64,000 bases of DNA from Candidatus Enterousia sp. (GTDB lineage: Bacteria; Pseudomonadota; Alphaproteobacteria; Rs-D84). The stretch lies in contig JAZLBQ010000003.1 in NCBI GenBank assembly GCA_045613785.1, forward strand, positions 32,001 to 96,000, in the 5' to 3' direction. The notes beneath the pieces were generated by a model that was given only the letters and a program-made list of their open reading frames with translations, searched no databases and was not told the DNA's origin. Below are positions 1 through 64,000 of the stretch, piece after piece. Positions within the stretch are counted from its first letter, which is position 1. Each line of letters opens with the position of its first letter. The translations under genes and the position numbers were made by a program.

Positions 1-1053
1 ATTGGTAGGGTCATAGTCTGCATGAAGTATTTTGTTGCCAGTATCATATTCAGAATCTGGCAATGATACATCGGCACAATTGTATTTGTATTGCGTATGA
101 TCAGCATTAATTTCTGTTTTTATCAATGGAATATTTACAATTCTTATTGTTTTATTATATTTTGTGGGACTGCCGTCATTAGCATCTGTTTCGTAGGTAC
201 CATAGTCAATTTCCTCTATTGTAGTGTTATCAGGGTGTTCAAGGGTAAGTGTGCATGTGTTTGCTACGCAGTTTTTTGGGGTGATAACGTATGGTTTGTC
301 ACTGGTGCAATTTGGGTCTTTTGAGTTGCTTCTACATGCAAGGTATTTATCCCAATTTTTAAATAGGGCATCCCAGTCCGTGTTTTGTAGGTTATCGTAT
401 TCCTGGCCCGTATTCCAACTGTCGCCATAGTGATAATCTTGACTGCATTTGCAGTCTGTGAAATTACCGTTATCATTAGTGACGCCAGTTGTGTTATTGC
501 CACATTGGTGACAAAATTTATAAGAGTTGCTTAATTCGCCTTGTTCGGGGGCAAGGGGTAGCTTGATATTGCTTCCGTTGTTGTGTGTTGATGTGCCAGC
601 TATGAAATATGAACCGCTGTCTACGCTGCCGTAATATGTAAGATTTATATTGGGACCGTAGTTTATGTAATTGATTTCATATGAACATGGTTGACAGCCG
701 TTGTTCATACTGCTGCCTCTCCAGTGGTTCAGGTATTCGCCGGATTGGCAGGCCGCTTTCCATTGGCAATTGGCTGTTTCTTGTCCTGTTACGTCTCGGT
801 CCCAAGAAACACTGCGACCCAGCTTTATTGAACCATTTTTATCACAGCTGTTGCATGATGTTTTGTTTGCTTCGCCGCCTGTGTTATATGTTCCTGCTGG
901 ACATAGTTCGCATTTGTTATTGGTGGTGTTCCAATAACATCCCTTGTTTGTGCTGCAGTTTTCAATTGTGGCATCAGCGGGACATGATTTGGCACCCCAG
1001 GATAGGGTTGGTGTCAGTATTGATAAAAGTGTAATAAAAATTATTTTTTTCAT
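1..1053 (-). CDS. Secreted Cys-rich protein (partial, runs off window start)
   Basis: Not in the ORF track. ATG at 1053 reads MKKIIFITLLSILTPTLSWGAKSCPADATIENCSTNKGCYWNTTNNKCELCPAGTYNTGG...: signal peptide, many Cys, a CPAGTY motif. No in-frame stop in the parts I read (N-terminal third and positions 1-180). Confidence 0.75.
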   Translation of the reverse strand, partial: MKKIIFITLLSILTPTLSWGAKSCPADATIENCSTNKGCYWNTTNNKCELCPAGTYNTGGEANKTSCNSCDKNGSIKLGRSVSWDRDVTGQETANCQWKAACQSGEYLNHWRGSSMNNGCQPCSYEINYINYGPNINLTYYGSVDSGSYFIAGTSTHNNGSNIKLPLAPEQGELSNSYKFCHQCGNNTTGVTNDNGNFTDCKCSQDYHYGDSWNTGQEYDNLQNTDWDALFKNWDKYLACRSNSKDPNCTSDKPYVITPKNCVANTCTLTLEHPDNTTIEEIDYGTYETDANDGSPTKYNKTIRIVNIPLIKTEINADHTQYKYNCADVSLPDSEYDTGNKILHADYDPTN

Positions 1054-1070
1054 TTTTTGGCTTGGTTTAT

Positions 1071-4000
1071 TTATTGGTTGTTTGTGTTGCAACTTTTTAT
1101 TTCTACTTTAGTGTTTATTGGACTGGTGCGGTTGTCGGACCCGGGCCATTCTGAACCGTTATATTCACATGTGCCAATTGTCGGGGAGGTATAATATGAT
1201 TTTGCTGCTGCACAGTTTTCTCCTGTTGGGTCTATTGGGTCGTAGTAGTATGTGCCGTCCTTGGTGGTTTTGACTGCAATTACTTCGCCATCGCATTCTA
1301 TGTTTGTGCCACACGGGAAATTCTTAGGGTTGTTTTCGTTTGCATTACACTCTTGATTCATTCCGTTGTTGCTTAGGCAAATGATGTATATTGTTTCCTG
1401 GTCCGTTGTTGCGTCGTTCTTTGTTTCGTATTTGGCGATTACATATGGTGTTTTGTCATTGTATGTGCATAACACTTTGCCTGCTAGTGGGGCTTCTGTT
1501 GCCGTGTCGTTTATTATTGATGACCACCATGAGTTTGTCTTATTAGTTCCGACTCGTTTTGCCTGGTTTGTGCAGCAGTTACCAAACGATTCGGTTATAA
1601 CCGTGGTGCAACAGTTTGTTTCACCGCCAATAGTGTAAAATTTTCCTTTATTGCTGCCTATACAGTATTCCCCGTCAGAGGAAAAACCATTTATGTCTTT
1701 GCATGAACCGTCTTCGTCTTGTTTGTAGCCAGGGCCGCATGTGGTGTCACGACAACTGTCGGCGGCATTCGCAGTTCCTGTGTTTTGTGCAAACCAGGAT
1801 AATAGTGTGCCGTTCGGGTCTTCTTTGCTGTTTATCAATGGTGTTTTAATACGGTTGTGAGCGTCCTTTTCAGTTATGTCGGTTGTTGGTTCGGCTTCGC
1901 AATTACCCCAAATGCGTTCGGCTAGGCGGCAGCTGTAGCAATCAAAGTTCACAATATCGCATGTTTTGCCAGTGCATTGATTAGCACACTGATTGGCACA
2001 TATGTCGTGCACACAGTTTGCCTCTTGGCCTGTTATACAATTTGCATTATTTTTGTTTGAATCAAAAGAAGAGGGTAACCATATATTGTTTTGCGTTGTA
2101 ATGCCATACATTTCTGGATAAAAGTTAAGGTATGATGGTTGGTCTTTCGCTGGTTCGCTGATTTCAGTTGCGACATTTGTTTGTTCTGTTGATGCTTCAA
2201 CATATGTTAGTTTATGCTGAGATTGAATTTTTGCAATTGATTCTGAACCAGCACTTTTTACACATTCTAAGACTTCAGGCCAGCAGGCAGTGCGGTTGAT
2301 AATAGATTTGCGGTTGATTGATGTGCTGATGTTTTCGCACAGACCAAAATTACCCGATATTGATGTGCAGGCCTGGATAATGCAGGCACGGCCAACCTCT
2401 CGACAGGTTTTTAGAATAGATTCATAAGTTTTTTCTGTGGCAATTTCTGTTATGCCACTTGACCAGTCTTCGCCGCCACCAGTTGAATCCAGTAACGATG
2501 TGCAGGCAGTGCGAACTTGGCTGCACATTGCATTTACGGTTTTGTCGGCCGCAATACCAAAGATAGATAAGGCACGGGCATCAAAATCAGCAAGTGAATC
2601 AAACGCTTCGTCCATACATTGGGTTGTCAATGTCGTGCAAGATTGGCGGACTTGTTCAAGTTTAGATTCTTGTGCTAGTTTTATCTGTGCCAATGCGTCC
2701 TCAAGAAAGGCGTCCCAGACATAGTCGGAGATGTCCTGACAATTCTCCATCGCAGGTTCAAGATATTTCTTTTTTGAATTCAAATATGAAACAAAGCGTT
2801 CGTTGCCGGGCATGGTTGTCCAGGTGCTGTTCGATTCGGGGCGATGTATTAGTGAGCCTAAACCAGCAAGATCAATCGTCAAAAATGCTTCGCCCGTGGT
2901 CGGGTCAATATAGCGACCAGTTGTGTCAAGGCAGTTTGTTAGATTTTTTCCACAAACGGTGGTGTCTGTCAGCATATCTAACATTTTTTGTTTGCATGTT
3001 AAAATATCGTCAGAATTGCGTTTCTGATGTATGTCCAGACGTGACATGTCAAGTAAAGCACTGCTTTCAAATACTTTTGTTCGTGCCTGATCAACCTGGG
3101 TCTGATACGATTTTTTTACTGTGTTGCAATCTTGTTCAATGACCATTTGATAGCCGCCTTCGGCGATTTTTAAATCTTCAGATGAACATACTTCTAGTGC
3201 CATTTGACGGCATACAGGCAGAGCCGCAGTGTATAAGTCAGTGCCAGACTTTGTCGTTGTAGAAGCACCAGCAAGAGAGTCAACAGTGTCAAATGCCGAA
3301 TCGATGTTTAGCGATAGTGATATCGCATTTAGGCCTTGGTCGAAATTACTGTCGTTAAAGCTGGTGTTTAGTTTTTTTGCAATCTCGTCTAACATCTTTT
3401 TGGATTTGGATGTGTCCGCATTGCTGTATGCGATTTCGCCCTCTGTTGCTTGGTTTAGAACGGCGGCATCCTCTTTGTCCATGCTGACCGTTAGTAAACG
3501 TTGACTGAAATCAAGTAATTTGTCTTCGACGTTAGCGAGACTGCGTTTGGTGCTGTTGAATTCGTTTATCCGTGAAGAACAGGCACAGCGTTTTAACTGG
3601 GCGTCTTTGTTCGCACAAAATTCATCCATGCAGTCATAGAACACAGTGCGACATTTTGAAAAATCACGAGTCATCATTTCTGATGCACTTGGTTTGGTTG
3701 TGGCGTTGCGTGCCTTGGTTGTGCGTAAATTATTTGTTGCCGTGCGGCCAGAAATTACACTGCGTGTTGGCTGAATTGTTGGGCGGGGCGCCGATTTTTT
3801 TGATGTAGTTGCTGTGCGTGATTGGGTGGCGTCTTTGTCGGTGGTTTTCGCCGTTCTGGATTGAATGTTTTGTGCAGGACGTGACGATACCGATTGTGTT
3901 GCCGAACCTGTATCAGGGCGTGTAATTATGGTTGGCTTGGTTGTAGTAGTGCGTGAACGCAATGCGTTGCCAGTCGTTTCTGTGTTGATTGTTCTTGACG

Positions 4001-4175
4001 CTGTGTGTGCAGGCGTTTGTGATGTTGTTGTGCTTTTTTGACGTGATGGTGTGACCGTAGTGGGGGTAGAGTTGCGACGTGTCGCTGCACGGGCGATGTC
4101 GCTAGCATCGTCAGCCACCGCCTGAAACGCAAGCGGTGCAAGCAATACAGCCAAAAGCAGTTTAATTCCCTTCAT
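1071..4175 (-). CDS. Large secreted Cys-rich hypothetical protein (1034 aa)
   Basis: Signal peptide, S/T/R-rich disordered N-terminal region, helical Cys-patterned core, Cys-rich C-terminus. Confidence 0.85.
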   Translation of the reverse strand: MKGIKLLLAVLLAPLAFQAVADDASDIARAATRRNSTPTTVTPSRQKSTTTSQTPAHTASRTINTETTGNALRSRTTTTKPTIITRPDTGSATQSVSSRPAQNIQSRTAKTTDKDATQSRTATTSKKSAPRPTIQPTRSVISGRTATNNLRTTKARNATTKPSASEMMTRDFSKCRTVFYDCMDEFCANKDAQLKRCACSSRINEFNSTKRSLANVEDKLLDFSQRLLTVSMDKEDAAVLNQATEGEIAYSNADTSKSKKMLDEIAKKLNTSFNDSNFDQGLNAISLSLNIDSAFDTVDSLAGASTTTKSGTDLYTAALPVCRQMALEVCSSEDLKIAEGGYQMVIEQDCNTVKKSYQTQVDQARTKVFESSALLDMSRLDIHQKRNSDDILTCKQKMLDMLTDTTVCGKNLTNCLDTTGRYIDPTTGEAFLTIDLAGLGSLIHRPESNSTWTTMPGNERFVSYLNSKKKYLEPAMENCQDISDYVWDAFLEDALAQIKLAQESKLEQVRQSCTTLTTQCMDEAFDSLADFDARALSIFGIAADKTVNAMCSQVRTACTSLLDSTGGGEDWSSGITEIATEKTYESILKTCREVGRACIIQACTSISGNFGLCENISTSINRKSIINRTACWPEVLECVKSAGSESIAKIQSQHKLTYVEASTEQTNVATEISEPAKDQPSYLNFYPEMYGITTQNNIWLPSSFDSNKNNANCITGQEANCVHDICANQCANQCTGKTCDIVNFDCYSCRLAERIWGNCEAEPTTDITEKDAHNRIKTPLINSKEDPNGTLLSWFAQNTGTANAADSCRDTTCGPGYKQDEDGSCKDINGFSSDGEYCIGSNKGKFYTIGGETNCCTTVITESFGNCCTNQAKRVGTNKTNSWWSSIINDTATEAPLAGKVLCTYNDKTPYVIAKYETKNDATTDQETIYIICLSNNGMNQECNANENNPKNFPCGTNIECDGEVIAVKTTKDGTYYYDPIDPTGENCAAAKSYYTSPTIGTCEYNGSEWPGSDNRTSPINTKVEIKSCNTNNQ

Positions 4176-4238
4176 CCTTTTAGTATGATGTTAGCAAATT
4201 TTTGAATTTTTGAGCAAGTAGAAAAAATGAAAAAAAAT

Positions 4239-4323
4239 TGGTGCGACTAGGGGGACTTGAACCCCCAAGGGTTGCCCCACAGCATCCTTAGTGCTGCGCG
4301 TTTACCAATTTCGCCATAGTCGC
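4239..4323 (-). tRNA. tRNA-Leu (anticodon AAG)
   Basis: Reverse complement GCGACTATGGCGAAATTGGTAAACGCG-CAGCA-CTAAGGA-TGCTG-long variable arm-GGGGGTTCAAGTCCCCC-TAGTCGC-A-CCA; class II cloverleaf, A73 discriminator, encoded CCA. Confidence 0.93.
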
Positions 4324-4425
4324 ATTTCAAATGCTATTTTTACAAGTTGGGATTTGTTTTTCAACCTTTTTTATGATATTATTATAAGTAATAGTGAAGA
4401 TGTTGAAAGGGAAAAGGAAAAAAAT

Positions 4426-5997
4426 ATGAGTTTCTTGCCAAGATTTCTGTTCAAGTGTTCCGCATTGTTGATGGTGCCAGTGGCGGCAAATGCAGCCGGA
4501 ACTTATTATACGGGTAATTATCAATCACCACAAAGTCGTTATACACAACAGTCATATTCACAACGTGCAAAAACAACCTCTTATTCCCAGCAGGGGGGGT
4601 CGGCGTATAGTCGCAATCAATATTCAAATGCAGGATATACGACAGAGCGTGCAGCACAAAATGCAGCTCAGCAGCGTCAATCAACACAGCAAAATCGTGC
4701 GGCAATACAGACCGGCAATCAAGGATTCTGGTTGGGAGGTGGCTTGTCAAGGCAGACTTCGATGTGGCAATTTGAGATGAAGGAATCTGAATCTATTTTG
4801 CATTATGATAATGTGGATTGGAATGTCTTGGATATCAAAGGTGGCTATAAGTTTGCAGCAGGAAATACGCCAATGCAAATTGATGCTGGTTTTAAATTTG
4901 GTATGCAGGCTGGTGAATCAACAATGGTGGACGATGATATCACAAATGGTGGCTATTTTGTGACAGAGTGGGTCGATGGAAATGTTTGCGAACAGGTTGA
5001 TTCTGATGGAAATTGTGTAAGGTATAAGCATCTGGGAAATCAGATGGGAAATTCTTTGTCGATTGGAACTAGCAAAGACGGATCGATGATGGAATTTAAT
5101 GCAGGAATTGGTTTGACTGATTTCTTTCGCTGGGGGAATTTAAAGGTTACGCCTTCTGTTGGGTGGCGTTATTTGAAGTATAAATTGGAAACTCATAATA
5201 ATCATGGGTTGGCAGTTGATACTTATACAGGACAGGGAGGTTGTTATTCTGTCGAAGGTAGTGATGAAATACAATGCGACCCTGTTGTTATATTTTATTT
5301 TTATGATGCAGATGGTCATTTGAATCAGTATTTGGCAACTCGTAGTGATACAGATGGTGATGGTGTTATCAATTTTAATGATGAAATAAAGATTCCGACA
5401 GATGCGTCGTATGAGTTCGTAAATGCTGGTGGAACATATTACTATGGTCAGCCGGGAATAAGTCATTCGTATGAGGTCGCATGGTCTGGGCCTTACTTTG
5501 CACTGGATATGTTGTATGATATAAACCAGAATAATGCTGTAAATGCATATTTGGAACTGGGATTGCCATCATATAAGGCTACGGGAGATCAGCCATATCG
5601 CTTTGACTGGAAGCACCCAAAGTCAGTAGAAGATACAGCTGGTGTCGGTTCTGCTTTCCATTTGGGTATGGGGGCAAATTGGACAACCGCAATTACAGAT
5701 ACCGTGGCTTTTTCATTGGGTGTAACTTATGATTATTATAATGTTTCAGGTGCAGATGCCAAGACGTATTTGAACGATACTTATTATATGGGGATTTATA
5801 ATGATTTGCTGGGACAGTGGGAAGCCGCTGGTTTTACAGAAGCTGATATGATAAATCCAAAAACAGGAGATCCAATTGCGTTGAATATCATTAAGTTGGA
5901 ACAAGACTGCCCAGGTTGGGTTTGTTCGGCTGATGGTGAAATAGAATCTTTCTATAAATCATTGGGTGTTCGTATTGGTATAAATGCAAAGTTCTGA
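4426..5997 (+). CDS. Outer-membrane beta-barrel protein, omptin-like/Pom-like
   Basis: Start moved to ATG 4426 (upstream ORF part overlaps the tRNA). Signal peptide, Q/S/Y-rich linker, amphipathic strands, SYEVAWSGPY and DWKHPKSVED motifs, terminal Phe, EF-hand-like loop DTDGDGVINFND. Confidence 0.7.
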   Translation: MSFLPRFLFKCSALLMVPVAANAAGTYYTGNYQSPQSRYTQQSYSQRAKTTSYSQQGGSAYSRNQYSNAGYTTERAAQNAAQQRQSTQQNRAAIQTGNQGFWLGGGLSRQTSMWQFEMKESESILHYDNVDWNVLDIKGGYKFAAGNTPMQIDAGFKFGMQAGESTMVDDDITNGGYFVTEWVDGNVCEQVDSDGNCVRYKHLGNQMGNSLSIGTSKDGSMMEFNAGIGLTDFFRWGNLKVTPSVGWRYLKYKLETHNNHGLAVDTYTGQGGCYSVEGSDEIQCDPVVIFYFYDADGHLNQYLATRSDTDGDGVINFNDEIKIPTDASYEFVNAGGTYYYGQPGISHSYEVAWSGPYFALDMLYDINQNNAVNAYLELGLPSYKATGDQPYRFDWKHPKSVEDTAGVGSAFHLGMGANWTTAITDTVAFSLGVTYDYYNVSGADAKTYLNDTYYMGIYNDLLGQWEAAGFTEADMINPKTGDPIALNIIKLEQDCPGWVCSADGEIESFYKSLGVRIGINAKF

Positions 5998-6002
5998 TAG
6001 TT

Positions 6003-6614
6003 ATGACAAGGTTTAGATTTATTTTTGTTGCATTGTTCGCATTGTATGTCGGTGTTGCTGGTGCGGTTGATTTGCGTGGGGTCGCAAATGTAAATATCAC
6101 AAGTGATACCGCGGCAAATGCAAAAAATATTGCTTTTGATGAGGCAAGACGTCAGATTGTCATGGATGCATTGCGGCAATATGCAGATGTAAATGCTTTG
6201 CGTTCTGCTGTAAAAAGTGCTAAAAGTTCTGAATTGATGAATTTGGTTCAGCAATCTAGTATTGACGGGGAAAAAACATCTGATACGACATATTCAGCAA
6301 GTATTTCTATGACCTTAAATTTAGATGCTGCAAGAAATTGGTTGGCGACAAATGAAGTGCAGAATTGGTTGCCAGATGAAACAAAGCGTGATGCTTTTAC
6401 TGTTGTAGTAAAATTATCAAATCCGCTTTCAGATTGGGGACAATTAAATCAAATTGCAAGAACTGAAAATATTGATATGATGACAAAAAGTATTACAGGG
6501 AATTTGGTTCGTGTTGAAATGCCAGTTTCGGTGCGTGGAAAATGGACAATTGCTGTGCGTGAGGCTGGATGGCGATATGCAAACAAAGATGGGGTATTAA
6601 ATATCTGGAAATAA
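6003..6614 (+). CDS. Secreted hypothetical protein
   Basis: Signal peptide (…VGVAGA-VD); 5 bp after the upstream OMP gene. Confidence 0.8.
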   Translation: MTRFRFIFVALFALYVGVAGAVDLRGVANVNITSDTAANAKNIAFDEARRQIVMDALRQYADVNALRSAVKSAKSSELMNLVQQSSIDGEKTSDTTYSASISMTLNLDAARNWLATNEVQNWLPDETKRDAFTVVVKLSNPLSDWGQLNQIARTENIDMMTKSITGNLVRVEMPVSVRGKWTIAVREAGWRYANKDGVLNIWK

Positions 6615-6684
6615 AATTGGATAGCATGTTCGTTGGTTTTTTTATGAAATATGCTGTGGATAGATGAAAAAAAAGGGGATGTGA

Positions 6685-7551
6685 GTGAAAAAAGTTTCTT
6701 TGGCGTTGTTGATGGTTTTGTTGCCGCTGTATGGTTGGGCTGATGAGGTTTCGTCTGATGCTGCAAACAAAGGTTCTTTGGTGTTGGCTGTGCGTCGTAT
6801 CGGATTGGAATGGTCTAAGACACAGGTTCGTAATTCTTTGCAGTATCAAGATTCGCCTGTTTCTGCATTGAAGGCAGACAGTCAGGATTTTATCAAGGGG
6901 GTCTTTGACACGGCATTAGAATATAATAAAAATCGATTCCAGTGGGATAACAGTTTATTTATGGAATATGGTGAAACTAAGTTGAAACCAGTTGATGGTG
7001 TGGAACAGGTAAGTGAAAATGCTGATGATATTTTGTTGAGCAGTAATTTGTCTTATGCGTGTTGGGAGGCTTCTGGGTTTAAATTTGGACCAACTGTGCG
7101 TGCAGCGTATGATACAGAATTTAAAACAACAGGGGATTCTCCACGTCAGAATATTATTCGTTCCAGTGCCGGTCTTTCGTTGTTCGATAATGCGATTATC
7201 AAAAGTTTGTATTTAACTGGGGTGCATGAATATGACTTTACATATTCGCAGACGATTAGCAAGTTGGCAGCAGAAGTTGGTTGGCGGTTGGAATATCAGG
7301 TTCGTGAAGGCGTAAAGTTATCGACTAATGGTTATTATCGTGAATATTTAAGTTATTCTGTATATGAACCAACTGATTTAGAACGTGATTTTAGTGCTGT
7401 CTTGCGTATGGATACGAATTTGTGGGGTGATTTGACGATGGGGCCGTATGTTCAATATCGTCGTGCACGTGCCCGTGGCGTTGATGTCTATGGCAGTAAT
7501 TTTATAATGGGTATTTCATTTAACTATATTACATCATTTGGATTGATATAG
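6685..7551 (+). CDS. Outer-membrane beta-barrel protein (DUF3078/DUF481-like)
   Basis: Signal peptide, alternating aromatic strands (WDNSLFMEYG, FIMGISFNY); GTG start with GGGGA RBS. Confidence 0.65.
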   Translation: MKKVSLALLMVLLPLYGWADEVSSDAANKGSLVLAVRRIGLEWSKTQVRNSLQYQDSPVSALKADSQDFIKGVFDTALEYNKNRFQWDNSLFMEYGETKLKPVDGVEQVSENADDILLSSNLSYACWEASGFKFGPTVRAAYDTEFKTTGDSPRQNIIRSSAGLSLFDNAIIKSLYLTGVHEYDFTYSQTISKLAAEVGWRLEYQVREGVKLSTNGYYREYLSYSVYEPTDLERDFSAVLRMDTNLWGDLTMGPYVQYRRARARGVDVYGSNFIMGISFNYITSFGLI

Positions 7552-7576
7552 TGAACAAAGTTTCCTTTCTTGTCTT

Positions 7577-7604
7577 AAAGTCCCCCATTTGGGGGATTTT
7601 TTTT
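7577..7604. terminator. Intrinsic terminator
   Basis: aaagTCCCCC-attt-GGGGGA-tttttttt hairpin with U tract. Confidence 0.75.
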
Positions 7605-7611
7605 ATTGATT

Positions 7612-7699
7612 GCTAGTTGTCGAACCCTTTTGTCGTGTTCAAATCCTGGGACGCACAGCACAAATTTAAAACACCGCCGTGGGGCGGTGCTTTGAATTC
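7612..7699 (-). repeat. tRNA-downstream palindromic element (terminator plus inverted T-arm copy)
   Basis: On the minus strand after tRNA-Arg: hairpin CACCGCC-cc ac-GGCGGTG, then tgcgtcccaGGATTTGAAC (antisense to a T-arm/acceptor) and GGGTTCGACaactag. Confidence 0.55.
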
Positions 7700-7700
7700 G

Positions 7701-7777
7701 TGGCGCATCCAGAAGGATTCGAACCCTCAGTCTTCTGATCCGTAGTCAGATGCTTTATCCAGTTAAGCTATGGATGC
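7701..7777 (-). tRNA. tRNA-Arg (ACG)
   Basis: GCATCCATAGCTTAACTGGATAAAGCA-TCTGA-CTACGGA-TCAGA-…GGTTCGAATCC…GGATGCGCCA. Confidence 0.95.
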
Positions 7778-7830
7778 AACGGTTTGTTATTTTATACCTT
7801 TTTATTTAAATTGCAAGCAAAAATATTTTT

Positions 7831-8412
7831 TTATTTGGTTTTTTGTTTTATGCCTTTGTATAGTTCGTTGTAATGTTCACGACATACTGATTTATAGTTG
7901 CTGTCTCCAAGAACAAATTGGTCGCCTGCATGTATTACTCGACCATTTTTATCAAAACGTAGATGGTGTGTTGCCATCTTCATACAGCCTGTTATCTGGC
8001 AATTCGATTCCATGCGGTGCAGTTTGGCACCGACTTCTATCAATCGGCGAGAGGCAGGAAATATCTTTTCGTTGCTGTCAACCATAAGACCATAACACAT
8101 GACTATTTTATTCTGTTGGTCGGCAATGTGAACCAGTTTATCTATGTCTGATTCAGAAAAGAATTGAACTTCGTCAACTAAAATAACTTTTGTTTCTGGT
8201 GTTGGAGCATATTTTTCCAGATTTTGTAATGCAGTTGCCTCCCATGACAGTCCTAGTCGAGAATTTATTTTTTGTGTAGAAAAACGTGTGTCAAATGATG
8301 GTTTGATAACCTCGACTTTGTTCCCGTTCTGGGTGAAATTGTATGCGTTCATAATTAGGGCGGCAGATTTAGAACTGCTCATTACCCCATAGTGAAAATG
8401 CAGGTTTGCCAT
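7831..8412 (-). CDS. tdk: Thymidine kinase
   Basis: YGVMSSSKS P-loop, ILVDEVQF, YGL, C-terminal YKSVCREHY zinc motif. Confidence 0.93.
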   Translation of the reverse strand: MANLHFHYGVMSSSKSAALIMNAYNFTQNGNKVEVIKPSFDTRFSTQKINSRLGLSWEATALQNLEKYAPTPETKVILVDEVQFFSESDIDKLVHIADQQNKIVMCYGLMVDSNEKIFPASRRLIEVGAKLHRMESNCQITGCMKMATHHLRFDKNGRVIHAGDQFVLGDSNYKSVCREHYNELYKGIKQKTK

Positions 8413-8436
8413 TTTTTCCCTTCCTTGGGTGATGTG

Positions 8437-9378
8437 TTATTGTTTTATTGTCATTGATTCCAAGCGTTTAATGCGATTGGCAATTGGTGGGTGCGTCGCC
8501 AGCAGTTCGCCAAAAAATGCACGTGGGTTGCCAGGAAATGCAATGCAGGCAGATGCCATTGTTTTGGCACGATCTAATTGAGGTAGGCGTGAATCGTCGC
8601 TGATTTTACGCAGTGCTGATGCTAAAGCATTGGGGTTGCGTGTTATGTGTGCCCCAGTGGCATCAGCGGCATATTCACGATTGCGTGATACAGCCATACG
8701 TAATACAGGGACAATTATTACATTGAATATACTTAAAACCAGCCAGCATAGCCAGATTGTTAAATCGACGCCTTGTTTTTCTTTGTCTCGTGTGCCGATG
8801 TTATGGGTTGCGGTATACCATAATATATTTGCGATAAATACCGTTACACCGACGCCTGTTATCATCAGCATATCTAAGCGAATGTCACGGTTGCCGATAT
8901 GAGCCATTTCGTGTGCAATTACGCCATCAAGTTCTGATTTGTTTAGTCTTTTGATAATTCCACTGGTTAGTGCAATTGATGCGTCTCGTGGGGAACGGCC
9001 CGTGGCAAAGGCGTTAAGTGAGTTGCTGTGGATTATGTAAACACGTGGTGTAGGTAGGCCTGCCGCTAGAGATATGTTCTCGACGCTGCGAAAGATTTCA
9101 CGATATTCAGAATCGTCTGGTTTTATTTCAGTAGCGTTTGCGATGTTTAGCATTATCGAATCGCCAAATGCCCACGATATCAGCATCCAAATCGCACAAA
9201 TCGCAAAAATTGGACCAGAAATTGCCAAGGATGTGGCCAAGGCTTCTTGCTGGGGGCTGCTGAAGGTAAAGGCAATAAATAGCAGGGCGATAAAGGACAG
9301 TGGGAACATCGCCAATAGTATAAATGTCTTGATATTGTTGCTGCGAATATGGTCATAGACCGTTTTTATTGTGGACAT
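8437..9378 (-). CDS. htpX: M48 zinc metalloprotease HtpX
   Basis: LNAFATG, HEMAH, SRNREYAADA, ATHPP motifs; TM helices. Confidence 0.92.
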   Translation of the reverse strand: MSTIKTVYDHIRSNNIKTFILLAMFPLSFIALLFIAFTFSSPQQEALATSLAISGPIFAICAIWMLISWAFGDSIMLNIANATEIKPDDSEYREIFRSVENISLAAGLPTPRVYIIHSNSLNAFATGRSPRDASIALTSGIIKRLNKSELDGVIAHEMAHIGNRDIRLDMLMITGVGVTVFIANILWYTATHNIGTRDKEKQGVDLTIWLCWLVLSIFNVIIVPVLRMAVSRNREYAADATGAHITRNPNALASALRKISDDSRLPQLDRAKTMASACIAFPGNPRAFFGELLATHPPIANRIKRLESMTIKQ

Positions 9379-9481
9379 ATTTGTTTCCTGGGGTTTCTGA
9401 TGGGATTATGTTATAAAAATAATCATATGTTAAGGATTTTATTTATGAAGTTATGGTCTGTTTTGTGATATAATAATTATT

Positions 9482-10504
9482 ATGAGAAGTTGGGGTATTG
9501 TTGTTTTGTGTTGTGTATTTGTAAATGCTGCTGTGGCAGAAGAAGGAGTGTTGACTCGTGCGGCACGCAGTTTTTTAAAGCCACAAAGTTTTCCAACTGT
9601 ATTTAGTGATGCGTCTTTTGAAACCAGGATGCGGGTTTTGGCTCAGGGATATGAACCATGGGAGACGGAATATGATTCAAATGGGCGATGCATAAGTGGT
9701 TGTGCATATAGCACGATGGATATAGACGAAGATTTGCGGCGTATGCAACAACAAACGCAAACTGCTGTGGCGGAACTGCAAAGTCAGGGGGCGTTGCCGT
9801 TATCTGTTTCACAACAAGGACAGGTTGTGCCGCCAAAGCCAACGCAGGGGCATGTGTCTTTGGGGCAGGGTGTAGAATCTGTTCAGTCGGCACAGACCTC
9901 GCAGACTGTTCAGGTCGTTCAAAATATATTGCCTGGTGTTCAGCAAATATTTCAAGGTCAAACAAATACAGGGGTGTCGTCTAATGAAAATCTGACTCCG
10001 CAGTTTCAATATTTGTCACATACGGAGAATAGTATCCCATTGCATAATTTGCGTGCTGATATTGACTATGCCTCTATCCAGGCGAAAACAACATACGATG
10101 ATTGGTTTCAGGGGTGGCCTATTGGTTGGCCGGTTAAAGGACGCCCAAAGATTACGTCGCCTTTTGGACGTAGAACTCACCCCGTTACAGGAAATCAGCA
10201 AAATCATACGGGGGTAGATTTGGCGGTCGCAAGTGGAACAGATGTTTTTTCCCCGGCAAATGGAAAAGTGGTTAGTGTTTGGACAGATGGAACGTGTGGA
10301 CGTGGGATAAAGATTTCGCACAGTTCTGGCTATGAAACACTTTATTGTCATCTGGATAAGCAGTTGGTTCTGCAAAACCAGCAAGTAAAAAAAGGTGATT
10401 TGATTGCAAAGTCTGGTAATTCAGGTCGCAGCACAGGATCACATTTGCATTATGCGATTAAAAAAGATGGAATTTATATCGATCCTGCAGAACTAATGCA
10501 ATGA
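9482..10504 (+). CDS. Secreted M23 family metallopeptidase
   Basis: Signal peptide; C-terminal HTGVD, YCHL, STGSHLHY. Confidence 0.9.
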   Translation: MRSWGIVVLCCVFVNAAVAEEGVLTRAARSFLKPQSFPTVFSDASFETRMRVLAQGYEPWETEYDSNGRCISGCAYSTMDIDEDLRRMQQQTQTAVAELQSQGALPLSVSQQGQVVPPKPTQGHVSLGQGVESVQSAQTSQTVQVVQNILPGVQQIFQGQTNTGVSSNENLTPQFQYLSHTENSIPLHNLRADIDYASIQAKTTYDDWFQGWPIGWPVKGRPKITSPFGRRTHPVTGNQQNHTGVDLAVASGTDVFSPANGKVVSVWTDGTCGRGIKISHSSGYETLYCHLDKQLVLQNQQVKKGDLIAKSGNSGRSTGSHLHYAIKKDGIYIDPAELMQ

Positions 10505-10873
10505 TTTTTTATCTGAACGCTTGAAACGAACGAAAAAACTGCCGTTGTTGATTGGTTGAAATGATATTATGTATGGGGACAAAACACTGTCTGTTGCCCA
10601 TTGTTGAAATTTGATTTTTAGTATTCCACTGGCCCCTGTGATTATGTTGGCTGTGCGAGTTCCTGATTTTGCCAGGCTTAGTATTGCTGACCAGGCTTGT
10701 TCTTCGGTCAGAGTGTGCAGGTCAAGAACGCTGTGCTGTGGGGTTGGTGGAGTGTGCGGAATTCGGCTGGATAGGTGCAGTTCAGAACGCACAGAACGGC
10801 GGACCGCCGTGTCATCAGGTGTGATTTCTTCGCCTAGCATATGTTTGATATCGTCGTCAGTTAGCTTCTTCAT
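10493..10873 (-). CDS. Smr domain protein
   Basis: LDLHTLTEEQA…IITGASGILK…NNGSFFV Smr pattern. Confidence 0.8.
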   Translation of the reverse strand: MKKLTDDDIKHMLGEEITPDDTAVRRSVRSELHLSSRIPHTPPTPQHSVLDLHTLTEEQAWSAILSLAKSGTRTANIITGASGILKIKFQQWATDSVLSPYIISFQPINNGSFFVRFKRSDKKSLH

Positions 10874-11670
10874 AATGTTTGAATAATGTTGTTTTGCTGT
10901 GATGGGGTGAATACTAGGACACGTTCAATGCCTGCTAAATCAGGTTCAGAACGCAGTAAATCCCAGCCGTTTGAAATAAATATTGTTTTTATGTCTGTTC
11001 CTTGGTTTATGCCGATTTCCAGGAACAATTTGCCGTCTGGTTTTATCCAGTGCTTGGCATTCTTTGCAATCGATTGATAGGCAGCTAGACCATTGTTTGC
11101 TGCATAAAGTGCTATATGTGGGTCGTGGATAGCACCGGCATCTACACGGGAATCTTTATATGGGATATAGGGTGGATTTGAAACAATTATATCAAATCGT
11201 TCGCCAAAGTCGTATGGGCGATTAAATGTTGTTCGAATTGTTTTGATTTTTGATTCTAAGCCCAGGTTTTTTATGTTGTGACGGGCAACATTTAAGGCAC
11301 GGCGAGATTTGTCAATCGCAATTCCAGATGCGTCTGATATGTTCTTGACCAATGAACATATTATACAGCCTGTGCCTGTGCCTAAATCCAAAATACGTGG
11401 GGTAGTGTCTGATAAAATGTCTGATAAAACAGCGGCAACTAATGTTTCCGTGTCAGGACGGGGGTCAAGTGTGTATTTGTTTGTATAAAAACACAAACCA
11501 TAAAACCATTTTTTATGAATTAGTTTGGCAACTGGAACATTGCGTCGTAATTGGTGTGCCAAATAAAGGATATAAATCCTGGAAAATTTTTTAGTGTTTT
11601 CAGTTATAACACGGGCAGCACGAATGCCACCGGCTTGTTGTAAGACTGTGAATGCTTGATTTCTGTTCAT
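10870..11670 (-). CDS. prmC: Release factor glutamine methyltransferase (HemK/PrmC)
   Basis: PRPDTETLV, LDLGTGTGC, SNPPY; start moved to MNRNQAF at 11670. Confidence 0.9.
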   Translation of the reverse strand: MNRNQAFTVLQQAGGIRAARVITENTKKFSRIYILYLAHQLRRNVPVAKLIHKKWFYGLCFYTNKYTLDPRPDTETLVAAVLSDILSDTTPRILDLGTGTGCIICSLVKNISDASGIAIDKSRRALNVARHNIKNLGLESKIKTIRTTFNRPYDFGERFDIIVSNPPYIPYKDSRVDAGAIHDPHIALYAANNGLAAYQSIAKNAKHWIKPDGKLFLEIGINQGTDIKTIFISNGWDLLRSEPDLAGIERVLVFTPSQQNNIIQTL

Positions 11671-11712
11671 AAAGGCATTATAATCGCTGCTATGAAAAAA
11701 GCAAAAGATATT

Positions 11713-12951
11713 ATGAATACACGCAATCTGACACGGCTGGTGGTGGCATTGGCTGTGTTGTTGAGTTTGGTTGCGATTTTCTTGGTTTTGACCAAGCGAA
11801 CTCCTGGGCAAATACGGGCGGCACGACTAAATGAATGCAAGTCTGTGGTGGTCGTTTCTTCTGGTGATACGTTATCAAAACTGTTGTTGGAACAGGGCTT
11901 GAATCATAATGATGTCAACACTATTGCCAGTGTTTTGAAATCAAATGCAGAAATTACAACGCTGCGTGCAGACCGTGATAAATTGGAATTTGTTCGGGCG
12001 ACAGATGATGCACCTGTGTCAAAAATCGTCGTTATTCCTTCGCCATGGCGTCAGGTAGAATTGACTTGCAATGAATCCGGTGCTTGGGATTGCAAGACGG
12101 TTGATATTCAGCGTGATACAAGGGCGATTTATAAAAGCGGTGAAATCTTGGACGGGGATAGTTTCTATCTGGCTGGGCAACGTGCTGGAATTCCTGCTGG
12201 AATTTTGGCAGATGTTTATGATTTGCTGGCTTTTGAAATGGACTTTGAGCGTGATGTTCGGGCTGGACAAAAATTCTCGGTTTTGTATGAAGAAAATTTT
12301 TCCGAAGGTAAAAAAATCGATAATGGTCGGGTCTTGGCTGTTTCATTCGAGGCACTGCGTGGCAATGTGCAAATGTATAGATTTAGAAAATCAGATGGAA
12401 CAACGGGATATTATGATGCTGAAGGTAATGGTGCAATAAAGTCTTTGAAAAGAACGCCAATAAATAATGCTAAAATTACCAGTAATTTTTCCAGAAATCG
12501 TAAACACCCGGTTTTGGGCTATACACGTGCCCACAAGGGAGTTGATTTCCGTGCTTCAACTGGCACACCGATTCCAGCCGCAGGGGCAGGGCGTGTTGTT
12601 GCACGCAGTTTTAATCGTGGACATGGTAATTTTGTAAAGATTAGACATAACGGTTCATACGAAACGCTTTATGCACATATGTCCAGATTTGCCAAGGGCG
12701 TAAATGTTGGAACAACTGTTCGTCAGGGGCAGACGATTGGATATGTTGGGTCAACGGGTTATTCAACAGGGCCGCATTTGCACTATGAAATTATCAAAGA
12801 TGGTGTTCATGTGAATCCAATGACAGTTAAATTGCCAGCGATTAGTAATCTGGGAAAAGAAGACAAGAAAAAGTTTATTGAATATCGTAAGATTCTAGAT
12901 GATGGCATAAAACAGTTGGAAAAAAATCCAGCAATGTATATCCAGTTGTAA
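11713..12951 (+). CDS. Membrane-anchored M23 peptidoglycan endopeptidase (MepM-like)
   Basis: N-terminal TM, SGDTL LysM-like region, DFERDVRAGQKF, HKGVD, STGPHLHYE; start could instead be 11692. Confidence 0.88.
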   Translation: MNTRNLTRLVVALAVLLSLVAIFLVLTKRTPGQIRAARLNECKSVVVVSSGDTLSKLLLEQGLNHNDVNTIASVLKSNAEITTLRADRDKLEFVRATDDAPVSKIVVIPSPWRQVELTCNESGAWDCKTVDIQRDTRAIYKSGEILDGDSFYLAGQRAGIPAGILADVYDLLAFEMDFERDVRAGQKFSVLYEENFSEGKKIDNGRVLAVSFEALRGNVQMYRFRKSDGTTGYYDAEGNGAIKSLKRTPINNAKITSNFSRNRKHPVLGYTRAHKGVDFRASTGTPIPAAGAGRVVARSFNRGHGNFVKIRHNGSYETLYAHMSRFAKGVNVGTTVRQGQTIGYVGSTGYSTGPHLHYEIIKDGVHVNPMTVKLPAISNLGKEDKKKFIEYRKILDDGIKQLEKNPAMYIQL

Positions 12952-12978
12952 AAAAAATCCCCATTTCGGGGATTTTTT
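12951..12978. terminator. Bidirectional intrinsic terminator
   Basis: aaaaaaATCCCC-atttc-GGGGAT-ttttt between convergent genes. Confidence 0.75.
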
Positions 12979-12988
12979 ATGGCTATAT

Positions 12989-13195
12989 TTATTTTCGTGT
13001 AGCCCAAAATAATGCCCACAGCCAGCCGATAATTGACCATGAAAATATCCAACTGCCCAGACGAACTGCGTGCATGTCAGGTTTGCCTTTGCCGTTTTGG
13101 CGTGCAATCCAAGCTGGTGCAAATATAATCGCCAGTAAAATCATTACACCCAGTGCGTATTTAATAATGGCTAAGATGTCGATGTTTAATATCAT
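12989..13195 (-). CDS. Superinfection immunity protein (T4 Imm-like)
   Basis: Small membrane protein with FAPAWIARQNGK…WIFSWSIIGWLWALFWA, the Imm_superinfect pattern; start taken at MILNIDIL. Confidence 0.7.
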   Translation of the reverse strand: MILNIDILAIIKYALGVMILLAIIFAPAWIARQNGKGKPDMHAVRLGSWIFSWSIIGWLWALFWATRK

Positions 13196-13250
13196 TTTTA
13201 TATAGAAAAGGGGGCGTTTGTATGCCCCCCCTAAATCCATTCGTTGTGGA

Positions 13251-14525
<1,275 letters not shown>

Positions 14526-14636
14526 TTACCTTTATATTATATAACAAAAATCAAAATGTTTACATTTTAGTCTTGCCTTGTTTAGACTAAATGTGTGATA
14601 ATATAATCACATTTAGGATTGGAAGAAAATAGAAAA

Positions 14637-17600
14637 ATGATAAAAAAATTAGTTTCTTTTGTTTGCTGCCTTTTGCCAATAGGTGCAGGGGCTGTTGTCG
14701 TTAGTCCAGAATCTGGACAAAATTCAATTTCAACTGAACAAGCGTCTTGGACAGAGGCGATTGGGGCAGGTAGTTCAATTACTATCAATAGTGCCGCTGT
14801 CAATGGTATTTCATCGGCAAATGGTTTTTCTATTGCTAATAATATGTATGTTGGTATGCCAACAGATCAGGGAAGTATCAATGGTGATTTGTATGTTTTG
14901 AATAGTGTTCAAAACCCTTTTACCGTTGTTTCGACCGGTGATATTTCTATTGGTGCAATTTTGCAGGTCTTGGACGGCAAGACATTGGGATTCAAGACAT
15001 CTGATACAAATCCAACGGCTTTTGATTTGACTGTTGGTTCGGGAAATGTAAATGAAGGTATCAAGATTGGTAGTGCCGAACAAAATGCAACGTTAAATCT
15101 GGAAAATATTGATGTTTTGACGGTTGATGGTTCTGTGATTGCATATGGTAATTTTTCTGCGTCTGCAAATTCTGTGAATATGGGATTGGTTAATGCAAAC
15201 ACTGGAAATATGACTGTCAATGCAACCGGCGATGTTGCTGTTGGTGGATTGGTCGCAAACAGTGATGGGACAACAAATATTACAGCAGGTGGGGTGCTTT
15301 CTTCTGATGGAACAATCCAGAATAATGCTGGCACAATGAACCTGGTCGCTGGTGATGATATCAATGTTGTTGGTAGCGTTGAAAATAAGTCTGCAGGAAA
15401 TGTTTCTATCCGTGGGGCGGATATGACGGTTAGTGAAATGCTGACAAATGAGGCTTCTTCTGCAACATTGACAATGAATTTGGATTCTTTGACTGTCAAT
15501 GGTGGCACTCAATCAGCATATTCTTTTGTGAATAGTGGAAATTTGTTTGCAACGGTCAAAGGAAAAACATATCTGGAATATGGTATGAATTTGGGCGGTA
15601 TGACCAAGGATAATGTGTTTAATTTGGATACGGGAACATTGGAATTTGGTTCAAGTGCAACTAGTCAGACTTGGTTTAATGCTTTCTCTAATTATCTGGA
15701 TAGTTTTAATCTGGCGGTGCGTGATGGTGATATCAATGTTTCAACTATTTTGAACGGAATCAATTCAGATGGTGTTGCAAATGCAACAGCGGATATGGCT
15801 ATTTTGGCTCAGAATATTAGTGCAACAACAATTCGTAACAATGGTAAAACATTAGTAGTCAAGGCGGCAGATTTAGATTCTGGATATGATATCGTCGGAC
15901 CAGCTGCCGATTCGTCTGTTGGTAATATCAATGTATCTGGTCAGATTATCGGGGCTGCAGGAACAACAACTGATGTTATTGCATCTGGAACATTGACTGT
16001 TCTGGGTGCTGTTTCTAATAATGCAGATATGACGTTAAACGGTAATGCTGTAAATTTGGCTTCTGTGTCTAATTCTGGTGTTGATGCGGATTTGACAGTG
16101 TCTTCGCTGACAGCATCAACTGGTGTGGTCGAAATTTCAGGCAATGTTACAAATTCTAATGGAAATACAACAATCTGGGCCAAAGACGTTAGTATCGCTG
16201 GCGTTTTGACAAATAATGGTGGAACAACAACTGTTCGTGGTTCTGATACAGCAGGTGGGGCGGTTGAAATTGGCTCTGTCGTTGCATCTGCAGGAACGGT
16301 CAATTTGAACGCTTTGGCTGGCAGTATGATGATTGATAATGTTGTTACCGTTGCAGGTGGAACATTGAATTTGGGCGATAGTCTAAAGAATTTGACCGTA
16401 GGCGGCAGTGTTCAAATCGCAGGTGATTTGACAGCCAGTGCTAATAATGCTGTCAATGCAGGTGATGTAAATATTGCTGCTAGTGGTAATCCGGCTTTTG
16501 TCTTGGGGGCAGATGCGGTTGTTATTGGCGGAAATGTCAATGTTGTTGATAGTTCGGTTGTGCGTAATGTTCAAATCGATTCGGCTTTGATTGATGTTTC
16601 TGGTGATGCGACAGTTGAAAATCTGGGAATGCTGACGCTGGGGAAAAGCCCAGATTCATATGTGAAAATTGATGGCGATTTAATTGCAAATAATGGCGGT
16701 GTCTTTGAAACATACGCTGATGATTTGATTGCTGGTTCTGTTTCTGGAAATGGAAAATTCCTTGTCCACGGCGAGAATATTACTGCGGATAATGGAAATA
16801 TTGATATCGCAGGAAATGTTTATTTTGATCCTACCAATGATCCAACCGCACCAACTGCTGGTATGATTGTTCGTGATACTACGACTTTGACATTAAAGAC
16901 CGCCGCAGATGGCACGGATATTAGTGTTGGTGCAACATCTGTTGGAAATGGTAATACGCTGGCTTTGGAGTCTGCAGATGAGGTAGAAATTGCTGGTCTG
17001 TTGGCGAATAACGGAACTGTGCGTGTAAATGCAACGGGTGCTGCAAAAGTGGCAGGAAATATCCAAAATACGGGAACTGTTGATATTGCAGCTGCAACAA
17101 TTGAAACTTTGGATTTGCAAAATTCGGGCGATGTTGTTTTGAATTCCGAATCGGGGGCTGTAAACGTTGCTAATGTTGCAAACAGTGGCTCGTTGAGTGT
17201 TGTGGCGGCGACCGATTTTGTTGCAGGTGCTGTTTCTCAGACTGGCGGTGTGATGGATTTGACCGCAGATTCTGTTTCAATGCAAAGTTTGGTGGTTAGT
17301 GGTGCTGCAGGAACAATGGCTAACGTAAATGCGGATAGCCTTGATGTTGCTGGTAATATCAATGTTGCTGGAAATATGAGCCAGGGTGGCACAGATGCGA
17401 TGTTGAATTTGCAAGCAAGTAAACTGTCGGCAGCAAATTTGACAGTTGGTGGCGAATTTATTGCGACATCTGGTGGAACAACCTATGAAATTGGCTCAAA
17501 CGTCAATTTGGTTGGTGGATTGAATGTTGTTGGTGCTGCGACAGTGTTGTTTAATGCAGGTGGGTCTATCACTGGTGGTGATTTAACAAATGCTGGTGCG

Positions 17601-19844
17601 TTGACATTAAATGCAACAGATGGAATCGAATTAGGTAAAATTATCAGTAATTCTGGGGTCATAAATATTGATTCTGGTGATGGAGTGTTGGAGTTGACAA
17701 CACTGACGATGAATGGTGGTAATTTGACTTTAGATGGTGTCGGTTTGATAACAGATTATGCATTTAATCCAGGGGCAATGTTGTATCAGAAATACACTGG
17801 TGCTTTGTTGACCAAGGATGTAAATATTGTTGCGGATAGTTATCAGATTTCAACGTCTAATTTGGTTGTGGCAGGCATCAATCAAAATGGTAAATTAGTA
17901 GTCAATTCTAGTGATATTGATGTTGGTGGTGATATCGTAGCGACAGATTTGGAATTTGTTGCGGTCAAAAATGCAGATGATGAAACAATTTGGCAAAATG
18001 TTGAGGTCGCTGGAAATGTTTCAGGCGGAGTTGACTTTATCGGTCTGGAAAAAATGACAATCGGAGGTAATTATATCTTTGATTTGAACAGTCGTTTGTA
18101 TGCTGCGGTCTTGCCATATGCGACGGGCGTCTCGTTAGATACGACGGATATAAATTATTGGTCCACAATTAGTCTGAAAGATGATAACACGTTGGGTGAT
18201 ATCACAAATGCTGATGATGGTCAGGCAATGATTAGTGTTGGTGGTGTGTTCACATCAGGTGTTCAATATGATGGCGAAACTATCAGTAATACACCGGGAG
18301 CTGTCTTGTCGAATGGGCAAATTGGTATTTCGTTGTTTGATGTTGTTGACCAGGGAACTGCAATTTGGTTCTTGCATGCAGATGGTGGAGTTGAAAATTT
18401 CAGCCAGTTAGAGCAGTTGCGTAACTTGGATGTAAAATTCTGTAATGCAGATGGTTCGTTGTGTTATAACTATCTGGAATCGCTGGATACTAAGAACGGA
18501 ACTGATTCTGATTTGCCTGTGTTTGTATCGGTGCGTGATTCGGATGAAGATGGTGTTTCAGATAGTTTGTATATCGTATTTGATCCACGCTTTGGTGGCC
18601 CAAAACTGATAGAAGATATGAAGATTCAGCCGATTGTTGGTCGTGAACCAGATCATACAGAAGGTGAATATGTATCAGCGGGGGCTTTAGATGATTTGCT
18701 AGCTGGTCAGGCACATAATAAAAAGTTCTTTAACGGGACACCAATCGAGGTTATTCCACTGATTTTCAAAAATACAAACATGGAACAGATGTCCCAGGAA
18801 CTGTATGATCGTATGGAATATTATGTTGAAAACGCCGAAGGAGAAGGATTGGCCAGATTTAGTCGTTTGTTCCAGGTTCGTGAATTGGAACAGATTATGG
18901 GCAGTATCTCGCTGAATGAACATACAACTTTCCGTTCATTTGAAGATCGTATGTATGACGAATTCATTTGGAATCGTAATCGTCAGTTGAAAAAGGCGTG
19001 GTTAGATGTTGATTATGGTATGTTCTATCAGAATATTGATGATGGTAAGCATACAGATGGACATCGTTTCAGTGTTTCAGGTGGTTTTGATTGGCAAGAA
19101 TCAAATACGCTGGTTTTGGGATTGACTGGACGTGTTTCACATACGTCGTCCTTTGCACACGATGATATGAATTTGGGATATAAACCAGATGAATTCATAG
19201 CAGGGGATGTTCGTATCGATGTCAAGGACACAGATGTTGCGGTCGGTGGATATTTGATGCAGATTTTGAACGAAAAAATGCGTTTGTATGGTAATGCTTT
19301 CTTGGATTTGCATGTGTTTGATGTGAATCGTTCGCAGAACTTTGTTGATTCAATTGATGGCGATGGTCTGTCATTCAGTATGATTACAGAATGGGGATTG
19401 ATGCATGATATCTTGAATCAATATGTTGTTGGAAATCTGTATGCACGTGCTGGGTATAACTTTGGTTTCAGTGTCAAGGAAAAGGCAGCAGGTGATGACT
19501 ATATGCGTTTGAAGTCAGATGGATACTTTATCTTTACACCAGGGTATTCGTTGACTGCACAAAAGCGTATTTACCCATCTGCTTGGTTCCAGATTCGACC
19601 ATATGCATCGATTGGTGTAGAATATGATGTGTTTGGGGCGCCAGATTTTGCAAAGTATAAGTTTGTGCCAGCAGATGAATTTACCCGTTATGATATTGAA
19701 ATTGATCCTTTGTGGGCAAATATCGGTGGTGGTATAGAAATGTTGTCTGCAAGTGGTATTCAAGTTGGTGTTGATTATCGTTATCAGTATAATAATGATA
19801 TTCAATTACATAATATCAGGGTATCGGGATCGTATAGATTCTAA
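14637..19844 (+). CDS. Large autotransporter adhesin-like protein
   Basis: Signal peptide, about 1300 aa G/N/V/A-rich beta-helical passenger, C-terminal barrel ending SGSYRF. Confidence 0.85.
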   Translation: MIKKLVSFVCCLLPIGAGAVVVSPESGQNSISTEQASWTEAIGAGSSITINSAAVNGISSANGFSIANNMYVGMPTDQGSINGDLYVLNSVQNPFTVVSTGDISIGAILQVLDGKTLGFKTSDTNPTAFDLTVGSGNVNEGIKIGSAEQNATLNLENIDVLTVDGSVIAYGNFSASANSVNMGLVNANTGNMTVNATGDVAVGGLVANSDGTTNITAGGVLSSDGTIQNNAGTMNLVAGDDINVVGSVENKSAGNVSIRGADMTVSEMLTNEASSATLTMNLDSLTVNGGTQSAYSFVNSGNLFATVKGKTYLEYGMNLGGMTKDNVFNLDTGTLEFGSSATSQTWFNAFSNYLDSFNLAVRDGDINVSTILNGINSDGVANATADMAILAQNISATTIRNNGKTLVVKAADLDSGYDIVGPAADSSVGNINVSGQIIGAAGTTTDVIASGTLTVLGAVSNNADMTLNGNAVNLASVSNSGVDADLTVSSLTASTGVVEISGNVTNSNGNTTIWAKDVSIAGVLTNNGGTTTVRGSDTAGGAVEIGSVVASAGTVNLNALAGSMMIDNVVTVAGGTLNLGDSLKNLTVGGSVQIAGDLTASANNAVNAGDVNIAASGNPAFVLGADAVVIGGNVNVVDSSVVRNVQIDSALIDVSGDATVENLGMLTLGKSPDSYVKIDGDLIANNGGVFETYADDLIAGSVSGNGKFLVHGENITADNGNIDIAGNVYFDPTNDPTAPTAGMIVRDTTTLTLKTAADGTDISVGATSVGNGNTLALESADEVEIAGLLANNGTVRVNATGAAKVAGNIQNTGTVDIAAATIETLDLQNSGDVVLNSESGAVNVANVANSGSLSVVAATDFVAGAVSQTGGVMDLTADSVSMQSLVVSGAAGTMANVNADSLDVAGNINVAGNMSQGGTDAMLNLQASKLSAANLTVGGEFIATSGGTTYEIGSNVNLVGGLNVVGAATVLFNAGGSITGGDLTNAGALTLNATDGIELGKIISNSGVINIDSGDGVLELTTLTMNGGNLTLDGVGLITDYAFNPGAMLYQKYTGALLTKDVNIVADSYQISTSNLVVAGINQNGKLVVNSSDIDVGGDIVATDLEFVAVKNADDETIWQNVEVAGNVSGGVDFIGLEKMTIGGNYIFDLNSRLYAAVLPYATGVSLDTTDINYWSTISLKDDNTLGDITNADDGQAMISVGGVFTSGVQYDGETISNTPGAVLSNGQIGISLFDVVDQGTAIWFLHADGGVENFSQLEQLRNLDVKFCNADGSLCYNYLESLDTKNGTDSDLPVFVSVRDSDEDGVSDSLYIVFDPRFGGPKLIEDMKIQPIVGREPDHTEGEYVSAGALDDLLAGQAHNKKFFNGTPIEVIPLIFKNTNMEQMSQELYDRMEYYVENAEGEGLARFSRLFQVRELEQIMGSISLNEHTTFRSFEDRMYDEFIWNRNRQLKKAWLDVDYGMFYQNIDDGKHTDGHRFSVSGGFDWQESNTLVLGLTGRVSHTSSFAHDDMNLGYKPDEFIAGDVRIDVKDTDVAVGGYLMQILNEKMRLYGNAFLDLHVFDVNRSQNFVDSIDGDGLSFSMITEWGLMHDILNQYVVGNLYARAGYNFGFSVKEKAAGDDYMRLKSDGYFIFTPGYSLTAQKRIYPSAWFQIRPYASIGVEYDVFGAPDFAKYKFVPADEFTRYDIEIDPLWANIGGGIEMLSASGIQVGVDYRYQYNNDIQLHNIRVSGSYRF

Positions 19845-19848
19845 TATG

Positions 19849-19879
19849 AAAGCCCCCCCAGTTCGGGGGGGATTTTTTT
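19849..19879 (+). terminator. Intrinsic terminator
   Basis: CCCCCCC-agttc-GGGGGGG-atttttt. Confidence 0.75.
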
Positions 19880-19976
19880 AGTAAAAGTAAAAACTTGACT
19901 TTTTTGTCAATTTTGTGTATAGTGTGTTAGTCAAGTGGGAACAGTTCTGTTGCCCAAATCTCCAAAAGGATTATTT

Positions 19977-21245
19977 ATGCATATAAATGAATTAAAGGCG
20001 AAAACGCCACAGCAACTGCTGAAAATGGCAGAAGATATGGGTATTGAAAATCCATCTCAGTTAAATGTGCAACAATTACGTTTTGCGGTTATGCGTGTGT
20101 TTGCAGCGGATAAAAAGGTTACTTTGATTGGTGACGGGGTTTTGGAACGTATGCAAGATGGTTTCGGATTCTTGCGTGCACCAGAATCAAACTATTTGGC
20201 AGGACCAGATGATTTGTATGTGTCGCCAAATTTGATTAAGAAATATGGTTTAAAGACAGGTGATTATGTCGAAGGTCAAATTCAGGCCCCTGCGGCAGAA
20301 ACTGAACGATATTTTGCGTTGGAAACAATTGAACGGGTAAATGGCGATAATCCAGAAAAGTTGAAACATCGTGTATCTTTTGATGATATGACCCCATTGT
20401 ATCCTGATGAACAGTTAAAAATGGAAGTCGAAAACGACAAGGATAAGGGACGTAATTTGTCTGCCCGTGTGATTGATTTGATTTCTCCAACTGGTAAAGG
20501 GCAGCGTTCGCTGATTGTTGCACCGCCAAGAACAGGAAAAACTGTTATGTTGCAGAATATTGCACATAGCATTGCAACAAACTATCCAGACGTAAAATTG
20601 ATTGTGTTGTTGATTGATGAACGCCCAGAGGAAGTTACAGATATGCAACGCAGTGTAAAGGGTGAAGTTATTTCATCAACATTCGATGAACCAGCAGCAC
20701 GTCATATTCAGGTCGCTGAAATGGTTATCGAAAAAGCAAAACGTTTGGTAGAAGCAGGGCAGGATGTTGTTATCTTGCTGGATTCGATTACACGTTTGGG
20801 ACGTGCGTATAATACTTGTGTCCCATCAAGTGGTAAAGTTTTGACTGGTGGTGTTGATGCCTATGCGTTGCAGCGTCCAAAACGTTTCTTTGGTGCAGCC
20901 CGTAACATCGAAGGTGGTGGCAGCTTGACAATTATCGCAACTGCATTGGTTGATACCGGGTCTAAGATGGACGAAGTTATCTTTGAAGAATTTAAGGGAA
21001 CTGGTAATAGCGAAATTATCCTGGATCGCAAATTGTCTGATAAGCGTGTTTATCCTGCGATAGATATTACAAAGTCGGGAACACGTAAAGAAGATTTGTT
21101 GGTGGGTAAGGATATTTTAAGCAAAATGTATGTCTTGCGTCGTATCATCAACCCAATGGGAACGTTGGAAGCAATGGAGTTCTTGTTGGATAAATTGCGT
21201 ATGACAAAAACTAATACCGATTTCTTTAATTCAATGAATCAATAA
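19977..21245 (+). CDS. rho: Transcription termination factor Rho
   Basis: [35 protein letters not shown]; ATG 19977 after AAGGA. Confidence 0.98.
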
Positions 21246-21246
21246 G

Positions 21247-21271
21247 AAAGTCCCCCGATTGGGGGATTTTT
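21247..21271 (+). terminator. Intrinsic terminator after rho
   Basis: TCCCCC-gatt-GGGGGA-ttttt. Confidence 0.75.
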
Positions 21272-21292
21272 AATACTAATGGATAATTTATA

Positions 21293-21523
21293 ATGAAATT
21301 ATATTTGTGTGGTTTGTTGGCGACTGTGGTCGTTGTTCTTTTTGCGTATTGTATGGGAAAACAAACAGGAATTCAGCGGTGTGTTGCAAGATATACTGAT
21401 AGTGTGGTGCAACAACAATCAAAAATTATAGAAATTCAAAGAGGAATAGATGCAGAAACTGTTAGTCGTGCCACTGATGATATTCGTGGCTTCTTGCGGC
21501 AGAAATACACAATTGCAGAATAA
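21293..21523 (+). CDS. Putative inner-membrane spanin (Rz-like)
   Basis: 76 aa: N-terminal TM plus periplasmic helical region; 3' end overlaps a lipoprotein gene in another frame. Confidence 0.6.
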   Translation: MKLYLCGLLATVVVVLFAYCMGKQTGIQRCVARYTDSVVQQQSKIIEIQRGIDAETVSRATDDIRGFLRQKYTIAE

Positions 21524-21647
21524 TGTTTGTGCAAAGATTGTTTGTCAGCCAATATATGCACGAAATACAGATTGGAATCTGATTAGTGATGATTTGGCAC
21601 GCAATATATATAGCCATAATAGATTTTGCGAAATTTATAACAAATAA
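21450..21647 (+). CDS. Putative outer-membrane lipoprotein spanin (Rz1-like)
   Basis: Lipobox FVASC; mature part C…QPIY…D…ISDDLARNIYSHN…C resembles phage o-spanins. Confidence 0.65.
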   Translation: MQKLLVVPLMIFVASCGRNTQLQNNVCAKIVCQPIYARNTDWNLISDDLARNIYSHNRFCEIYNK

Positions 21648-21667
21648 ATAGTTGACAAGTTGTAATT

Positions 21668-22627
21668 TTGTCTTATATATTCTGTGGCATGGTTATGTAT
21701 GGCAACGATTTTATTTATGATATAAATTTACCACGGGTAAAGCACGTGGCGTTGACTGGTTTTTTGTCAAAAAAATGGCATAGATTTCATGCTTATTTGC
21801 AACATATTGTTTATAATTGTGATGTTTCGCCATATCTGGGAGCGTTGCCACCAGAGTTGAGAAGACGGGTGGATAGAAAGAATATATCTCAGGTAACATC
21901 AGATTTTCGTAATATGTTGGAAGATTTTTTGATTCAAAATGCCTATGAGATTTATTCAATGGATAAGGATAGGGTTTATAATATTCCACAGATTGGCGAT
22001 TTGTTTGGAACACAGTGCGTTTTAGAAGCCAAAGGGGTAAATGTGTATGGTGTAAATCCTTGGAGTGGTGCGTCGGGGTTTGTATTAAAAATGTCCTTTC
22101 CAGAGATAAATGCACATTATGCATTAAAGTTGTTTTATAAAGATAGACCCGAATGGATCGATTATGATCATGGTGTTTGGTTTGAAGTTGCAACTGCATT
22201 GGCTGCAAATAAGGCAGAACCAAAGGATAATAATCCAATGTATATGGCATCGTTTATATATGAAAAATATATGATGTCGGCTTGGGCTGGGGACGAGGAT
22301 GGTATAAAAGAACGTGAAAATAAAAATAGTATATTTTGCACTACTCCAAAAGAAAGTGAATCCAGAAATTTGCGGTCGGGTCGTAGAATCGATTGGGGTG
22401 AAACATATCGGACAGATTATGGGGCTTTGACATACAGGGGGCGTAAATTGATACGTCAAATTATGGCACTGGATGCAAAGGCTGTTAAAAAAACGCTTGA
22501 TAAAAAGTCTGATGGCTTGACTGAAAAAGAATTAAAACATGCTGTCGAACTGGCTGGATTATTGGCGTATTATGATGACAATCTGCCAGTTCAACAGTTT
22601 ATGAAACAGAATTCTTTAGGTCGCTAA
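21668..22627 (+). CDS. Hypothetical protein with degenerate protein-kinase-like motifs
   Basis: SGASGFV, YALKLF, RN…RIDWG; true start probably a few codons downstream (MVMYGND). Confidence 0.6.
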   Translation: MSYIFCGMVMYGNDFIYDINLPRVKHVALTGFLSKKWHRFHAYLQHIVYNCDVSPYLGALPPELRRRVDRKNISQVTSDFRNMLEDFLIQNAYEIYSMDKDRVYNIPQIGDLFGTQCVLEAKGVNVYGVNPWSGASGFVLKMSFPEINAHYALKLFYKDRPEWIDYDHGVWFEVATALAANKAEPKDNNPMYMASFIYEKYMMSAWAGDEDGIKERENKNSIFCTTPKESESRNLRSGRRIDWGETYRTDYGALTYRGRKLIRQIMALDAKAVKKTLDKKSDGLTEKELKHAVELAGLLAYYDDNLPVQQFMKQNSLGR

Positions 22628-22635
22628 GACTTTTC

Positions 22636-23469
22636 TTATTTGATAACTAGGTTTAATAGGCGTTTTACAATGTCTGCACTGGCACTGTCGCCAGAAGGGG
22701 CGTATTCAACAAATTCAAAGCTGTGTGCGTCGCTAAATTCACGAATTAAATATTCTGCGGCTTTGACTGTTATACCATTGCCAGCAGGAACTAAGACATC
22801 ACGGAAATATTTTGGGTCTATTGCGTCAAAGTCAAATGAAACGACAAATGGGCGATTGCCAATTTTGTTGCGGACTTCATTTACAGCTGTTTCCCAATCG
22901 GATTTTGTTTGTAATTGATGCGCTGGTCGAATATAAATATTTTTTTCGCTGGCGTATTCTATTTCGGCAGGTTCATATGATCGTGTTGCCAGATAAAATA
23001 AACTTTCTGGTTTTAGGGCAGGGACTGTGTCTTGCAAGGTTAGCCAACGTTTGTCGCCATCGCCCAGCAAGGCACGGACGTTTGTGCCATGAGGTGCACC
23101 AGATGCCTGAGCCTGTGCGGATTCAGGTGTGTGAATATCTAAATGTGCATCGATATATACCAAGCATAAATCTTGGGTTGGAATTTGGTTGCGTAGTGCA
23201 ACAAAATGTCCGTAATTTACAGAATGATCGCCACCAATCATTATGTGCTTGTCGCAGGGAGTGTTAGCGTATATTTTTTTTTGAATTTTAAAGTTTTCAC
23301 CAAAACGGTCGTTGGCACATTCGTTTGCATCAAACGGGTCTGCGACAACAGTTGTCCATTTTGCGTTAGTGAACATTTGTTTTACTGCGGTTGGTGCCAA
23401 TGCAGGACCGCCCTCTATGGCGGTGCGTAAGCAGCCACGTCCGTATTCTATACCAAAAAAGTGAATCAT
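22636..23469 (-). CDS. Arginase/ureohydrolase family protein
   Basis: GGDHS, DAHLDIHTP, SGAPHG, SFDFDAIDP. Confidence 0.9.
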   Translation of the reverse strand: MIHFFGIEYGRGCLRTAIEGGPALAPTAVKQMFTNAKWTTVVADPFDANECANDRFGENFKIQKKIYANTPCDKHIMIGGDHSVNYGHFVALRNQIPTQDLCLVYIDAHLDIHTPESAQAQASGAPHGTNVRALLGDGDKRWLTLQDTVPALKPESLFYLATRSYEPAEIEYASEKNIYIRPAHQLQTKSDWETAVNEVRNKIGNRPFVVSFDFDAIDPKYFRDVLVPAGNGITVKAAEYLIREFSDAHSFEFVEYAPSGDSASADIVKRLLNLVIK

Positions 23470-24446
23470 TTGTATGCCTCTACTATACTCTCGGCGGCGT
23501 TTTGAAGTTTTAATAATGATTTTTCATAGGTTTCACAATCACGTGAAATTTCAGAACGGTATGCGTCGTGCAGGTTGGCCGCCATGTAATAACAACCACG
23601 CAGGTGTTGAACGCAATATTCGTGGCCTGTATTAAATGCGTTCTGACCACGAACACGACTTTCAGTATCTGCCCAGTTTATGTTCAGGGCATTGTCAATA
23701 TTTTCAAATGAATTTTCGCCGTAATATTTGCCGACAGTATTCATCCAGTATTCATTCATTTCATTGTCAGACCATTGGTTCGTTGATTTTATTGTCAGAA
23801 TTTGACGAAGCAACGAATCGATAGCAGGACGATATTTCGAATCGATTTGTGCCAGTTTGGAACTGCAATAACAACGGTTGTATTCTGTGTCGTCACGTTC
23901 GCAATAGCTGTTCATACATTCGGTATAATCTGCCATACAGCGAACAGATGAAATGCGTGCACTGTCTGATTCAACAAAGTTTGCGGCTGCATTTGCACTG
24001 GTCTTGTAATTATAAGAATTTTCTGTGCGAGAAGAACGATTCGTTGCAGCTATTTTTGTCCCAGATGTTCCAGAACGTGCAACAACACGGCGTTGTGTTG
24101 CAGGGGCAGAATATGTTGTTTGGCTGGGCGTGGCACTGCGTGCATTTGTCGTAGCAATTGTGCGACGGGCAGCCGTGGTTGTAGCACTGCGACCAGTGCC
24201 TGTGCGTGGAACAACACGACGCTGGGCAGCCATTGGGGTAGTTTTTACAATCGTATTTATAGGGCTGAGTGATTGCGATGTCGTTGTTCCTGGGTTTAGG
24301 TTTGTTCGCATTTGATTGCTTAGATAAGGATACATATAGTTATAATTGTATGGAGTTGTGTTTGTCAGTTGTGCATCACGAGTTGCACAAAATGCACCTG
24401 TTGTTAGGCCGAAAAATGCAATAAAACAAAGTATTCTTTTTCTCAT
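23466..24446 (-). CDS. Secreted hypothetical protein, paralog of 1071..4175
   Basis: Signal peptide, T/R/A-rich linker, CxxxYxECMxxYC…RCYCSS motif. Confidence 0.8.
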   Translation of the reverse strand: MRKRILCFIAFFGLTTGAFCATRDAQLTNTTPYNYNYMYPYLSNQMRTNLNPGTTTSQSLSPINTIVKTTPMAAQRRVVPRTGTGRSATTTAARRTIATTNARSATPSQTTYSAPATQRRVVARSGTSGTKIAATNRSSRTENSYNYKTSANAAANFVESDSARISSVRCMADYTECMNSYCERDDTEYNRCYCSSKLAQIDSKYRPAIDSLLRQILTIKSTNQWSDNEMNEYWMNTVGKYYGENSFENIDNALNINWADTESRVRGQNAFNTGHEYCVQHLRGCYYMAANLHDAYRSEISRDCETYEKSLLKLQNAAESIVEAYK

Positions 24447-24489
24447 TTGTTTACATCATAGGAAACTTAGAAGAAAAATAAAAGAAAAA

Positions 24490-24518
24490 TTTGCATTTTA
24501 AAAAAATACTGTTATAAT
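24490..24518 (+). promoter_or_regulatory. Sigma70 promoter of tRNA-Pro
   Basis: TTGCAT-N16-TATAAT with extended TG, just upstream of the tRNA. Confidence 0.6.
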
Positions 24519-24529
24519 AGGTTTCGTTT

Positions 24530-24606
24530 CGGGGTGTAGCTCAGTCTGGTAGAGTGCTTGGTTTGGGACCAAGATGTCGAAGGTTCGAATCCTTTCGCCC
24601 CGACCA
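24530..24606 (+). tRNA. tRNA-Pro (TGG)
   Basis: CGGGGTGTAGCTCAGTCTGGTAGAGTG-CTTGG-TTTGGGA-CCAAG…GGTTCGAATCC…CCCCGACCA. Confidence 0.96.
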
Positions 24607-24871
24607 GAGATAAATAAAAATACCGCAGTTGATGCGGTATTTTTATTTATTTTGGTGGAACTGTGGATTCGAACGGTAAATCAAAATTTACCGGGTTCGA
24701 ATCTTTCCCTCGGTTTGGTGCGGTGTGCACCAAACCTGTGGGGCATTCGTGACAATTTGCCTGCGTTTAAGCACTTGGCAAATTTACTCATTGTCGCCCC
24801 GACCAGAATTAAAAATGTCGCTTTGTGCGGCGTTTTTTTTGTCTGGGGCGTGCGGATTCGAACGGTAAATT
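24607..24871 (+). repeat. tRNA-linked palindromic repeat with duplicated tRNA 3' end
   Basis: TCGCCCCGACCAGA recurs at ~24794-24807; GGATTCGAACGGTAAAT occurs at ~24666 and ~24854; each tRNA end is followed by a terminator-like hairpin. Confidence 0.75.
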
Positions 24872-25059
24872 GAATGATATTATGTAGCAGTATTTGATTG
24901 GCAAAGTAATGTATTTCTAAATATTGGATTTTATAAAGATTTGTTAGGTGGTGGTTAGGGCTGGAAACATTTTGATTTGGCTGAAAATTTTGTTTGATTT
25001 GGTTGAATATTGCAAAAATATAGGATATTATATACGGGATAATTTGCGAGGTGTGTAAT

Positions 25060-26766
25060 ATGAACGTATATAATTTTATTTCTGATAATATTAAAACAAA
25101 AATTCAGGAAATTGATGCTGTTAAAGATGTTTTAACAGATGATGTTTTGAAAAATGTTGTTGTAGAAGTGCCAAAAATCCGTGATTTTGGGGATTTTTCA
25201 ACTAATGTTGCAATGGTTTTGGTTAAACTGTTAAAGAAGTCGCCACGTGATATTGCAGGTTTGATTTTACCAAAAATTGAAGAATTAGATTTTGTAGAAA
25301 GCGTTTCAATTGCAGGGCCTGGGTTTATCAATATAAAGTTAAAAGATGCCTTCTTGGTCAATCCTGATGCGTTTGCTTTGTCAAAAGATAATAGTTTTTC
25401 GCCTGTAACGGTTGATATGGATTATGGCAGTTATAATATCGGTAAAAATTTACATATTGGACATTTAAGAACAACTGTTGTTGGGGATACTTTTAATCGT
25501 ATCGCACGTTTTTTGGGGCATAAAACAAAGTGTTATAACCATATGGGTGATTGGGGGCTACCAATGGGGCTGATTATTGCCTGGATTTTAGAATATGGTA
25601 TGCCAAAAGATGCAGATGACATAAATGCAATGTATCCAGCATCGTATGCACGTGCCAAGGAAGATAAAGACTGGTTAGAAAAAGCACAAAAAATAACTTT
25701 TGAATTGCAAAATGGAAATCCTGAATATAATAAAATCTATAATGATTTTGCACCAATGTCCTTAAGCCAGATTTCCAAGATTTTGGTTCGCTTGAATATA
25801 GTGCCGTTTGATGAAAATAAAGGTGAACGTTTGGTCGCAGAATATGTGCCAGAAGTGCAAAAGATTTTGGAAGAAAAAAATCTGTTGGTGCATGATGATG
25901 GTGCGGATATTATTCCGGTAAAGTTGGAGTCTGATACAGCACCAATGCCGCCTGTGTTGTGGCGTTCTAGCGCGGGGGCTCAGACATACGCAGCGGCGGA
26001 TTTGGCAGCAATCTATTACAGAACAAAAACAGATAATCCTGATGATATTGTTTATTTTACAGATAGTCGTCAGAACTTGCATTTTACTCAGGTGTTCCGT
26101 GCAGCAAAATTGGCAGGTATGGATTCGGCAAATCTACAACATATCGGTTTCGGAACAATTACCGGAACTGATGGTAAGCCATTTAAGACACGTGATGGAA
26201 ATGTGCCAAGTCTGGATGAAATGGTTGATATGGTTGCAGATTCCGTTCGTAAACGTGCAGAAGAATCAGGTAAGAATTTGCCAGATGAAACCGTTGAAAT
26301 GATTGCGTTAGCTGCATTGAAATTTAATGATTTGATGCACGATGTAAAATCTGACTATGTGTTTGATACAGATGCGGTTACACAATTCGAAGGACGCACA
26401 GGGCCATATATTTTATATACTGCGGTGCGTTTGAATTCTGTGGTAAAGAAAGCAGAAGCAATGAATGTTGTGTCAAATATTGATGGTTATGCATTACAAC
26501 CGGAAGAACGTAATTTAATGTTGCGTTTGATGGATTTTGAACGTGTTGTTGAAAATGCTTTTGCACGTCGTGCAACGGATTTAACCGCAAATTATACATA
26601 CGATTTGTGCCAGGATATAAATACGTTCTATCATCATTGTCCGATTTTGCGTGATGATATTGATTTGGCGACAAAACAAGCCAGATTGTATATCGTTGGT
26701 CAGGCACGGAAAATACTGTTGACTGCCATTGATTTGATGGGGCTGCGTGTGCCAGAAGCAATGTAG
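25060..26766 (+). CDS. argS: Arginyl-tRNA synthetase
   Basis: FGDFSTN, AGPGFIN, HIGH, GDWG, FKTRDG, FEGRTGPYILY, ends PEAM. Confidence 0.96.
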   Translation: MNVYNFISDNIKTKIQEIDAVKDVLTDDVLKNVVVEVPKIRDFGDFSTNVAMVLVKLLKKSPRDIAGLILPKIEELDFVESVSIAGPGFINIKLKDAFLVNPDAFALSKDNSFSPVTVDMDYGSYNIGKNLHIGHLRTTVVGDTFNRIARFLGHKTKCYNHMGDWGLPMGLIIAWILEYGMPKDADDINAMYPASYARAKEDKDWLEKAQKITFELQNGNPEYNKIYNDFAPMSLSQISKILVRLNIVPFDENKGERLVAEYVPEVQKILEEKNLLVHDDGADIIPVKLESDTAPMPPVLWRSSAGAQTYAAADLAAIYYRTKTDNPDDIVYFTDSRQNLHFTQVFRAAKLAGMDSANLQHIGFGTITGTDGKPFKTRDGNVPSLDEMVDMVADSVRKRAEESGKNLPDETVEMIALAALKFNDLMHDVKSDYVFDTDAVTQFEGRTGPYILYTAVRLNSVVKKAEAMNVVSNIDGYALQPEERNLMLRLMDFERVVENAFARRATDLTANYTYDLCQDINTFYHHCPILRDDIDLATKQARLYIVGQARKILLTAIDLMGLRVPEAM

Positions 26767-26837
26767 GTTGAATAAAACCGCCCCATTGGGCGGTTTTGTG
26801 TTGTTTATCTTTGTGAATTTATAAATTGGGTGTGCTT

Positions 26838-28304
26838 ATGATAAGAATTTCAAAATCTGATTATGTTTTGGGGTTAAAATGTCCAAATGCATTGTGGTTC
26901 AAGAATTTTCGTAAGGATCTGATTCCAGAAAAAAATGATACTGTTCTTGAACGGGGGACTGCAGTTGGAGAATTGGCCTGTGATAGATTTCCAGGTGGTG
27001 TTCGAATTACTGCAAAGCCGTGGGAAGAAGAGGCCTTGATTCAAACTAAAAATGCAATGGACAAAGGTGCATCGTATATTTATGAGGCAACGTTCGCAAC
27101 AGAAACAGGCGAATATTGTGCAGTTGATATATTAAAAAATAATGGCGATGGAACATGGTCTATTATAGAGGTAAAGTCAACCACTGCTGTGCATCCGTAT
27201 CATACGCTGGATGTTTCGTTTCAACGATATGTTTGCGAAAGAGCTGGGGTTAAAATTTCTGGCTGTGGTGTGTTAGTGTTGGACAATAAATATGTCCGTT
27301 GCGGAGATTTGGATTTGCAACAGTTGTTTCAGTTGAATTCTGTTGATGAAGAAATGCAAGATATGGAAACTGTTGAAAAAGAGGTTGCACGATTACGGGC
27401 TTTGTTGGATGGGGCAGAGTTAGGTGTTGCGATATCCAAGGTAAAATGTAATAAGTTTTATGAATGTGGATATAAATATCATTGCTGGAAAGATGTGCCA
27501 GAATATTCTGTATTTAATGTGTTTCGTGGAAAACTTGCTGATGAGGTTTATGAAAAATATGGGATGGATTTAAAAAATGTGCCAGCAGAATTGTATGCAC
27601 GTCAGTTGCATCCTGGAGATATAGAGACTTTTTTGGATAATGTTGAACTGATAGATAGAAATGCGTTAAACGAATTTATTTCGGAATTAAAATATCCGTT
27701 GTATTTTTTAGATTATGAGTCAATACAATCTGCAGTGCCGATGTTTGATAATTCTCGTGCTTATCAACAGATTTGTTTTCAATTTTCACTGCATGTTCAG
27801 CGAAAGCCTGGGGCAGAGTTGGAACATTTTGAATATCTGCATGATGTGTCTGGTGCTGACCCTCGTCCGGGGTTGATAAAAAAATTGATAGCGTCCATTG
27901 GTAAAGAGGGCTCGGTAATTGTTTATAACAAGTCTTTTGAAAAAACAGCAAATGAAATGATGGCTGTTGATTTTCCAGAATATGCAGATGAATTGCGGGC
28001 GATAAATGATAGGGTGGTTGATTTAATGAATCCGTTCAAAGATAGGTTTTTATATCGACCATGTCAGATGGGCAGCTATTCAATAAAGAAGACATTGCCA
28101 ACCTTTGTGCCGGATATGACATATGAAGGTATGGGGATTTGTAATGGTGGTCAGGCTAGCGAAGAATTTATGGAATTTATGTTAGGACAACAGTCTTCAG
28201 AAAAATCAGAAAAGATGATGAAAAATTTACGTGAATATTGCGGACAGGATACGTTGGCGATGGTTCGCTTGCTGGATGTTGTTCGTGGTCTTATAACTGA
28301 ATGA
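26838..28304 (+). CDS. DUF2779-domain protein (PD-(D/E)XK-like N-terminus, RNase H-like C-terminus)
   Basis: ISKSDY…CP…W, VDIL…IIEVKSTT, C…C.Y…CW, YFLDYES, FQFSLH, YNKSFE, YCGQDT. Confidence 0.8.
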   Translation: MIRISKSDYVLGLKCPNALWFKNFRKDLIPEKNDTVLERGTAVGELACDRFPGGVRITAKPWEEEALIQTKNAMDKGASYIYEATFATETGEYCAVDILKNNGDGTWSIIEVKSTTAVHPYHTLDVSFQRYVCERAGVKISGCGVLVLDNKYVRCGDLDLQQLFQLNSVDEEMQDMETVEKEVARLRALLDGAELGVAISKVKCNKFYECGYKYHCWKDVPEYSVFNVFRGKLADEVYEKYGMDLKNVPAELYARQLHPGDIETFLDNVELIDRNALNEFISELKYPLYFLDYESIQSAVPMFDNSRAYQQICFQFSLHVQRKPGAELEHFEYLHDVSGADPRPGLIKKLIASIGKEGSVIVYNKSFEKTANEMMAVDFPEYADELRAINDRVVDLMNPFKDRFLYRPCQMGSYSIKKTLPTFVPDMTYEGMGICNGGQASEEFMEFMLGQQSSEKSEKMMKNLREYCGQDTLAMVRLLDVVRGLITE

Positions 28305-28327
28305 TTTATCGTTTTGATTGTTTAATG

Positions 28328-28358
28328 AAAAACAGGCACCGAAGTGCCTGTTTTTTTT
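28328..28358 (+). terminator. Intrinsic terminator
   Basis: aaaaaCAGGCAC-cgaa-GTGCCTG-tttttttt. Confidence 0.8.
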
Positions 28359-28439
28359 GTATTATGAGTTTTGTCTTGATTTAGTTAATGTGATTTAACT
28401 ATAATAGTTAGGTAGGGTGAATTATTTTGTGGTGGGATT

Positions 28440-28835
28440 ATGTATGAAGAATTGTTGATGTTTTGTGAAAATGTCTTGAAAAATCGGGCGGTTGTATCGA
28501 TTCGGCCTAGTGAAGTTCGTTTGTTGATGTTGCTGGGTAATGCTGGTGGCGTTTGTAATCCTGCGACAATAGCACAGGTGTTGGGAGTTTCAAAACCGAT
28601 GATAACTGCAAGTTTGGCAAATTTGATTAAATTGGGGTTGGTGGCCAAAGTTCCGTCGCCAGAAGATGGGCGAAGTGTATTGGTTCTGCCAACGAAAAAA
28701 GGTAGCCAGTTGTTGAATGAAATAAAACAAAAAAATCAAAACTTTATGGATGATTTGGCTGAAAAAATTGGGCGGAAAAAATTTGATTCTTTTATAAAAA
28801 CAATTGTGGATCTAAATAATTTGATGAAAAAATAA
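28440..28835 (+). CDS. MarR family transcriptional regulator
   Basis: Winged HTH, LIKLGLV…SPEDGRSVLV.PTKKG. Confidence 0.88.
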   Translation: MYEELLMFCENVLKNRAVVSIRPSEVRLLMLLGNAGGVCNPATIAQVLGVSKPMITASLANLIKLGLVAKVPSPEDGRSVLVLPTKKGSQLLNEIKQKNQNFMDDLAEKIGRKKFDSFIKTIVDLNNLMKK

Positions 28836-28843
28836 GAATTCAT

Positions 28844-28869
28844 ACCCGGCGAAACTTGCCGGGTTTTTT
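28844..28869 (+). terminator. Terminator-like hairpin between marR and efflux genes
   Basis: aCCCGGCGA-aac-TTGCCGGG-tttttt. Confidence 0.6.
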
Positions 28870-28884
28870 GATATCTTTTGAGGT

Positions 28885-29637
28885 ATGAAACAAGTTAAAA
28901 TAAAATGGATTTTTATTCTTTTGGCGATTTCGATTGTTCTGGTTGGGGGTGTAATTTTACTCAATCTGTGGGTAAATAAACGACCGTTTTTTTATGCTGG
29001 AACTTTGGAAACGACTAAGGTTGTTTTGGCGTCTCGGGTGGCATCAGATGTTGATGATGTTTTCGTTGTGGAAGGCGATGTTGTCCAAAAAGGGCAACCT
29101 TTGATGAATTTGTCTTGTGATGCGTATAAAATTTTGGCACGCCAAATTGATCGTGATTTTGAACGTGCTACGGCATTGTTGCAGCGTGGGCATATTACTG
29201 ATGTGGAATATGATGTGTTAGTGCGTAATAAACAGGATAATGACTTGCGATTAGGGTGGTGTTTAGTAAAAAGCCCAATAGATGGTTTGGTTATAACAAA
29301 ATTTCGTGAGGTAGGTGAAGTTGTCGCACCCGGAATGACATTGATTTCTGTGGCAAACCCATATGATATATGGGCGTATTTTTATGTGCCTTATACTGTT
29401 TTGCACAAATTAAAGGTTGGACAGAGAGTTGTTGGAGTTTTGCCAGAAGCCGAAAATATGAGTTTTTCAGGGCGGATTATAAAAATTAGCGAGGAAGCAG
29501 AATTTACACCAAAAAATGTCCAGACACGTGATGAAAGAACACGCTTGGTATATGGAGTCAAGGTTCAGTTTGATAATCCTGAACTGATTTTAAAATCAGG
29601 TATGACAATTGAAAGCACGTTGGAACAAGATGAATGA
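28885..29637 (+). CDS. HlyD-family membrane fusion protein (YbhG-like)
   Basis: N-terminal TM, VVEGDVVQKGQ, SPIDG, AEFTPKNVQTRDER. Confidence 0.9.
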   Translation: MKQVKIKWIFILLAISIVLVGGVILLNLWVNKRPFFYAGTLETTKVVLASRVASDVDDVFVVEGDVVQKGQPLMNLSCDAYKILARQIDRDFERATALLQRGHITDVEYDVLVRNKQDNDLRLGWCLVKSPIDGLVITKFREVGEVVAPGMTLISVANPYDIWAYFYVPYTVLHKLKVGQRVVGVLPEAENMSFSGRIIKISEEAEFTPKNVQTRDERTRLVYGVKVQFDNPELILKSGMTIESTLEQDE

Positions 29638-30382
29638 TGTTGCTATTTTGGTTGATGGTATATCAAAACGCTTTAAAAATATTTTAGCGTTAGATGATGT
29701 GTCTGGAAATTTCTCAAATGATAATTTGTATGGTGTTATTGGGCCTGCAGGGGCAGGAAAAACAACTTTGTTTCGGATAATGATGGAATTGATGCAAGCT
29801 AATTCCGGGGTCGTATCTTATTTTGAATATGGTAAGAAAATTTCATATGCGAATATACAAGAGCGTATTGCTTATATGCCGCAAAGTCAAAGTTTGTATG
29901 CAGATTTGTCTGTTGGGGAACATCTGGATTTTTTTCGTAAATTGTATGGAATTGATGATGCGGAATATTTCAAAAAAAGAAAGGATTTGTTGGGACTGGC
30001 TAGGTTGGAAAAATTTGTAGACAGACCAGCAGGTCAATTGTCAGGAGGAATGTATAAAAAATTGGGGCTGATATGTGCGTTGTTGCGGTCGCCTAGGATT
30101 ATGTTGCTGGATGAACCGACAAATGGGGTTGATCCAATTAGTCGGCGTGAATTCTGGGAATTGTTAAATGATGCAAAAAATAGTGGAATTTTAGTCATTA
30201 TGTCAACGGCTTATATGGACGAAGCTGAACGGTGCAGCAATGTAATGTTGATGGAGCGTGGACGTGTTTTGGCAACAGGGCAACCAGATGAATTGCTGAA
30301 AAAATATAACAGCCGAAATTTTGATGAACTGTTTTTTAAGCGGGGGCAACAGATATATGAAAAAGAAAATCGTAGAAGTTAA
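29630..30382 (+). CDS. ABC transporter ATP-binding protein
   Basis: GPAGAGKT, LSGGM, LLDEPTNGVDP; resembles the first half of YbhF. Confidence 0.92.
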   Translation: MNDVAILVDGISKRFKNILALDDVSGNFSNDNLYGVIGPAGAGKTTLFRIMMELMQANSGVVSYFEYGKKISYANIQERIAYMPQSQSLYADLSVGEHLDFFRKLYGIDDAEYFKKRKDLLGLARLEKFVDRPAGQLSGGMYKKLGLICALLRSPRIMLLDEPTNGVDPISRREFWELLNDAKNSGILVIMSTAYMDEAERCSNVMLMERGRVLATGQPDELLKKYNSRNFDELFFKRGQQIYEKENRRS

Positions 30383-31268
30383 AAATATGTCTGTTAAATT
30401 TGGAGATTTTGTTGCTGTGGACGATGTTTCTTTTGAGATCGGACGTGGAGAGATTTTTGGATTTTTAGGTGCTAATGGAGCAGGAAAAACAACAACTATA
30501 AGGGTGCTGTGTGGTTTGCTGCCTGCAACAAGTGGCGTCGTGTTTGTCGATGGTGTGCGATTTGTGTCTGGACAGGAAAACAAGATAAAAGAAAAGGTTG
30601 GGTATATGTCTCAACGTTTTACGTTGTATAATGATTTGTCTGTAAAAGAAAATTTTGATTTTGCCGCTGATTTACGTGATATGAATTCAAGGCAATATCT
30701 GAATAATCGTGAACGATTATTAAATTTTATTGGTTTTGATAGGCGATTAAATGTCTTGGTAAAAGATTTGCCAGGTGGAATAAAACAAGAAGTTGCATTG
30801 TGTGTTGCGTTGATTCATCAACCTTTGATTGTGTTTCTTGATGAGCCGACTGCTGGTGTCGCACCAACCGCAAGATTACGGTTTTGGCAATTGATAAAAG
30901 AATTGGCTAGGTCTGGAATCACAGTGTTTGTAACAACACATTATATGGACGAAGCAGAAAATTGTTCAAGAATTGCGTTGATGAAAGATGGGCGATTGAT
31001 TGCAATAGATAGTCCAGATGCGTTAAAGAAAAATACATTTGATGGAGATTTGTTTTCTTTGCGTCAAAAACGAAAAAATCCTTGTCGGCCGTTGCCAGAT
31101 GTGGTGGATGTTTGGCAGCCGTATGGTGCGAATTTTCATTTGCGTTTTCGTGATGGTGTTGATGTGGCAGAGCAATTGCGTCGCTTGAAGCAGGACTGGG
31201 AAATTAGCCAGATTACACCGTCACTAGAAGATGTGTTTATTAAATTGGTCGAAGGAAAAAGTAAATGA
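30357..31268 (+). CDS. ABC transporter ATP-binding protein
   Basis: GANGAGKT, LPGG, FLDEPTAG, THYMDEAE; resembles the second half of YbhF. Confidence 0.92.
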   Translation: MKKKIVEVKNMSVKFGDFVAVDDVSFEIGRGEIFGFLGANGAGKTTTIRVLCGLLPATSGVVFVDGVRFVSGQENKIKEKVGYMSQRFTLYNDLSVKENFDFAADLRDMNSRQYLNNRERLLNFIGFDRRLNVLVKDLPGGIKQEVALCVALIHQPLIVFLDEPTAGVAPTARLRFWQLIKELARSGITVFVTTHYMDEAENCSRIALMKDGRLIAIDSPDALKKNTFDGDLFSLRQKRKNPCRPLPDVVDVWQPYGANFHLRFRDGVDVAEQLRRLKQDWEISQITPSLEDVFIKLVEGKSK

Positions 31269-32389
31269 AAATATTTTCTTGGCAGCGGAGTTGGGCCATC
31301 TTTGTCAAAGAGTTTAAGCACATAGTGCGTGATCCTTTTACGTTGATAATGGCGTTAGTTTTACCTTTGCTGATTGTTTTGATTTTGGGAACTTCTATTG
31401 AATTTAATGTTAAATCAATCAATATGGGGGTTGTCGATACTGATAAATCAATGGCGTCTAGAAAGTTGATAGAAACTTTTGATAGTTCTGGGTATTTTAA
31501 ATCTTATGATGTAATGCAGGCCGATGACGCAATAGATGATATGGTGGATGGTCTGTCCCGTGTGGCGATTGTTGTGCCACAGAATTTTGAGCATGATTTA
31601 TTCGCACGTAATTCAGCAAATGTTCAAATATTAGTTGATGGAACAGAAAGTTCGTCAATAATGTCGGTGATGAACTGTTTGAATACGGTGAATCAAAAGG
31701 CTTATTTCAAAATAAATGATGTGCCAGCACAGGCGTTATCGCAGGGGATAACATATAAAGTGCGTTATTTGTTTAATCCAGAGTTAAATTCTCGTTGGTT
31801 TGCTGTGCCAGGATTGGCTGCTGTTATTATTGCATTGGTGGCGATAATGCTGACGGCATTGACGATATGCAGAGAGTGGGAGCGTGGCTCTATGGAGATG
31901 TTGTTGTCCACACCTGCTAGTCGGTTAGATATTATTTTGGGCAAAGTTGTGCCGTATGCAATTATTAGTTTTATTGGTTTTGTGTTGGTGTTCTTGGTCG
32001 CTAGGGTTGTTTTTAATGTTCCGTTTGTTGGTTCTTGTTGGCAAATGGTTTTTGGTAGTTGGTTGTTTATCTTGGGATACTTGGCAATTGGATTGTTGAT
32101 ATCTGTTTCAACTAAAAAACAAGAGGTCGCAATTCAATATGCTGCGATAATTGGTTTGCTGCCAACCGTAATTTTGTCGGGGTTTGTTTTCCCAATAGAG
32201 TATATGAATTCGGGATATCGATATGTGTCGGCCTTGTTTCCTGCTAGGTTTTATATGGATATAACTCGTGATCAATTTTTGAAGGGTAGTTTGTTTGTTG
32301 ATATTTGGTGGTTGTATGCAGTGTTAGCATTGCAGGCGTTTGTTGTTTTAATTCTTTGTGTTTTTAGATTCAAAAGGTCGCTGGAATGA
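31265..32389 (+). CDS. ABC-2 permease (YbhS-like)
   Basis: KEFKHIVRD, FNPEL, REWERGSME, multiple TMs. Confidence 0.9.
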   Translation: MKIFSWQRSWAIFVKEFKHIVRDPFTLIMALVLPLLIVLILGTSIEFNVKSINMGVVDTDKSMASRKLIETFDSSGYFKSYDVMQADDAIDDMVDGLSRVAIVVPQNFEHDLFARNSANVQILVDGTESSSIMSVMNCLNTVNQKAYFKINDVPAQALSQGITYKVRYLFNPELNSRWFAVPGLAAVIIALVAIMLTALTICREWERGSMEMLLSTPASRLDIILGKVVPYAIISFIGFVLVFLVARVVFNVPFVGSCWQMVFGSWLFILGYLAIGLLISVSTKKQEVAIQYAAIIGLLPTVILSGFVFPIEYMNSGYRYVSALFPARFYMDITRDQFLKGSLFVDIWWLYAVLALQAFVVLILCVFRFKRSLE

Positions 32390-33486
32390 AATGGAAGGTT
32401 TTGCGTGGCTTTTTTAAGAAGGAAATTGTTGCCTTGATACGGGATCCTGTTCTGACTGTGGCGATTTTGATTATGCCAGTGGTTCAGATGGTGCTGTTGG
32501 CTGGTGCAATCACATTTCAGGCAAATAATTTGCGATTGGTAATGAAAAGTGCACCTAATGATGTTGTTGCAGAGCGTATTTATAATCGTGCAATTGGTTC
32601 AGGTTTTTTTGTCGATGCAGCTGCAGATGAAAATAAAAATCCTGTAGATCTAGTTCAGGTCGGGGTGGCAGATGTTGCAATTGTTGTCCCAGAAGGCGGT
32701 TTGACACGCAGTTTAGTTCGTGGTAATGCAGAAATTCAAATCTTGATAGATTCTATGAATATATTAAAAGCACATAGCATAGAGGCTTATTTGCGGTCGA
32801 TTATATCGATGGTTTTGTTGGATTTGTCGGATGTTGTGCTTGAAAGACCGATTGGATTTAATGTGCGTGTGCTGTTTAATCCGCAGTTGAATACAAAGTT
32901 TTTTATGGTGCCATCTATGGTGGCAATCTTGGTGTTTTTGTCGCTGTTGATTTTGATATCCGTTTCAATTGCTAAGGAAAAAGAAACTGGAACAATAGAA
33001 ACGCTGATTTCTGCCCCAGTATCAAAGTATGATATTGTGGCAGGTAAAGTGCTGCCTTTTGTTGTCGTGTCGTTTGTTGTTATGTTGTTGATGGTTGTTG
33101 TGGGGTGGTGGGTGTTTCGTATTCCGTTTGTTGGTTCTCAATTTATGTTTTTGTTAGCATTCTTGGCTTTTTGTGTTCCTGCATGTGCTGTTGGAGTCTG
33201 GTTAGCGACTTGGACAAAAACTCAACAACAGGCAATGTTGGGGTTGATTATTGTGGCTTTTGTATCGCTGATGCTGTCGGGGGCGATTATTTCAGTGGAA
33301 AATATGCCTGTTGTATTGCGTTGGATAAGTTATATAAATCCATTAAGTCATTATGCGTATCTGGTGCGAAATATAATGTTAAAGGGACCTGATTGGATTT
33401 ATTTTGCTAAACACGCAGGGGTTATGTTTGGGGTTGGTGTTGTGATTTGGGGAATCGCATTGCGACGCTTTAAGACAACAATCTAG
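32386..33486 (+). CDS. ABC-2 permease (YbhR-like)
   Basis: KEIVALIRDP, FNPQL, KEKETGTIE, multiple TMs. Confidence 0.9.
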   Translation: MKWKVLRGFFKKEIVALIRDPVLTVAILIMPVVQMVLLAGAITFQANNLRLVMKSAPNDVVAERIYNRAIGSGFFVDAAADENKNPVDLVQVGVADVAIVVPEGGLTRSLVRGNAEIQILIDSMNILKAHSIEAYLRSIISMVLLDLSDVVLERPIGFNVRVLFNPQLNTKFFMVPSMVAILVFLSLLILISVSIAKEKETGTIETLISAPVSKYDIVAGKVLPFVVVSFVVMLLMVVVGWWVFRIPFVGSQFMFLLAFLAFCVPACAVGVWLATWTKTQQQAMLGLIIVAFVSLMLSGAIISVENMPVVLRWISYINPLSHYAYLVRNIMLKGPDWIYFAKHAGVMFGVGVVIWGIALRRFKTTI

Positions 33487-33502
33487 AAAAAAGGGGTGAA
33501 GA

Positions 33503-34774
33503 GTGATGAGAATAATGTTTTTTACTTTGTTGCTGTGGTTTGTTGCTGTGCCTGGAAGGGCAGATGTTTATATGGCCTTGCGGGCAGTCTATGAAGATAA
33601 TCCAGTAATTGCCCAGGAACGAGAAAAGGTAAATGCTGCAATGGCTCAACTGGATTTGGCAAAAACAAATTTGCGGCCATATTTGGGATTGGCAGGTAAT
33701 GTCGGGGTGGCTCATACAGATGTGTTGGGGTATTCGTTTGGATATGCTCCGATGGAATATGGGGTGGAATTTCAGCAAAATGTATTTCAGGGTGGGGCAA
33801 TGTTTGCACAAATAAGGGCAGCAGATGCTATGTTGGCGGCGGCAAATGCAAATCTGTATGCGGTTCAGCAAGAAGTTTTTTTAGATGCGATAAATGCATA
33901 TATAGAGGTTTTGAATGCTAAGGCGGTTCTAGATTTAAACGAAAATAATAATCGAGTGTTGGCACAATACTATGATTTTGTAAAAGATGGGCAAGTTGTT
34001 GGACGCTTGACTAAGACAGATGTGTCGCAGGCGGCAGCACGATTGGAAATGGCACGCTATCATTTGACAGATGCTAATGCACAATATGATAACGCAACTG
34101 AAAGATTTTTTAGAATTTGTGGATATAAGGAAAACAATTATAAAAAAATCGACGTTGATGTCGTTCGGGACTTGTTTCCAGATACGGTTGATGTAGCCCA
34201 GGATTACGCATTGCGATTTCATCCTGTTTTGATTGCACTGGCAGAACAAGAAACGGCAGTAAAAGAAAGCAAGACGGTTGCACGCAGTTCTATGATGCCG
34301 TCAATTGATGTGCGTGGTGCAGTAAGTCGAATTGATAACGTTCCGTTCCTGGATGACATTACAGATAGTCGGGTTGGTGTTTATTTAAAAGTGCCATTGT
34401 ATGACAAGGGGAATGCGCTGGCAAATACTTTAAAAGTGCGGGCAAGTGTTGCAAATGTTCAGGAACAGACTGTAAATGCCCGTCGGGTCATAGTTGAAAA
34501 TTTACGTAGTGCGTGGAATATGTATCAGGCACAAAAATCGGCTATTGATGCGACGGCGGCCAGTGTTCGTGCAAATGAATTGGCGTTGTCTGGAATTCAG
34601 GACGAGCAACGTCGTGGACGAAGAACTGTGCTGGATGTGTTGAATGCAGAACAAGAACTATTAAATTCACGTGTGGCACATACTCGGGCTAAATACGCAC
34701 AGGTGTCAGCGTTCTTTGCTGTTTTGGCGGCGATGGGAAAGTTGAGCCCAGAAAATTTGGGAATCGATGAATAA
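33503..34774 (+). CDS. TolC family outer-membrane protein
   Basis: Signal peptide, two OEP repeats, GRRTVLDVLNAEQEL. Confidence 0.9.
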   Translation: MMRIMFFTLLLWFVAVPGRADVYMALRAVYEDNPVIAQEREKVNAAMAQLDLAKTNLRPYLGLAGNVGVAHTDVLGYSFGYAPMEYGVEFQQNVFQGGAMFAQIRAADAMLAAANANLYAVQQEVFLDAINAYIEVLNAKAVLDLNENNNRVLAQYYDFVKDGQVVGRLTKTDVSQAAARLEMARYHLTDANAQYDNATERFFRICGYKENNYKKIDVDVVRDLFPDTVDVAQDYALRFHPVLIALAEQETAVKESKTVARSSMMPSIDVRGAVSRIDNVPFLDDITDSRVGVYLKVPLYDKGNALANTLKVRASVANVQEQTVNARRVIVENLRSAWNMYQAQKSAIDATAASVRANELALSGIQDEQRRGRRTVLDVLNAEQELLNSRVAHTRAKYAQVSAFFAVLAAMGKLSPENLGIDE

Positions 34775-34835
34775 AAGCTGTTTTGTGTTGTTCGGGCTTG
34801 ATATTTTTTATTTTTAGTGTAAAATAGACGGCGTT

Positions 34836-34912
34836 GCGCCCTTAGCTCAGCTGGATAGAGCATCAGATTTCTAATCTGCAGGTCACAGGTTCGAATCCTG
34901 TAGGGCGTGCCA
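34836..34912 (+). tRNA. tRNA-Arg (TCT)
   Basis: GCGCCCTTAGCTCAGCTGGATAGAGCA-TCAGA-TTTCTAA-TCTGC…GGTTCGAATCC…GGGCGTGCCA; followed by hairpin terminator 34914-34949. Confidence 0.95.
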
Positions 34913-34988
34913 GAATTAAAACCGTCCGTCAGGACGGTTTAATTTTTTTATTGTTTTGAGAAGGCTTTTTTTGTGATATTATTAAAAG

Positions 34989-35576
34989 ATGTTTGTGGGA
35001 TTGGTTATCTTAGTTTTTGCTTTAATCGGGCTGGAATTTTATTTGATTTTCCGCTTGGTTGAACATTGGTGGTGTTTAATTATAAAAAAACAAATTCCAT
35101 ATATGGCTAGTGATAAAAAATTAAGGCGTGCAGTCGCAAGTTATATTCAAACATATTGCCCAAATGCAAAGTCAGTATGTGAAATAGGTGCCGGGTATGG
35201 TTGGTTGGCACGATACGTTGGACGGTGTTGTAATATACCGGTAGTGGCGTTGGAAAATATGCCGTTTACGTTCTTTTTGGCAAAGTTATTTCAAATTTTT
35301 CCAGGTGGACGATGGGTGTCGTGGGTGCGGTGTGATGCGTTCGATTATCTGAAAAATTATAAGAAAAAGTTTGATGTCGGAATTGCTTATTTGGGGCCGG
35401 TGGTAAATGACAGGTTGGTTGATGTCTTGGACAAGTTCGGAGTTCTGATTGTTTTAGATGTTCCTATTACTGGTAAAAAGCCTTTTCAAGTAGTTGATTT
35501 GGGGGCTGGCTGCACACGATATGGTCGGTTAAAGTTTCCGCATAAGTTGTTTGTTTATAAAAAAATAATTTCTTGA
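34989..35576 (+). CDS. Membrane-anchored class I SAM-dependent methyltransferase
   Basis: N-terminal TM, PYMAS, VCEIGAGYG, ALEN, AYL. Confidence 0.7.
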   Translation: MFVGLVILVFALIGLEFYLIFRLVEHWWCLIIKKQIPYMASDKKLRRAVASYIQTYCPNAKSVCEIGAGYGWLARYVGRCCNIPVVALENMPFTFFLAKLFQIFPGGRWVSWVRCDAFDYLKNYKKKFDVGIAYLGPVVNDRLVDVLDKFGVLIVLDVPITGKKPFQVVDLGAGCTRYGRLKFPHKLFVYKKIIS

Positions 35577-35663
35577 TTATGTTGCTGAATTTTTTAGGCA
35601 ATCCTTCCTGTTGGGGTGGTTAGCTGTTTGTGATACAGTTTTCACAAAAGGAGAGAGAAAGTT

Positions 35664-36137
35664 ATGAAAAAATTTTGGTTATTTGTTTGGGCGATTTTTA
35701 TTTCGTTTATTCCAGGAATTGTTGGGGTGGCTTTCACGCCTAGCCACAGTAATGATATTTGGTATAATTCGCTAAATAATTCAGCACTGACCCCAGATGG
35801 TTGGGTCTTTGGTGTGGCGTGGACGATTTTATATACTTTGTTAGGTATTGCGTTGTTCTTGGTTATGAATAATGCACGCTCTAAGCAGAATAAGTCAAAG
35901 GCATATATTTTGTTCGCTGCACAGATGGGATTGAATCTGTTGTGGACTTATTTGTTCTTTGGCTTGAACTTTATTGGTGCGGCGTTGTTGTGTTTGGTCG
36001 CTTTGATTGTCATTTCTATTTGGATGGCAAATGTTTTCAAAACAATCAGTCGGCCAGCGTATTATTTAATATGGCCATATGTTGCGTGGTTGTTATTTGC
36101 ATTGTATTTGAACGGAACCATTATGGTGTTGAATTAA
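35664..36137 (+). CDS. tspO: TspO/MBR family membrane protein
   Basis: WYNSL…TPDGWVFGVAWTILY, LNLLWTYLFFG, PYVAWLLFALYLN. Confidence 0.9.
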   Translation: MKKFWLFVWAIFISFIPGIVGVAFTPSHSNDIWYNSLNNSALTPDGWVFGVAWTILYTLLGIALFLVMNNARSKQNKSKAYILFAAQMGLNLLWTYLFFGLNFIGAALLCLVALIVISIWMANVFKTISRPAYYLIWPYVAWLLFALYLNGTIMVLN

Positions 36138-36159
36138 AAAAAATCCCCCGATCGGGGGA

Positions 36160-36486
36160 TTAAATTTTTAAGATTTTTGTTTTAGGACCGCCTACGTTTA
36201 GGTATTTAAGCCCCAGTTCTTCGACGTAATCTGGACTGTAATTTTGCAACAGGCGTATGTGACTATTTAGTTCGTCTAAGGTCTTTTGTTCCATTGCCAG
36301 TTGCTTGGAATCTTGGGATGCGTTCCAGATGTTTAAGCCAAAACGCTGTAAACTTACGTCGCCCCAGAACATTCCAATAAACATAAATATTGCAAACAGG
36401 GCAAAAAATACGCCCAGTTTCCCACGGGTGCTGCCTGACCAGGCCCGGCCAAGAAAGCTAAATAAATTTTTGATTTTTCCTTTCAT
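36160..36486 (-). CDS. Septum formation initiator (FtsB/DivIC-like)
   Basis: TM, then WGDVSL, coiled coil, SPDYVEELGLKYLN. Confidence 0.65.
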   Translation of the reverse strand: MKGKIKNLFSFLGRAWSGSTRGKLGVFFALFAIFMFIGMFWGDVSLQRFGLNIWNASQDSKQLAMEQKTLDELNSHIRLLQNYSPDYVEELGLKYLNVGGPKTKILKI

Positions 36487-36505
36487 AGGTGGCATTATAT
36501 CATAA

Positions 36506-37417
36506 ATGTTTACCAAGAATCAAATTTTTGCTGCACCGCTTGCTGGGATTACTGATCTGCCGTTTCGTCGGACGGTGCGAATGTTCTCGCCAGACGCACC
36601 AATGGTGACCGAGATGATTTCTTGTCATTCGTTGGTTGGTGGGCATAAGAACTGTTTACGTAATTTCGATAATTATGTCCAGGAAGGTAATGTTGGAGCT
36701 CAGATATTTGGGGCTGATGTTGCATTGATGGCAGATGCTGCACGGATTTTGCAAGATGCAGGTGCAAAGTGGATTGATATAAATATGGGGTGTCCTGTGC
36801 CAAAGGTTGCAACCAGGGCGGGAGCAGGGGCACACTTGATGCAGGACCATAAGTTAGCCGCCAAGATTATGACGGCTGTCGTTGGGGCAGTGCAGATTCC
36901 TGTATCGATAAAAACACGATTAGGTTGGGATAATGAACATCAAGACTGGGCAACGCTGATTGATATTGCAGCGGATTGTGGTGTGCAGTTTGCCGCATTG
37001 CACGGACGCACTCGGGCACAGTTATATTTGGGAAATGCTGTGCATCCTGATGTGTCAAAATGCAAAATACCTGTAATTGCAAATGGTGATATAAAGACTG
37101 CTGATGATCTGTTAGGACTTGATGAGTTAGGTTATGCAGGGGTGATGATTGGTCGTGGTTTGCTGGGGCGGCCGTGGGCACTAGAACAGATTTTAGGGCA
37201 CAAACCGCCAGAAAATGTTGGCGAAATTGCTTTGCAACATTTGGAATATGCAATCGAATACTATGGGGAAAAAACGGCCATTCCAATGTTTAGAAAACAT
37301 GCTGCGTGGTATAGTGCAGGTATGCATAATTCGTCTGAATTTAGAATTAAAGTCAATGGAATTGATAGGGCCGATGTCTTAAAGGTTGCAATTCAAGAAT
37401 TTTGGGGTATGATTTAG
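36506..37417 (+). CDS. dusB: tRNA-dihydrouridine synthase
   Basis: APLAGITDLPFR, DINMGCP, HGRTRAQ, ANGDI, MIGRG, RKHAAWY. Confidence 0.92.
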   Translation: MFTKNQIFAAPLAGITDLPFRRTVRMFSPDAPMVTEMISCHSLVGGHKNCLRNFDNYVQEGNVGAQIFGADVALMADAARILQDAGAKWIDINMGCPVPKVATRAGAGAHLMQDHKLAAKIMTAVVGAVQIPVSIKTRLGWDNEHQDWATLIDIAADCGVQFAALHGRTRAQLYLGNAVHPDVSKCKIPVIANGDIKTADDLLGLDELGYAGVMIGRGLLGRPWALEQILGHKPPENVGEIALQHLEYAIEYYGEKTAIPMFRKHAAWYSAGMHNSSEFRIKVNGIDRADVLKVAIQEFWGMI

Positions 37418-37450
37418 AGAACGTTTAATACACTTAGGGGATTGTGAAAT

Positions 37451-38299
37451 ATGACAGAAAATATCGAAAATGTTGACGTTGTTGTTGAGACACCTGTGGA
37501 ACTGACCGCAGGAGAAATACTGCGTAATGCACGAACAACAGGACGTCGTAAACGTGAAATTCCAACAATTTCAAAACAGTTGTGTATCCGTGAAGAATTC
37601 TTGGAAGCGTTGGAAAATGGTGATTACAAGGTTATTCCAGAACCTGTTTATATTTTGGGATTTGCACGCAATTATGCAATGGAATTGGGGTTGAATCCGG
37701 ACGAAATCGTCGCAAAAATTAAAAAAGAAATGGGTTTGGTCGCAGATTGTTCGTCAGATGACGATGACGTGTCGGCTTGTGCAATGCCAAGTATCAAAGA
37801 AGAAAGTTGGGTGAAAATTGCTTTTGGTAAGATTTACCAATTTATTTATCAAAATTGGATTTGGTTTGCTGGTGCGTTGTTGGCAATCGGATTGATTGTG
37901 TTCGCAATCATTATGTTAAAGCCAAGTGCAGAAGAAGTTGCAGTGCCAGAGACACCTGTGGTGGTAGAATCTGTGATGGCCGAGGCAGAATATAAGTTGC
38001 CTGTGCGTGAACGATTCGGTTTGGATAATCGTGAAAAGGCAGACGTTGTTTTGCAGGCTATTCAGGAATCGTGGGTAAAGATTGAAGATGGTCGTGGAAA
38101 CACTGTGTTTAGTCGTGTTTTAGTTCCAGGTGATTTGTATTATGTGCCGGTCGGAAATAAGTATAAAGCGACATTTGGAAATGCTGGCGGTATAGATATT
38201 TGGGTAAATGGTGAATTAGCACCAGATGCAGGCCCAGACCATACAAGAAAAGCAGGAATTTCGTTGGCACCTGATAGTTTAATGGGAAGTAAAAAATAA
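37451..38299 (+). CDS. rodZ: Cell-shape protein RodZ (HTH, TM, DUF4115)
   Basis: GEILRNAR…LEALENGDY…[10 protein letters not shown], one TM, SWVKIED…GNAGGI. Confidence 0.85.
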
Positions 38300-38372
38300 A
38301 AAGGTAAGGGCGAAAGGAATTTTCGCCCTTTGTATTGAATTTTTTTTCTTGTAAACTATATATTGTAATACT

Positions 38373-41207
38373 ATGGCTAATGTAATTAAAATTCGCGGTG
38401 CACGTGAAAATAATCTTAAGAATATTGATTTAGATCTGCCAAAAAATAAATTGGTGGTGTTTACTGGCGTATCTGGATCGGGAAAATCGTCGTTGGCTTT
38501 TAATACTATTTATGCCGAAGGACAGCGTAGATATGTTGAATCGCTGTCTAGTTATGCACGTCAGTTCTTGGATATGCAAAAAAAACCAGATGTTGATTTA
38601 ATTGAAGGATTGGCACCTGCAATTTCAATCGAACAAAAAACAACATCAAAAAATCCTCGTTCAACAGTCGGAACAGTTACAGAAATTTATGATTATTTGC
38701 GTTTGTTGTGGGCAAGAATCGGAGTGCCTCATTCGCCAGTTACAGGTTTGCCTATTAAATCTCAGACTATTGCAGAAATGGTCGAGTGGACAATGAAAAT
38801 TCCGTCAGGGGTCAAGATTTTCATCTTGGCACCGTTGGTTCGTGAACGCAAAGGCGAATACAGAAAAGAATTGGCTTTCTTGGTAAAGCAAGGGTATCAG
38901 CGTGCAATTATTGATGGCGAATTGGTTGATTTGTCCGCTGTTCAGCCATTGGATAAAAATAAAAAACACAATATATTTGTTGTTGTTGATAGATTGCAAA
39001 TGCCGGCTGATGGTGCAGATGTAGAAGATTTTAGAAGTCGCTTGTATTCTTCGTTTGAAGGTTCGTTGCGATTGGTGCCAGGGGCTGTTTTGGTGCGTCG
39101 ATTGGATACAAACGAAGATACGTTATATTCGCAAAGTTATGCCTGTCCGGTTAGTGGATTTACAGTGCCTAAAATCGAACCTAGATTATTTTCTTTTAAT
39201 GCACCAATGGGGGCGTGTCAAAATTGTGATGGCCTAGGTGTGCAGTTGAATATGTCGCCTGATTTGGTCGTGCCAGATCCATCAAAATCAATTCTGGGTG
39301 GTGCGATTGCACCTTGGTCACGTGGTGGTATGCTAAGTCAGTTCGAAAACTTGTTAGAAGCGTTGCATAAAAAGTTCAAAATCCCATTATCGAAGCCGTG
39401 GTATGCGTTGACCGAAGAACAGAAGAATCTGGTCTTGTATGGCAGTGGTGATGAGCCAATAAAAATAAACTGGAACGGATTTGTCTATGAAAAACCATAC
39501 GAAGGCGTTATCCCAAATATTGAACGACGCTGGCGTGAGTCTGAATCAGAGGCGATGCGTAATGAACTGGCAAAGTATCAGTCTGAAAAGCCGTGCCCAG
39601 TTTGTCATGGAAAACGACTGAATATTCACGCACTGTGTGTGAAAATAAATAACGCAGACATTATGGATGTGTGTGAATTGTCTGTTGATGACTGTTTGGA
39701 ATGGTTTAGAGATTTGCCAAATCATTTAACGCAAAAAGAAAATGATATTGCACGGATTGTCTTGCGTGAGATTACAGATAGATTGTATTTCTTGCAAAAT
39801 GTGGGGTTGGGGTATTTGACTTTATCTCGTATGGCAGGAACATTGTCGGGTGGCGAAGCACAGCGTATCCGTTTGGCGTCGCAAATTGGTAGTGGCTTGT
39901 CGGGGGTATTGTATGTCTTGGATGAACCGTCAATCGGATTGCATCAGGCAGATAATGACAAGTTGTTAGAAACATTGAAAATGCTGCGAGATAAGGACAA
40001 TACTGTTATTGTTGTAGAACATGACGAAGATGCAATGCGTGCGGCTGATTATTTGGTGGATATTGGACGTGGTGCAGGTGTAAACGGTGGAAATGTTATA
40101 GCAGCAGGAACTCCGGCTAGCGTTATAAAAAATAAAAATTCAATTACAGGGCAGTATTTGTCTGGTGCAAGAAAGATTCCTGTGCCGGCAAAGCGTCGTG
40201 AAGGTAATGGTAAGGTTATTAGTGTCATTGGGGCGCGTGAAAATAATTTGAAAAATGTGTCAGTTGATTTTCCGCTTGGAAAATTCGTGGCTTTGACCGG
40301 AGTGTCAGGGTCTGGAAAATCGACGTTGTTGTTAAATACTTTATATCCTGCATTGATGCGTGCGTTGTATAATTCAAAGCTGGAAGCAGGGGCACACGAT
40401 ATTATCAAGGGGATGGAAAGCGTTGACAAGGTTGTTGATATTGATCAGTCGCCTATTGGACGAACCCCACGTAGTAATCCTGCGACTTATACTGGTGTGT
40501 TCAGTGATATTCGTGATTTCTTTGCTGCATTGCCAGAGGCTAAGGCTCGTGGATATACATCAGGGCGATTCTCGTTTAACGTCAAGGGCGGACGCTGTGA
40601 GGCCTGCCAGGGTGATGGGCAGATAAAGATTGAAATGAACTTCTTGGCAGATGTATATGTTGAATGCGATTGCTGTCATGGAACACGATATAACGAAGAA
40701 ACGTTGGCGGTTAAATACAAGGGAAAATCAATCGCTGATGTTCTAAATATGACGGTTGCAGAAGCATATAGATTCTTTGTAAATGTTCCAAAAATCGCAC
40801 GTAAGTTAGAATTGTTAAGACGTGTTGGGTTGGATTATATCAAGTTAGGGCAAAGTTCGCTGGATTTGTCCGGAGGTGAGGCACAGCGTATAAAACTGTC
40901 CAAAGAATTGGCAGCACGTAGCACAGGTCAGACAATTTATATCTTGGACGAACCAACAACAGGATTGCATTTTGAAGATATAAAGATGTTGCTGTCTGTT
41001 CTGCACGAGCTGGTAGAACAGGGAAATACAGTGATTGTGATTGAACATAATCTGGAGGTCATTAAAACCGCAGACTGGATTATAGATTTAGGACCAAATG
41101 GTGGTGCAGGTGGTGGAAATATTATCGCTACAGGAACACCAGAAATGGTTGCAAGTGTGCCAGAATCAAAAACAGGAAAATATTTAAAGAAGTATCTGGA
41201 CAAATAA
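38373..41207 (+). CDS. uvrA: Excinuclease ABC subunit A
   Basis: GARENNLKN, two GVSGSGKS motifs, LSGGEAQRI twice, zinc fingers. Confidence 0.98.
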
Positions 41208-41246
41208 AGAAAAGCAAATAAAATAAAAGGGCAAAAAGGAGTAAGT

Positions 41247-41777
41247 ATGTTCGGTTTTGGAAAAAAGAAAGATAAAGCACAGCAGAATAATTTTACAGAG
41301 GCAGATGTCAAGGCCGCAGAAAAAGATTTGGGTGTTGATAAGATGCCTTCGGGTATGAAAGAAACTGCTCAGCGTATGATGAGTGGACAGTTTGATATGA
41401 ACGATATGTTGGCACAGTTAAAGCAGATTAAAAAAATGAGTAATTTTAGCGGTCTGTTAAAGATGGTGCCGGGTATGAGCGGTGCTGTATCTGCGATGAA
41501 AGAAAAAATCAAAGACGGTAGTGTTGATGCACAGATAAAAATACTGGAAGCAATGACACCTGCAGAACGTGCAGAACCAGAAAAGATTTTTGCAAATGCC
41601 AAGGCACGTATTGCAGAAACTGCAAAATGCACTGTGCGTGAAGTAGAACATTTGATAAAGCAATATACAAAAATGAAACAACAAATGGCTATGATTCAGC
41701 GTATGGGGGGTATGGAAGCGGTTATGGCTAAAATGCAAAATGGTGGAATGCCAGGTGTTAAACCACAAGGAAACTAG
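41247..41777 (+). CDS. Stand-alone SRP54/Ffh M-domain protein
   Basis: FDMNDMLAQLKQIKKM…LLKMVPGM…MTPAERAEPE…RIA…EVEHLIKQY, Met-rich tail; no NG GTPase domain. Confidence 0.75.
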   Translation: MFGFGKKKDKAQQNNFTEADVKAAEKDLGVDKMPSGMKETAQRMMSGQFDMNDMLAQLKQIKKMSNFSGLLKMVPGMSGAVSAMKEKIKDGSVDAQIKILEAMTPAERAEPEKIFANAKARIAETAKCTVREVEHLIKQYTKMKQQMAMIQRMGGMEAVMAKMQNGGMPGVKPQGN

Positions 41778-41792
41778 TAAAGCAGAGGTAAG

Positions 41793-42047
41793 ATGAAAAT
41801 AACCCAGGTCGTAGAACGTATCTTGGATGTAAAAAGCGAGATGAAACCACTGTGGCAATATGGTGGCAGAGCGGTCTGTGTTTATACTGTTAAAACTGAT
41901 GGGGTGCCAGGGCATAATGTTTATGAATTGCCAGCCCATCGGTTTGATGGAACGCCAAGTCCAGGGAGTTATATGAAATATGTCGCTGACGAACAGGCGT
42001 TGAATCATTCGTTCGGTATTTATTGGCGGATTCAAAAAGAAAGATAG
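41793..42047 (+). CDS. Hypothetical protein
   Basis: GAGG RBS; fills the gap in a co-directional operon. Confidence 0.6.
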   Translation: MKITQVVERILDVKSEMKPLWQYGGRAVCVYTVKTDGVPGHNVYELPAHRFDGTPSPGSYMKYVADEQALNHSFGIYWRIQKER

Positions 42048-42053
42048 ATAAAT

Positions 42054-42713
42054 ATGAAGATTACAAATAAAAAAATTGCCAGTAAAAAATCTTCGGTCGC
42101 TTGGCTGCAACGTCAGGCGACAGATCCATATGTCGCACGTGCACATAAAGATGGCTATCGTGCAAGGGCGGCGTATAAATTGATAGAAATGGACGAAAAA
42201 TTTAAGTTTTTGCGTAATGGACAGGTTGTTGTTGATTTAGGGGCAGCACCCGGTTCGTGGTCGCAATATATTGCACGAACATATCCAAAGTCCAAGGTTT
42301 TTGCGATGGATTTGTTGGAAATTTCTCCGATTGTTGGTGTTGAAACTTATCAAGGTGATTTCACGTCAGATGAAGCTTTGCACTGGTTAGAGGATAAGTT
42401 AGGTTTGCAGCCTGATGAAATCGGGGCAGGGACGGCAGATGTGATTGTGTCTGATATGGCACCAAATACGGTTGGACATAAAAAGACAGATCATATTCGT
42501 CAGATGGTTTTGTTAGAGTATGCTTTTGATTTTGCGTTGCGTGCATTAAAACCAGGTGGAACATTTGTGTGCAAATCTTTTACAGGTGGAACAACACAGG
42601 ATTTGTTAAAGCAAATCAAAGAACGGTTTGAGTCCGTTCATCATATTAAACCGCCTTCTTCACGCAAGGATAGTGTGGAAATGTTTATTGTTGCAATAGG
42701 GTTTCGTGGTTAA
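42054..42713 (+). CDS. rlmE: 23S rRNA Um2552 methyltransferase RlmE
   Basis: GYRARAAYKL, DLGAAPGSW, SDMAPN, KPPSSRKDSVE. Confidence 0.95.
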   Translation: MKITNKKIASKKSSVAWLQRQATDPYVARAHKDGYRARAAYKLIEMDEKFKFLRNGQVVVDLGAAPGSWSQYIARTYPKSKVFAMDLLEISPIVGVETYQGDFTSDEALHWLEDKLGLQPDEIGAGTADVIVSDMAPNTVGHKKTDHIRQMVLLEYAFDFALRALKPGGTFVCKSFTGGTTQDLLKQIKERFESVHHIKPPSSRKDSVEMFIVAIGFRG

Positions 42714-42754
42714 AAAAACGCCAAAACGGCGTTTTTTTATTTGTTTGTTGAATG

Positions 42755-43183
42755 CTATTTGAAGCTTTCGGCAGCGGTGCGAGCCAGTATATCGACCCGT
42801 TCGTTCATTTCATTGCCAGCGTGTCCTTTGACCCAATGCCAATGGATTTTTTTTGTTGATGCCAATTCGTCTAGTTTCTGCCACAGGTCTTGATTTTTGA
42901 CGGGCTTTTTGTCGGCAGTTCGCCAGTTGTTTTTCTTCCAATTTTTGACCCAGGATAACATACCGTTTTTTACATACTGGCTGTCTGTGTGGATTTCTAG
43001 TTCGTTATGACGGGCGGCCGCCGTCAACGCACAGATAACCGCTGTTAGTTCCATCCGATTGTTTGTAGTTTCTTTTTCGCCGCCACTGCGTTCGGCTGTA
43101 TGAACGCCATCAGTTGCAACAAAGCCCCATCCGCCAGGCCCAGGGTTGCCCAGGCAACTGCCATCTGTCCAAATTTTTAACAT
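42755..43183 (-). CDS. rnhA: Ribonuclease HI
   Basis: TDGSCLGNPGPGG, TTNNRMEL, TDSQY, WVKGHAG, NERVD. Confidence 0.97.
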   Translation of the reverse strand: MLKIWTDGSCLGNPGPGGWGFVATDGVHTAERSGGEKETTNNRMELTAVICALTAAARHNELEIHTDSQYVKNGMLSWVKNWKKNNWRTADKKPVKNQDLWQKLDELASTKKIHWHWVKGHAGNEMNERVDILARTAAESFK

Positions 43184-43219
43184 TTTTATATACGTCCTTT
43201 TTGTGATATAATATCACAT

Positions 43220-44998
43220 ATGAACTATAAATCCAAAGACTTAAAAGAAATGGCGAATGCTGTCCGGGCGTGGGCAGTAAATAGCGTGCGGTTGGCTGGC
43301 AGTGGACACGTGGGGATTGTGTTGGGGGCGGCCGATATTATAACTGTAATTTATGCAAATTTTTTGCGTCGTGGACGGGACAGATTTGTTATGTCTGCTG
43401 GGCATGGCAGTGCGTTGCTTTATTCTGTGTTAAAGTTGGCGGGATATAATGTTGGAGATTTGAATTCTTTTCGTATGTTAGGCGGATTGCCAGGACATCC
43501 AGAATATGGAATTGACGGTGTTGATGCAACCACAGGACCGTTGGGCTGTGGTGTTGGTAATGCGGTTGGTATGGCGTTGGCAGAAAAAATAAATCGTGCA
43601 GATTCGACAATTTATTGTCTGTGTTCCGATGGTGATTTGATGGAAGGTGTCGCAAATGAAGCAATCGCTTTTGCAGGACAATATAGGTTAAATAATCTGG
43701 TTTTGTTGTGGGACGATAATGGTGTTAGTATCGATGGTGCGGCATTGGTTGATTGTGATATTCCGTTGCGAATGATGGCAGCAGGGTGGAAAGTGTTGTC
43801 TGTTGATGGTAATGATTTTGTTCAATTAAATCGTGCGTTGCAGATGGCTAAACGATCTAGACAACCGGTCTTTATACAGTGCAAAACAGAAATTGGTCAG
43901 GGGTTGAGTGTTGCAGGAACTAATAAAGCCCACGGGTTGGCTGTTTCAGACAAGGAATTGATTTTGTTGGTTCAGCAACTGGCAACTCAACAGGGTGATG
44001 AATTGTGGCGTAATGTTGCGATGGAACAAGTGGCGGTTGTTGGTGGCGAAAACAAAAAGGTTTTGCCTAATGCGTCGATGCCTGTCGTTGATGAAAATAT
44101 TTCAACACGTGAATTGTCTGGGATTTATTTGAACGAATTGTTAAAGGCTGGTGCCGATATCGTTGGGGGCAGTGCAGACCTGGGGGGCAGCACAAATGTT
44201 CGGGTTGAAAAATCACGTGATATTACTGCGAACGATTTTTCTGGGAACTATGTGAATTTTGGTGTTCGTGAAAACGCAATGGGGGCGATTATGAACGGTA
44301 TGGCAATCGCTGGTTTGCGTGTGTATGGTTCGACTTTCTTGGTGTTTAGTGATTATTTACGACCAAATATCCGATTGGCTGCCTTGTCGGGATTGCCAGT
44401 TGTTTATGTGTTTAGTCACGATAGCGTTGCAGTTGGTGAAGATGGTCCAACGCATCAGCCAATTGAACAATTGCCAGGATTGCGTATGGTGCCAAATTTG
44501 AATGTTTTTCGACCTTGTAATGCACCAGAGGTTATGTATGCATGGCGGCGTGCCTTGGGCGAAAAAAATACCCCGACGGCGATTGTTTTATCTCGGCAGA
44601 AGTTTAAGCAGATTTCGACACCGCTGGGGGCAGATTTAAATCGTGGGGCATACGTTATTCGTGCCGCAAAAACAGCACGTGTGTCAGCGACTATTTTAGC
44701 AACGGGAAGTGAAGTGCCGTTGGCTGTTTCGGTTGCTGAAAAGTTGGGGGCAGATGTTCAGGTGGTCTCTGTGATTTCTGTGTCAGATTTTAGAAGCCAA
44801 GATGCTGAATATAAACAGCAGATTTTGCAGGGCTTTGTCGTTGCGATAGAGGCAGCAGCAACAGCACCGTGGTTTGAGTTTGCAGATGCAGTTGTTGGTA
44901 TTGATTCTTTTGGTGTTTCAGGATCGGGAAGTCGGGTCTATTCAGAAATGGGATTCGATGCTGATGCAATTGTTGCTGATATAAAAAATAAATTATGA
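43220..44998 (+). CDS. tkt: Transketolase (compact, 592 aa)
   Basis: SGHVG, SAGHGS, PGHPE, DGDLMEG, FGVRE, VGEDGPTHQP. Confidence 0.95.
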   Translation: MNYKSKDLKEMANAVRAWAVNSVRLAGSGHVGIVLGAADIITVIYANFLRRGRDRFVMSAGHGSALLYSVLKLAGYNVGDLNSFRMLGGLPGHPEYGIDGVDATTGPLGCGVGNAVGMALAEKINRADSTIYCLCSDGDLMEGVANEAIAFAGQYRLNNLVLLWDDNGVSIDGAALVDCDIPLRMMAAGWKVLSVDGNDFVQLNRALQMAKRSRQPVFIQCKTEIGQGLSVAGTNKAHGLAVSDKELILLVQQLATQQGDELWRNVAMEQVAVVGGENKKVLPNASMPVVDENISTRELSGIYLNELLKAGADIVGGSADLGGSTNVRVEKSRDITANDFSGNYVNFGVRENAMGAIMNGMAIAGLRVYGSTFLVFSDYLRPNIRLAALSGLPVVYVFSHDSVAVGEDGPTHQPIEQLPGLRMVPNLNVFRPCNAPEVMYAWRRALGEKNTPTAIVLSRQKFKQISTPLGADLNRGAYVIRAAKTARVSATILATGSEVPLAVSVAEKLGADVQVVSVISVSDFRSQDAEYKQQILQGFVVAIEAAATAPWFEFADAVVGIDSFGVSGSGSRVYSEMGFDADAIVADIKNKL

Positions 44999-45001
44999 AA
45001 A

Positions 45002-45700
45002 ATGTCTGACTATGTTTTTACTTTGTCGTCAGGTGAAGAAGTGCCAGTGGTTATCACAGGACGACGTGGTGTTCGAAATATTACGTTGCGTCCGAAAAAT
45101 ATTCCAAGACGTGAAATTTGTATTTCAAAACCATGGTTGGTTTCTGATGCAGCAGCAATTCGGTTCTTGGTTTCAAAGCAAAGTTGGATAGAGTGCATCT
45201 TTCAAAAATGTCCAGCTAAGGTTGTGATAAAGCCTGGTGATGAAATTGAATTCTTGGGGCGGCGTGTGTTGCTGCAACATAATCCAAATGTGCGTTTGAA
45301 CAAATTTAATGATGATAAATCTGTGTTGGTAATCGGTGGTTCTGTCGATATGTTTGAACGCAGGGTTCGTGATGTTATAAAAAGTGAATTTTTATCTGTA
45401 TTAAAGGAAATGGTGCGTAGTGCACCAGGCGATTTCTGGCCAAAACGTATCGCAATACGTGATACTTCGTCACGTTGGGGCAGTTGTTCATCCAGTGGGA
45501 CGATGTCTTTTTCGTGGCGTTTGGCGTTTGCACCACTGGATGTTATGCGGTATGTCGTTATGCATGAATTAGCACATAAAAAACATATGGATCATTCGCA
45601 ACAATTTTGGGCAACTGTGCGTGAATTGTATGGCTTTGGCGTTGAACGTGCAAAGCGTTGGTTGTCGCAAAATGGTGGACAATTACATCAGTATTTTTAA
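45002..45700 (+). CDS. YgjP/DUF45 metal-dependent hydrolase
   Basis: SRWGSCSS, YVVMHELAH…HSQQFW. Confidence 0.88.
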   Translation: MSDYVFTLSSGEEVPVVITGRRGVRNITLRPKNIPRREICISKPWLVSDAAAIRFLVSKQSWIECIFQKCPAKVVIKPGDEIEFLGRRVLLQHNPNVRLNKFNDDKSVLVIGGSVDMFERRVRDVIKSEFLSVLKEMVRSAPGDFWPKRIAIRDTSSRWGSCSSSGTMSFSWRLAFAPLDVMRYVVMHELAHKKHMDHSQQFWATVRELYGFGVERAKRWLSQNGGQLHQYF

Positions 45701-45760
45701 TCGGATAACGTTCCTGTGGCGTCTTTGTGTGTAATGCGTTATTATGTTGGTATATCTTTC

Positions 45761-45853
45761 CGGGATGCAGAACGAATTCAAATTAGCAAAAAAAGCTAAC
45801 GCCAAGAAACTTCTTTTCTTTCGTTATGTGTATTTGAATTTTTATGCATCCCG
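45761..45853. ncRNA. Candidate structured RNA
   Basis: Outer stems CGGGATGCA/TGCATCCCG and AATTCAAAT/ATTTGAATT enclosing two small hairpins; T tract follows on the + strand. Confidence 0.35.
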
Positions 45854-46047
45854 CCTGTTTTTTTATGTTTGTGCTTGAAAAAACAAAAAAAAGTCCTATC
45901 ATTAGTGGGTAATGCAAAATAAATGTTTTATTTTTGTTGCTTTCCATCACGCCCATGTGGGCGAATATTAGCATATAAATTTTTTTTGTGGTATAATTGA
46001 CATTGATAATGTCGTGATTTTTCATAATAACAATAGGAATAAAAAAG

Positions 46048-47340
46048 ATGGATTTAAAACCAACAAAACCATTGTCGGGATTTATAGAATTGACACCAAT
46101 TCAACAACGTTGTTTTGATGAATGTGCACAACGTATGCAAAAAGTATTAAAAATTGCAGGATTTAGTCATCTGGATTTGCCTGCAATCGAACGTGCAGAA
46201 GTTTTGACAGACAAAGATAACTGGGACGAAATTGAAACACAGATGTTCTTGTTCCAAAAAGGTGATACAAAAATGGGTTTGCGTTATGACGGAACTGTTG
46301 GGTTATCACGCTATGTCGCAGGAAATATGAATAATTTGGTGTTTCCGTTCAAGGCTTATCAATTTGCAAGAAATTATCGTGGAGAACGTCCACAACGTGG
46401 TAGATATCGTGAATTCTATCAGATGGATTTAGATATTATGGGGATAAATTCGCTGTCAACAAATTATGATGCGGAAATTGTTGCTACGTTGTCACGTGTG
46501 TATGACTCCGTCGCTGAATTTATTGGCCCAACTGTCGTTCGTGTCGGAAATAGAAAGTTTTGGAATGCTATGTTCGATTATTTAGATTTAAATTCTGAAA
46601 AACGTCGTAGTGCATTTGTCTTGGTTGACAAGAAAGACAAACTGAAAGATTTTGTTGGTGCTTTGACTGAAGAAATTGGAAAGGATGCCGCTGATGAAAT
46701 CAATAGAGTTTTTGTTGATGGGTATAAGGCTTTTGCGGGAAAATCCGATGATTTAGATGCTGCGATTGCAGAACTGGATAATTTTATGCAATTGTTAAAT
46801 GCTATGGGGGTTAAAAACGCAAAAATTGATTTGGGAATTATGCGTGGTCATGCATACTATACAGGTGTTGTGTTTGAATTCTTTCTGGAAAAGTTCCCTG
46901 AATTAGGGGCTGTTGGCGGTGGTGGACGATATGAAGATTTGGCGTCCAAGTTTTCAAAAACCAAAATAATTGGTGTTGGTGCTGCTGTTGGATTTTCTCG
47001 TCTCATGGTTGCGTTGATGGATGAAAATAGAATTGATTTGACACAGTTTGAATCGCCAATTGATGTTGCTGTGTTGTGTATGGGAACTGATAATGTAGTG
47101 TATTCTATGTCTGTGCTGGGGGCGTTGCGAGATGCAGGTATTGCATCGGTTGCATATTTGGATGCAGACAAAAAGTTTAAAAATCAAATAGAATATGCTG
47201 ACAAGATAAAGGCAAAATACAGCATTATTATCGGCGAAGACGAAGTTAAAAATAATCGTGTGTCGATAAAAAATATGAAAACGGGCGAACAATTGGAAAT
47301 GACAATTGATTTAGCAGTCGTTTTGGTAAAGGGTGTATAA
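46048..47340 (+). CDS. hisS: Histidyl-tRNA synthetase
   Basis: LRYDGT, YRGERPQRGRYREFYQ, RGHAYYTG, GGGGRY. Confidence 0.96.
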   Translation: MDLKPTKPLSGFIELTPIQQRCFDECAQRMQKVLKIAGFSHLDLPAIERAEVLTDKDNWDEIETQMFLFQKGDTKMGLRYDGTVGLSRYVAGNMNNLVFPFKAYQFARNYRGERPQRGRYREFYQMDLDIMGINSLSTNYDAEIVATLSRVYDSVAEFIGPTVVRVGNRKFWNAMFDYLDLNSEKRRSAFVLVDKKDKLKDFVGALTEEIGKDAADEINRVFVDGYKAFAGKSDDLDAAIAELDNFMQLLNAMGVKNAKIDLGIMRGHAYYTGVVFEFFLEKFPELGAVGGGGRYEDLASKFSKTKIIGVGAAVGFSRLMVALMDENRIDLTQFESPIDVAVLCMGTDNVVYSMSVLGALRDAGIASVAYLDADKKFKNQIEYADKIKAKYSIIIGEDEVKNNRVSIKNMKTGEQLEMTIDLAVVLVKGV

Positions 47341-47341
47341 G

Positions 47342-48406
47342 ATGATTATTGAACAGAAATTACGTGATATTCAAACTCGTGCGTCTGATATAGAACGTCA
47401 GATGAATTCCGGAGATGTGTCTGGTGATGAACTGACCAAGTTGTCTAAGGAATATTCACGTCTGGCGGAAATCTTGCCGTTGATAAACGAATACTTTCAG
47501 GTCGTTGCAGGCATTGCAGATGCCAAAGAAATGCAAAATGATGCGGAATTACGTGAAATTGCAAATGAACAGTTGATTGAGCTGAATCATAAATTGCCAG
47601 AAATTGAGCGAAATTTGCAAATTGCATTGTTGCCACGTGATGATGCTGATGATAACAGTGTGATTATGGAAATTCGTGCAGGCGTTGGTGGTGAAGAATC
47701 TGCATTGTTTGCAGGGGATTTGTATAATCAATATAAATCTTATGCTTTGCGTCAGGGCTGGCGTGTCGAGGTTATCGAAGAAAATGCAACTTCTTTGCGT
47801 GGGTATAAAGAAATTGTCTTTAAAATCGACGGGGCAGGGGCTTATGGTCGTATGAAGTTCGAATCAGGAATTCATCGTGTTCAGCGTGTGCCAGAAACTG
47901 AAGCTGGTGGTCGTATTCATACCAGTGCAGCGTCTGTAGCTGTTATGCCAGAGGCAAAAGATATTGACGTTGTAATCGAAGATAAAGATATTCGTATTGA
48001 TATTTTCCGTGCGTCTGGTGCAGGTGGTCAACATGTCAACAAGACAGATAGTGCAATCCGTATCACACACTTTCCGTCAGGGATTGTTGTGACATGCCAA
48101 AATGAACGTTCGCAGTTGCAAAATAAAATAGCGGCTATGTCTGTGTTGCGTTCTAAGTTGTATGAAAAGCAGCGTGAAGAACAGATGAATGCAAGTAATG
48201 CTTCTAGAAAAACAATGGTTGGCTCAGGCGACAGAAGTGAGAAAATCAGAACTTACAATTTTCCAGAACAACGTGTGACAGATCATCGTATAAAACTGAC
48301 TTTGTATAAGTTAGATGATATTTTGGCTGGTGGTGCTGGACTTGATGAAATGATTGATGCCTTGATTGCTGCGGATCAGTTGGAACAACTGGCAAATATG
48401 GAGTAG
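47342..48406 (+). CDS. prfA: Peptide chain release factor 1
   Basis: VPETE (PxT), GAGGQHVN, RTYNFP. Confidence 0.97.
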   Translation: MIIEQKLRDIQTRASDIERQMNSGDVSGDELTKLSKEYSRLAEILPLINEYFQVVAGIADAKEMQNDAELREIANEQLIELNHKLPEIERNLQIALLPRDDADDNSVIMEIRAGVGGEESALFAGDLYNQYKSYALRQGWRVEVIEENATSLRGYKEIVFKIDGAGAYGRMKFESGIHRVQRVPETEAGGRIHTSAASVAVMPEAKDIDVVIEDKDIRIDIFRASGAGGQHVNKTDSAIRITHFPSGIVVTCQNERSQLQNKIAAMSVLRSKLYEKQREEQMNASNASRKTMVGSGDRSEKIRTYNFPEQRVTDHRIKLTLYKLDDILAGGAGLDEMIDALIAADQLEQLANME

Positions 48407-48409
48407 CGT

Positions 48410-48700
48410 ATGCGTAGTTTAATGGAAATAAAAACTGCTTATGATGTATGTCAGAAGACTTTGAGTGGTAAAACATTTGCGGAATATACACCATATGATA
48501 GACGGTTGAGATTTCAGCGAAGTGCTTTACGTAATTGTTATGAATCGTATCAGAACTTTGTGTTGCATAAGGCAGAAGTTTTAACCTGGTTGCCAGAAAT
48601 GGATCAGGCTGGGTCGGATTATCAGGTTGTGGCAAATACTTGGCGTTGGTGTTTTGGAATAATTGATAAATTGCCAGTGGAGTTTCAAAGACAGCGTTAA
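48410..48700 (+). CDS. Hypothetical protein
   Basis: GGAG RBS, 3 bp after prfA, ends at a terminator. Confidence 0.6.
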   Translation: MRSLMEIKTAYDVCQKTLSGKTFAEYTPYDRRLRFQRSALRNCYESYQNFVLHKAEVLTWLPEMDQAGSDYQVVANTWRWCFGIIDKLPVEFQRQR

Positions 48701-48728
48701 AAAAATCCCACAAAGTGGGATTTTTTTT
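48699..48728. terminator. Bidirectional intrinsic terminator
   Basis: aaaaaaATCCCAC-aaa-GTGGGAT-ttttttt. Confidence 0.78.
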
Positions 48729-48745
48729 GTTCGATAGATTTTGGT

Positions 48746-49852
48746 TTAGAACAAGTATTTTATATTTAATCCGCCAATCCAACCGTCTTGTGCACCGTCA
48801 TAGCGTCCAAAGTTAGCCGAGAAATTCAGTGTATCAACTGTCTTTTCAAGTGATATGCTGTATTCTGTGTAATTGCCAAATTCAGGTGTTGTGGTTGGTA
48901 ATGAATTTGCAGTTGTGTCGCCGCCAGATGCAAATGTCATTACGTGTGTCAAATTGATTGCACCCATCCAGCCGTTGCTAATATGTTTGATGGCACGAAT
49001 TGATGGAGATACTTCGACCAGGCTTAGTGCGTCGTTTTTCAAAATGTCGCCTGTTGCAGATGTGTAATTTTCGCCTTTTATCCATGTGTAGCCGATATGA
49101 ATTCCTGGTTGCAAGGAAAATGTAGAATCAAGGGCAATGTTGTAAATGGCTTTTACTGTCCCGCCAGCCCAGAAGTTCGTATATTCATCGCTTGCAGAAC
49201 TATATACTTCATATAATTTGGCAGAGTTGTTTAAAACACCCCCGTTTAACGTCAGGTATAAGCCAAAATTGCCAAATGTGTTTCCGTTGTAAATTCCGAA
49301 AAATCCGCCATTGCTGTCAATGTCGATTTCGTGATTTTGCTGGCTGCTGCCGACATATCCTGTGTAAATACCCCATTTTGATAAACCGTTTAGCATTTTT
49401 GTCTGACCGCCAGAAATTCCAAACATCAATGTGTCGTATTTGGTGTCAAGGCGTGAAATGTTATCAAGGTTTGTGTTTCCTGCGGCATGTTGCCAATTTA
49501 ACCATATATTGTTTAGTGCGGCATCTGCATTTAATGTGTCGCCACCGCTACGTCCGGCACGACCGTCGTCATTAAATTCACCGTATAATGGTGCGGTGCC
49601 ATACATTGGTGCATGGCCGTATGTTTTGTTTGGGTCTTCGTTGTTTTGGGCAGACTTGGGTGCAAGCTTGTTTAGTGTTGTGCCCATCGAGCCTAAGAAA
49701 GAATTAAAAGCGTTCGTTGTTATGGTGTGTTGAATTGAACCGATGTTGTATCCGGAAATTGTGTTGGTGTGAACGCTGCTTGGTGTGGCGTTTGCGTTAA
49801 GTGTGCATGCCAATGTGATTATGCTTGCTAAAAAAAATGTGGATTGTTTCAT
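48746..49852 (-). CDS. Autotransporter beta-domain protein with very short passenger
   Basis: Signal peptide, GRSGGD linker, NIWLNW start of barrel, ends GLNIKYLF. Confidence 0.78.
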   Translation of the reverse strand: MKQSTFFLASIITLACTLNANATPSSVHTNTISGYNIGSIQHTITTNAFNSFLGSMGTTLNKLAPKSAQNNEDPNKTYGHAPMYGTAPLYGEFNDDGRAGRSGGDTLNADAALNNIWLNWQHAAGNTNLDNISRLDTKYDTLMFGISGGQTKMLNGLSKWGIYTGYVGSSQQNHEIDIDSNGGFFGIYNGNTFGNFGLYLTLNGGVLNNSAKLYEVYSSASDEYTNFWAGGTVKAIYNIALDSTFSLQPGIHIGYTWIKGENYTSATGDILKNDALSLVEVSPSIRAIKHISNGWMGAINLTHVMTFASGGDTTANSLPTTTPEFGNYTEYSISLEKTVDTLNFSANFGRYDGAQDGWIGGLNIKYLF

Positions 49853-50008
49853 TTTTTTATTCTCTCTTATTTTTTTTTGTGTCCCTTTAATTGCTGATTT
49901 AATTATAGCATAAAAATAGTCTGATTTAAACTAATAAAAGTTTTGTTATTATTGGGTTTTGTATTTTTTATTGTATGTTTTCGGATTTTTGATAAGATAA
50001 AAAGCACT

Positions 50009-50569
50009 ATGAAAGAAAAAAACGAAGACTTTATTGATAGACCCGTGGTGATGGTTGGACTGATGGGGGCAGGCAAAACCAGTGTGGGGCGTGCGTTGGC
50101 GCGACGACTGGGGATTCCTTTTGTGGATTCAGATAAAGAAATAGAGGCGGCGGCAGGTTGTAGCGTTGTTGATATCTTTGCAATGTATGGCGAAGAGGAG
50201 TTTCGTCGTGTTGAGCAGCGTGTTATTGAACGCTTGTTAGATACACCGCCAGCATTAAAAGTCATTTCAACGGGCGAGGGGGCTTTTATTACCCCTGCGG
50301 TGCGAGAAATGGTTTTGGAACGTGCTTTGTCAGTATGGTTGCGTGCAGATTTGGATTTGTTGGTTAAACGAACAGGTGCACGTGATACAAGGCCGCAATT
50401 GTTAAATACGGATAGTCGTAAAATATTAGAGCAACTGATATCTGAAAGATATGAAACGTATGCATTGGCTGATATAACAGTAGAAACGCATGATGAAAGT
50501 CTGCGTAAAACACTGGGGCAAGTGTTGCGTGCGATTGAAGAGTATTCAAACAAACAAGAAAAGGAGTAA
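50009..50569 (+). CDS. aroK: Shikimate kinase
   Basis: GLMGAGKT, DSDKEIE, GEEEFRRVE, STGEG, RPQL. Confidence 0.93.
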   Translation: MKEKNEDFIDRPVVMVGLMGAGKTSVGRALARRLGIPFVDSDKEIEAAAGCSVVDIFAMYGEEEFRRVEQRVIERLLDTPPALKVISTGEGAFITPAVREMVLERALSVWLRADLDLLVKRTGARDTRPQLLNTDSRKILEQLISERYETYALADITVETHDESLRKTLGQVLRAIEEYSNKQEKE

Positions 50570-50571
50570 AA

Positions 50572-51147
50572 ATGACAAAAAAGAACAGTATATTTAAGGA
50601 ATTTGGGACTTTTGTTCAACGTGGAAATGCAATCGATATGGCTGTCGGTATCATTATCGGTAGTGTTATGACGGGGTTGGTGAATTCGTTGGTCAAGGAT
50701 GTTATGATGCCACCGATTGGGTATTTGATTGGCGATATTGATTTTTCGCAGTGGTTTTATACGCTGGGGGCACATGGTGTTCATTATGAAACGATAGAAG
50801 CGGCTCAGGCGGCGGGTGTAACTACGTTGAATGCTGGTGTGTTTGTGAACTCTGTGGTTAGTTTCTTTATAACAATGTTTGCGATATTCTTGTTTGTAAG
50901 AACAATGAATAAAATGCGTGATAAAAAACCGGCAAATACACATGCGTGTCCTTATTGTAAATCTACAATCAATAATGCTGCAACAAAATGTCCATTTTGT
51001 TGTTCTGAGGTAGAGGTGGTAGAAACAGGTGCGGTTGTTGAAAGTGATTTGAAAAAAGGTATTAAATCAGCAACCAAGTTGGTGTCTGGTGTTGCAGATG
51101 AAGCCTTGGGTAAAATTAAAAAAATCAAAAAGATAACAAAGCGTTAG
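50572..51147 (+). CDS. mscL: Large-conductance mechanosensitive channel with C-terminal zinc ribbon
   Basis: EFGTFVQRGNAIDMAVGIIIG, SLVKDVMMPPIG; CPYC…CPFC tail. Confidence 0.92.
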   Translation: MTKKNSIFKEFGTFVQRGNAIDMAVGIIIGSVMTGLVNSLVKDVMMPPIGYLIGDIDFSQWFYTLGAHGVHYETIEAAQAAGVTTLNAGVFVNSVVSFFITMFAIFLFVRTMNKMRDKKPANTHACPYCKSTINNAATKCPFCCSEVEVVETGAVVESDLKKGIKSATKLVSGVADEALGKIKKIKKITKR

Positions 51148-51176
51148 TTTTATGCTTTGATAAACTGGTTTAGTTT

Positions 51177-51207
51177 GAAAAAGACGGGCAAAAGGCTCGT
51201 CTTTTTT
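51177..51207 (+). terminator. Intrinsic terminator after mscL
   Basis: aaaaAGACGGGC-aaaag-GCTCGTCT-ttttt. Confidence 0.75.
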
Positions 51208-51483
51208 GTTGTGGTGCTTATGTGATCTGTGTGCTGATTATGTATAGTTTTGTTTGTGTAGGGTGGTGGTAAGTGTGTGTAGATGGGGTGTTATTTGGTG
51301 CTTAGAGTAATAGAGTGGTGTGTCGTGTGTGAAACAGATGGTTGGGTGTTAGTAAATAAATAAAATTGTATGGGTTCTTTCTGTGTTAGTGTCTGAATTT
51401 TGCGTTTGGTGTGTGGTTGTTTTATGTGTTGATTTTAGTTTGGTTTTGAGGTCTTTTTATAGTGGTGGGGCAGCGATGCACAA

Positions 51484-51511
51484 AAGGCGCATAATGTATA
51501 TTATGTATAGT
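51484..51511 (+). other. dif-like XerC/XerD recombination site
   Basis: AAGGCGCATAA-TGTATA-TTATGTATAGT versus E. coli dif GGTGCGCATAA-TGTATA-TTATGTTAAAT: 20 consecutive identical bases (GCGCATAATGTATATTATGT); intergenic; KOPS converge on it. Confidence 0.85.
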
Positions 51512-51831
51512 TTATGGTGTGGGTGGGTGTGTTTTCTTTCTTTTTTTGTGGTTTTTTAATAGTCTTTTAATGTTGCGTGTGTTTGTGGTGTCGTGAGTGT
51601 TTGTAAAAGGCGTTTTGTGGTGTTTTGCTCGCTTCTGTGTTTTGTTTCTTTTGTTTGGGCTTGTGGTGGTCTGTTGTGTGGCTTTTATAAATGTCTGTGA
51701 GCGTCCAAACGATTGTCGTCTTTTGGTTGTTGGCTTTGTTCTGTTAGATGCTTGTGTGATATCTGTTGTTGTGGCGTGGTTGTAGATGTGGCTCTGTTGT
51801 TGTGATGACTGTCCGTGTGGTGTTTGTTGAT

Positions 51832-51860
51832 TTGGAATTCGTTTAAGTTTGTGGTATAAT
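51832..51860 (+). promoter_or_regulatory. Sigma70-like promoter facing a non-coding region
   Basis: TTGGAA-N17-TATAAT with extended -10 TG. Confidence 0.4.
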
Positions 51861-52392
51861 GTGTGTTGTATTTGGTGGTTCTGTAATTTTTTTGTTTCTT
51901 TATAAAGTTGAAAATCTGTATTTAAAGTAGCAAATATCTTTTTGTTATCAGGCTTAGAATTTAGTTTAGTATCTTGTGATGTTTAATGTGGATTTGCTGA
52001 TTTGTTTGTTGGTGTCAGGTTGGTGTTTGTTATGTTTAAAATGTCAAAAAAGATCCAAAAAAAGCCAAAATTTGTGATTTTTGCCCTACTCTGACCGGAA
52101 AAAACGAAAAAAATGGCGGATTTCTGCGGTTTTTTGGTGCTTTTTGTGTCTGTATGGCGAAAAAAAGTGTTGTTTTGGGGTGGGGAAGTCCGTCGTTTTG
52201 CTGTTCTGCTGTGTGTCAATCGTGTTTTAGTGGCTAAATTTGATGTGATAGCAATAAATCTGTATTCAGGCACAAACGCACCACGAAAAGTGTCTTTGCC
52301 TTTGTTTGTGGCTTTTTGTTTGTTTATAAATATTCCCAGTATCTTTACTGAATGTTCCCCTGTTCTGTGTGCTTTTTATTTGACTGGTTGTC

Positions 52393-52421
52393 TTGACTTG
52401 TTCCCATTTCTTGGCTATACT
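52393..52421 (+). promoter_or_regulatory. Sigma70 promoter
   Basis: TTGACT-N17-TATACT, near consensus; no ORF downstream. Confidence 0.65.
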
Positions 52422-52427
52422 TAGTTT

Positions 52428-52500
52428 AGAACTAGCAGTTGTTCCAGTTGAAAACTCGCTATCGGGTCTGGTCTTTAAGACATCTGCTAGTTTATTTTCT
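52428..52500 (+). ncRNA. Candidate small RNA
   Basis: Starts at the expected TSS; closing stem AACTAGCAG/CTGCTAGTT, inner CCAG/CTGG and CTCG/CGGG, then T-rich tail. Confidence 0.45.
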
Positions 52501-52645
52501 ATTTCTACATTGTGTAAATAAAATCCTGTTCTATCTTCTGTTTTCTTTACAATAACTTCGCAAGTATAACGCTCTTCGTTTTGTTTTTTTATAGTTTTTT
52601 TGTCGTGAAGGTAATTTGTTGTAAAGTTTGTTTATTTTGTTGACT

Positions 52646-53458
52646 TTATTTTATTTTGTTTCTTTTTATTGTGTTGAATAATGTATGGCGATTTTTCAAA
52701 TATAAATCGCATTCGTTAGCGTTGGCGGTTGTTGGGTTGGTGAACATCCGTTTGAACATTTGTGTTTGACCCCATTCCCCAAGATTGTATTTGTTAAACA
52801 TTACAAGGTCGTCAATGCTGATGTTTTGGCAGTAGTTGTATGTGTTTTCAATCGCAATTGATAAGGTGGTTTGCTCGGCACGTAAGAAACCGCTTTCTTC
52901 AAAGGTTGGGGTTTTCTTGTTTTGTATTTGCGAGCGTATAAAATCAAGACTGTTGTAGATTTCACTGTCGCAAGGTCCAAATTCCCATGCTTTCCATTCA
53001 AAGCAACTGATTGGGGAATCTGTTGGGATTTTGGTGTATTTAGATTTTGTTGTCTGGTATTCAAGCCATAACAGGTATAGCAACGCCATTATTTTAATGT
53101 TTTTGGGGGTGTTGTTTTGTATCTGGTCGGTAAATTTTGATATCAGATATGTGGCGACAGATATTTTGTTAAATTTTGGCTGTTTGTCTAAATTTATTAG
53201 GTGGGGCAGCGTGTAGTTGTCGCATAGGCGTGATATTGCCCTGGCCTGTTCGATTGCGGCTGTATAAGAAGTCCAATTAGTAATTTGTTCTAGTGTGCCA
53301 TTTTGTGATAAGAAACGTTCGATGGTTTGGCCGTTTATGGCTGGTTTGTATCGTTCGTTTGGATTATAACTGTGGTTTGATGTTGCGCCTAGCTCACAGC
53401 GTTCTGGACAGCCGTCGCATTTGCGAATGTTTGTCTGATTTGTTTGGCTAAATGGCAT
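52646..53458 (-). CDS. Panacea/SocA (DUF4065)-like domain protein with N-terminal Cys-containing extension
   Basis: VATYLI…IKIMALLYL…WKAWEFGPCDSEIY resembles the DUF4065 core; N-terminal CDGCPERC. Confidence 0.6.
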   Translation of the reverse strand: MPFSQTNQTNIRKCDGCPERCELGATSNHSYNPNERYKPAINGQTIERFLSQNGTLEQITNWTSYTAAIEQARAISRLCDNYTLPHLINLDKQPKFNKISVATYLISKFTDQIQNNTPKNIKIMALLYLLWLEYQTTKSKYTKIPTDSPISCFEWKAWEFGPCDSEIYNSLDFIRSQIQNKKTPTFEESGFLRAEQTTLSIAIENTYNYCQNISIDDLVMFNKYNLGEWGQTQMFKRMFTNPTTANANECDLYLKNRHTLFNTIKRNKIK

Positions 53459-53560
53459 TTTTTTGAATCCTTGTTTATTGTTGTTCTTTGTTAGAATTTT
53501 ATATCAAATATTTGTTATAGCAAGTTGATTTTTGTTGGTTTGTGCGATAGAATTGTCTGT

Positions 53561-54268
53561 ATGAGATTAGATGTAGAATTAGTAAATAGAAATTTGTATC
53601 CAAGTCGAGCCAAAGCTGTTGCTGGTATCGAAGCTGGGTTGGTTTTGGTCAATGGCGTTGTTGCAAAGAAACCAAGTCAGGCGGTTCTGGAAACAGACGT
53701 AATAGTTGCTGATGCGTTGCCGTATGTTAGTGGTCGTGGCAGTTTAAAGTTAGTTCGTGCGTTGGATTATTTTAATGTCAATCCGTCTGGTATGGTTTGT
53801 TTGGATGTTGGGGCTAGCACGGGTGGTTTTACCGAGGTTTTGTTAAATCGTGGTGCAAAGCGTGTTTATGCGGTCGATGTTGGGACAAATCAGTTGGTCC
53901 CGGAATTGAAAAACGATCCTCGAGTTGTGTCGTTAGAGCAAACAGATATTCGCACCCTGCCCGTTCAAGAAACGGTTGAGTTGGTGGTGGTTGATGTTTC
54001 GTTTATTTCGTTGACGGCGATTGTTGATAATTTAAAAGCATGGGAAGCAAAAAAGGTAATTGTTCTGGTTAAACCTCAGTTTGAAGTGCCGCGTGAAGTT
54101 GCTGCAAAAACAAACGGTGTAATAAAAGATAAACAATGGCACGATTGGTCGGTTGAACGTGTTGTAAAAGCGTTTTCAGAGGTCGGTTTTACTTTAGATG
54201 GACTGACGGAGTCTCCGGTTAAAGGTGGTAGTGGGAATACAGAATTTTTGGCGTATTTTAAGTTGTGA
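53561..54268 (+). CDS. tlyA: TlyA family rRNA 2'-O-methyltransferase
   Basis: S4 domain RLD…SRAKA, YVSGRGSLKL, DVGASTGGFT, DVSFISL, VKPQFE, GNTEF. Confidence 0.93.
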   Translation: MRLDVELVNRNLYPSRAKAVAGIEAGLVLVNGVVAKKPSQAVLETDVIVADALPYVSGRGSLKLVRALDYFNVNPSGMVCLDVGASTGGFTEVLLNRGAKRVYAVDVGTNQLVPELKNDPRVVSLEQTDIRTLPVQETVELVVVDVSFISLTAIVDNLKAWEAKKVIVLVKPQFEVPREVAAKTNGVIKDKQWHDWSVERVVKAFSEVGFTLDGLTESPVKGGSGNTEFLAYFKL

Positions 54269-54316
54269 TAAAAGTTTAAGATAGAAAAATATCCGCCTGA
54301 AAATTGCGGATATTTT

Positions 54317-54652
54317 TTATTGTCGTATTTTTGATGTTTTGTTTAGAAGCGTTTTTTTCTCGTTGATTATATTTTGGTATTTGTCAGATTTTTTTGTGGC
54401 AAGTTTACTGTGATCCATCGCCCCCCAAGTGGCTATTAGTAGTGCGATTGATATTGCTATTGATGTTAAAACAGTTTGGTCGGTATTGTTGATTTCAATT
54501 GCCTTTTTAATTGCAATAATTAATGCAGCACCAGCACCACTGCTCGTGAGAATTGCAATGTCTCTTGATAAATCGGCTTGTTTTTGAAAGTATTCTTTTT
54601 TTTCTTCGTAAAGCTTTATTTCTTGTTTTGTGGATTGTTTCTTTTTATTCAT
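54317..54652 (-). CDS. Small two-TM hypothetical protein
   Basis: Basic termini, two hydrophobic segments, GGGGA RBS. Confidence 0.65.
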   Translation of the reverse strand: MNKKKQSTKQEIKLYEEKKEYFQKQADLSRDIAILTSSGAGAALIIAIKKAIEINNTDQTVLTSIAISIALLIATWGAMDHSKLATKKSDKYQNIINEKKTLLNKTSKIRQ

Positions 54653-54675
54653 GGTTTCTAATTCCCCTTGGTTTT

Positions 54676-54969
54676 TTAGCGGGATTTTATTTTGTTGTTT
54701 TTATGGCGTAGTTGCTTTATTTGTCGTTGTGTTTTGTTGTAATGTTGCTTGGTGCTGTATGCACATCCATATAGAATTGCAGCAATTAACGCTAGAGCGA
54801 TGGCTGAATCTGTTTTTTCGTCCATGGAATATGCTACTGCGGCGATAAGTGAGCCACAACCGCCGCATATCGCTAGGACGGATGCCCATTTTGAATCCGT
54901 GGCATTTCGTTTCATTGTTTTTATCAATTTGTTGTTTCGTTCGATTTTATTTTGTTTCTGACTGCTCAT
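54676..54969 (-). CDS. Small two-TM hypothetical protein
   Basis: Same topology as its neighbour; AAGG RBS. Confidence 0.65.
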   Translation of the reverse strand: MSSQKQNKIERNNKLIKTMKRNATDSKWASVLAICGGCGSLIAAVAYSMDEKTDSAIALALIAAILYGCAYSTKQHYNKTQRQIKQLRHKNNKIKSR

Positions 54970-55095
54970 CTTATGCTTACCTTTGTTTTTTTGCTATTTT
55001 TATGCATTAAATTTAAAAAATCAAGGAATCTTCTTGAAAAAAAATGAGGATAGCGGTATGGTATAGCAAGTTTTTACATAAAATAGGAATTGAAA

Positions 55096-57492
55096 ATGGC
55101 AGATGATATGACAAAAATCCATGAGCGTGAGGCAAAATGGCAGAAAAAATGGCATGATGAACGTGCTTTTGTGCCAAAAAATGATGGGTCAAAGCCTAAG
55201 TATTATAATTTGATTGAATTTCCTTTTCCGTCTGGTTCGGGATTGCATGTTGGTCATATGTTGCCATATACAGGTATGGACGTCATGGCACGTTTTCGTC
55301 GTTCTCGTGGGTATGATGTGCTGTTCCCAATCGGATACGATTCAATGGGAATTTCGTCCGAAAACTATGCTACCAAAATTGGAAAACATCCAAGTGAATC
55401 TGTGGCAGAACTAATCAAGATTTTTGAACGTGATATTTCTATTATGGGATTGTCTTTTAATCCGGAATCTAAATTATCTACGTCTGATCCAGAGTTTATC
55501 AAGTGGACACAGTGGATGTTTATTCAGTTCTTTAAGGCGGGGCTGGCATATAAATCTGAATTGCCAATGAACTGGTGTCCTGCATGCAAAACAAATCTGA
55601 CAAATGAAGAACTGGAAGATGGTTGTTGTGAACGTTGTCATGGACCAGTCGAAAAGAAAATGAAGTTGCAGTGGAATTTGGCAATCACTAAGTATGCTGA
55701 TCGCTTGATTGATGATTTGGTGCATGTTGACTATCCAGAAAGAGTCAAAACAGAACAAATAAATTGGATTGGTCGCTCTTATGGTGCAGATGTCGATTTT
55801 ATGGTTGGCGAAGATAAAATGACGGTCTATACCACACGTGTTGATACTATATTTGGTGTGACCTTCTGTGTCGTTGCCCCAGAACATGCTTTGGTTAAGA
55901 AGTGGATAGAAGAAGGTAAAATCACAAATGTTGATGCAGTGAATGACTATATCGCAGCAGCACGTGCCAAGTCTGAATTTGAACGAACAGATGTGACTAA
56001 GGATAAAACTGGTGTTCGCCTGGAAGGTGTTATGGCCAAGAATCCATTTAATGGACGTGAAATACCTGTGTTTATTTCAGACTATGTTTTGGCGGACTAT
56101 GGTTTCGGTGCAATTATGGCGGTGCCTGCACATGATGGTCGTGATTGGGATTTTGCAAAAAAGTTTGGTCTGGAAATTATCCCTGTTCTGGCAGGTGGTG
56201 AGCCTGATAAGGTTTGGGAAGAAGATGGTGTGCATATAAACTCTTCGTTCTTGGACGGTATGGGCAAAGAAGCAGCTATTGCAGCAGCAATTAAATATGG
56301 TGAAGAACACGGCTTTGCACGTGGAACTAAAAAGTATAAGTTAAAAGATTGGGGTTTTTCTCGTCAGATGTATTGGGGCGAACCAATTCCATTGGTCTAT
56401 TGTGAAAAGTGTGGTTGGGTGCCAGTGCCAGAATCTGAATTGCCATTGATGCAGCCGTATATGGCAGATTATAAGCCAACCGATGATGGCGAAGGACCTC
56501 TTGCCCGTGCAACAGATTGGGTAAATACAACTTGTCCGCATTGTGGAGCACCAGCACGTCGTGAAACAGATACTATGCCACAGTGGGCTGGATCTTCATG
56601 GTATTTCTTGCGTTATCTAGATTCAAAGAACAATGATGAATTCTGTTCTCGGACACAACTGGATAAATGGATGCCAGTTGACCATTATAACGGTGGTATG
56701 GAGCATACAACTCGTCATTTGCTGTATTCTCGGTTTTGGTATAAAGCGTTGGCAGATTTAGGATATGTGCCAGGTATCGAACCGTATAAAAAACGCACCA
56801 GTAATGGTTTGATTATGGCAGCAGATGGATCGAAAATGTCAAAATCACGTGGTAATACAGTGCCTAGTTCAGACGTTGTTGCACGCAGTGGTGCAGACGC
56901 ATGTCGTTTGGCTATTTTGTATTTAGGACCATGGGAACAAAGTGCGAATTGGTCTGAAGATACATTGCGTGGTGTGGAAAGATTCTTGAAGCGTGTTGAG
57001 GCATTGTCAGATAATTTGACGGATGAGCCAATGACAGCTGCCCAAGAACGTTTAATGCACAAGTTGATTGCAGATGCAACAGATCGTATTGAAAATATGA
57101 AGTTTAATACTGCGATTTCTGCAATGATGGAATTTATCAATGCGTTTAGTGGTGGTATGCCCCGCCCTGCGTATGAAACATTGTTGCAGGTGCTGAATCC
57201 TTTCGCACCGCATTTAACCGAAGAAATGTGGGAACGTTTGGGACATAGTGATATGCTGGTGTTCCAGCCATGGCCAACATTTGATCCAGCGAAATTGGTT
57301 GAAACAGAAATCACAATCGTTGTGTCGGTAAATGGTAAGCGTGCAAATGACTTTGTTGTGCCAGCAGATAGCAATGAAGAAGCAGTTGTTGCAGCTGCCA
57401 AAGTTGCAGCAGGTGCAAAACTTGATGGGGCGACAATTATCAAGACGGTTGTTGTGCCAAAGAAGTTGGTCAACTTTGTGATAAAGAAATAA
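55096..57492 (+). CDS. leuS: Leucyl-tRNA synthetase
   Basis: FPFPSGSGLHVGH, YTTRVDT, RETDTMPQWAGSSWY, KMSKS. Confidence 0.97.
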   Translation: MADDMTKIHEREAKWQKKWHDERAFVPKNDGSKPKYYNLIEFPFPSGSGLHVGHMLPYTGMDVMARFRRSRGYDVLFPIGYDSMGISSENYATKIGKHPSESVAELIKIFERDISIMGLSFNPESKLSTSDPEFIKWTQWMFIQFFKAGLAYKSELPMNWCPACKTNLTNEELEDGCCERCHGPVEKKMKLQWNLAITKYADRLIDDLVHVDYPERVKTEQINWIGRSYGADVDFMVGEDKMTVYTTRVDTIFGVTFCVVAPEHALVKKWIEEGKITNVDAVNDYIAAARAKSEFERTDVTKDKTGVRLEGVMAKNPFNGREIPVFISDYVLADYGFGAIMAVPAHDGRDWDFAKKFGLEIIPVLAGGEPDKVWEEDGVHINSSFLDGMGKEAAIAAAIKYGEEHGFARGTKKYKLKDWGFSRQMYWGEPIPLVYCEKCGWVPVPESELPLMQPYMADYKPTDDGEGPLARATDWVNTTCPHCGAPARRETDTMPQWAGSSWYFLRYLDSKNNDEFCSRTQLDKWMPVDHYNGGMEHTTRHLLYSRFWYKALADLGYVPGIEPYKKRTSNGLIMAADGSKMSKSRGNTVPSSDVVARSGADACRLAILYLGPWEQSANWSEDTLRGVERFLKRVEALSDNLTDEPMTAAQERLMHKLIADATDRIENMKFNTAISAMMEFINAFSGGMPRPAYETLLQVLNPFAPHLTEEMWERLGHSDMLVFQPWPTFDPAKLVETEITIVVSVNGKRANDFVVPADSNEEAVVAAAKVAAGAKLDGATIIKTVVVPKKLVNFVIKK

Positions 57493-57521
57493 TAAAAAAT
57501 CCCCCAAACGGGGGATTTTTT
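57493..57521. terminator. Bidirectional intrinsic terminator
   Basis: aaaaaATCCCCC-aaac-GGGGGAT-ttttt. Confidence 0.78.
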
Positions 57522-57539
57522 ATTTTAGGTTATATTTTA

Positions 57540-57986
57540 TTATGAAATTTTTTCAATGCGACGAATGCGACGTTCGATTGCATCAAATGGGCTTTCCAGG
57601 AATGATTGAGCAGTTAGGAAAGCAACTTCGATATCAATATCGTCTGCGGCCAGTGCCAAGACGTTTATATCATCGTGAAAACGATCGTCGTGTGCCTGAG
57701 ATGGTGTGTTGCATCGTGAAGCACGAATATGGCGATAGCGGTTAGCCGCAATCATTACACCTGCACCTGTGCCACAAATGATGATTCCACGGGCGTTTTT
57801 GTCGTCCAACATTGCATCTGCTAATGTTGCAGCGACATCTGGGTAGTCCGCAGATGTGTTTGGGTCGTCAACGCCAAGATTTACAACCTCATACCCAACA
57901 GTTGATAACATTTCGATTAAATATAACTTTAACCCTGCCCCACGGTGGTCGGCCGCAATATAGACCTTGGATATGTTTTTGTTCAT
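57540..57986 (-). CDS. rpiB: Ribose-5-phosphate isomerase B family
   Basis: AADHRG, DYPD, ICGTGAG…AANR, RRIEKI. Confidence 0.9.
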   Translation of the reverse strand: MNKNISKVYIAADHRGAGLKLYLIEMLSTVGYEVVNLGVDDPNTSADYPDVAATLADAMLDDKNARGIIICGTGAGVMIAANRYRHIRASRCNTPSQAHDDRFHDDINVLALAADDIDIEVAFLTAQSFLESPFDAIERRIRRIEKIS

Positions 57987-58333
57987 TTGTCGTTGTCCTT
58001 TCGTTTTTCAAGTTTACATTCCAGGCCTGTGTTGCCAGTAATGTTTAATGTGTGATATGACAGCGTGCCAGTCATTTTGGCAGCACTGAAAATATTTGCA
58101 GTCGTAACAGTTGCAGGGCCTTCTAGGGTGCCGTGTAAAAACAAGACTGGTGTTTGAACTGCACCAATAACACGGCCACCACGACCGATTACAACCGTTT
58201 CAGCAGTGATGTCGCCAACCACTTCGCCGTGAATTTGCACGTTGTGGTCGGTTTTTATATCACCTGTCAATTTGCAACCTGCCCCGATGACGGTTGGGGA
58301 TTGTTTTTCGCTTGAATTCGTAAATGCTAACAT
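57983..58333 (-). CDS. Bactofilin (polymer-forming cytoskeletal protein)
   Basis: TVIGAGCKLTGDI…QIHGEVVGDI…VVIGRGGRVIG beta-helix repeats. Confidence 0.85.
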   Translation of the reverse strand: MLAFTNSSEKQSPTVIGAGCKLTGDIKTDHNVQIHGEVVGDITAETVVIGRGGRVIGAVQTPVLFLHGTLEGPATVTTANIFSAAKMTGTLSYHTLNITGNTGLECKLEKRKDNDK

Positions 58334-58335
58334 TG

Positions 58336-59613
58336 TTATTCTTCCTTTACAAATTTTGTTGGGTCAAAAGGCGAACCTTTGTATCTGATTTCGTAGTGTA
58401 GATGTGGCCCCGTTGAACGACCAGAAGAACCAGCCAGACCAATCACTGTGCCAGGACGAACCCAGTCGCCACGTGATACCAATATTTGCGATAGGTGGGC
58501 GTATAATGTTGTAAAGCCTAGCCCGTGGTCAATTTCAACAGTTGTGCCATATCCAACACGTTCTCCGGCTGAGACAACACGGCCAGGTGCGACCGCCATC
58601 AATTCTGTGCCAATTTTGCCAGCAAAATCAAGACCACGATGTTTCTTGGGCTTGCCAGTAAATGGGTCGTTGCGTGTGCCGTAATTTGATGTAATGCGTG
58701 AACTAACAGGCTTGCCCAAAGGTAAAATTTCGTTTAATCTACGCAGACCGTTCCAACGTTCCAGACCATCTGCTAGTTTTTGATATTTTTCGTCCAAGTC
58801 TTTGTCAAATTCAATCGGCGTAAAGGCAGAGCCGACCAATGGATTGGTGTATTTGTTTGCGTTTCTTAATAATGTTGTTTGGCTTAAACCCAGTGTCGCA
58901 AGCGTGTTGTTTATGCGTTTAATGTTCTTTTGTAATTCGTCCGTGTTTTCCTTGGTCAGAGATGTGACAGTGTCAACAATTATGTTGTCTGCGTCCATTA
59001 TTTCTGCCATTGTGTCCAGCATCTGGGCGTTGCGTTTCTTTAAGTCTTCGTTTTCTGCACGGGTTAGTTCGTATTCGGCAGATAATTCAGATAATTTTGT
59101 ATATTCTGGTGTAAAATCTTCGTTGCCCAGCATTTCAACAATACGGGTGCGTAAAAAATCTAGTTCACCCCATGTCTTGATGCGGGTGTTCATCAATTTT
59201 TCTTTGTCTGTGTCAGAAAGTTTTTTTGCATTTAGAACTTTGTCATCAATAATGTTTAAATCACGCACTAGGCTGTTATATTTTGTCAGATAGGTTTGCA
59301 AATCAGACATATGACGGGTGTGAGTGCTGCGTGCTTCTTCTAGTTGTTGGGTGCGTTTTTGCAGCAGTGGGCGGTGATATACAAATACATACGTTGACCA
59401 TGATGCCCATAAAACAAGTCCCACCTTGCCGCAAAAACGGGTAAAACGCCAAAAACTGCTTTGCCCATAGGTGTAAACGTTGCCTCGTGGTGTGTCCATA
59501 ACCGTGAACTCACGTGGTGGAAATATGCGAACAATCAATCGCCATATTGCACGAAATGGTGATGTTATGAATGCCCATAGCGATGTAAAATATCGTGTTA
59601 TAAAGTTTATCAT
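58336..59613 (-). CDS. Membrane-anchored coiled-coil M23 endopeptidase (LmdC/Csd1-like)
   Basis: N-terminal cytoplasmic part, TM, coiled coil, HRGLD, YAHL, STGPHLHYE; directly upstream of bactofilin. Confidence 0.88.
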   Translation of the reverse strand: MINFITRYFTSLWAFITSPFRAIWRLIVRIFPPREFTVMDTPRGNVYTYGQSSFWRFTRFCGKVGLVLWASWSTYVFVYHRPLLQKRTQQLEEARSTHTRHMSDLQTYLTKYNSLVRDLNIIDDKVLNAKKLSDTDKEKLMNTRIKTWGELDFLRTRIVEMLGNEDFTPEYTKLSELSAEYELTRAENEDLKKRNAQMLDTMAEIMDADNIIVDTVTSLTKENTDELQKNIKRINNTLATLGLSQTTLLRNANKYTNPLVGSAFTPIEFDKDLDEKYQKLADGLERWNGLRRLNEILPLGKPVSSRITSNYGTRNDPFTGKPKKHRGLDFAGKIGTELMAVAPGRVVSAGERVGYGTTVEIDHGLGFTTLYAHLSQILVSRGDWVRPGTVIGLAGSSGRSTGPHLHYEIRYKGSPFDPTKFVKEE

Positions 59614-60293
59614 TTCTGGGTCAGTTTAGACAAAATATCGTCAATAGTCAAGCCATCACGCAAAATTGGTTCGTGATTCATAGGCAAGCCTTGGTGGATT
59701 GTTGTTATTCCTTTTGTGCCTAGACGGCCAGATAACAGAACTCGCTCAGCAGTGTTTTTGCCACCAAATAGGGGTAAAATTCGGATGTCGCCAAGTTTTG
59801 TCGCCATTTGACCGATTGCTAATGCCGCTGTTGCTGCATCGGTAATCATACAAAATGTTCCCATCGGTTTAACCCGTGCAATGCATCGGGATATCCAATT
59901 TTTTAAATCTGCGTTATGGTGGGCATTGTGATTGGCAGGTGTGCCGTTAAAATACGGCGGATTCGTGATAACTAGGTCAAATGTGCGGTTCGTTCGCCAT
60001 GTGTAAATGTCGTTTGATAATAATTCAATGTTTTTGTTGTTTAATTCACAATTTATCTGTGTGGCGTTTAGCATTTGATCGGAAACGTCAATGCCCGTTA
60101 TTTGGGCTTTGGGATTGTGGTTTAGCAGGCATAATGAAACACCCCCTGTTCCAATGCCCACGTCTAGAACTGTTTTTGCGTTTGTTGGTGCAAATGCTGC
60201 TAGCCATACCGCATCAGATGTTGGGTTGTAATGACTGTGTCGCATTTGAATACGACCGCCTAAAAGGCTAAAAAAATCTTGTTTTATGCTCAT
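59610..60293 (-). CDS. SAM-dependent methyltransferase (tRNA1Val m6A37, YfiC-like)
   Basis: DAVWLAAF, LDVGIGTG, ITNPPYF. Confidence 0.8.
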   Translation of the reverse strand: MSIKQDFFSLLGGRIQMRHSHYNPTSDAVWLAAFAPTNAKTVLDVGIGTGGVSLCLLNHNPKAQITGIDVSDQMLNATQINCELNNKNIELLSNDIYTWRTNRTFDLVITNPPYFNGTPANHNAHHNADLKNWISRCIARVKPMGTFCMITDAATAALAIGQMATKLGDIRILPLFGGKNTAERVLLSGRLGTKGITTIHQGLPMNHEPILRDGLTIDDILSKLTQK

Positions 60294-60333
60294 AGCTATT
60301 TATAATAAAGCATTAAAAGCAAAAGGCAAGTTT

Positions 60334-61308
60334 ATGTTAGATAATATGATTGTTGTGCAAAGTGCAGTTAGTGCGTTTAATAATGCGGCGTTGTTGGCAC
60401 CTGCGTTTTTATGGTGGGGATTGCTGGCGGTGCCTTTGTTTGCGTTTGTGTATAAATATTCAGGTTTGTTCTGTGAGAAGTTAAATTGCGATATCAAAAA
60501 TGTTTCTGTTTGGACTGTTGGTTTGATTTTTGCTTGGGTTGTTTTGTTTGGTGGGGCATATAATGTCTTGCGTGATAGTTTATCAGTGTTGCCTTTTACT
60601 GTTGCAATGATTTTGTTTTTGTCTGCGTTATTTGTTTCTTCGCATATGAGAAATCGACCCCTGCCCCGTATGACGTGGTGGCGGATATTGATGATCGCTG
60701 TGTGCGTGGCGTTGATTGGTATGTCTGATATGCATGTGTGGTGGGGACCGTTATTGCAGATTGGGGCAACTGTTCTTGGTTTCTTTCTGGGACGTATGGC
60801 CAAAGGGGAAATGAGACCTGTGGCTGGGACTTTGTTGATTGTGCTGTGTGTAGCGACAGCAATGTTGATGCAGCCAGAGTTCTTTAGATTTGGACAGTTA
60901 GGAAATTTGACTGTTGCACATTTAGGTGCAATGTTGCTTTTGGCGATGGCAGCAATGGCGGCAATCGCAACGTTGAATATTAAATCTTCTGGTAAAGTCA
61001 AAAGAAGTATTTTTGTTAAATTAAAATGGTTGATGCGTGTCTTGTGTGCGTTGGGTGCTGCCCTGTTTATTATTACAGAAGCGGTGCCGGTATTTATTGG
61101 AACTATGGCCGCAATGTTTGTGATGTTTGCGGTGTCTGTGTGGCACAGTCGTGCAGATTTTGAACAGTTTGGGGTTATGATGTTTGCGCTGGCTTTGGTG
61201 ATGTTTGGAATAATTACTGTTATGCCTGTTATTACTGTGTTGGGGGTTTTGTTATGGCGTAATCAAAAATGTGCTGATTTTAGACAGTTAGTCAGACGTT
61301 TGTTATAA
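60334..61308 (+). CDS. Polytopic membrane protein, unknown function
   Basis: About 10 hydrophobic segments; start taken at MLDNM. Confidence 0.75.
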   Translation: MLDNMIVVQSAVSAFNNAALLAPAFLWWGLLAVPLFAFVYKYSGLFCEKLNCDIKNVSVWTVGLIFAWVVLFGGAYNVLRDSLSVLPFTVAMILFLSALFVSSHMRNRPLPRMTWWRILMIAVCVALIGMSDMHVWWGPLLQIGATVLGFFLGRMAKGEMRPVAGTLLIVLCVATAMLMQPEFFRFGQLGNLTVAHLGAMLLLAMAAMAAIATLNIKSSGKVKRSIFVKLKWLMRVLCALGAALFIITEAVPVFIGTMAAMFVMFAVSVWHSRADFEQFGVMMFALALVMFGIITVMPVITVLGVLLWRNQKCADFRQLVRRLL

Positions 61309-61391
61309 TTGGTTATATTTCTTTAATACCAATTTTTGTCGGAATAATGTATTATCAGCCTGTTAGTAATGTAAAAAAAGCGAGTTTTATT

Positions 61392-62189
61392 ATGGCAATA
61401 CATCCGACAGCAATTATTTCAGAAGGTGCAAAGTTAGGGGCAGATTGTAAAATTGGCCCATATTGTGTGGTTGGCCCAAATGTTGTTTTGGGCGATCGTG
61501 TGGAATTAGTTTCTCATGTGGTTATTGATGGAAAAACATCTATTGGTGATGATTCTATTGTTTATCCGTTTGCTGTTTTGGGCGTGATGAGTCAGGACTT
61601 GAAATGGCAGGACGAAGCTACAATGACGGGACTGCGTATCGGAAAGCGGTGCAGAATCCGAGAATATGCAACAATTCATTCGGGAACACCTGCATCTGAT
61701 GGAACGGTAATTGGTGATGACTGTCAGATTATGGTAAATGCACACGTCGGACATGATTGCAAGGTTGGTAATAGTGTGGTGATGTCAAATTTGGTTCAGG
61801 TTGCAGGACATGTTGAAATAGAAGATTTTGCAATTCTGTCTGGTGGAACAATGGTTTTGCAATTTGCACGTATTGGACGTAATGCGTTTATTGGTGGTAT
61901 GTCTGGGGTTGGTAATGATGTGTTGCCATACGCAATTTATGATGGAAATCGTGCAGTATATCGCACTATCAATCGTGTTGGGTTGATGCGTCATGGTTTT
62001 ACAAATGAAGATATGCACGCAATTCATTCTGTGTATGCGGCAGTATTTCGTGGCGGAGAAGGAACTGTTTCTGAAAGATTGGCTAAAGTTCGCAAGGATG
62101 TGAAAAATAACAAGTATGCGATGGATGCAATTGATTTTATCGAAAATCGTTCAAAGCGTGGAATTGGAACATCTAAGAATGCAGAATAA
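61392..62189 (+). CDS. lpxA: UDP-N-acetylglucosamine acyltransferase
   Basis: IHPTAII, hexapeptide repeats, SQDLK, IREYATIHSGT, HVGHDC. Confidence 0.95.
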   Translation: MAIHPTAIISEGAKLGADCKIGPYCVVGPNVVLGDRVELVSHVVIDGKTSIGDDSIVYPFAVLGVMSQDLKWQDEATMTGLRIGKRCRIREYATIHSGTPASDGTVIGDDCQIMVNAHVGHDCKVGNSVVMSNLVQVAGHVEIEDFAILSGGTMVLQFARIGRNAFIGGMSGVGNDVLPYAIYDGNRAVYRTINRVGLMRHGFTNEDMHAIHSVYAAVFRGGEGTVSERLAKVRKDVKNNKYAMDAIDFIENRSKRGIGTSKNAE

Positions 62190-63318
62190 AAAATTGAAAG
62201 TTTTTATAATCGCTGGCGAAGTGTCTGGTGATGTTTTGGCCGCACGAATTATGGCTAATATGCCTGATGCCGAATTTGTCGGTGTTGGCGGTGAAAATAT
62301 GCAAGCGTTGGGGTTGCGGTCTTTGTTTCCAATGTCTGATTTAGCGGTTATGGGTGCGGTAGAGGTTTTGGCCAATGCACGAACACTGACACGTCGTATT
62401 CGGCAGACTGTTGAGGCGATTGTTGAAGAAAAACCAGATGTTGTTGTTTCTGTGGATGCACCAGGATTTGTAAAAAGTGTTATAAAACAAATTAGAAAGT
62501 GTCCAGATGCTCAAAAACTGATTAAAGATGGTTTAAAGTTTCAACATGTTGTTGCACCTCAGGTTTGGGCGTGGCGACCAGGACGTGCCAAAAAGTATGC
62601 ACAGATTTTTGATAAATTGTATGCCTTCTTTGATTTTGAAGTTCCTTATTTTACAAAACATGGTTTGGAAACAGTGGCTGTTGGGCATCCAATTGTAGAT
62701 GCTTTGGTTGGAAAATATAAAACATCAAAAAAACAAGAAGAAAAGATTATCACGTTGGTTCCTGGCAGCAGAATGAACGAAGTTAAACGTTTGTTGCCAT
62801 TGATGCGTGAAGTTGCAGAACAGTTGCATAGAAATGGGTATATGGGATATAATTTTATTATTCCAACTGTTGAGACAACTGTTGATTATGTTCGTCGTGA
62901 AGTCGCAAAATGGCGTGTAAAACCAATTTTGGTGCCTGCAACAGAACGATATGATGTTTATGCAAAAACATATATTGCAATCGTTGCCAGTGGCACAGTG
63001 TCCGCTGAGTTAGCAATGTTGCATGTGCCGACAATTGTTGTTTATAAAATGAATCCGATAACTACATGGATAGTTCGTCAGATTATTCGGGTGAAATGGG
63101 TTTCATTAGTAAATATCTTATTAAATTCGGGCGTGTTTCCTGAATTTTTAGGACCAGCGGCGACTGCTGAAAATGTGTTAAATGCTGTGCAACAACTGAC
63201 AATTCCATCAAAACGTGAAAAGATGATTGCAGGGTTAAAAAATGCAGATTCTATGTGGTGTCGTGATGATGGTGGTGCTGGAAAATTGATTGCAGAAGGA
63301 ATAAAAAAATCCGTATAA
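62179..63318 (+). CDS. lpxB: Lipid-A-disaccharide synthase
   Basis: AGEVSGD, AVMG, DAPGF, APQVWAWR, PGSR, ASGT. Confidence 0.95.
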   Translation: MQNKKLKVFIIAGEVSGDVLAARIMANMPDAEFVGVGGENMQALGLRSLFPMSDLAVMGAVEVLANARTLTRRIRQTVEAIVEEKPDVVVSVDAPGFVKSVIKQIRKCPDAQKLIKDGLKFQHVVAPQVWAWRPGRAKKYAQIFDKLYAFFDFEVPYFTKHGLETVAVGHPIVDALVGKYKTSKKQEEKIITLVPGSRMNEVKRLLPLMREVAEQLHRNGYMGYNFIIPTVETTVDYVRREVAKWRVKPILVPATERYDVYAKTYIAIVASGTVSAELAMLHVPTIVVYKMNPITTWIVRQIIRVKWVSLVNILLNSGVFPEFLGPAATAENVLNAVQQLTIPSKREKMIAGLKNADSMWCRDDGGAGKLIAEGIKKSV

Positions 63319-63376
63319 ATACGGACTTTTTTTTATGGGTGTTTTTTATAGTATTTTTGTTCTTTAGTTTCCAGGG

Positions 63377-64000
63377 TTATTCAATACCTTCCGGCATTGT
63401 TGTTATGCTTTCATTGTCGTTTTTACAAGTTGTTTTCTCTGAATCGGCGCTTTCGGTGACGGTATAATTCAGAGGACAGACCTGGTTAAGGTTTGTGATT
63501 TGATCTTGGGTGCACCAGGAATCTGCACTGAATGTTTTGTCTACAGTCTCTGGAAATTTCAAACCTGTGCAATTGGCGTCTTCTGCTAGAATTGGTCTTT
63601 TGGTTCCGTCTGTATCTGTTGTTTCTCCAAGTGGTGCAACAGGTAATGCAGCAACACATTTTGCGGATTTTCCCCATTTGCTACGACGAGCACCATTTTC
63701 CCAGCATAAACATGCACCCCAAGATTTTGTTGCAACGGATAGGTTGTAATCACGTGGACACATGTTTTCACCGTCGGAAATTTTATATACTTCCGTTATG
63801 TTGTCGTCGTTAAATTTTGCCAGGCAGAGATTGTTTGGGTCGTATGTGTTTTCTTTGATGAATTGTATTTCGATGAAACGACCTTGCAAGTTTGTGCATT
63901 GGGTTGTTAGAATTGAGATTATCTGGTTGTAAACTTCTGTTGCAACACCTGTTGGACGTGTAAAACGATGGTCGATGAAGCCTGTTTCTTTTTTTAGTCC
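63377..64000 (-). CDS. Cys-rich hypothetical protein (partial, C-terminal part only)
   Basis: Frame of ORF 63377..63889 stays open to the window end (GLKKETGFIDHRFTRPTG…); many Cys. Confidence 0.7.
   Translation of the reverse strand, partial: GLKKETGFIDHRFTRPTGVATEVYNQIISILTTQCTNLQGRFIEIQFIKENTYDPNNLCLAKFNDDNITEVYKISDGENMCPRDYNLSVATKSWGACLCWENGARRSKWGKSAKCVAALPVAPLGETTDTDGTKRPILAEDANCTGLKFPETVDKTFSADSWCTQDQITNLNQVCPLNYTVTESADSEKTTCKNDNESITTMPEGIE

Follow-up and report, generated by a model that had tools for sequence, protein, structure and literature searches.

In bacteria, the dif site, the convergence point of the KOPS motifs and the switch in strand skew nearly always coincide, which makes the dependence among these features hard to tell. 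The position of dif at the GC-skew shift point is usual without being a mechanistic requirement. In the survey of 578 genomes by Kono 2011 (PMC3025954), the difference between dif and the skew shift was 0.00–1.39% at one sigma, with outliers at 3% or less. According to Galli et al. 2019 (PMC6549158), replication forks of Vibrio cholerae with ectopic origins cross the terminus region and stop only on meeting the opposite fork; in this organism, which has no fork trap, the termination point can thus be relocated to a distance from dif. The dif site of Sulfolobus solfataricus was placed outside the fork fusion zones by Duggin et al. 2010 (PMC3020120), and termination and dimer resolution are therefore spatially separate there, as is proposed for the locus described below. 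Replication of the dimer-resolution site well ahead of termination should cause trouble, according to a review (PMC10331603).

We analysed a window of 64,000 nt, the whole stretch of DNA under study, from a metagenome-assembled genome (MAG) of the gut alphaproteobacterium Candidatus Enterousia (G000; 1,044,118 bases in 26 contigs, 96.5% complete). A dif-like XerC/XerD site is located at 51484..51511 on the + strand, on contig C3, and its 28 bp consist of an 11-bp arm, a 6-bp spacer and an 11-bp arm. Compared with the E. coli dif sequence given by Kono 2011 (PMC3025954), 22 of the 28 bases agree, and the central 20 (51487–51506) are identical. This 20-mer gave a single match at up to three mismatches in the whole 1.04 Mb assembly; it was present in 38 of the 41 searched genomes of the order, G000 included, and conserved in all 24 other genomes of the genus. 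The site proposed in an earlier sequence-only reading of this DNA was therefore upheld. The machinery that the same reading had asked for, namely, XerC, XerD and FtsK, is also encoded in G000. Exactly two tyrosine recombinases were detected, one scoring best as XerD (288 bits against an NCBIfam equivalog cut-off of 330) and the other as XerC (286 bits against 335); both stayed below the equivalog cut-offs and one exceeded the subfamily cut-off. The FtsK gamma domain (PF09397, 86.6 bits) was found in a 796-aa frame on contig C24. A DnaA-like gene reached 256 bits, below its cut-off of 343.9, and Tus (PF05472) was looked for in G000 and not found.

The KOPS-type motif GGGCAGGG occurred exactly eight times in the window: five copies on the + strand to the left of dif (9863..9870, 12584..12591, 23016..23023, 42424..42431 and 47832..47839) and three on the − strand to the right (53955..53962, which lies on the C-rich strand, 57933..57940 and 60659..60666). 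All eight point toward dif, as had been read from the letters, and a search with GGGNAGGG returned the identical eight matches. The chance expectation for GGGCAGGG in the window was 0.74, and none of 100 shuffles reached eight. The dif-like site is the exact point of the KOPS strand switch. The site is probably a working dif and GGGCAGGG a working KOPS.

The strand composition did not change at this point. GC skew was positive in all 32 windows of 2 kb, ranging from 0.048 to 0.435. At third codon positions read on the + strand, the skew to the left of dif was +0.47 in + genes and +0.35 in − genes, and to the right +0.50 and +0.34, respectively. The left neighbour of dif is an mscL-like gene (50572..51147, +), followed by a stretch of 1.5 kb (51148..52645) without a family-assigned gene, which is very GT-rich on the + strand on both sides of dif; its sole ORF, of 103 aa (52113–52424), belongs to no family. 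The non-coding DNA touching dif showed a + strand GC skew of +0.66 and TA skew of +0.38 on the left, and +0.49 and +0.44 on the right. The claim that the + strand keeps G over C across dif is thus confirmed, as are the core gene names prfA, hisS, leuS, lpxA and lpxB. For the whole genome we distinguished domain A (origin to dif), domain B (dif to the skew switch) and domain C (the other arm). The end of domain A occupies 1..51483, with the + strand as the presumed leading strand, KOPS and skew co-oriented and a GC skew of +0.24. The start of domain B, which measures ~87 kb in all, occupies 51512..64000, where the skew of the + strand is still positive (+0.22; +0.40 for GC and +0.13 for TA at 4-fold sites) and KOPS lie on the − strand. 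An inversion is excluded as an explanation of this KOPS and skew pattern, as the sequence-only reading had argued.

Such a pattern might be produced by a misassembled or chimeric MAG, or by a chance dif-like word, since G000 is a draft of 26 contigs and the contigs of two public runs (X5 and X6) do not bridge dif. However, independent contigs from two of the four runs, which come from two studies, do bridge it, and the same architecture is found on single contigs of independent MAGs, namely, G003:C1 (515 kb), G045:C4 (278 kb), G043:C5 (301 kb) and G044:C10 (262 kb). The uniqueness of the site in the genome, its conservation across the order and its coincidence with the KOPS switch also speak against an artefact, which we regard as extremely improbable. 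Related loci were fetched with leuS (55090..57492, +) as the anchor. The dif site was near leuS in 53 of 75 related loci, with the same orientation in 51 of those 53. Among the 40 eligible loci, the skew exceeded +0.03 on both sides of dif in 39 and flipped at dif in none, and the KOPS counts on the two strands were 20/0 on the left side of dif and 0/55 on its right side. The assembly across dif is supported by these bridging contigs and by the concordant orientation of the related loci. In genomes of sister families within the order, the canonical state was found: a clean skew flip at dif in three of five (G026, G035 and G028), while G039 and G040 were noisy, with sign changes at dif and elsewhere. 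The displacement is therefore a derived one, stable within Enterousia.

When all octamers of G000 were ranked de novo by polarity, GGGCAGGG came first, with 88 copies toward dif and none away over ~934 kb, a pooled count that is partly circular because KOPS served to orient some of the contigs in these two arms, A and C; within-contig counts are free of this circularity. By domain, the counts toward and away from dif were 33/0 in A, 17/0 in B and 38/0 in C, and each large contig carried the motif on one strand, the exceptions being C3, which contains dif, C26, which contains the origin-type switch, and C21, an accessory contig. The genome-wide polarity map shows a strand switch at dif and divergence at the origin-type switch. 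In domain B, skew-driven words followed the skew (e.g. 5/17, 3/13 and 3/16 toward and away), and after masking of KOPS, octamers with at least six G numbered 74 on the KOPS strand versus 251 on the opposite strand. Since GGGCAGGG ran 17/0 toward dif despite this excess, the motif polarity tracks dif while the skew tracks the forks. The uncoupling of segregation polarity (KOPS and dif) from replication-strand composition, as first proposed for this locus, is therefore borne out.

The positive skew on both sides of dif had been taken to favour purely unidirectional replication, in which one fork both sets out from and finishes next to dif, and one strand is leading all round. The positions of the skew switches argue against this. 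In G000, an origin-type switch was found far from dif, beside parAB, at ~88–96 kb of contig C26, where parA and parB lie at 96.4–98.2 kb and KOPS diverge between 94068 and 98107; G043:C6 shows the same arrangement. The terminus-type switch was found at ~98–106 kb of contig C12, ~87 kb past dif, a distance that sums pieces of three contigs (C3, C10 and the end of C12) ordered by synteny with G003, with gaps of unspecified size; ~110 kb of small contigs of G000 have no placement. In all five Enterousia genomes compared (G000, G003, G043, G044 and G045, the last two by one contig each), this switch falls in one gene block, tsaD–xseA–recN–addA–rpoD. The cumulative skew maximum was 89.6 kb past dif in G003, 81.3 kb in G044 and 69.4 kb in G045, and in G043 the skew dropped ~80 kb past dif; hence, the distance between switch and dif in these genomes is 69–90 kb, or ~7.5–9.5% of the chromosome, and the usual position of dif is not the one found in Enterousia. 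G003, assembled in two contigs, showed an ordinary V profile with arms of similar skew and opposite sign, and G044 likewise showed arm sign flips of similar size. In the other arm of G000, skew and KOPS had the same orientation whichever site class was taken (raw +0.059, third codon positions ~+0.10, 4-fold +0.03 and intergenic +0.05). The skew is thus not monotonic, as a single fork would have it, and the model that the sequence-only reading preferred fails on the two switches and the V profile of G003. The alternative that it offered, namely, that the terminus has long been displaced from dif, agrees with the data.

We consider it probable that replication is bidirectional from an origin next to parAB, with forks that meet ~70–90 kb past dif, and that KOPS are selected toward dif. 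Fork direction was here read from strand composition, and the skew probably reports it. Two forks would leave the vicinity of parAB and meet at the conserved tsaD–xseA–recN–addA–rpoD block; because the meeting point lies beyond dif, one fork would traverse dif and copy the next ~80 kb, and domain B would be replicated by a fork that has already passed through dif. As a mutational by-product of fork direction, the G/T-rich strand would then remain unchanged across dif and switch only at the meeting point. In support of this, the 4-fold sites of 426 homology-confirmed genes of G000 gave GC +0.365 and TA +0.108 in domain B, matching +0.330 and +0.071 in domain A, in genes of both orientations. 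GGGCAGGG would be held by selection to guide FtsK to dif, where XerC and XerD may resolve chromosome dimers, and the motif would for this reason switch strand at dif, even onto the C-rich strand.

The displaced terminus leaves one feature unaccounted for, namely, the unequal arm skew of G000, G045 and G043, which plain bidirectional replication does not predict. The 4-fold GC skew of the strong arm was +0.33, +0.28 and +0.37 in these three species, while that of the other arm, in its own fork direction, was +0.03, −0.03 and −0.17. At the switch points, the skew changes sign in G000, G003 and G044 and drops to approximately zero in G045; in G043, it keeps one sign on a fixed strand throughout the ~700 kb sampled, past origin, dif and step alike, as a single fork would predict. 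Even there, however, the 4-fold GC skew halved and the TA skew changed sign at both the origin and the step. Together with the symmetric flips in G003 and G044 and the failure to find a Tus-like barrier (PF05472) in G000, this renders purely unidirectional replication very unlikely. What survives of that idea is an extra G>C bias on one strand round the whole circle in three of the five species (G000, G045 and G043), which leaves one replichore nearly without skew.

This bias would fit a second, strand-specific process that, in part of the genus, enriches one strand all round in G over C, and in T over A as well where the DNA is intergenic, for example an additional unidirectional round of DNA synthesis or a strand exposed in single-stranded form; it would supplement the displaced-terminus account and not replace it. 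In an additive split of the 4-fold GC skew, the antisymmetric part was alike in the five species (0.10–0.18) and the strand-constant part was 0.01 in G003, 0.03 in G044, 0.15 in G000, 0.16 in G045 and 0.28 in G043. The offset was seen within single contigs on both sides of the origin (G043:C6) and of the step (G043:C5), and the weak arm of G000 formed a plateau without a gradient. The two-level pattern was also present in the intergenic DNA that separates convergent or divergent gene pairs (G000: domain A GC +0.17 and TA +0.10, domain C +0.05 and +0.01; G043: +0.17 and +0.11 versus −0.05 and +0.01). On the other hand, a simple mix of bidirectional and one-way cycles cannot lift the strong arm threefold over the level of G003 and G044, and predicts a lower 4-fold TA skew on the weak arm, where +0.12 versus +0.07 was observed. 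In addition, the TA part differs between site classes, a relaxase was found in none of the five genomes (two families searched), the status of MutY, Fpg and Ung is the same across them, and the basis is five genomes, of which G044 and G045 are represented by one contig each. We know of no mechanism for a one-strand G>C process round a chromosome, and such a second process seems rather unlikely. A chromosome-wide one-way process overlaid on two-fork replication in G000, G045 and most strongly G043 is, likewise, a doubtful reading and, to our knowledge, has not been described for bacterial main chromosomes; if true, the affected strand would be G-rich at neutral sites of both replichores, which breaks the mirror symmetry imposed by bidirectional replication. 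If the unequal arm skew is a genuine biological feature, it indicates a strand-specific mutational process without a current explanation.

Enterousia thus provides a natural and stable separation of dif and KOPS from the skew switch. KOPS run against the compositional bias over ~80 kb (17/0 in G000, and 55/0 to the right of dif in 40 relatives), which is direct comparative evidence that dif-tied selection holds them in place and that they do not simply follow from the G-richness of the leading strand. It appears that a bacterium in which a search for Tus detected no fork trap can long persist with a dimer-resolution site replicated well before termination. Software that uses dif or KOPS to locate termini calls for caution.

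With the unidirectional chromids of Pseudoalteromonas and R1-type plasmids (PMC10331603), Enterousia shares a one-sign GC skew over very long distances, which in G043 extends round the entire circle when 4-fold sites are taken. The chromids and plasmids show one skew level and a single jump at the origin next to tus, whereas Enterousia has two levels, with steps at origin and terminus half a chromosome apart, a TA skew that flips and, by the PF05472 search of G000, no Tus detected. Sulfolobus (PMC3020120), an archaeon, has three origins and one Xer and lacks an FtsK–KOPS system, while the bacterium Enterousia has one origin-type switch and a strict polarity of KOPS. With the ectopic-origin strains of Vibrio cholerae (PMC6549158), Enterousia would share forks that run through the dif region and end where they meet; the state of those strains is engineered, short-term and measured by marker frequency, whereas that of Enterousia is a natural one that has lasted while the genus diversified and is deduced from composition. 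With the dif–XerCD–FtsK–KOPS system of E. coli and Vibrio cholerae, Enterousia shares a 28-bp site in one copy per chromosome, with the central 20 bases of E. coli dif, XerC-like and XerD-like recombinases, an FtsK with a gamma domain, and a GGGNAGGG-type octamer fully polarised from origin to dif. Unlike in these two, its dif is 69–90 kb off the GC-skew shift point, a displacement of ~7.5–9.5% against the 3% or less given by Kono 2011 (PMC3025954), and KOPS lie on the C-rich strand over ~87 kb.

The 28-mer at positions 51484–51511 of the window matched the dif sequence of E. coli (Kono et al. 2011) at 22 of 28 bases, with the central 20 bases identical, confirming the dif-like site (a putative XerC/XerD target) proposed in the sequence-only reading. 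Eight copies of GGGCAGGG, a KOPS-type octamer that would steer FtsK to dif, were recovered with the positions and strands that reading had reported, five on the + strand to the left of dif and three on the − strand to its right, compared with 0.74 copies expected by chance; no GGGNAGGG variants beyond these eight copies were found in the window. The claim that G exceeds C across dif also held, GC skew being positive in all 32 of the 2-kb windows. The third-position skew was positive on both sides of dif, in + genes and − genes, and the non-coding DNA adjoining dif was strongly G- and T-rich on the + strand on both sides. Gene orientation was ruled out as the cause of the skew, as its sign is the same in + genes, − genes and intergenic DNA. 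The gene names prfA, hisS, leuS, lpxA and lpxB were confirmed in the window, as were mscL, tlyA and rpiB. The original observation is therefore real and statistically solid.

A 1.5-kb stretch around dif (window 51148–52645) carries no family-assigned gene. Its + strand consists of 45% T and 26% G, with a GC skew of +0.41 and a TA skew of +0.40, and its sole ORF, of 103 aa (52113–52424), belongs to no family. Elsewhere in the window, a 1741-aa open frame on the + strand (14619–19844) gave no NCBIfam match at E 1e-8.

The assembly at dif was supported by contigs of two of four public sequencing runs, from different studies, which bridge the site (X1 record 2 and X7 record 24). Runs X5 and X6 gave no contig bridging dif, which counts as evidence neither way. 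Contigs of X6 and X7 are without 721 bases at window 52,787–53,509, which looks like a strain-level indel just to the right of dif; this gap takes out most of a 270-aa ORF (52646–53458) with no NCBIfam family match. In X1, the sequence at window 52523–53082 is replaced.

The assembly that contains the window (G000, in which the window is C3:32001–96000) comprises 1,044,118 bases in 26 contigs and is 96.5% complete. Enterousia is assigned to the order Rs-D84 in a genomic paper (PMC12306168), which gives its genomes a size of about 0.75–1.0 Mb. Relatives found with the window's LeuS come from animal guts and carry the titles Candidatus Enterousia or uncultured Alphaproteobacteria; beyond the order, the LeuS relatives returned with the highest identity were Clostridia and Bacillota (L111–L115; 53–54% identity), not other Alphaproteobacteria, which may reflect an old gene transfer or the sampling of the scan. 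The 20-base dif core is present as a single copy in G000; it also occurs in every one of the 24 further genus members searched and, with G000 counted, in 38 of the 41 genomes searched across the order. G000 encodes exactly two tyrosine recombinases, for which the best-scoring models were XerD and XerC, respectively, both somewhat under the equivalog cut-offs, as well as FtsK with a gamma domain. The predicted segregation system of G000 is complete. No Tus was found in G000. A DnaA-like gene (G000:C24:80502–81728; 256 bits, under the NCBIfam cut-off of 343.9) sits within a uniformly skewed arm, and its homologue region in the Enterousia genome G003 lies about 180 kb into contig C1, away from the origin-type switch at parAB.

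The octamer GGGCAGGG is confined to one strand in every large G000 contig apart from three: C3, which carries dif, the accessory contig C21, and C26. On C26, the octamers diverge between 94,068 and 98,107, with parA and parB at 96.4–98.2 kb, and the GC skew changes at the divergence from about −0.17 to positive; this switch beside parAB is origin-type. On C12, a weakly positive skew gives way to −0.2 at about 98–106 kb, with the motifs remaining on the + strand; this switch is terminus-type, without a KOPS switch, and the genes present there are rpoD, a 641-aa hypothetical, addA, recN, xseA and tsaD. Synteny with the two-contig genome G003 gave the contig order C3, C10 and C12 reversed. Based on this order and the positions of the switches, the region from dif to the skew switch, in which KOPS and skew disagree (domain B; domain A runs from the origin to dif, and domain C is the other arm), adds up to about 87 kb, gaps not counted: C3 contributes its right-hand 40 kb, C10 its full 31.5 kb and C12 its final ~15 kb.

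The addA gene at the skew switch (G000:C12:100764–103806; L164:8764–11806) is read as two overlapping frames of 867 aa and 194 aa, the latter matching the AddA model at its C-terminal end only, and may be frameshifted or broken. In C21 (40.6 kb), just one ORF has a G003 homologue, KOPS oppose the skew, and the AT skew flips mid-contig. The small contigs C2, C5, C6, C9, C11, C13, C17, C23 and C25 are purine-rich (G>C plus A>T). C21 and these small contigs, which have no assigned chromosomal position, probably represent accessory or mobile DNA.

All G000 octamers were ranked de novo by polarity in the origin-to-dif frame. At the top was GGGCAGGG, with 88 copies directed toward dif and none away (33/0 in domain A, 17/0 in B and 38/0 in C); some contigs in this pooled count were oriented by KOPS, and the within-contig counts, including 7/0 on C3 beside dif, are independent of that. 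Variants overlapping GGGCAGGG ranked next and kept their polarity in domain B too, whereas merely skew-driven words turned round there (5/17, 3/13 and 3/16). With KOPS masked, octamers with at least six G in domain B numbered 74 on the KOPS strand versus 251 on the other. At 4-fold sites, taken from 426 genes confirmed by homology to G003, the GC skew (GC4) and TA skew (TA4) of domain B, read along the fork coming through dif, were +0.365 and +0.108, matching those of domain A (+0.330 and +0.071) in genes of both orientations. The gene orientation in domain B also leans with the fork through dif (31+/23− for the right part of C3 plus C10, and 6/8 for the end of C12). In the whole genome of G003, the most polarised octamers were GGGGCGGG (79/11) and GGGCGGGG (77/11); GGGGCAGG was found at 26/0 and GGGCAGGG about 25 times in total. 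On these counts, a broadening of the steering motif is possible in the GC-richer species.

In G003 (945,057 bases), KOPS change strand at dif (C1:388,644), and the cumulative skew maximum lies at C1:478,283, 89.6 kb beyond. The distance from dif to the switch on single contigs is 81.3 kb in G044 and 69.4 kb in G045, and the skew of G043 falls about 80 kb beyond dif. In all five Enterousia genomes, the switch lies inside a common tsaD–xseA–recN–addA–rpoD block, and in four independent MAGs a single contig of 262–515 kb spans both dif and the skew switch. The sequence-only reading had preferred a single replication fork. This model fails for G000 and for the genus: two switch points are separated by half a chromosome, every site class on the second arm of G000 shows skew in the KOPS direction, though weakly, and the arms of G003 and G044 are mirror images. 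Its fallback, a terminus long displaced from dif, is supported by the skew switch 69–90 kb beyond dif in five genomes.

The simplest reading is that replication is of the ordinary bidirectional kind, starting at an origin beside parAB, and that the forks meet in the tsaD–rpoD block. The arms of G003 are about 497 and 448 kb when defined by skew, and about 408 and 537 kb when defined by KOPS; the skew-defined lengths thus suggest a meeting point near the antipode of the origin, with dif off-centre. Antipodal meeting of forks is expected without a fork trap (Galli 2019, PMC6549158), and the sequence fits a meeting point set either by a barrier or by the arm lengths alone. The off-centre position of dif, with the KOPS convergence intact, could have come about through an inversion that spanned dif asymmetrically, or through a greater loss of DNA from one arm than from the other; the skew would then have re-equilibrated to the new fork paths.

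The arms of G000 (C24, C1 and C3 vs C4, C7 and C12), G045 (C4) and G043 (C5, C6 and C1) are not mirror images: their GC skew is very unequal between the replichores, and TA4 is similar on both. With each arm of G000 read in its own fork direction, GC4 was +0.33 in domain A, +0.365 in B and just +0.03 in C, and TA4 was +0.07, +0.11 and +0.12, respectively. On a fixed strand, GC4 in domains A, B and C was +0.22, +0.30 and +0.03 in G045, +0.38, +0.37 and +0.16 in G043, +0.13, +0.11 and −0.06 in G044, and +0.11, +0.08 and −0.07 in G003 (of the five genomes, G044 and G045 are represented by one contig each). On the origin contig of G043, GC4 was +0.21 left of parAB and +0.38 to +0.40 right of it, with the TA4 sign flipping there; GC4 is positive on both sides, and therefore one strand is G-rich round the entire circle at 4-fold sites. 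An additive split of GC4 gave an antisymmetric part of 0.10–0.18 in all five species, and a strand-constant G>C part of about 0.01 (G003), 0.03 (G044), 0.15 (G000), 0.16 (G045) and 0.28 (G043). At 4-fold sites, the arms differ by little more than an exchange of G for C, which amounts to a strand-constant G>C offset. In intergenic DNA flanked by convergent or divergent genes, GC and TA skew were both lower on the weak arm, so that the TA part differs between the site classes. Mixing two-fork with one-fork cycles would account for the weak arm if the intergenic DNA alone were considered, but TA4 is not lowered on that arm; because such a mixture cannot lift the strong arm threefold above the level of G003 and G044, it is not favoured.

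The 4-fold-site G+C in the genus ranged from 0.66 (G003) through 0.54, 0.45 and 0.42 to 0.32 (G000), and the offset was confined to the species with the lower values. Export or conjugation of single-stranded DNA as a one-way process was unsupported, as VirB4-like and VirD4-like genes occur in all five genomes, offset or none. In all five, a VirD4/TraG-type coupling protein is encoded about 10 kb from the origin-type switch, and a VirB4-type ATPase is encoded as well (G000:C26:106263–107837 and C26:61309–61821, with homologues in G003, G043, G044 and G045). Relaxases of families PF03432 and PF08751 were found in 0/5 genomes; hence, DNA transfer is probably not the role of the predicted type IV secretion system. 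The status of MutY, Fpg and Ung showed no link between repair-gene loss and the offset: Ung was found in 5/5 genomes, MutY in 5/5 as weak sub-cut-off matches, and Fpg in none of the five. Among MutY, Fpg, Ung, VirB4, VirD4 and the two relaxase families, no correlate of the offset was found in the five genomes. The strand-constant G>C bias of some species comes on top of the displacement of dif.

Among 75 related loci, dif was present in 53, with its orientation relative to leuS alike in 51. In the 40 of these with at least 3 kb on either side of dif, the skew exceeded +0.03 on both sides in 39 and flipped at dif in none, the exception being L036 (−0.08 left, +0.22 right), and GGGCAGGG counted 20/0 to the left of dif and 0/55 to the right. 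Among five genomes from two sister families of the order, three (G026, G035 and G028) showed a clean skew flip at dif, and G039 and G040 were noisy, with sign changes at dif plus elsewhere. Several neighbour genes of the Enterousia dif are also near dif in two other families of the order. On these comparisons, the displacement is derived, goes back at least to the base of the sampled Enterousia, and has been stable since. A recent inversion or a recent move of dif was ruled out, as the pattern is common to genomes with LeuS 69–72% identical to that of the window, and is also contradicted by GC4 and TA4 of domain B, which equal those of domain A.

No paper on Enterousia replication, skew or dif was found in the literature searched, and a term search of PMC12306168 gave 0 occurrences of ‘skew’ and ‘replication’. 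In Kono et al. 2011, predicted dif positions were compared with skew shift points in 578 genomes, and the differences were 0.00–1.39% of the genome at one sigma, with no outliers above 3%. In contrast to this maximum of 3%, the distance from dif to the switch is 9.5% of the genome in G003 and roughly 7.5–9% in the other Enterousia genomes, based on rounded genome sizes. Across the genus, dif and KOPS are thus stably separated from the replication terminus, by a distance well beyond the published range.
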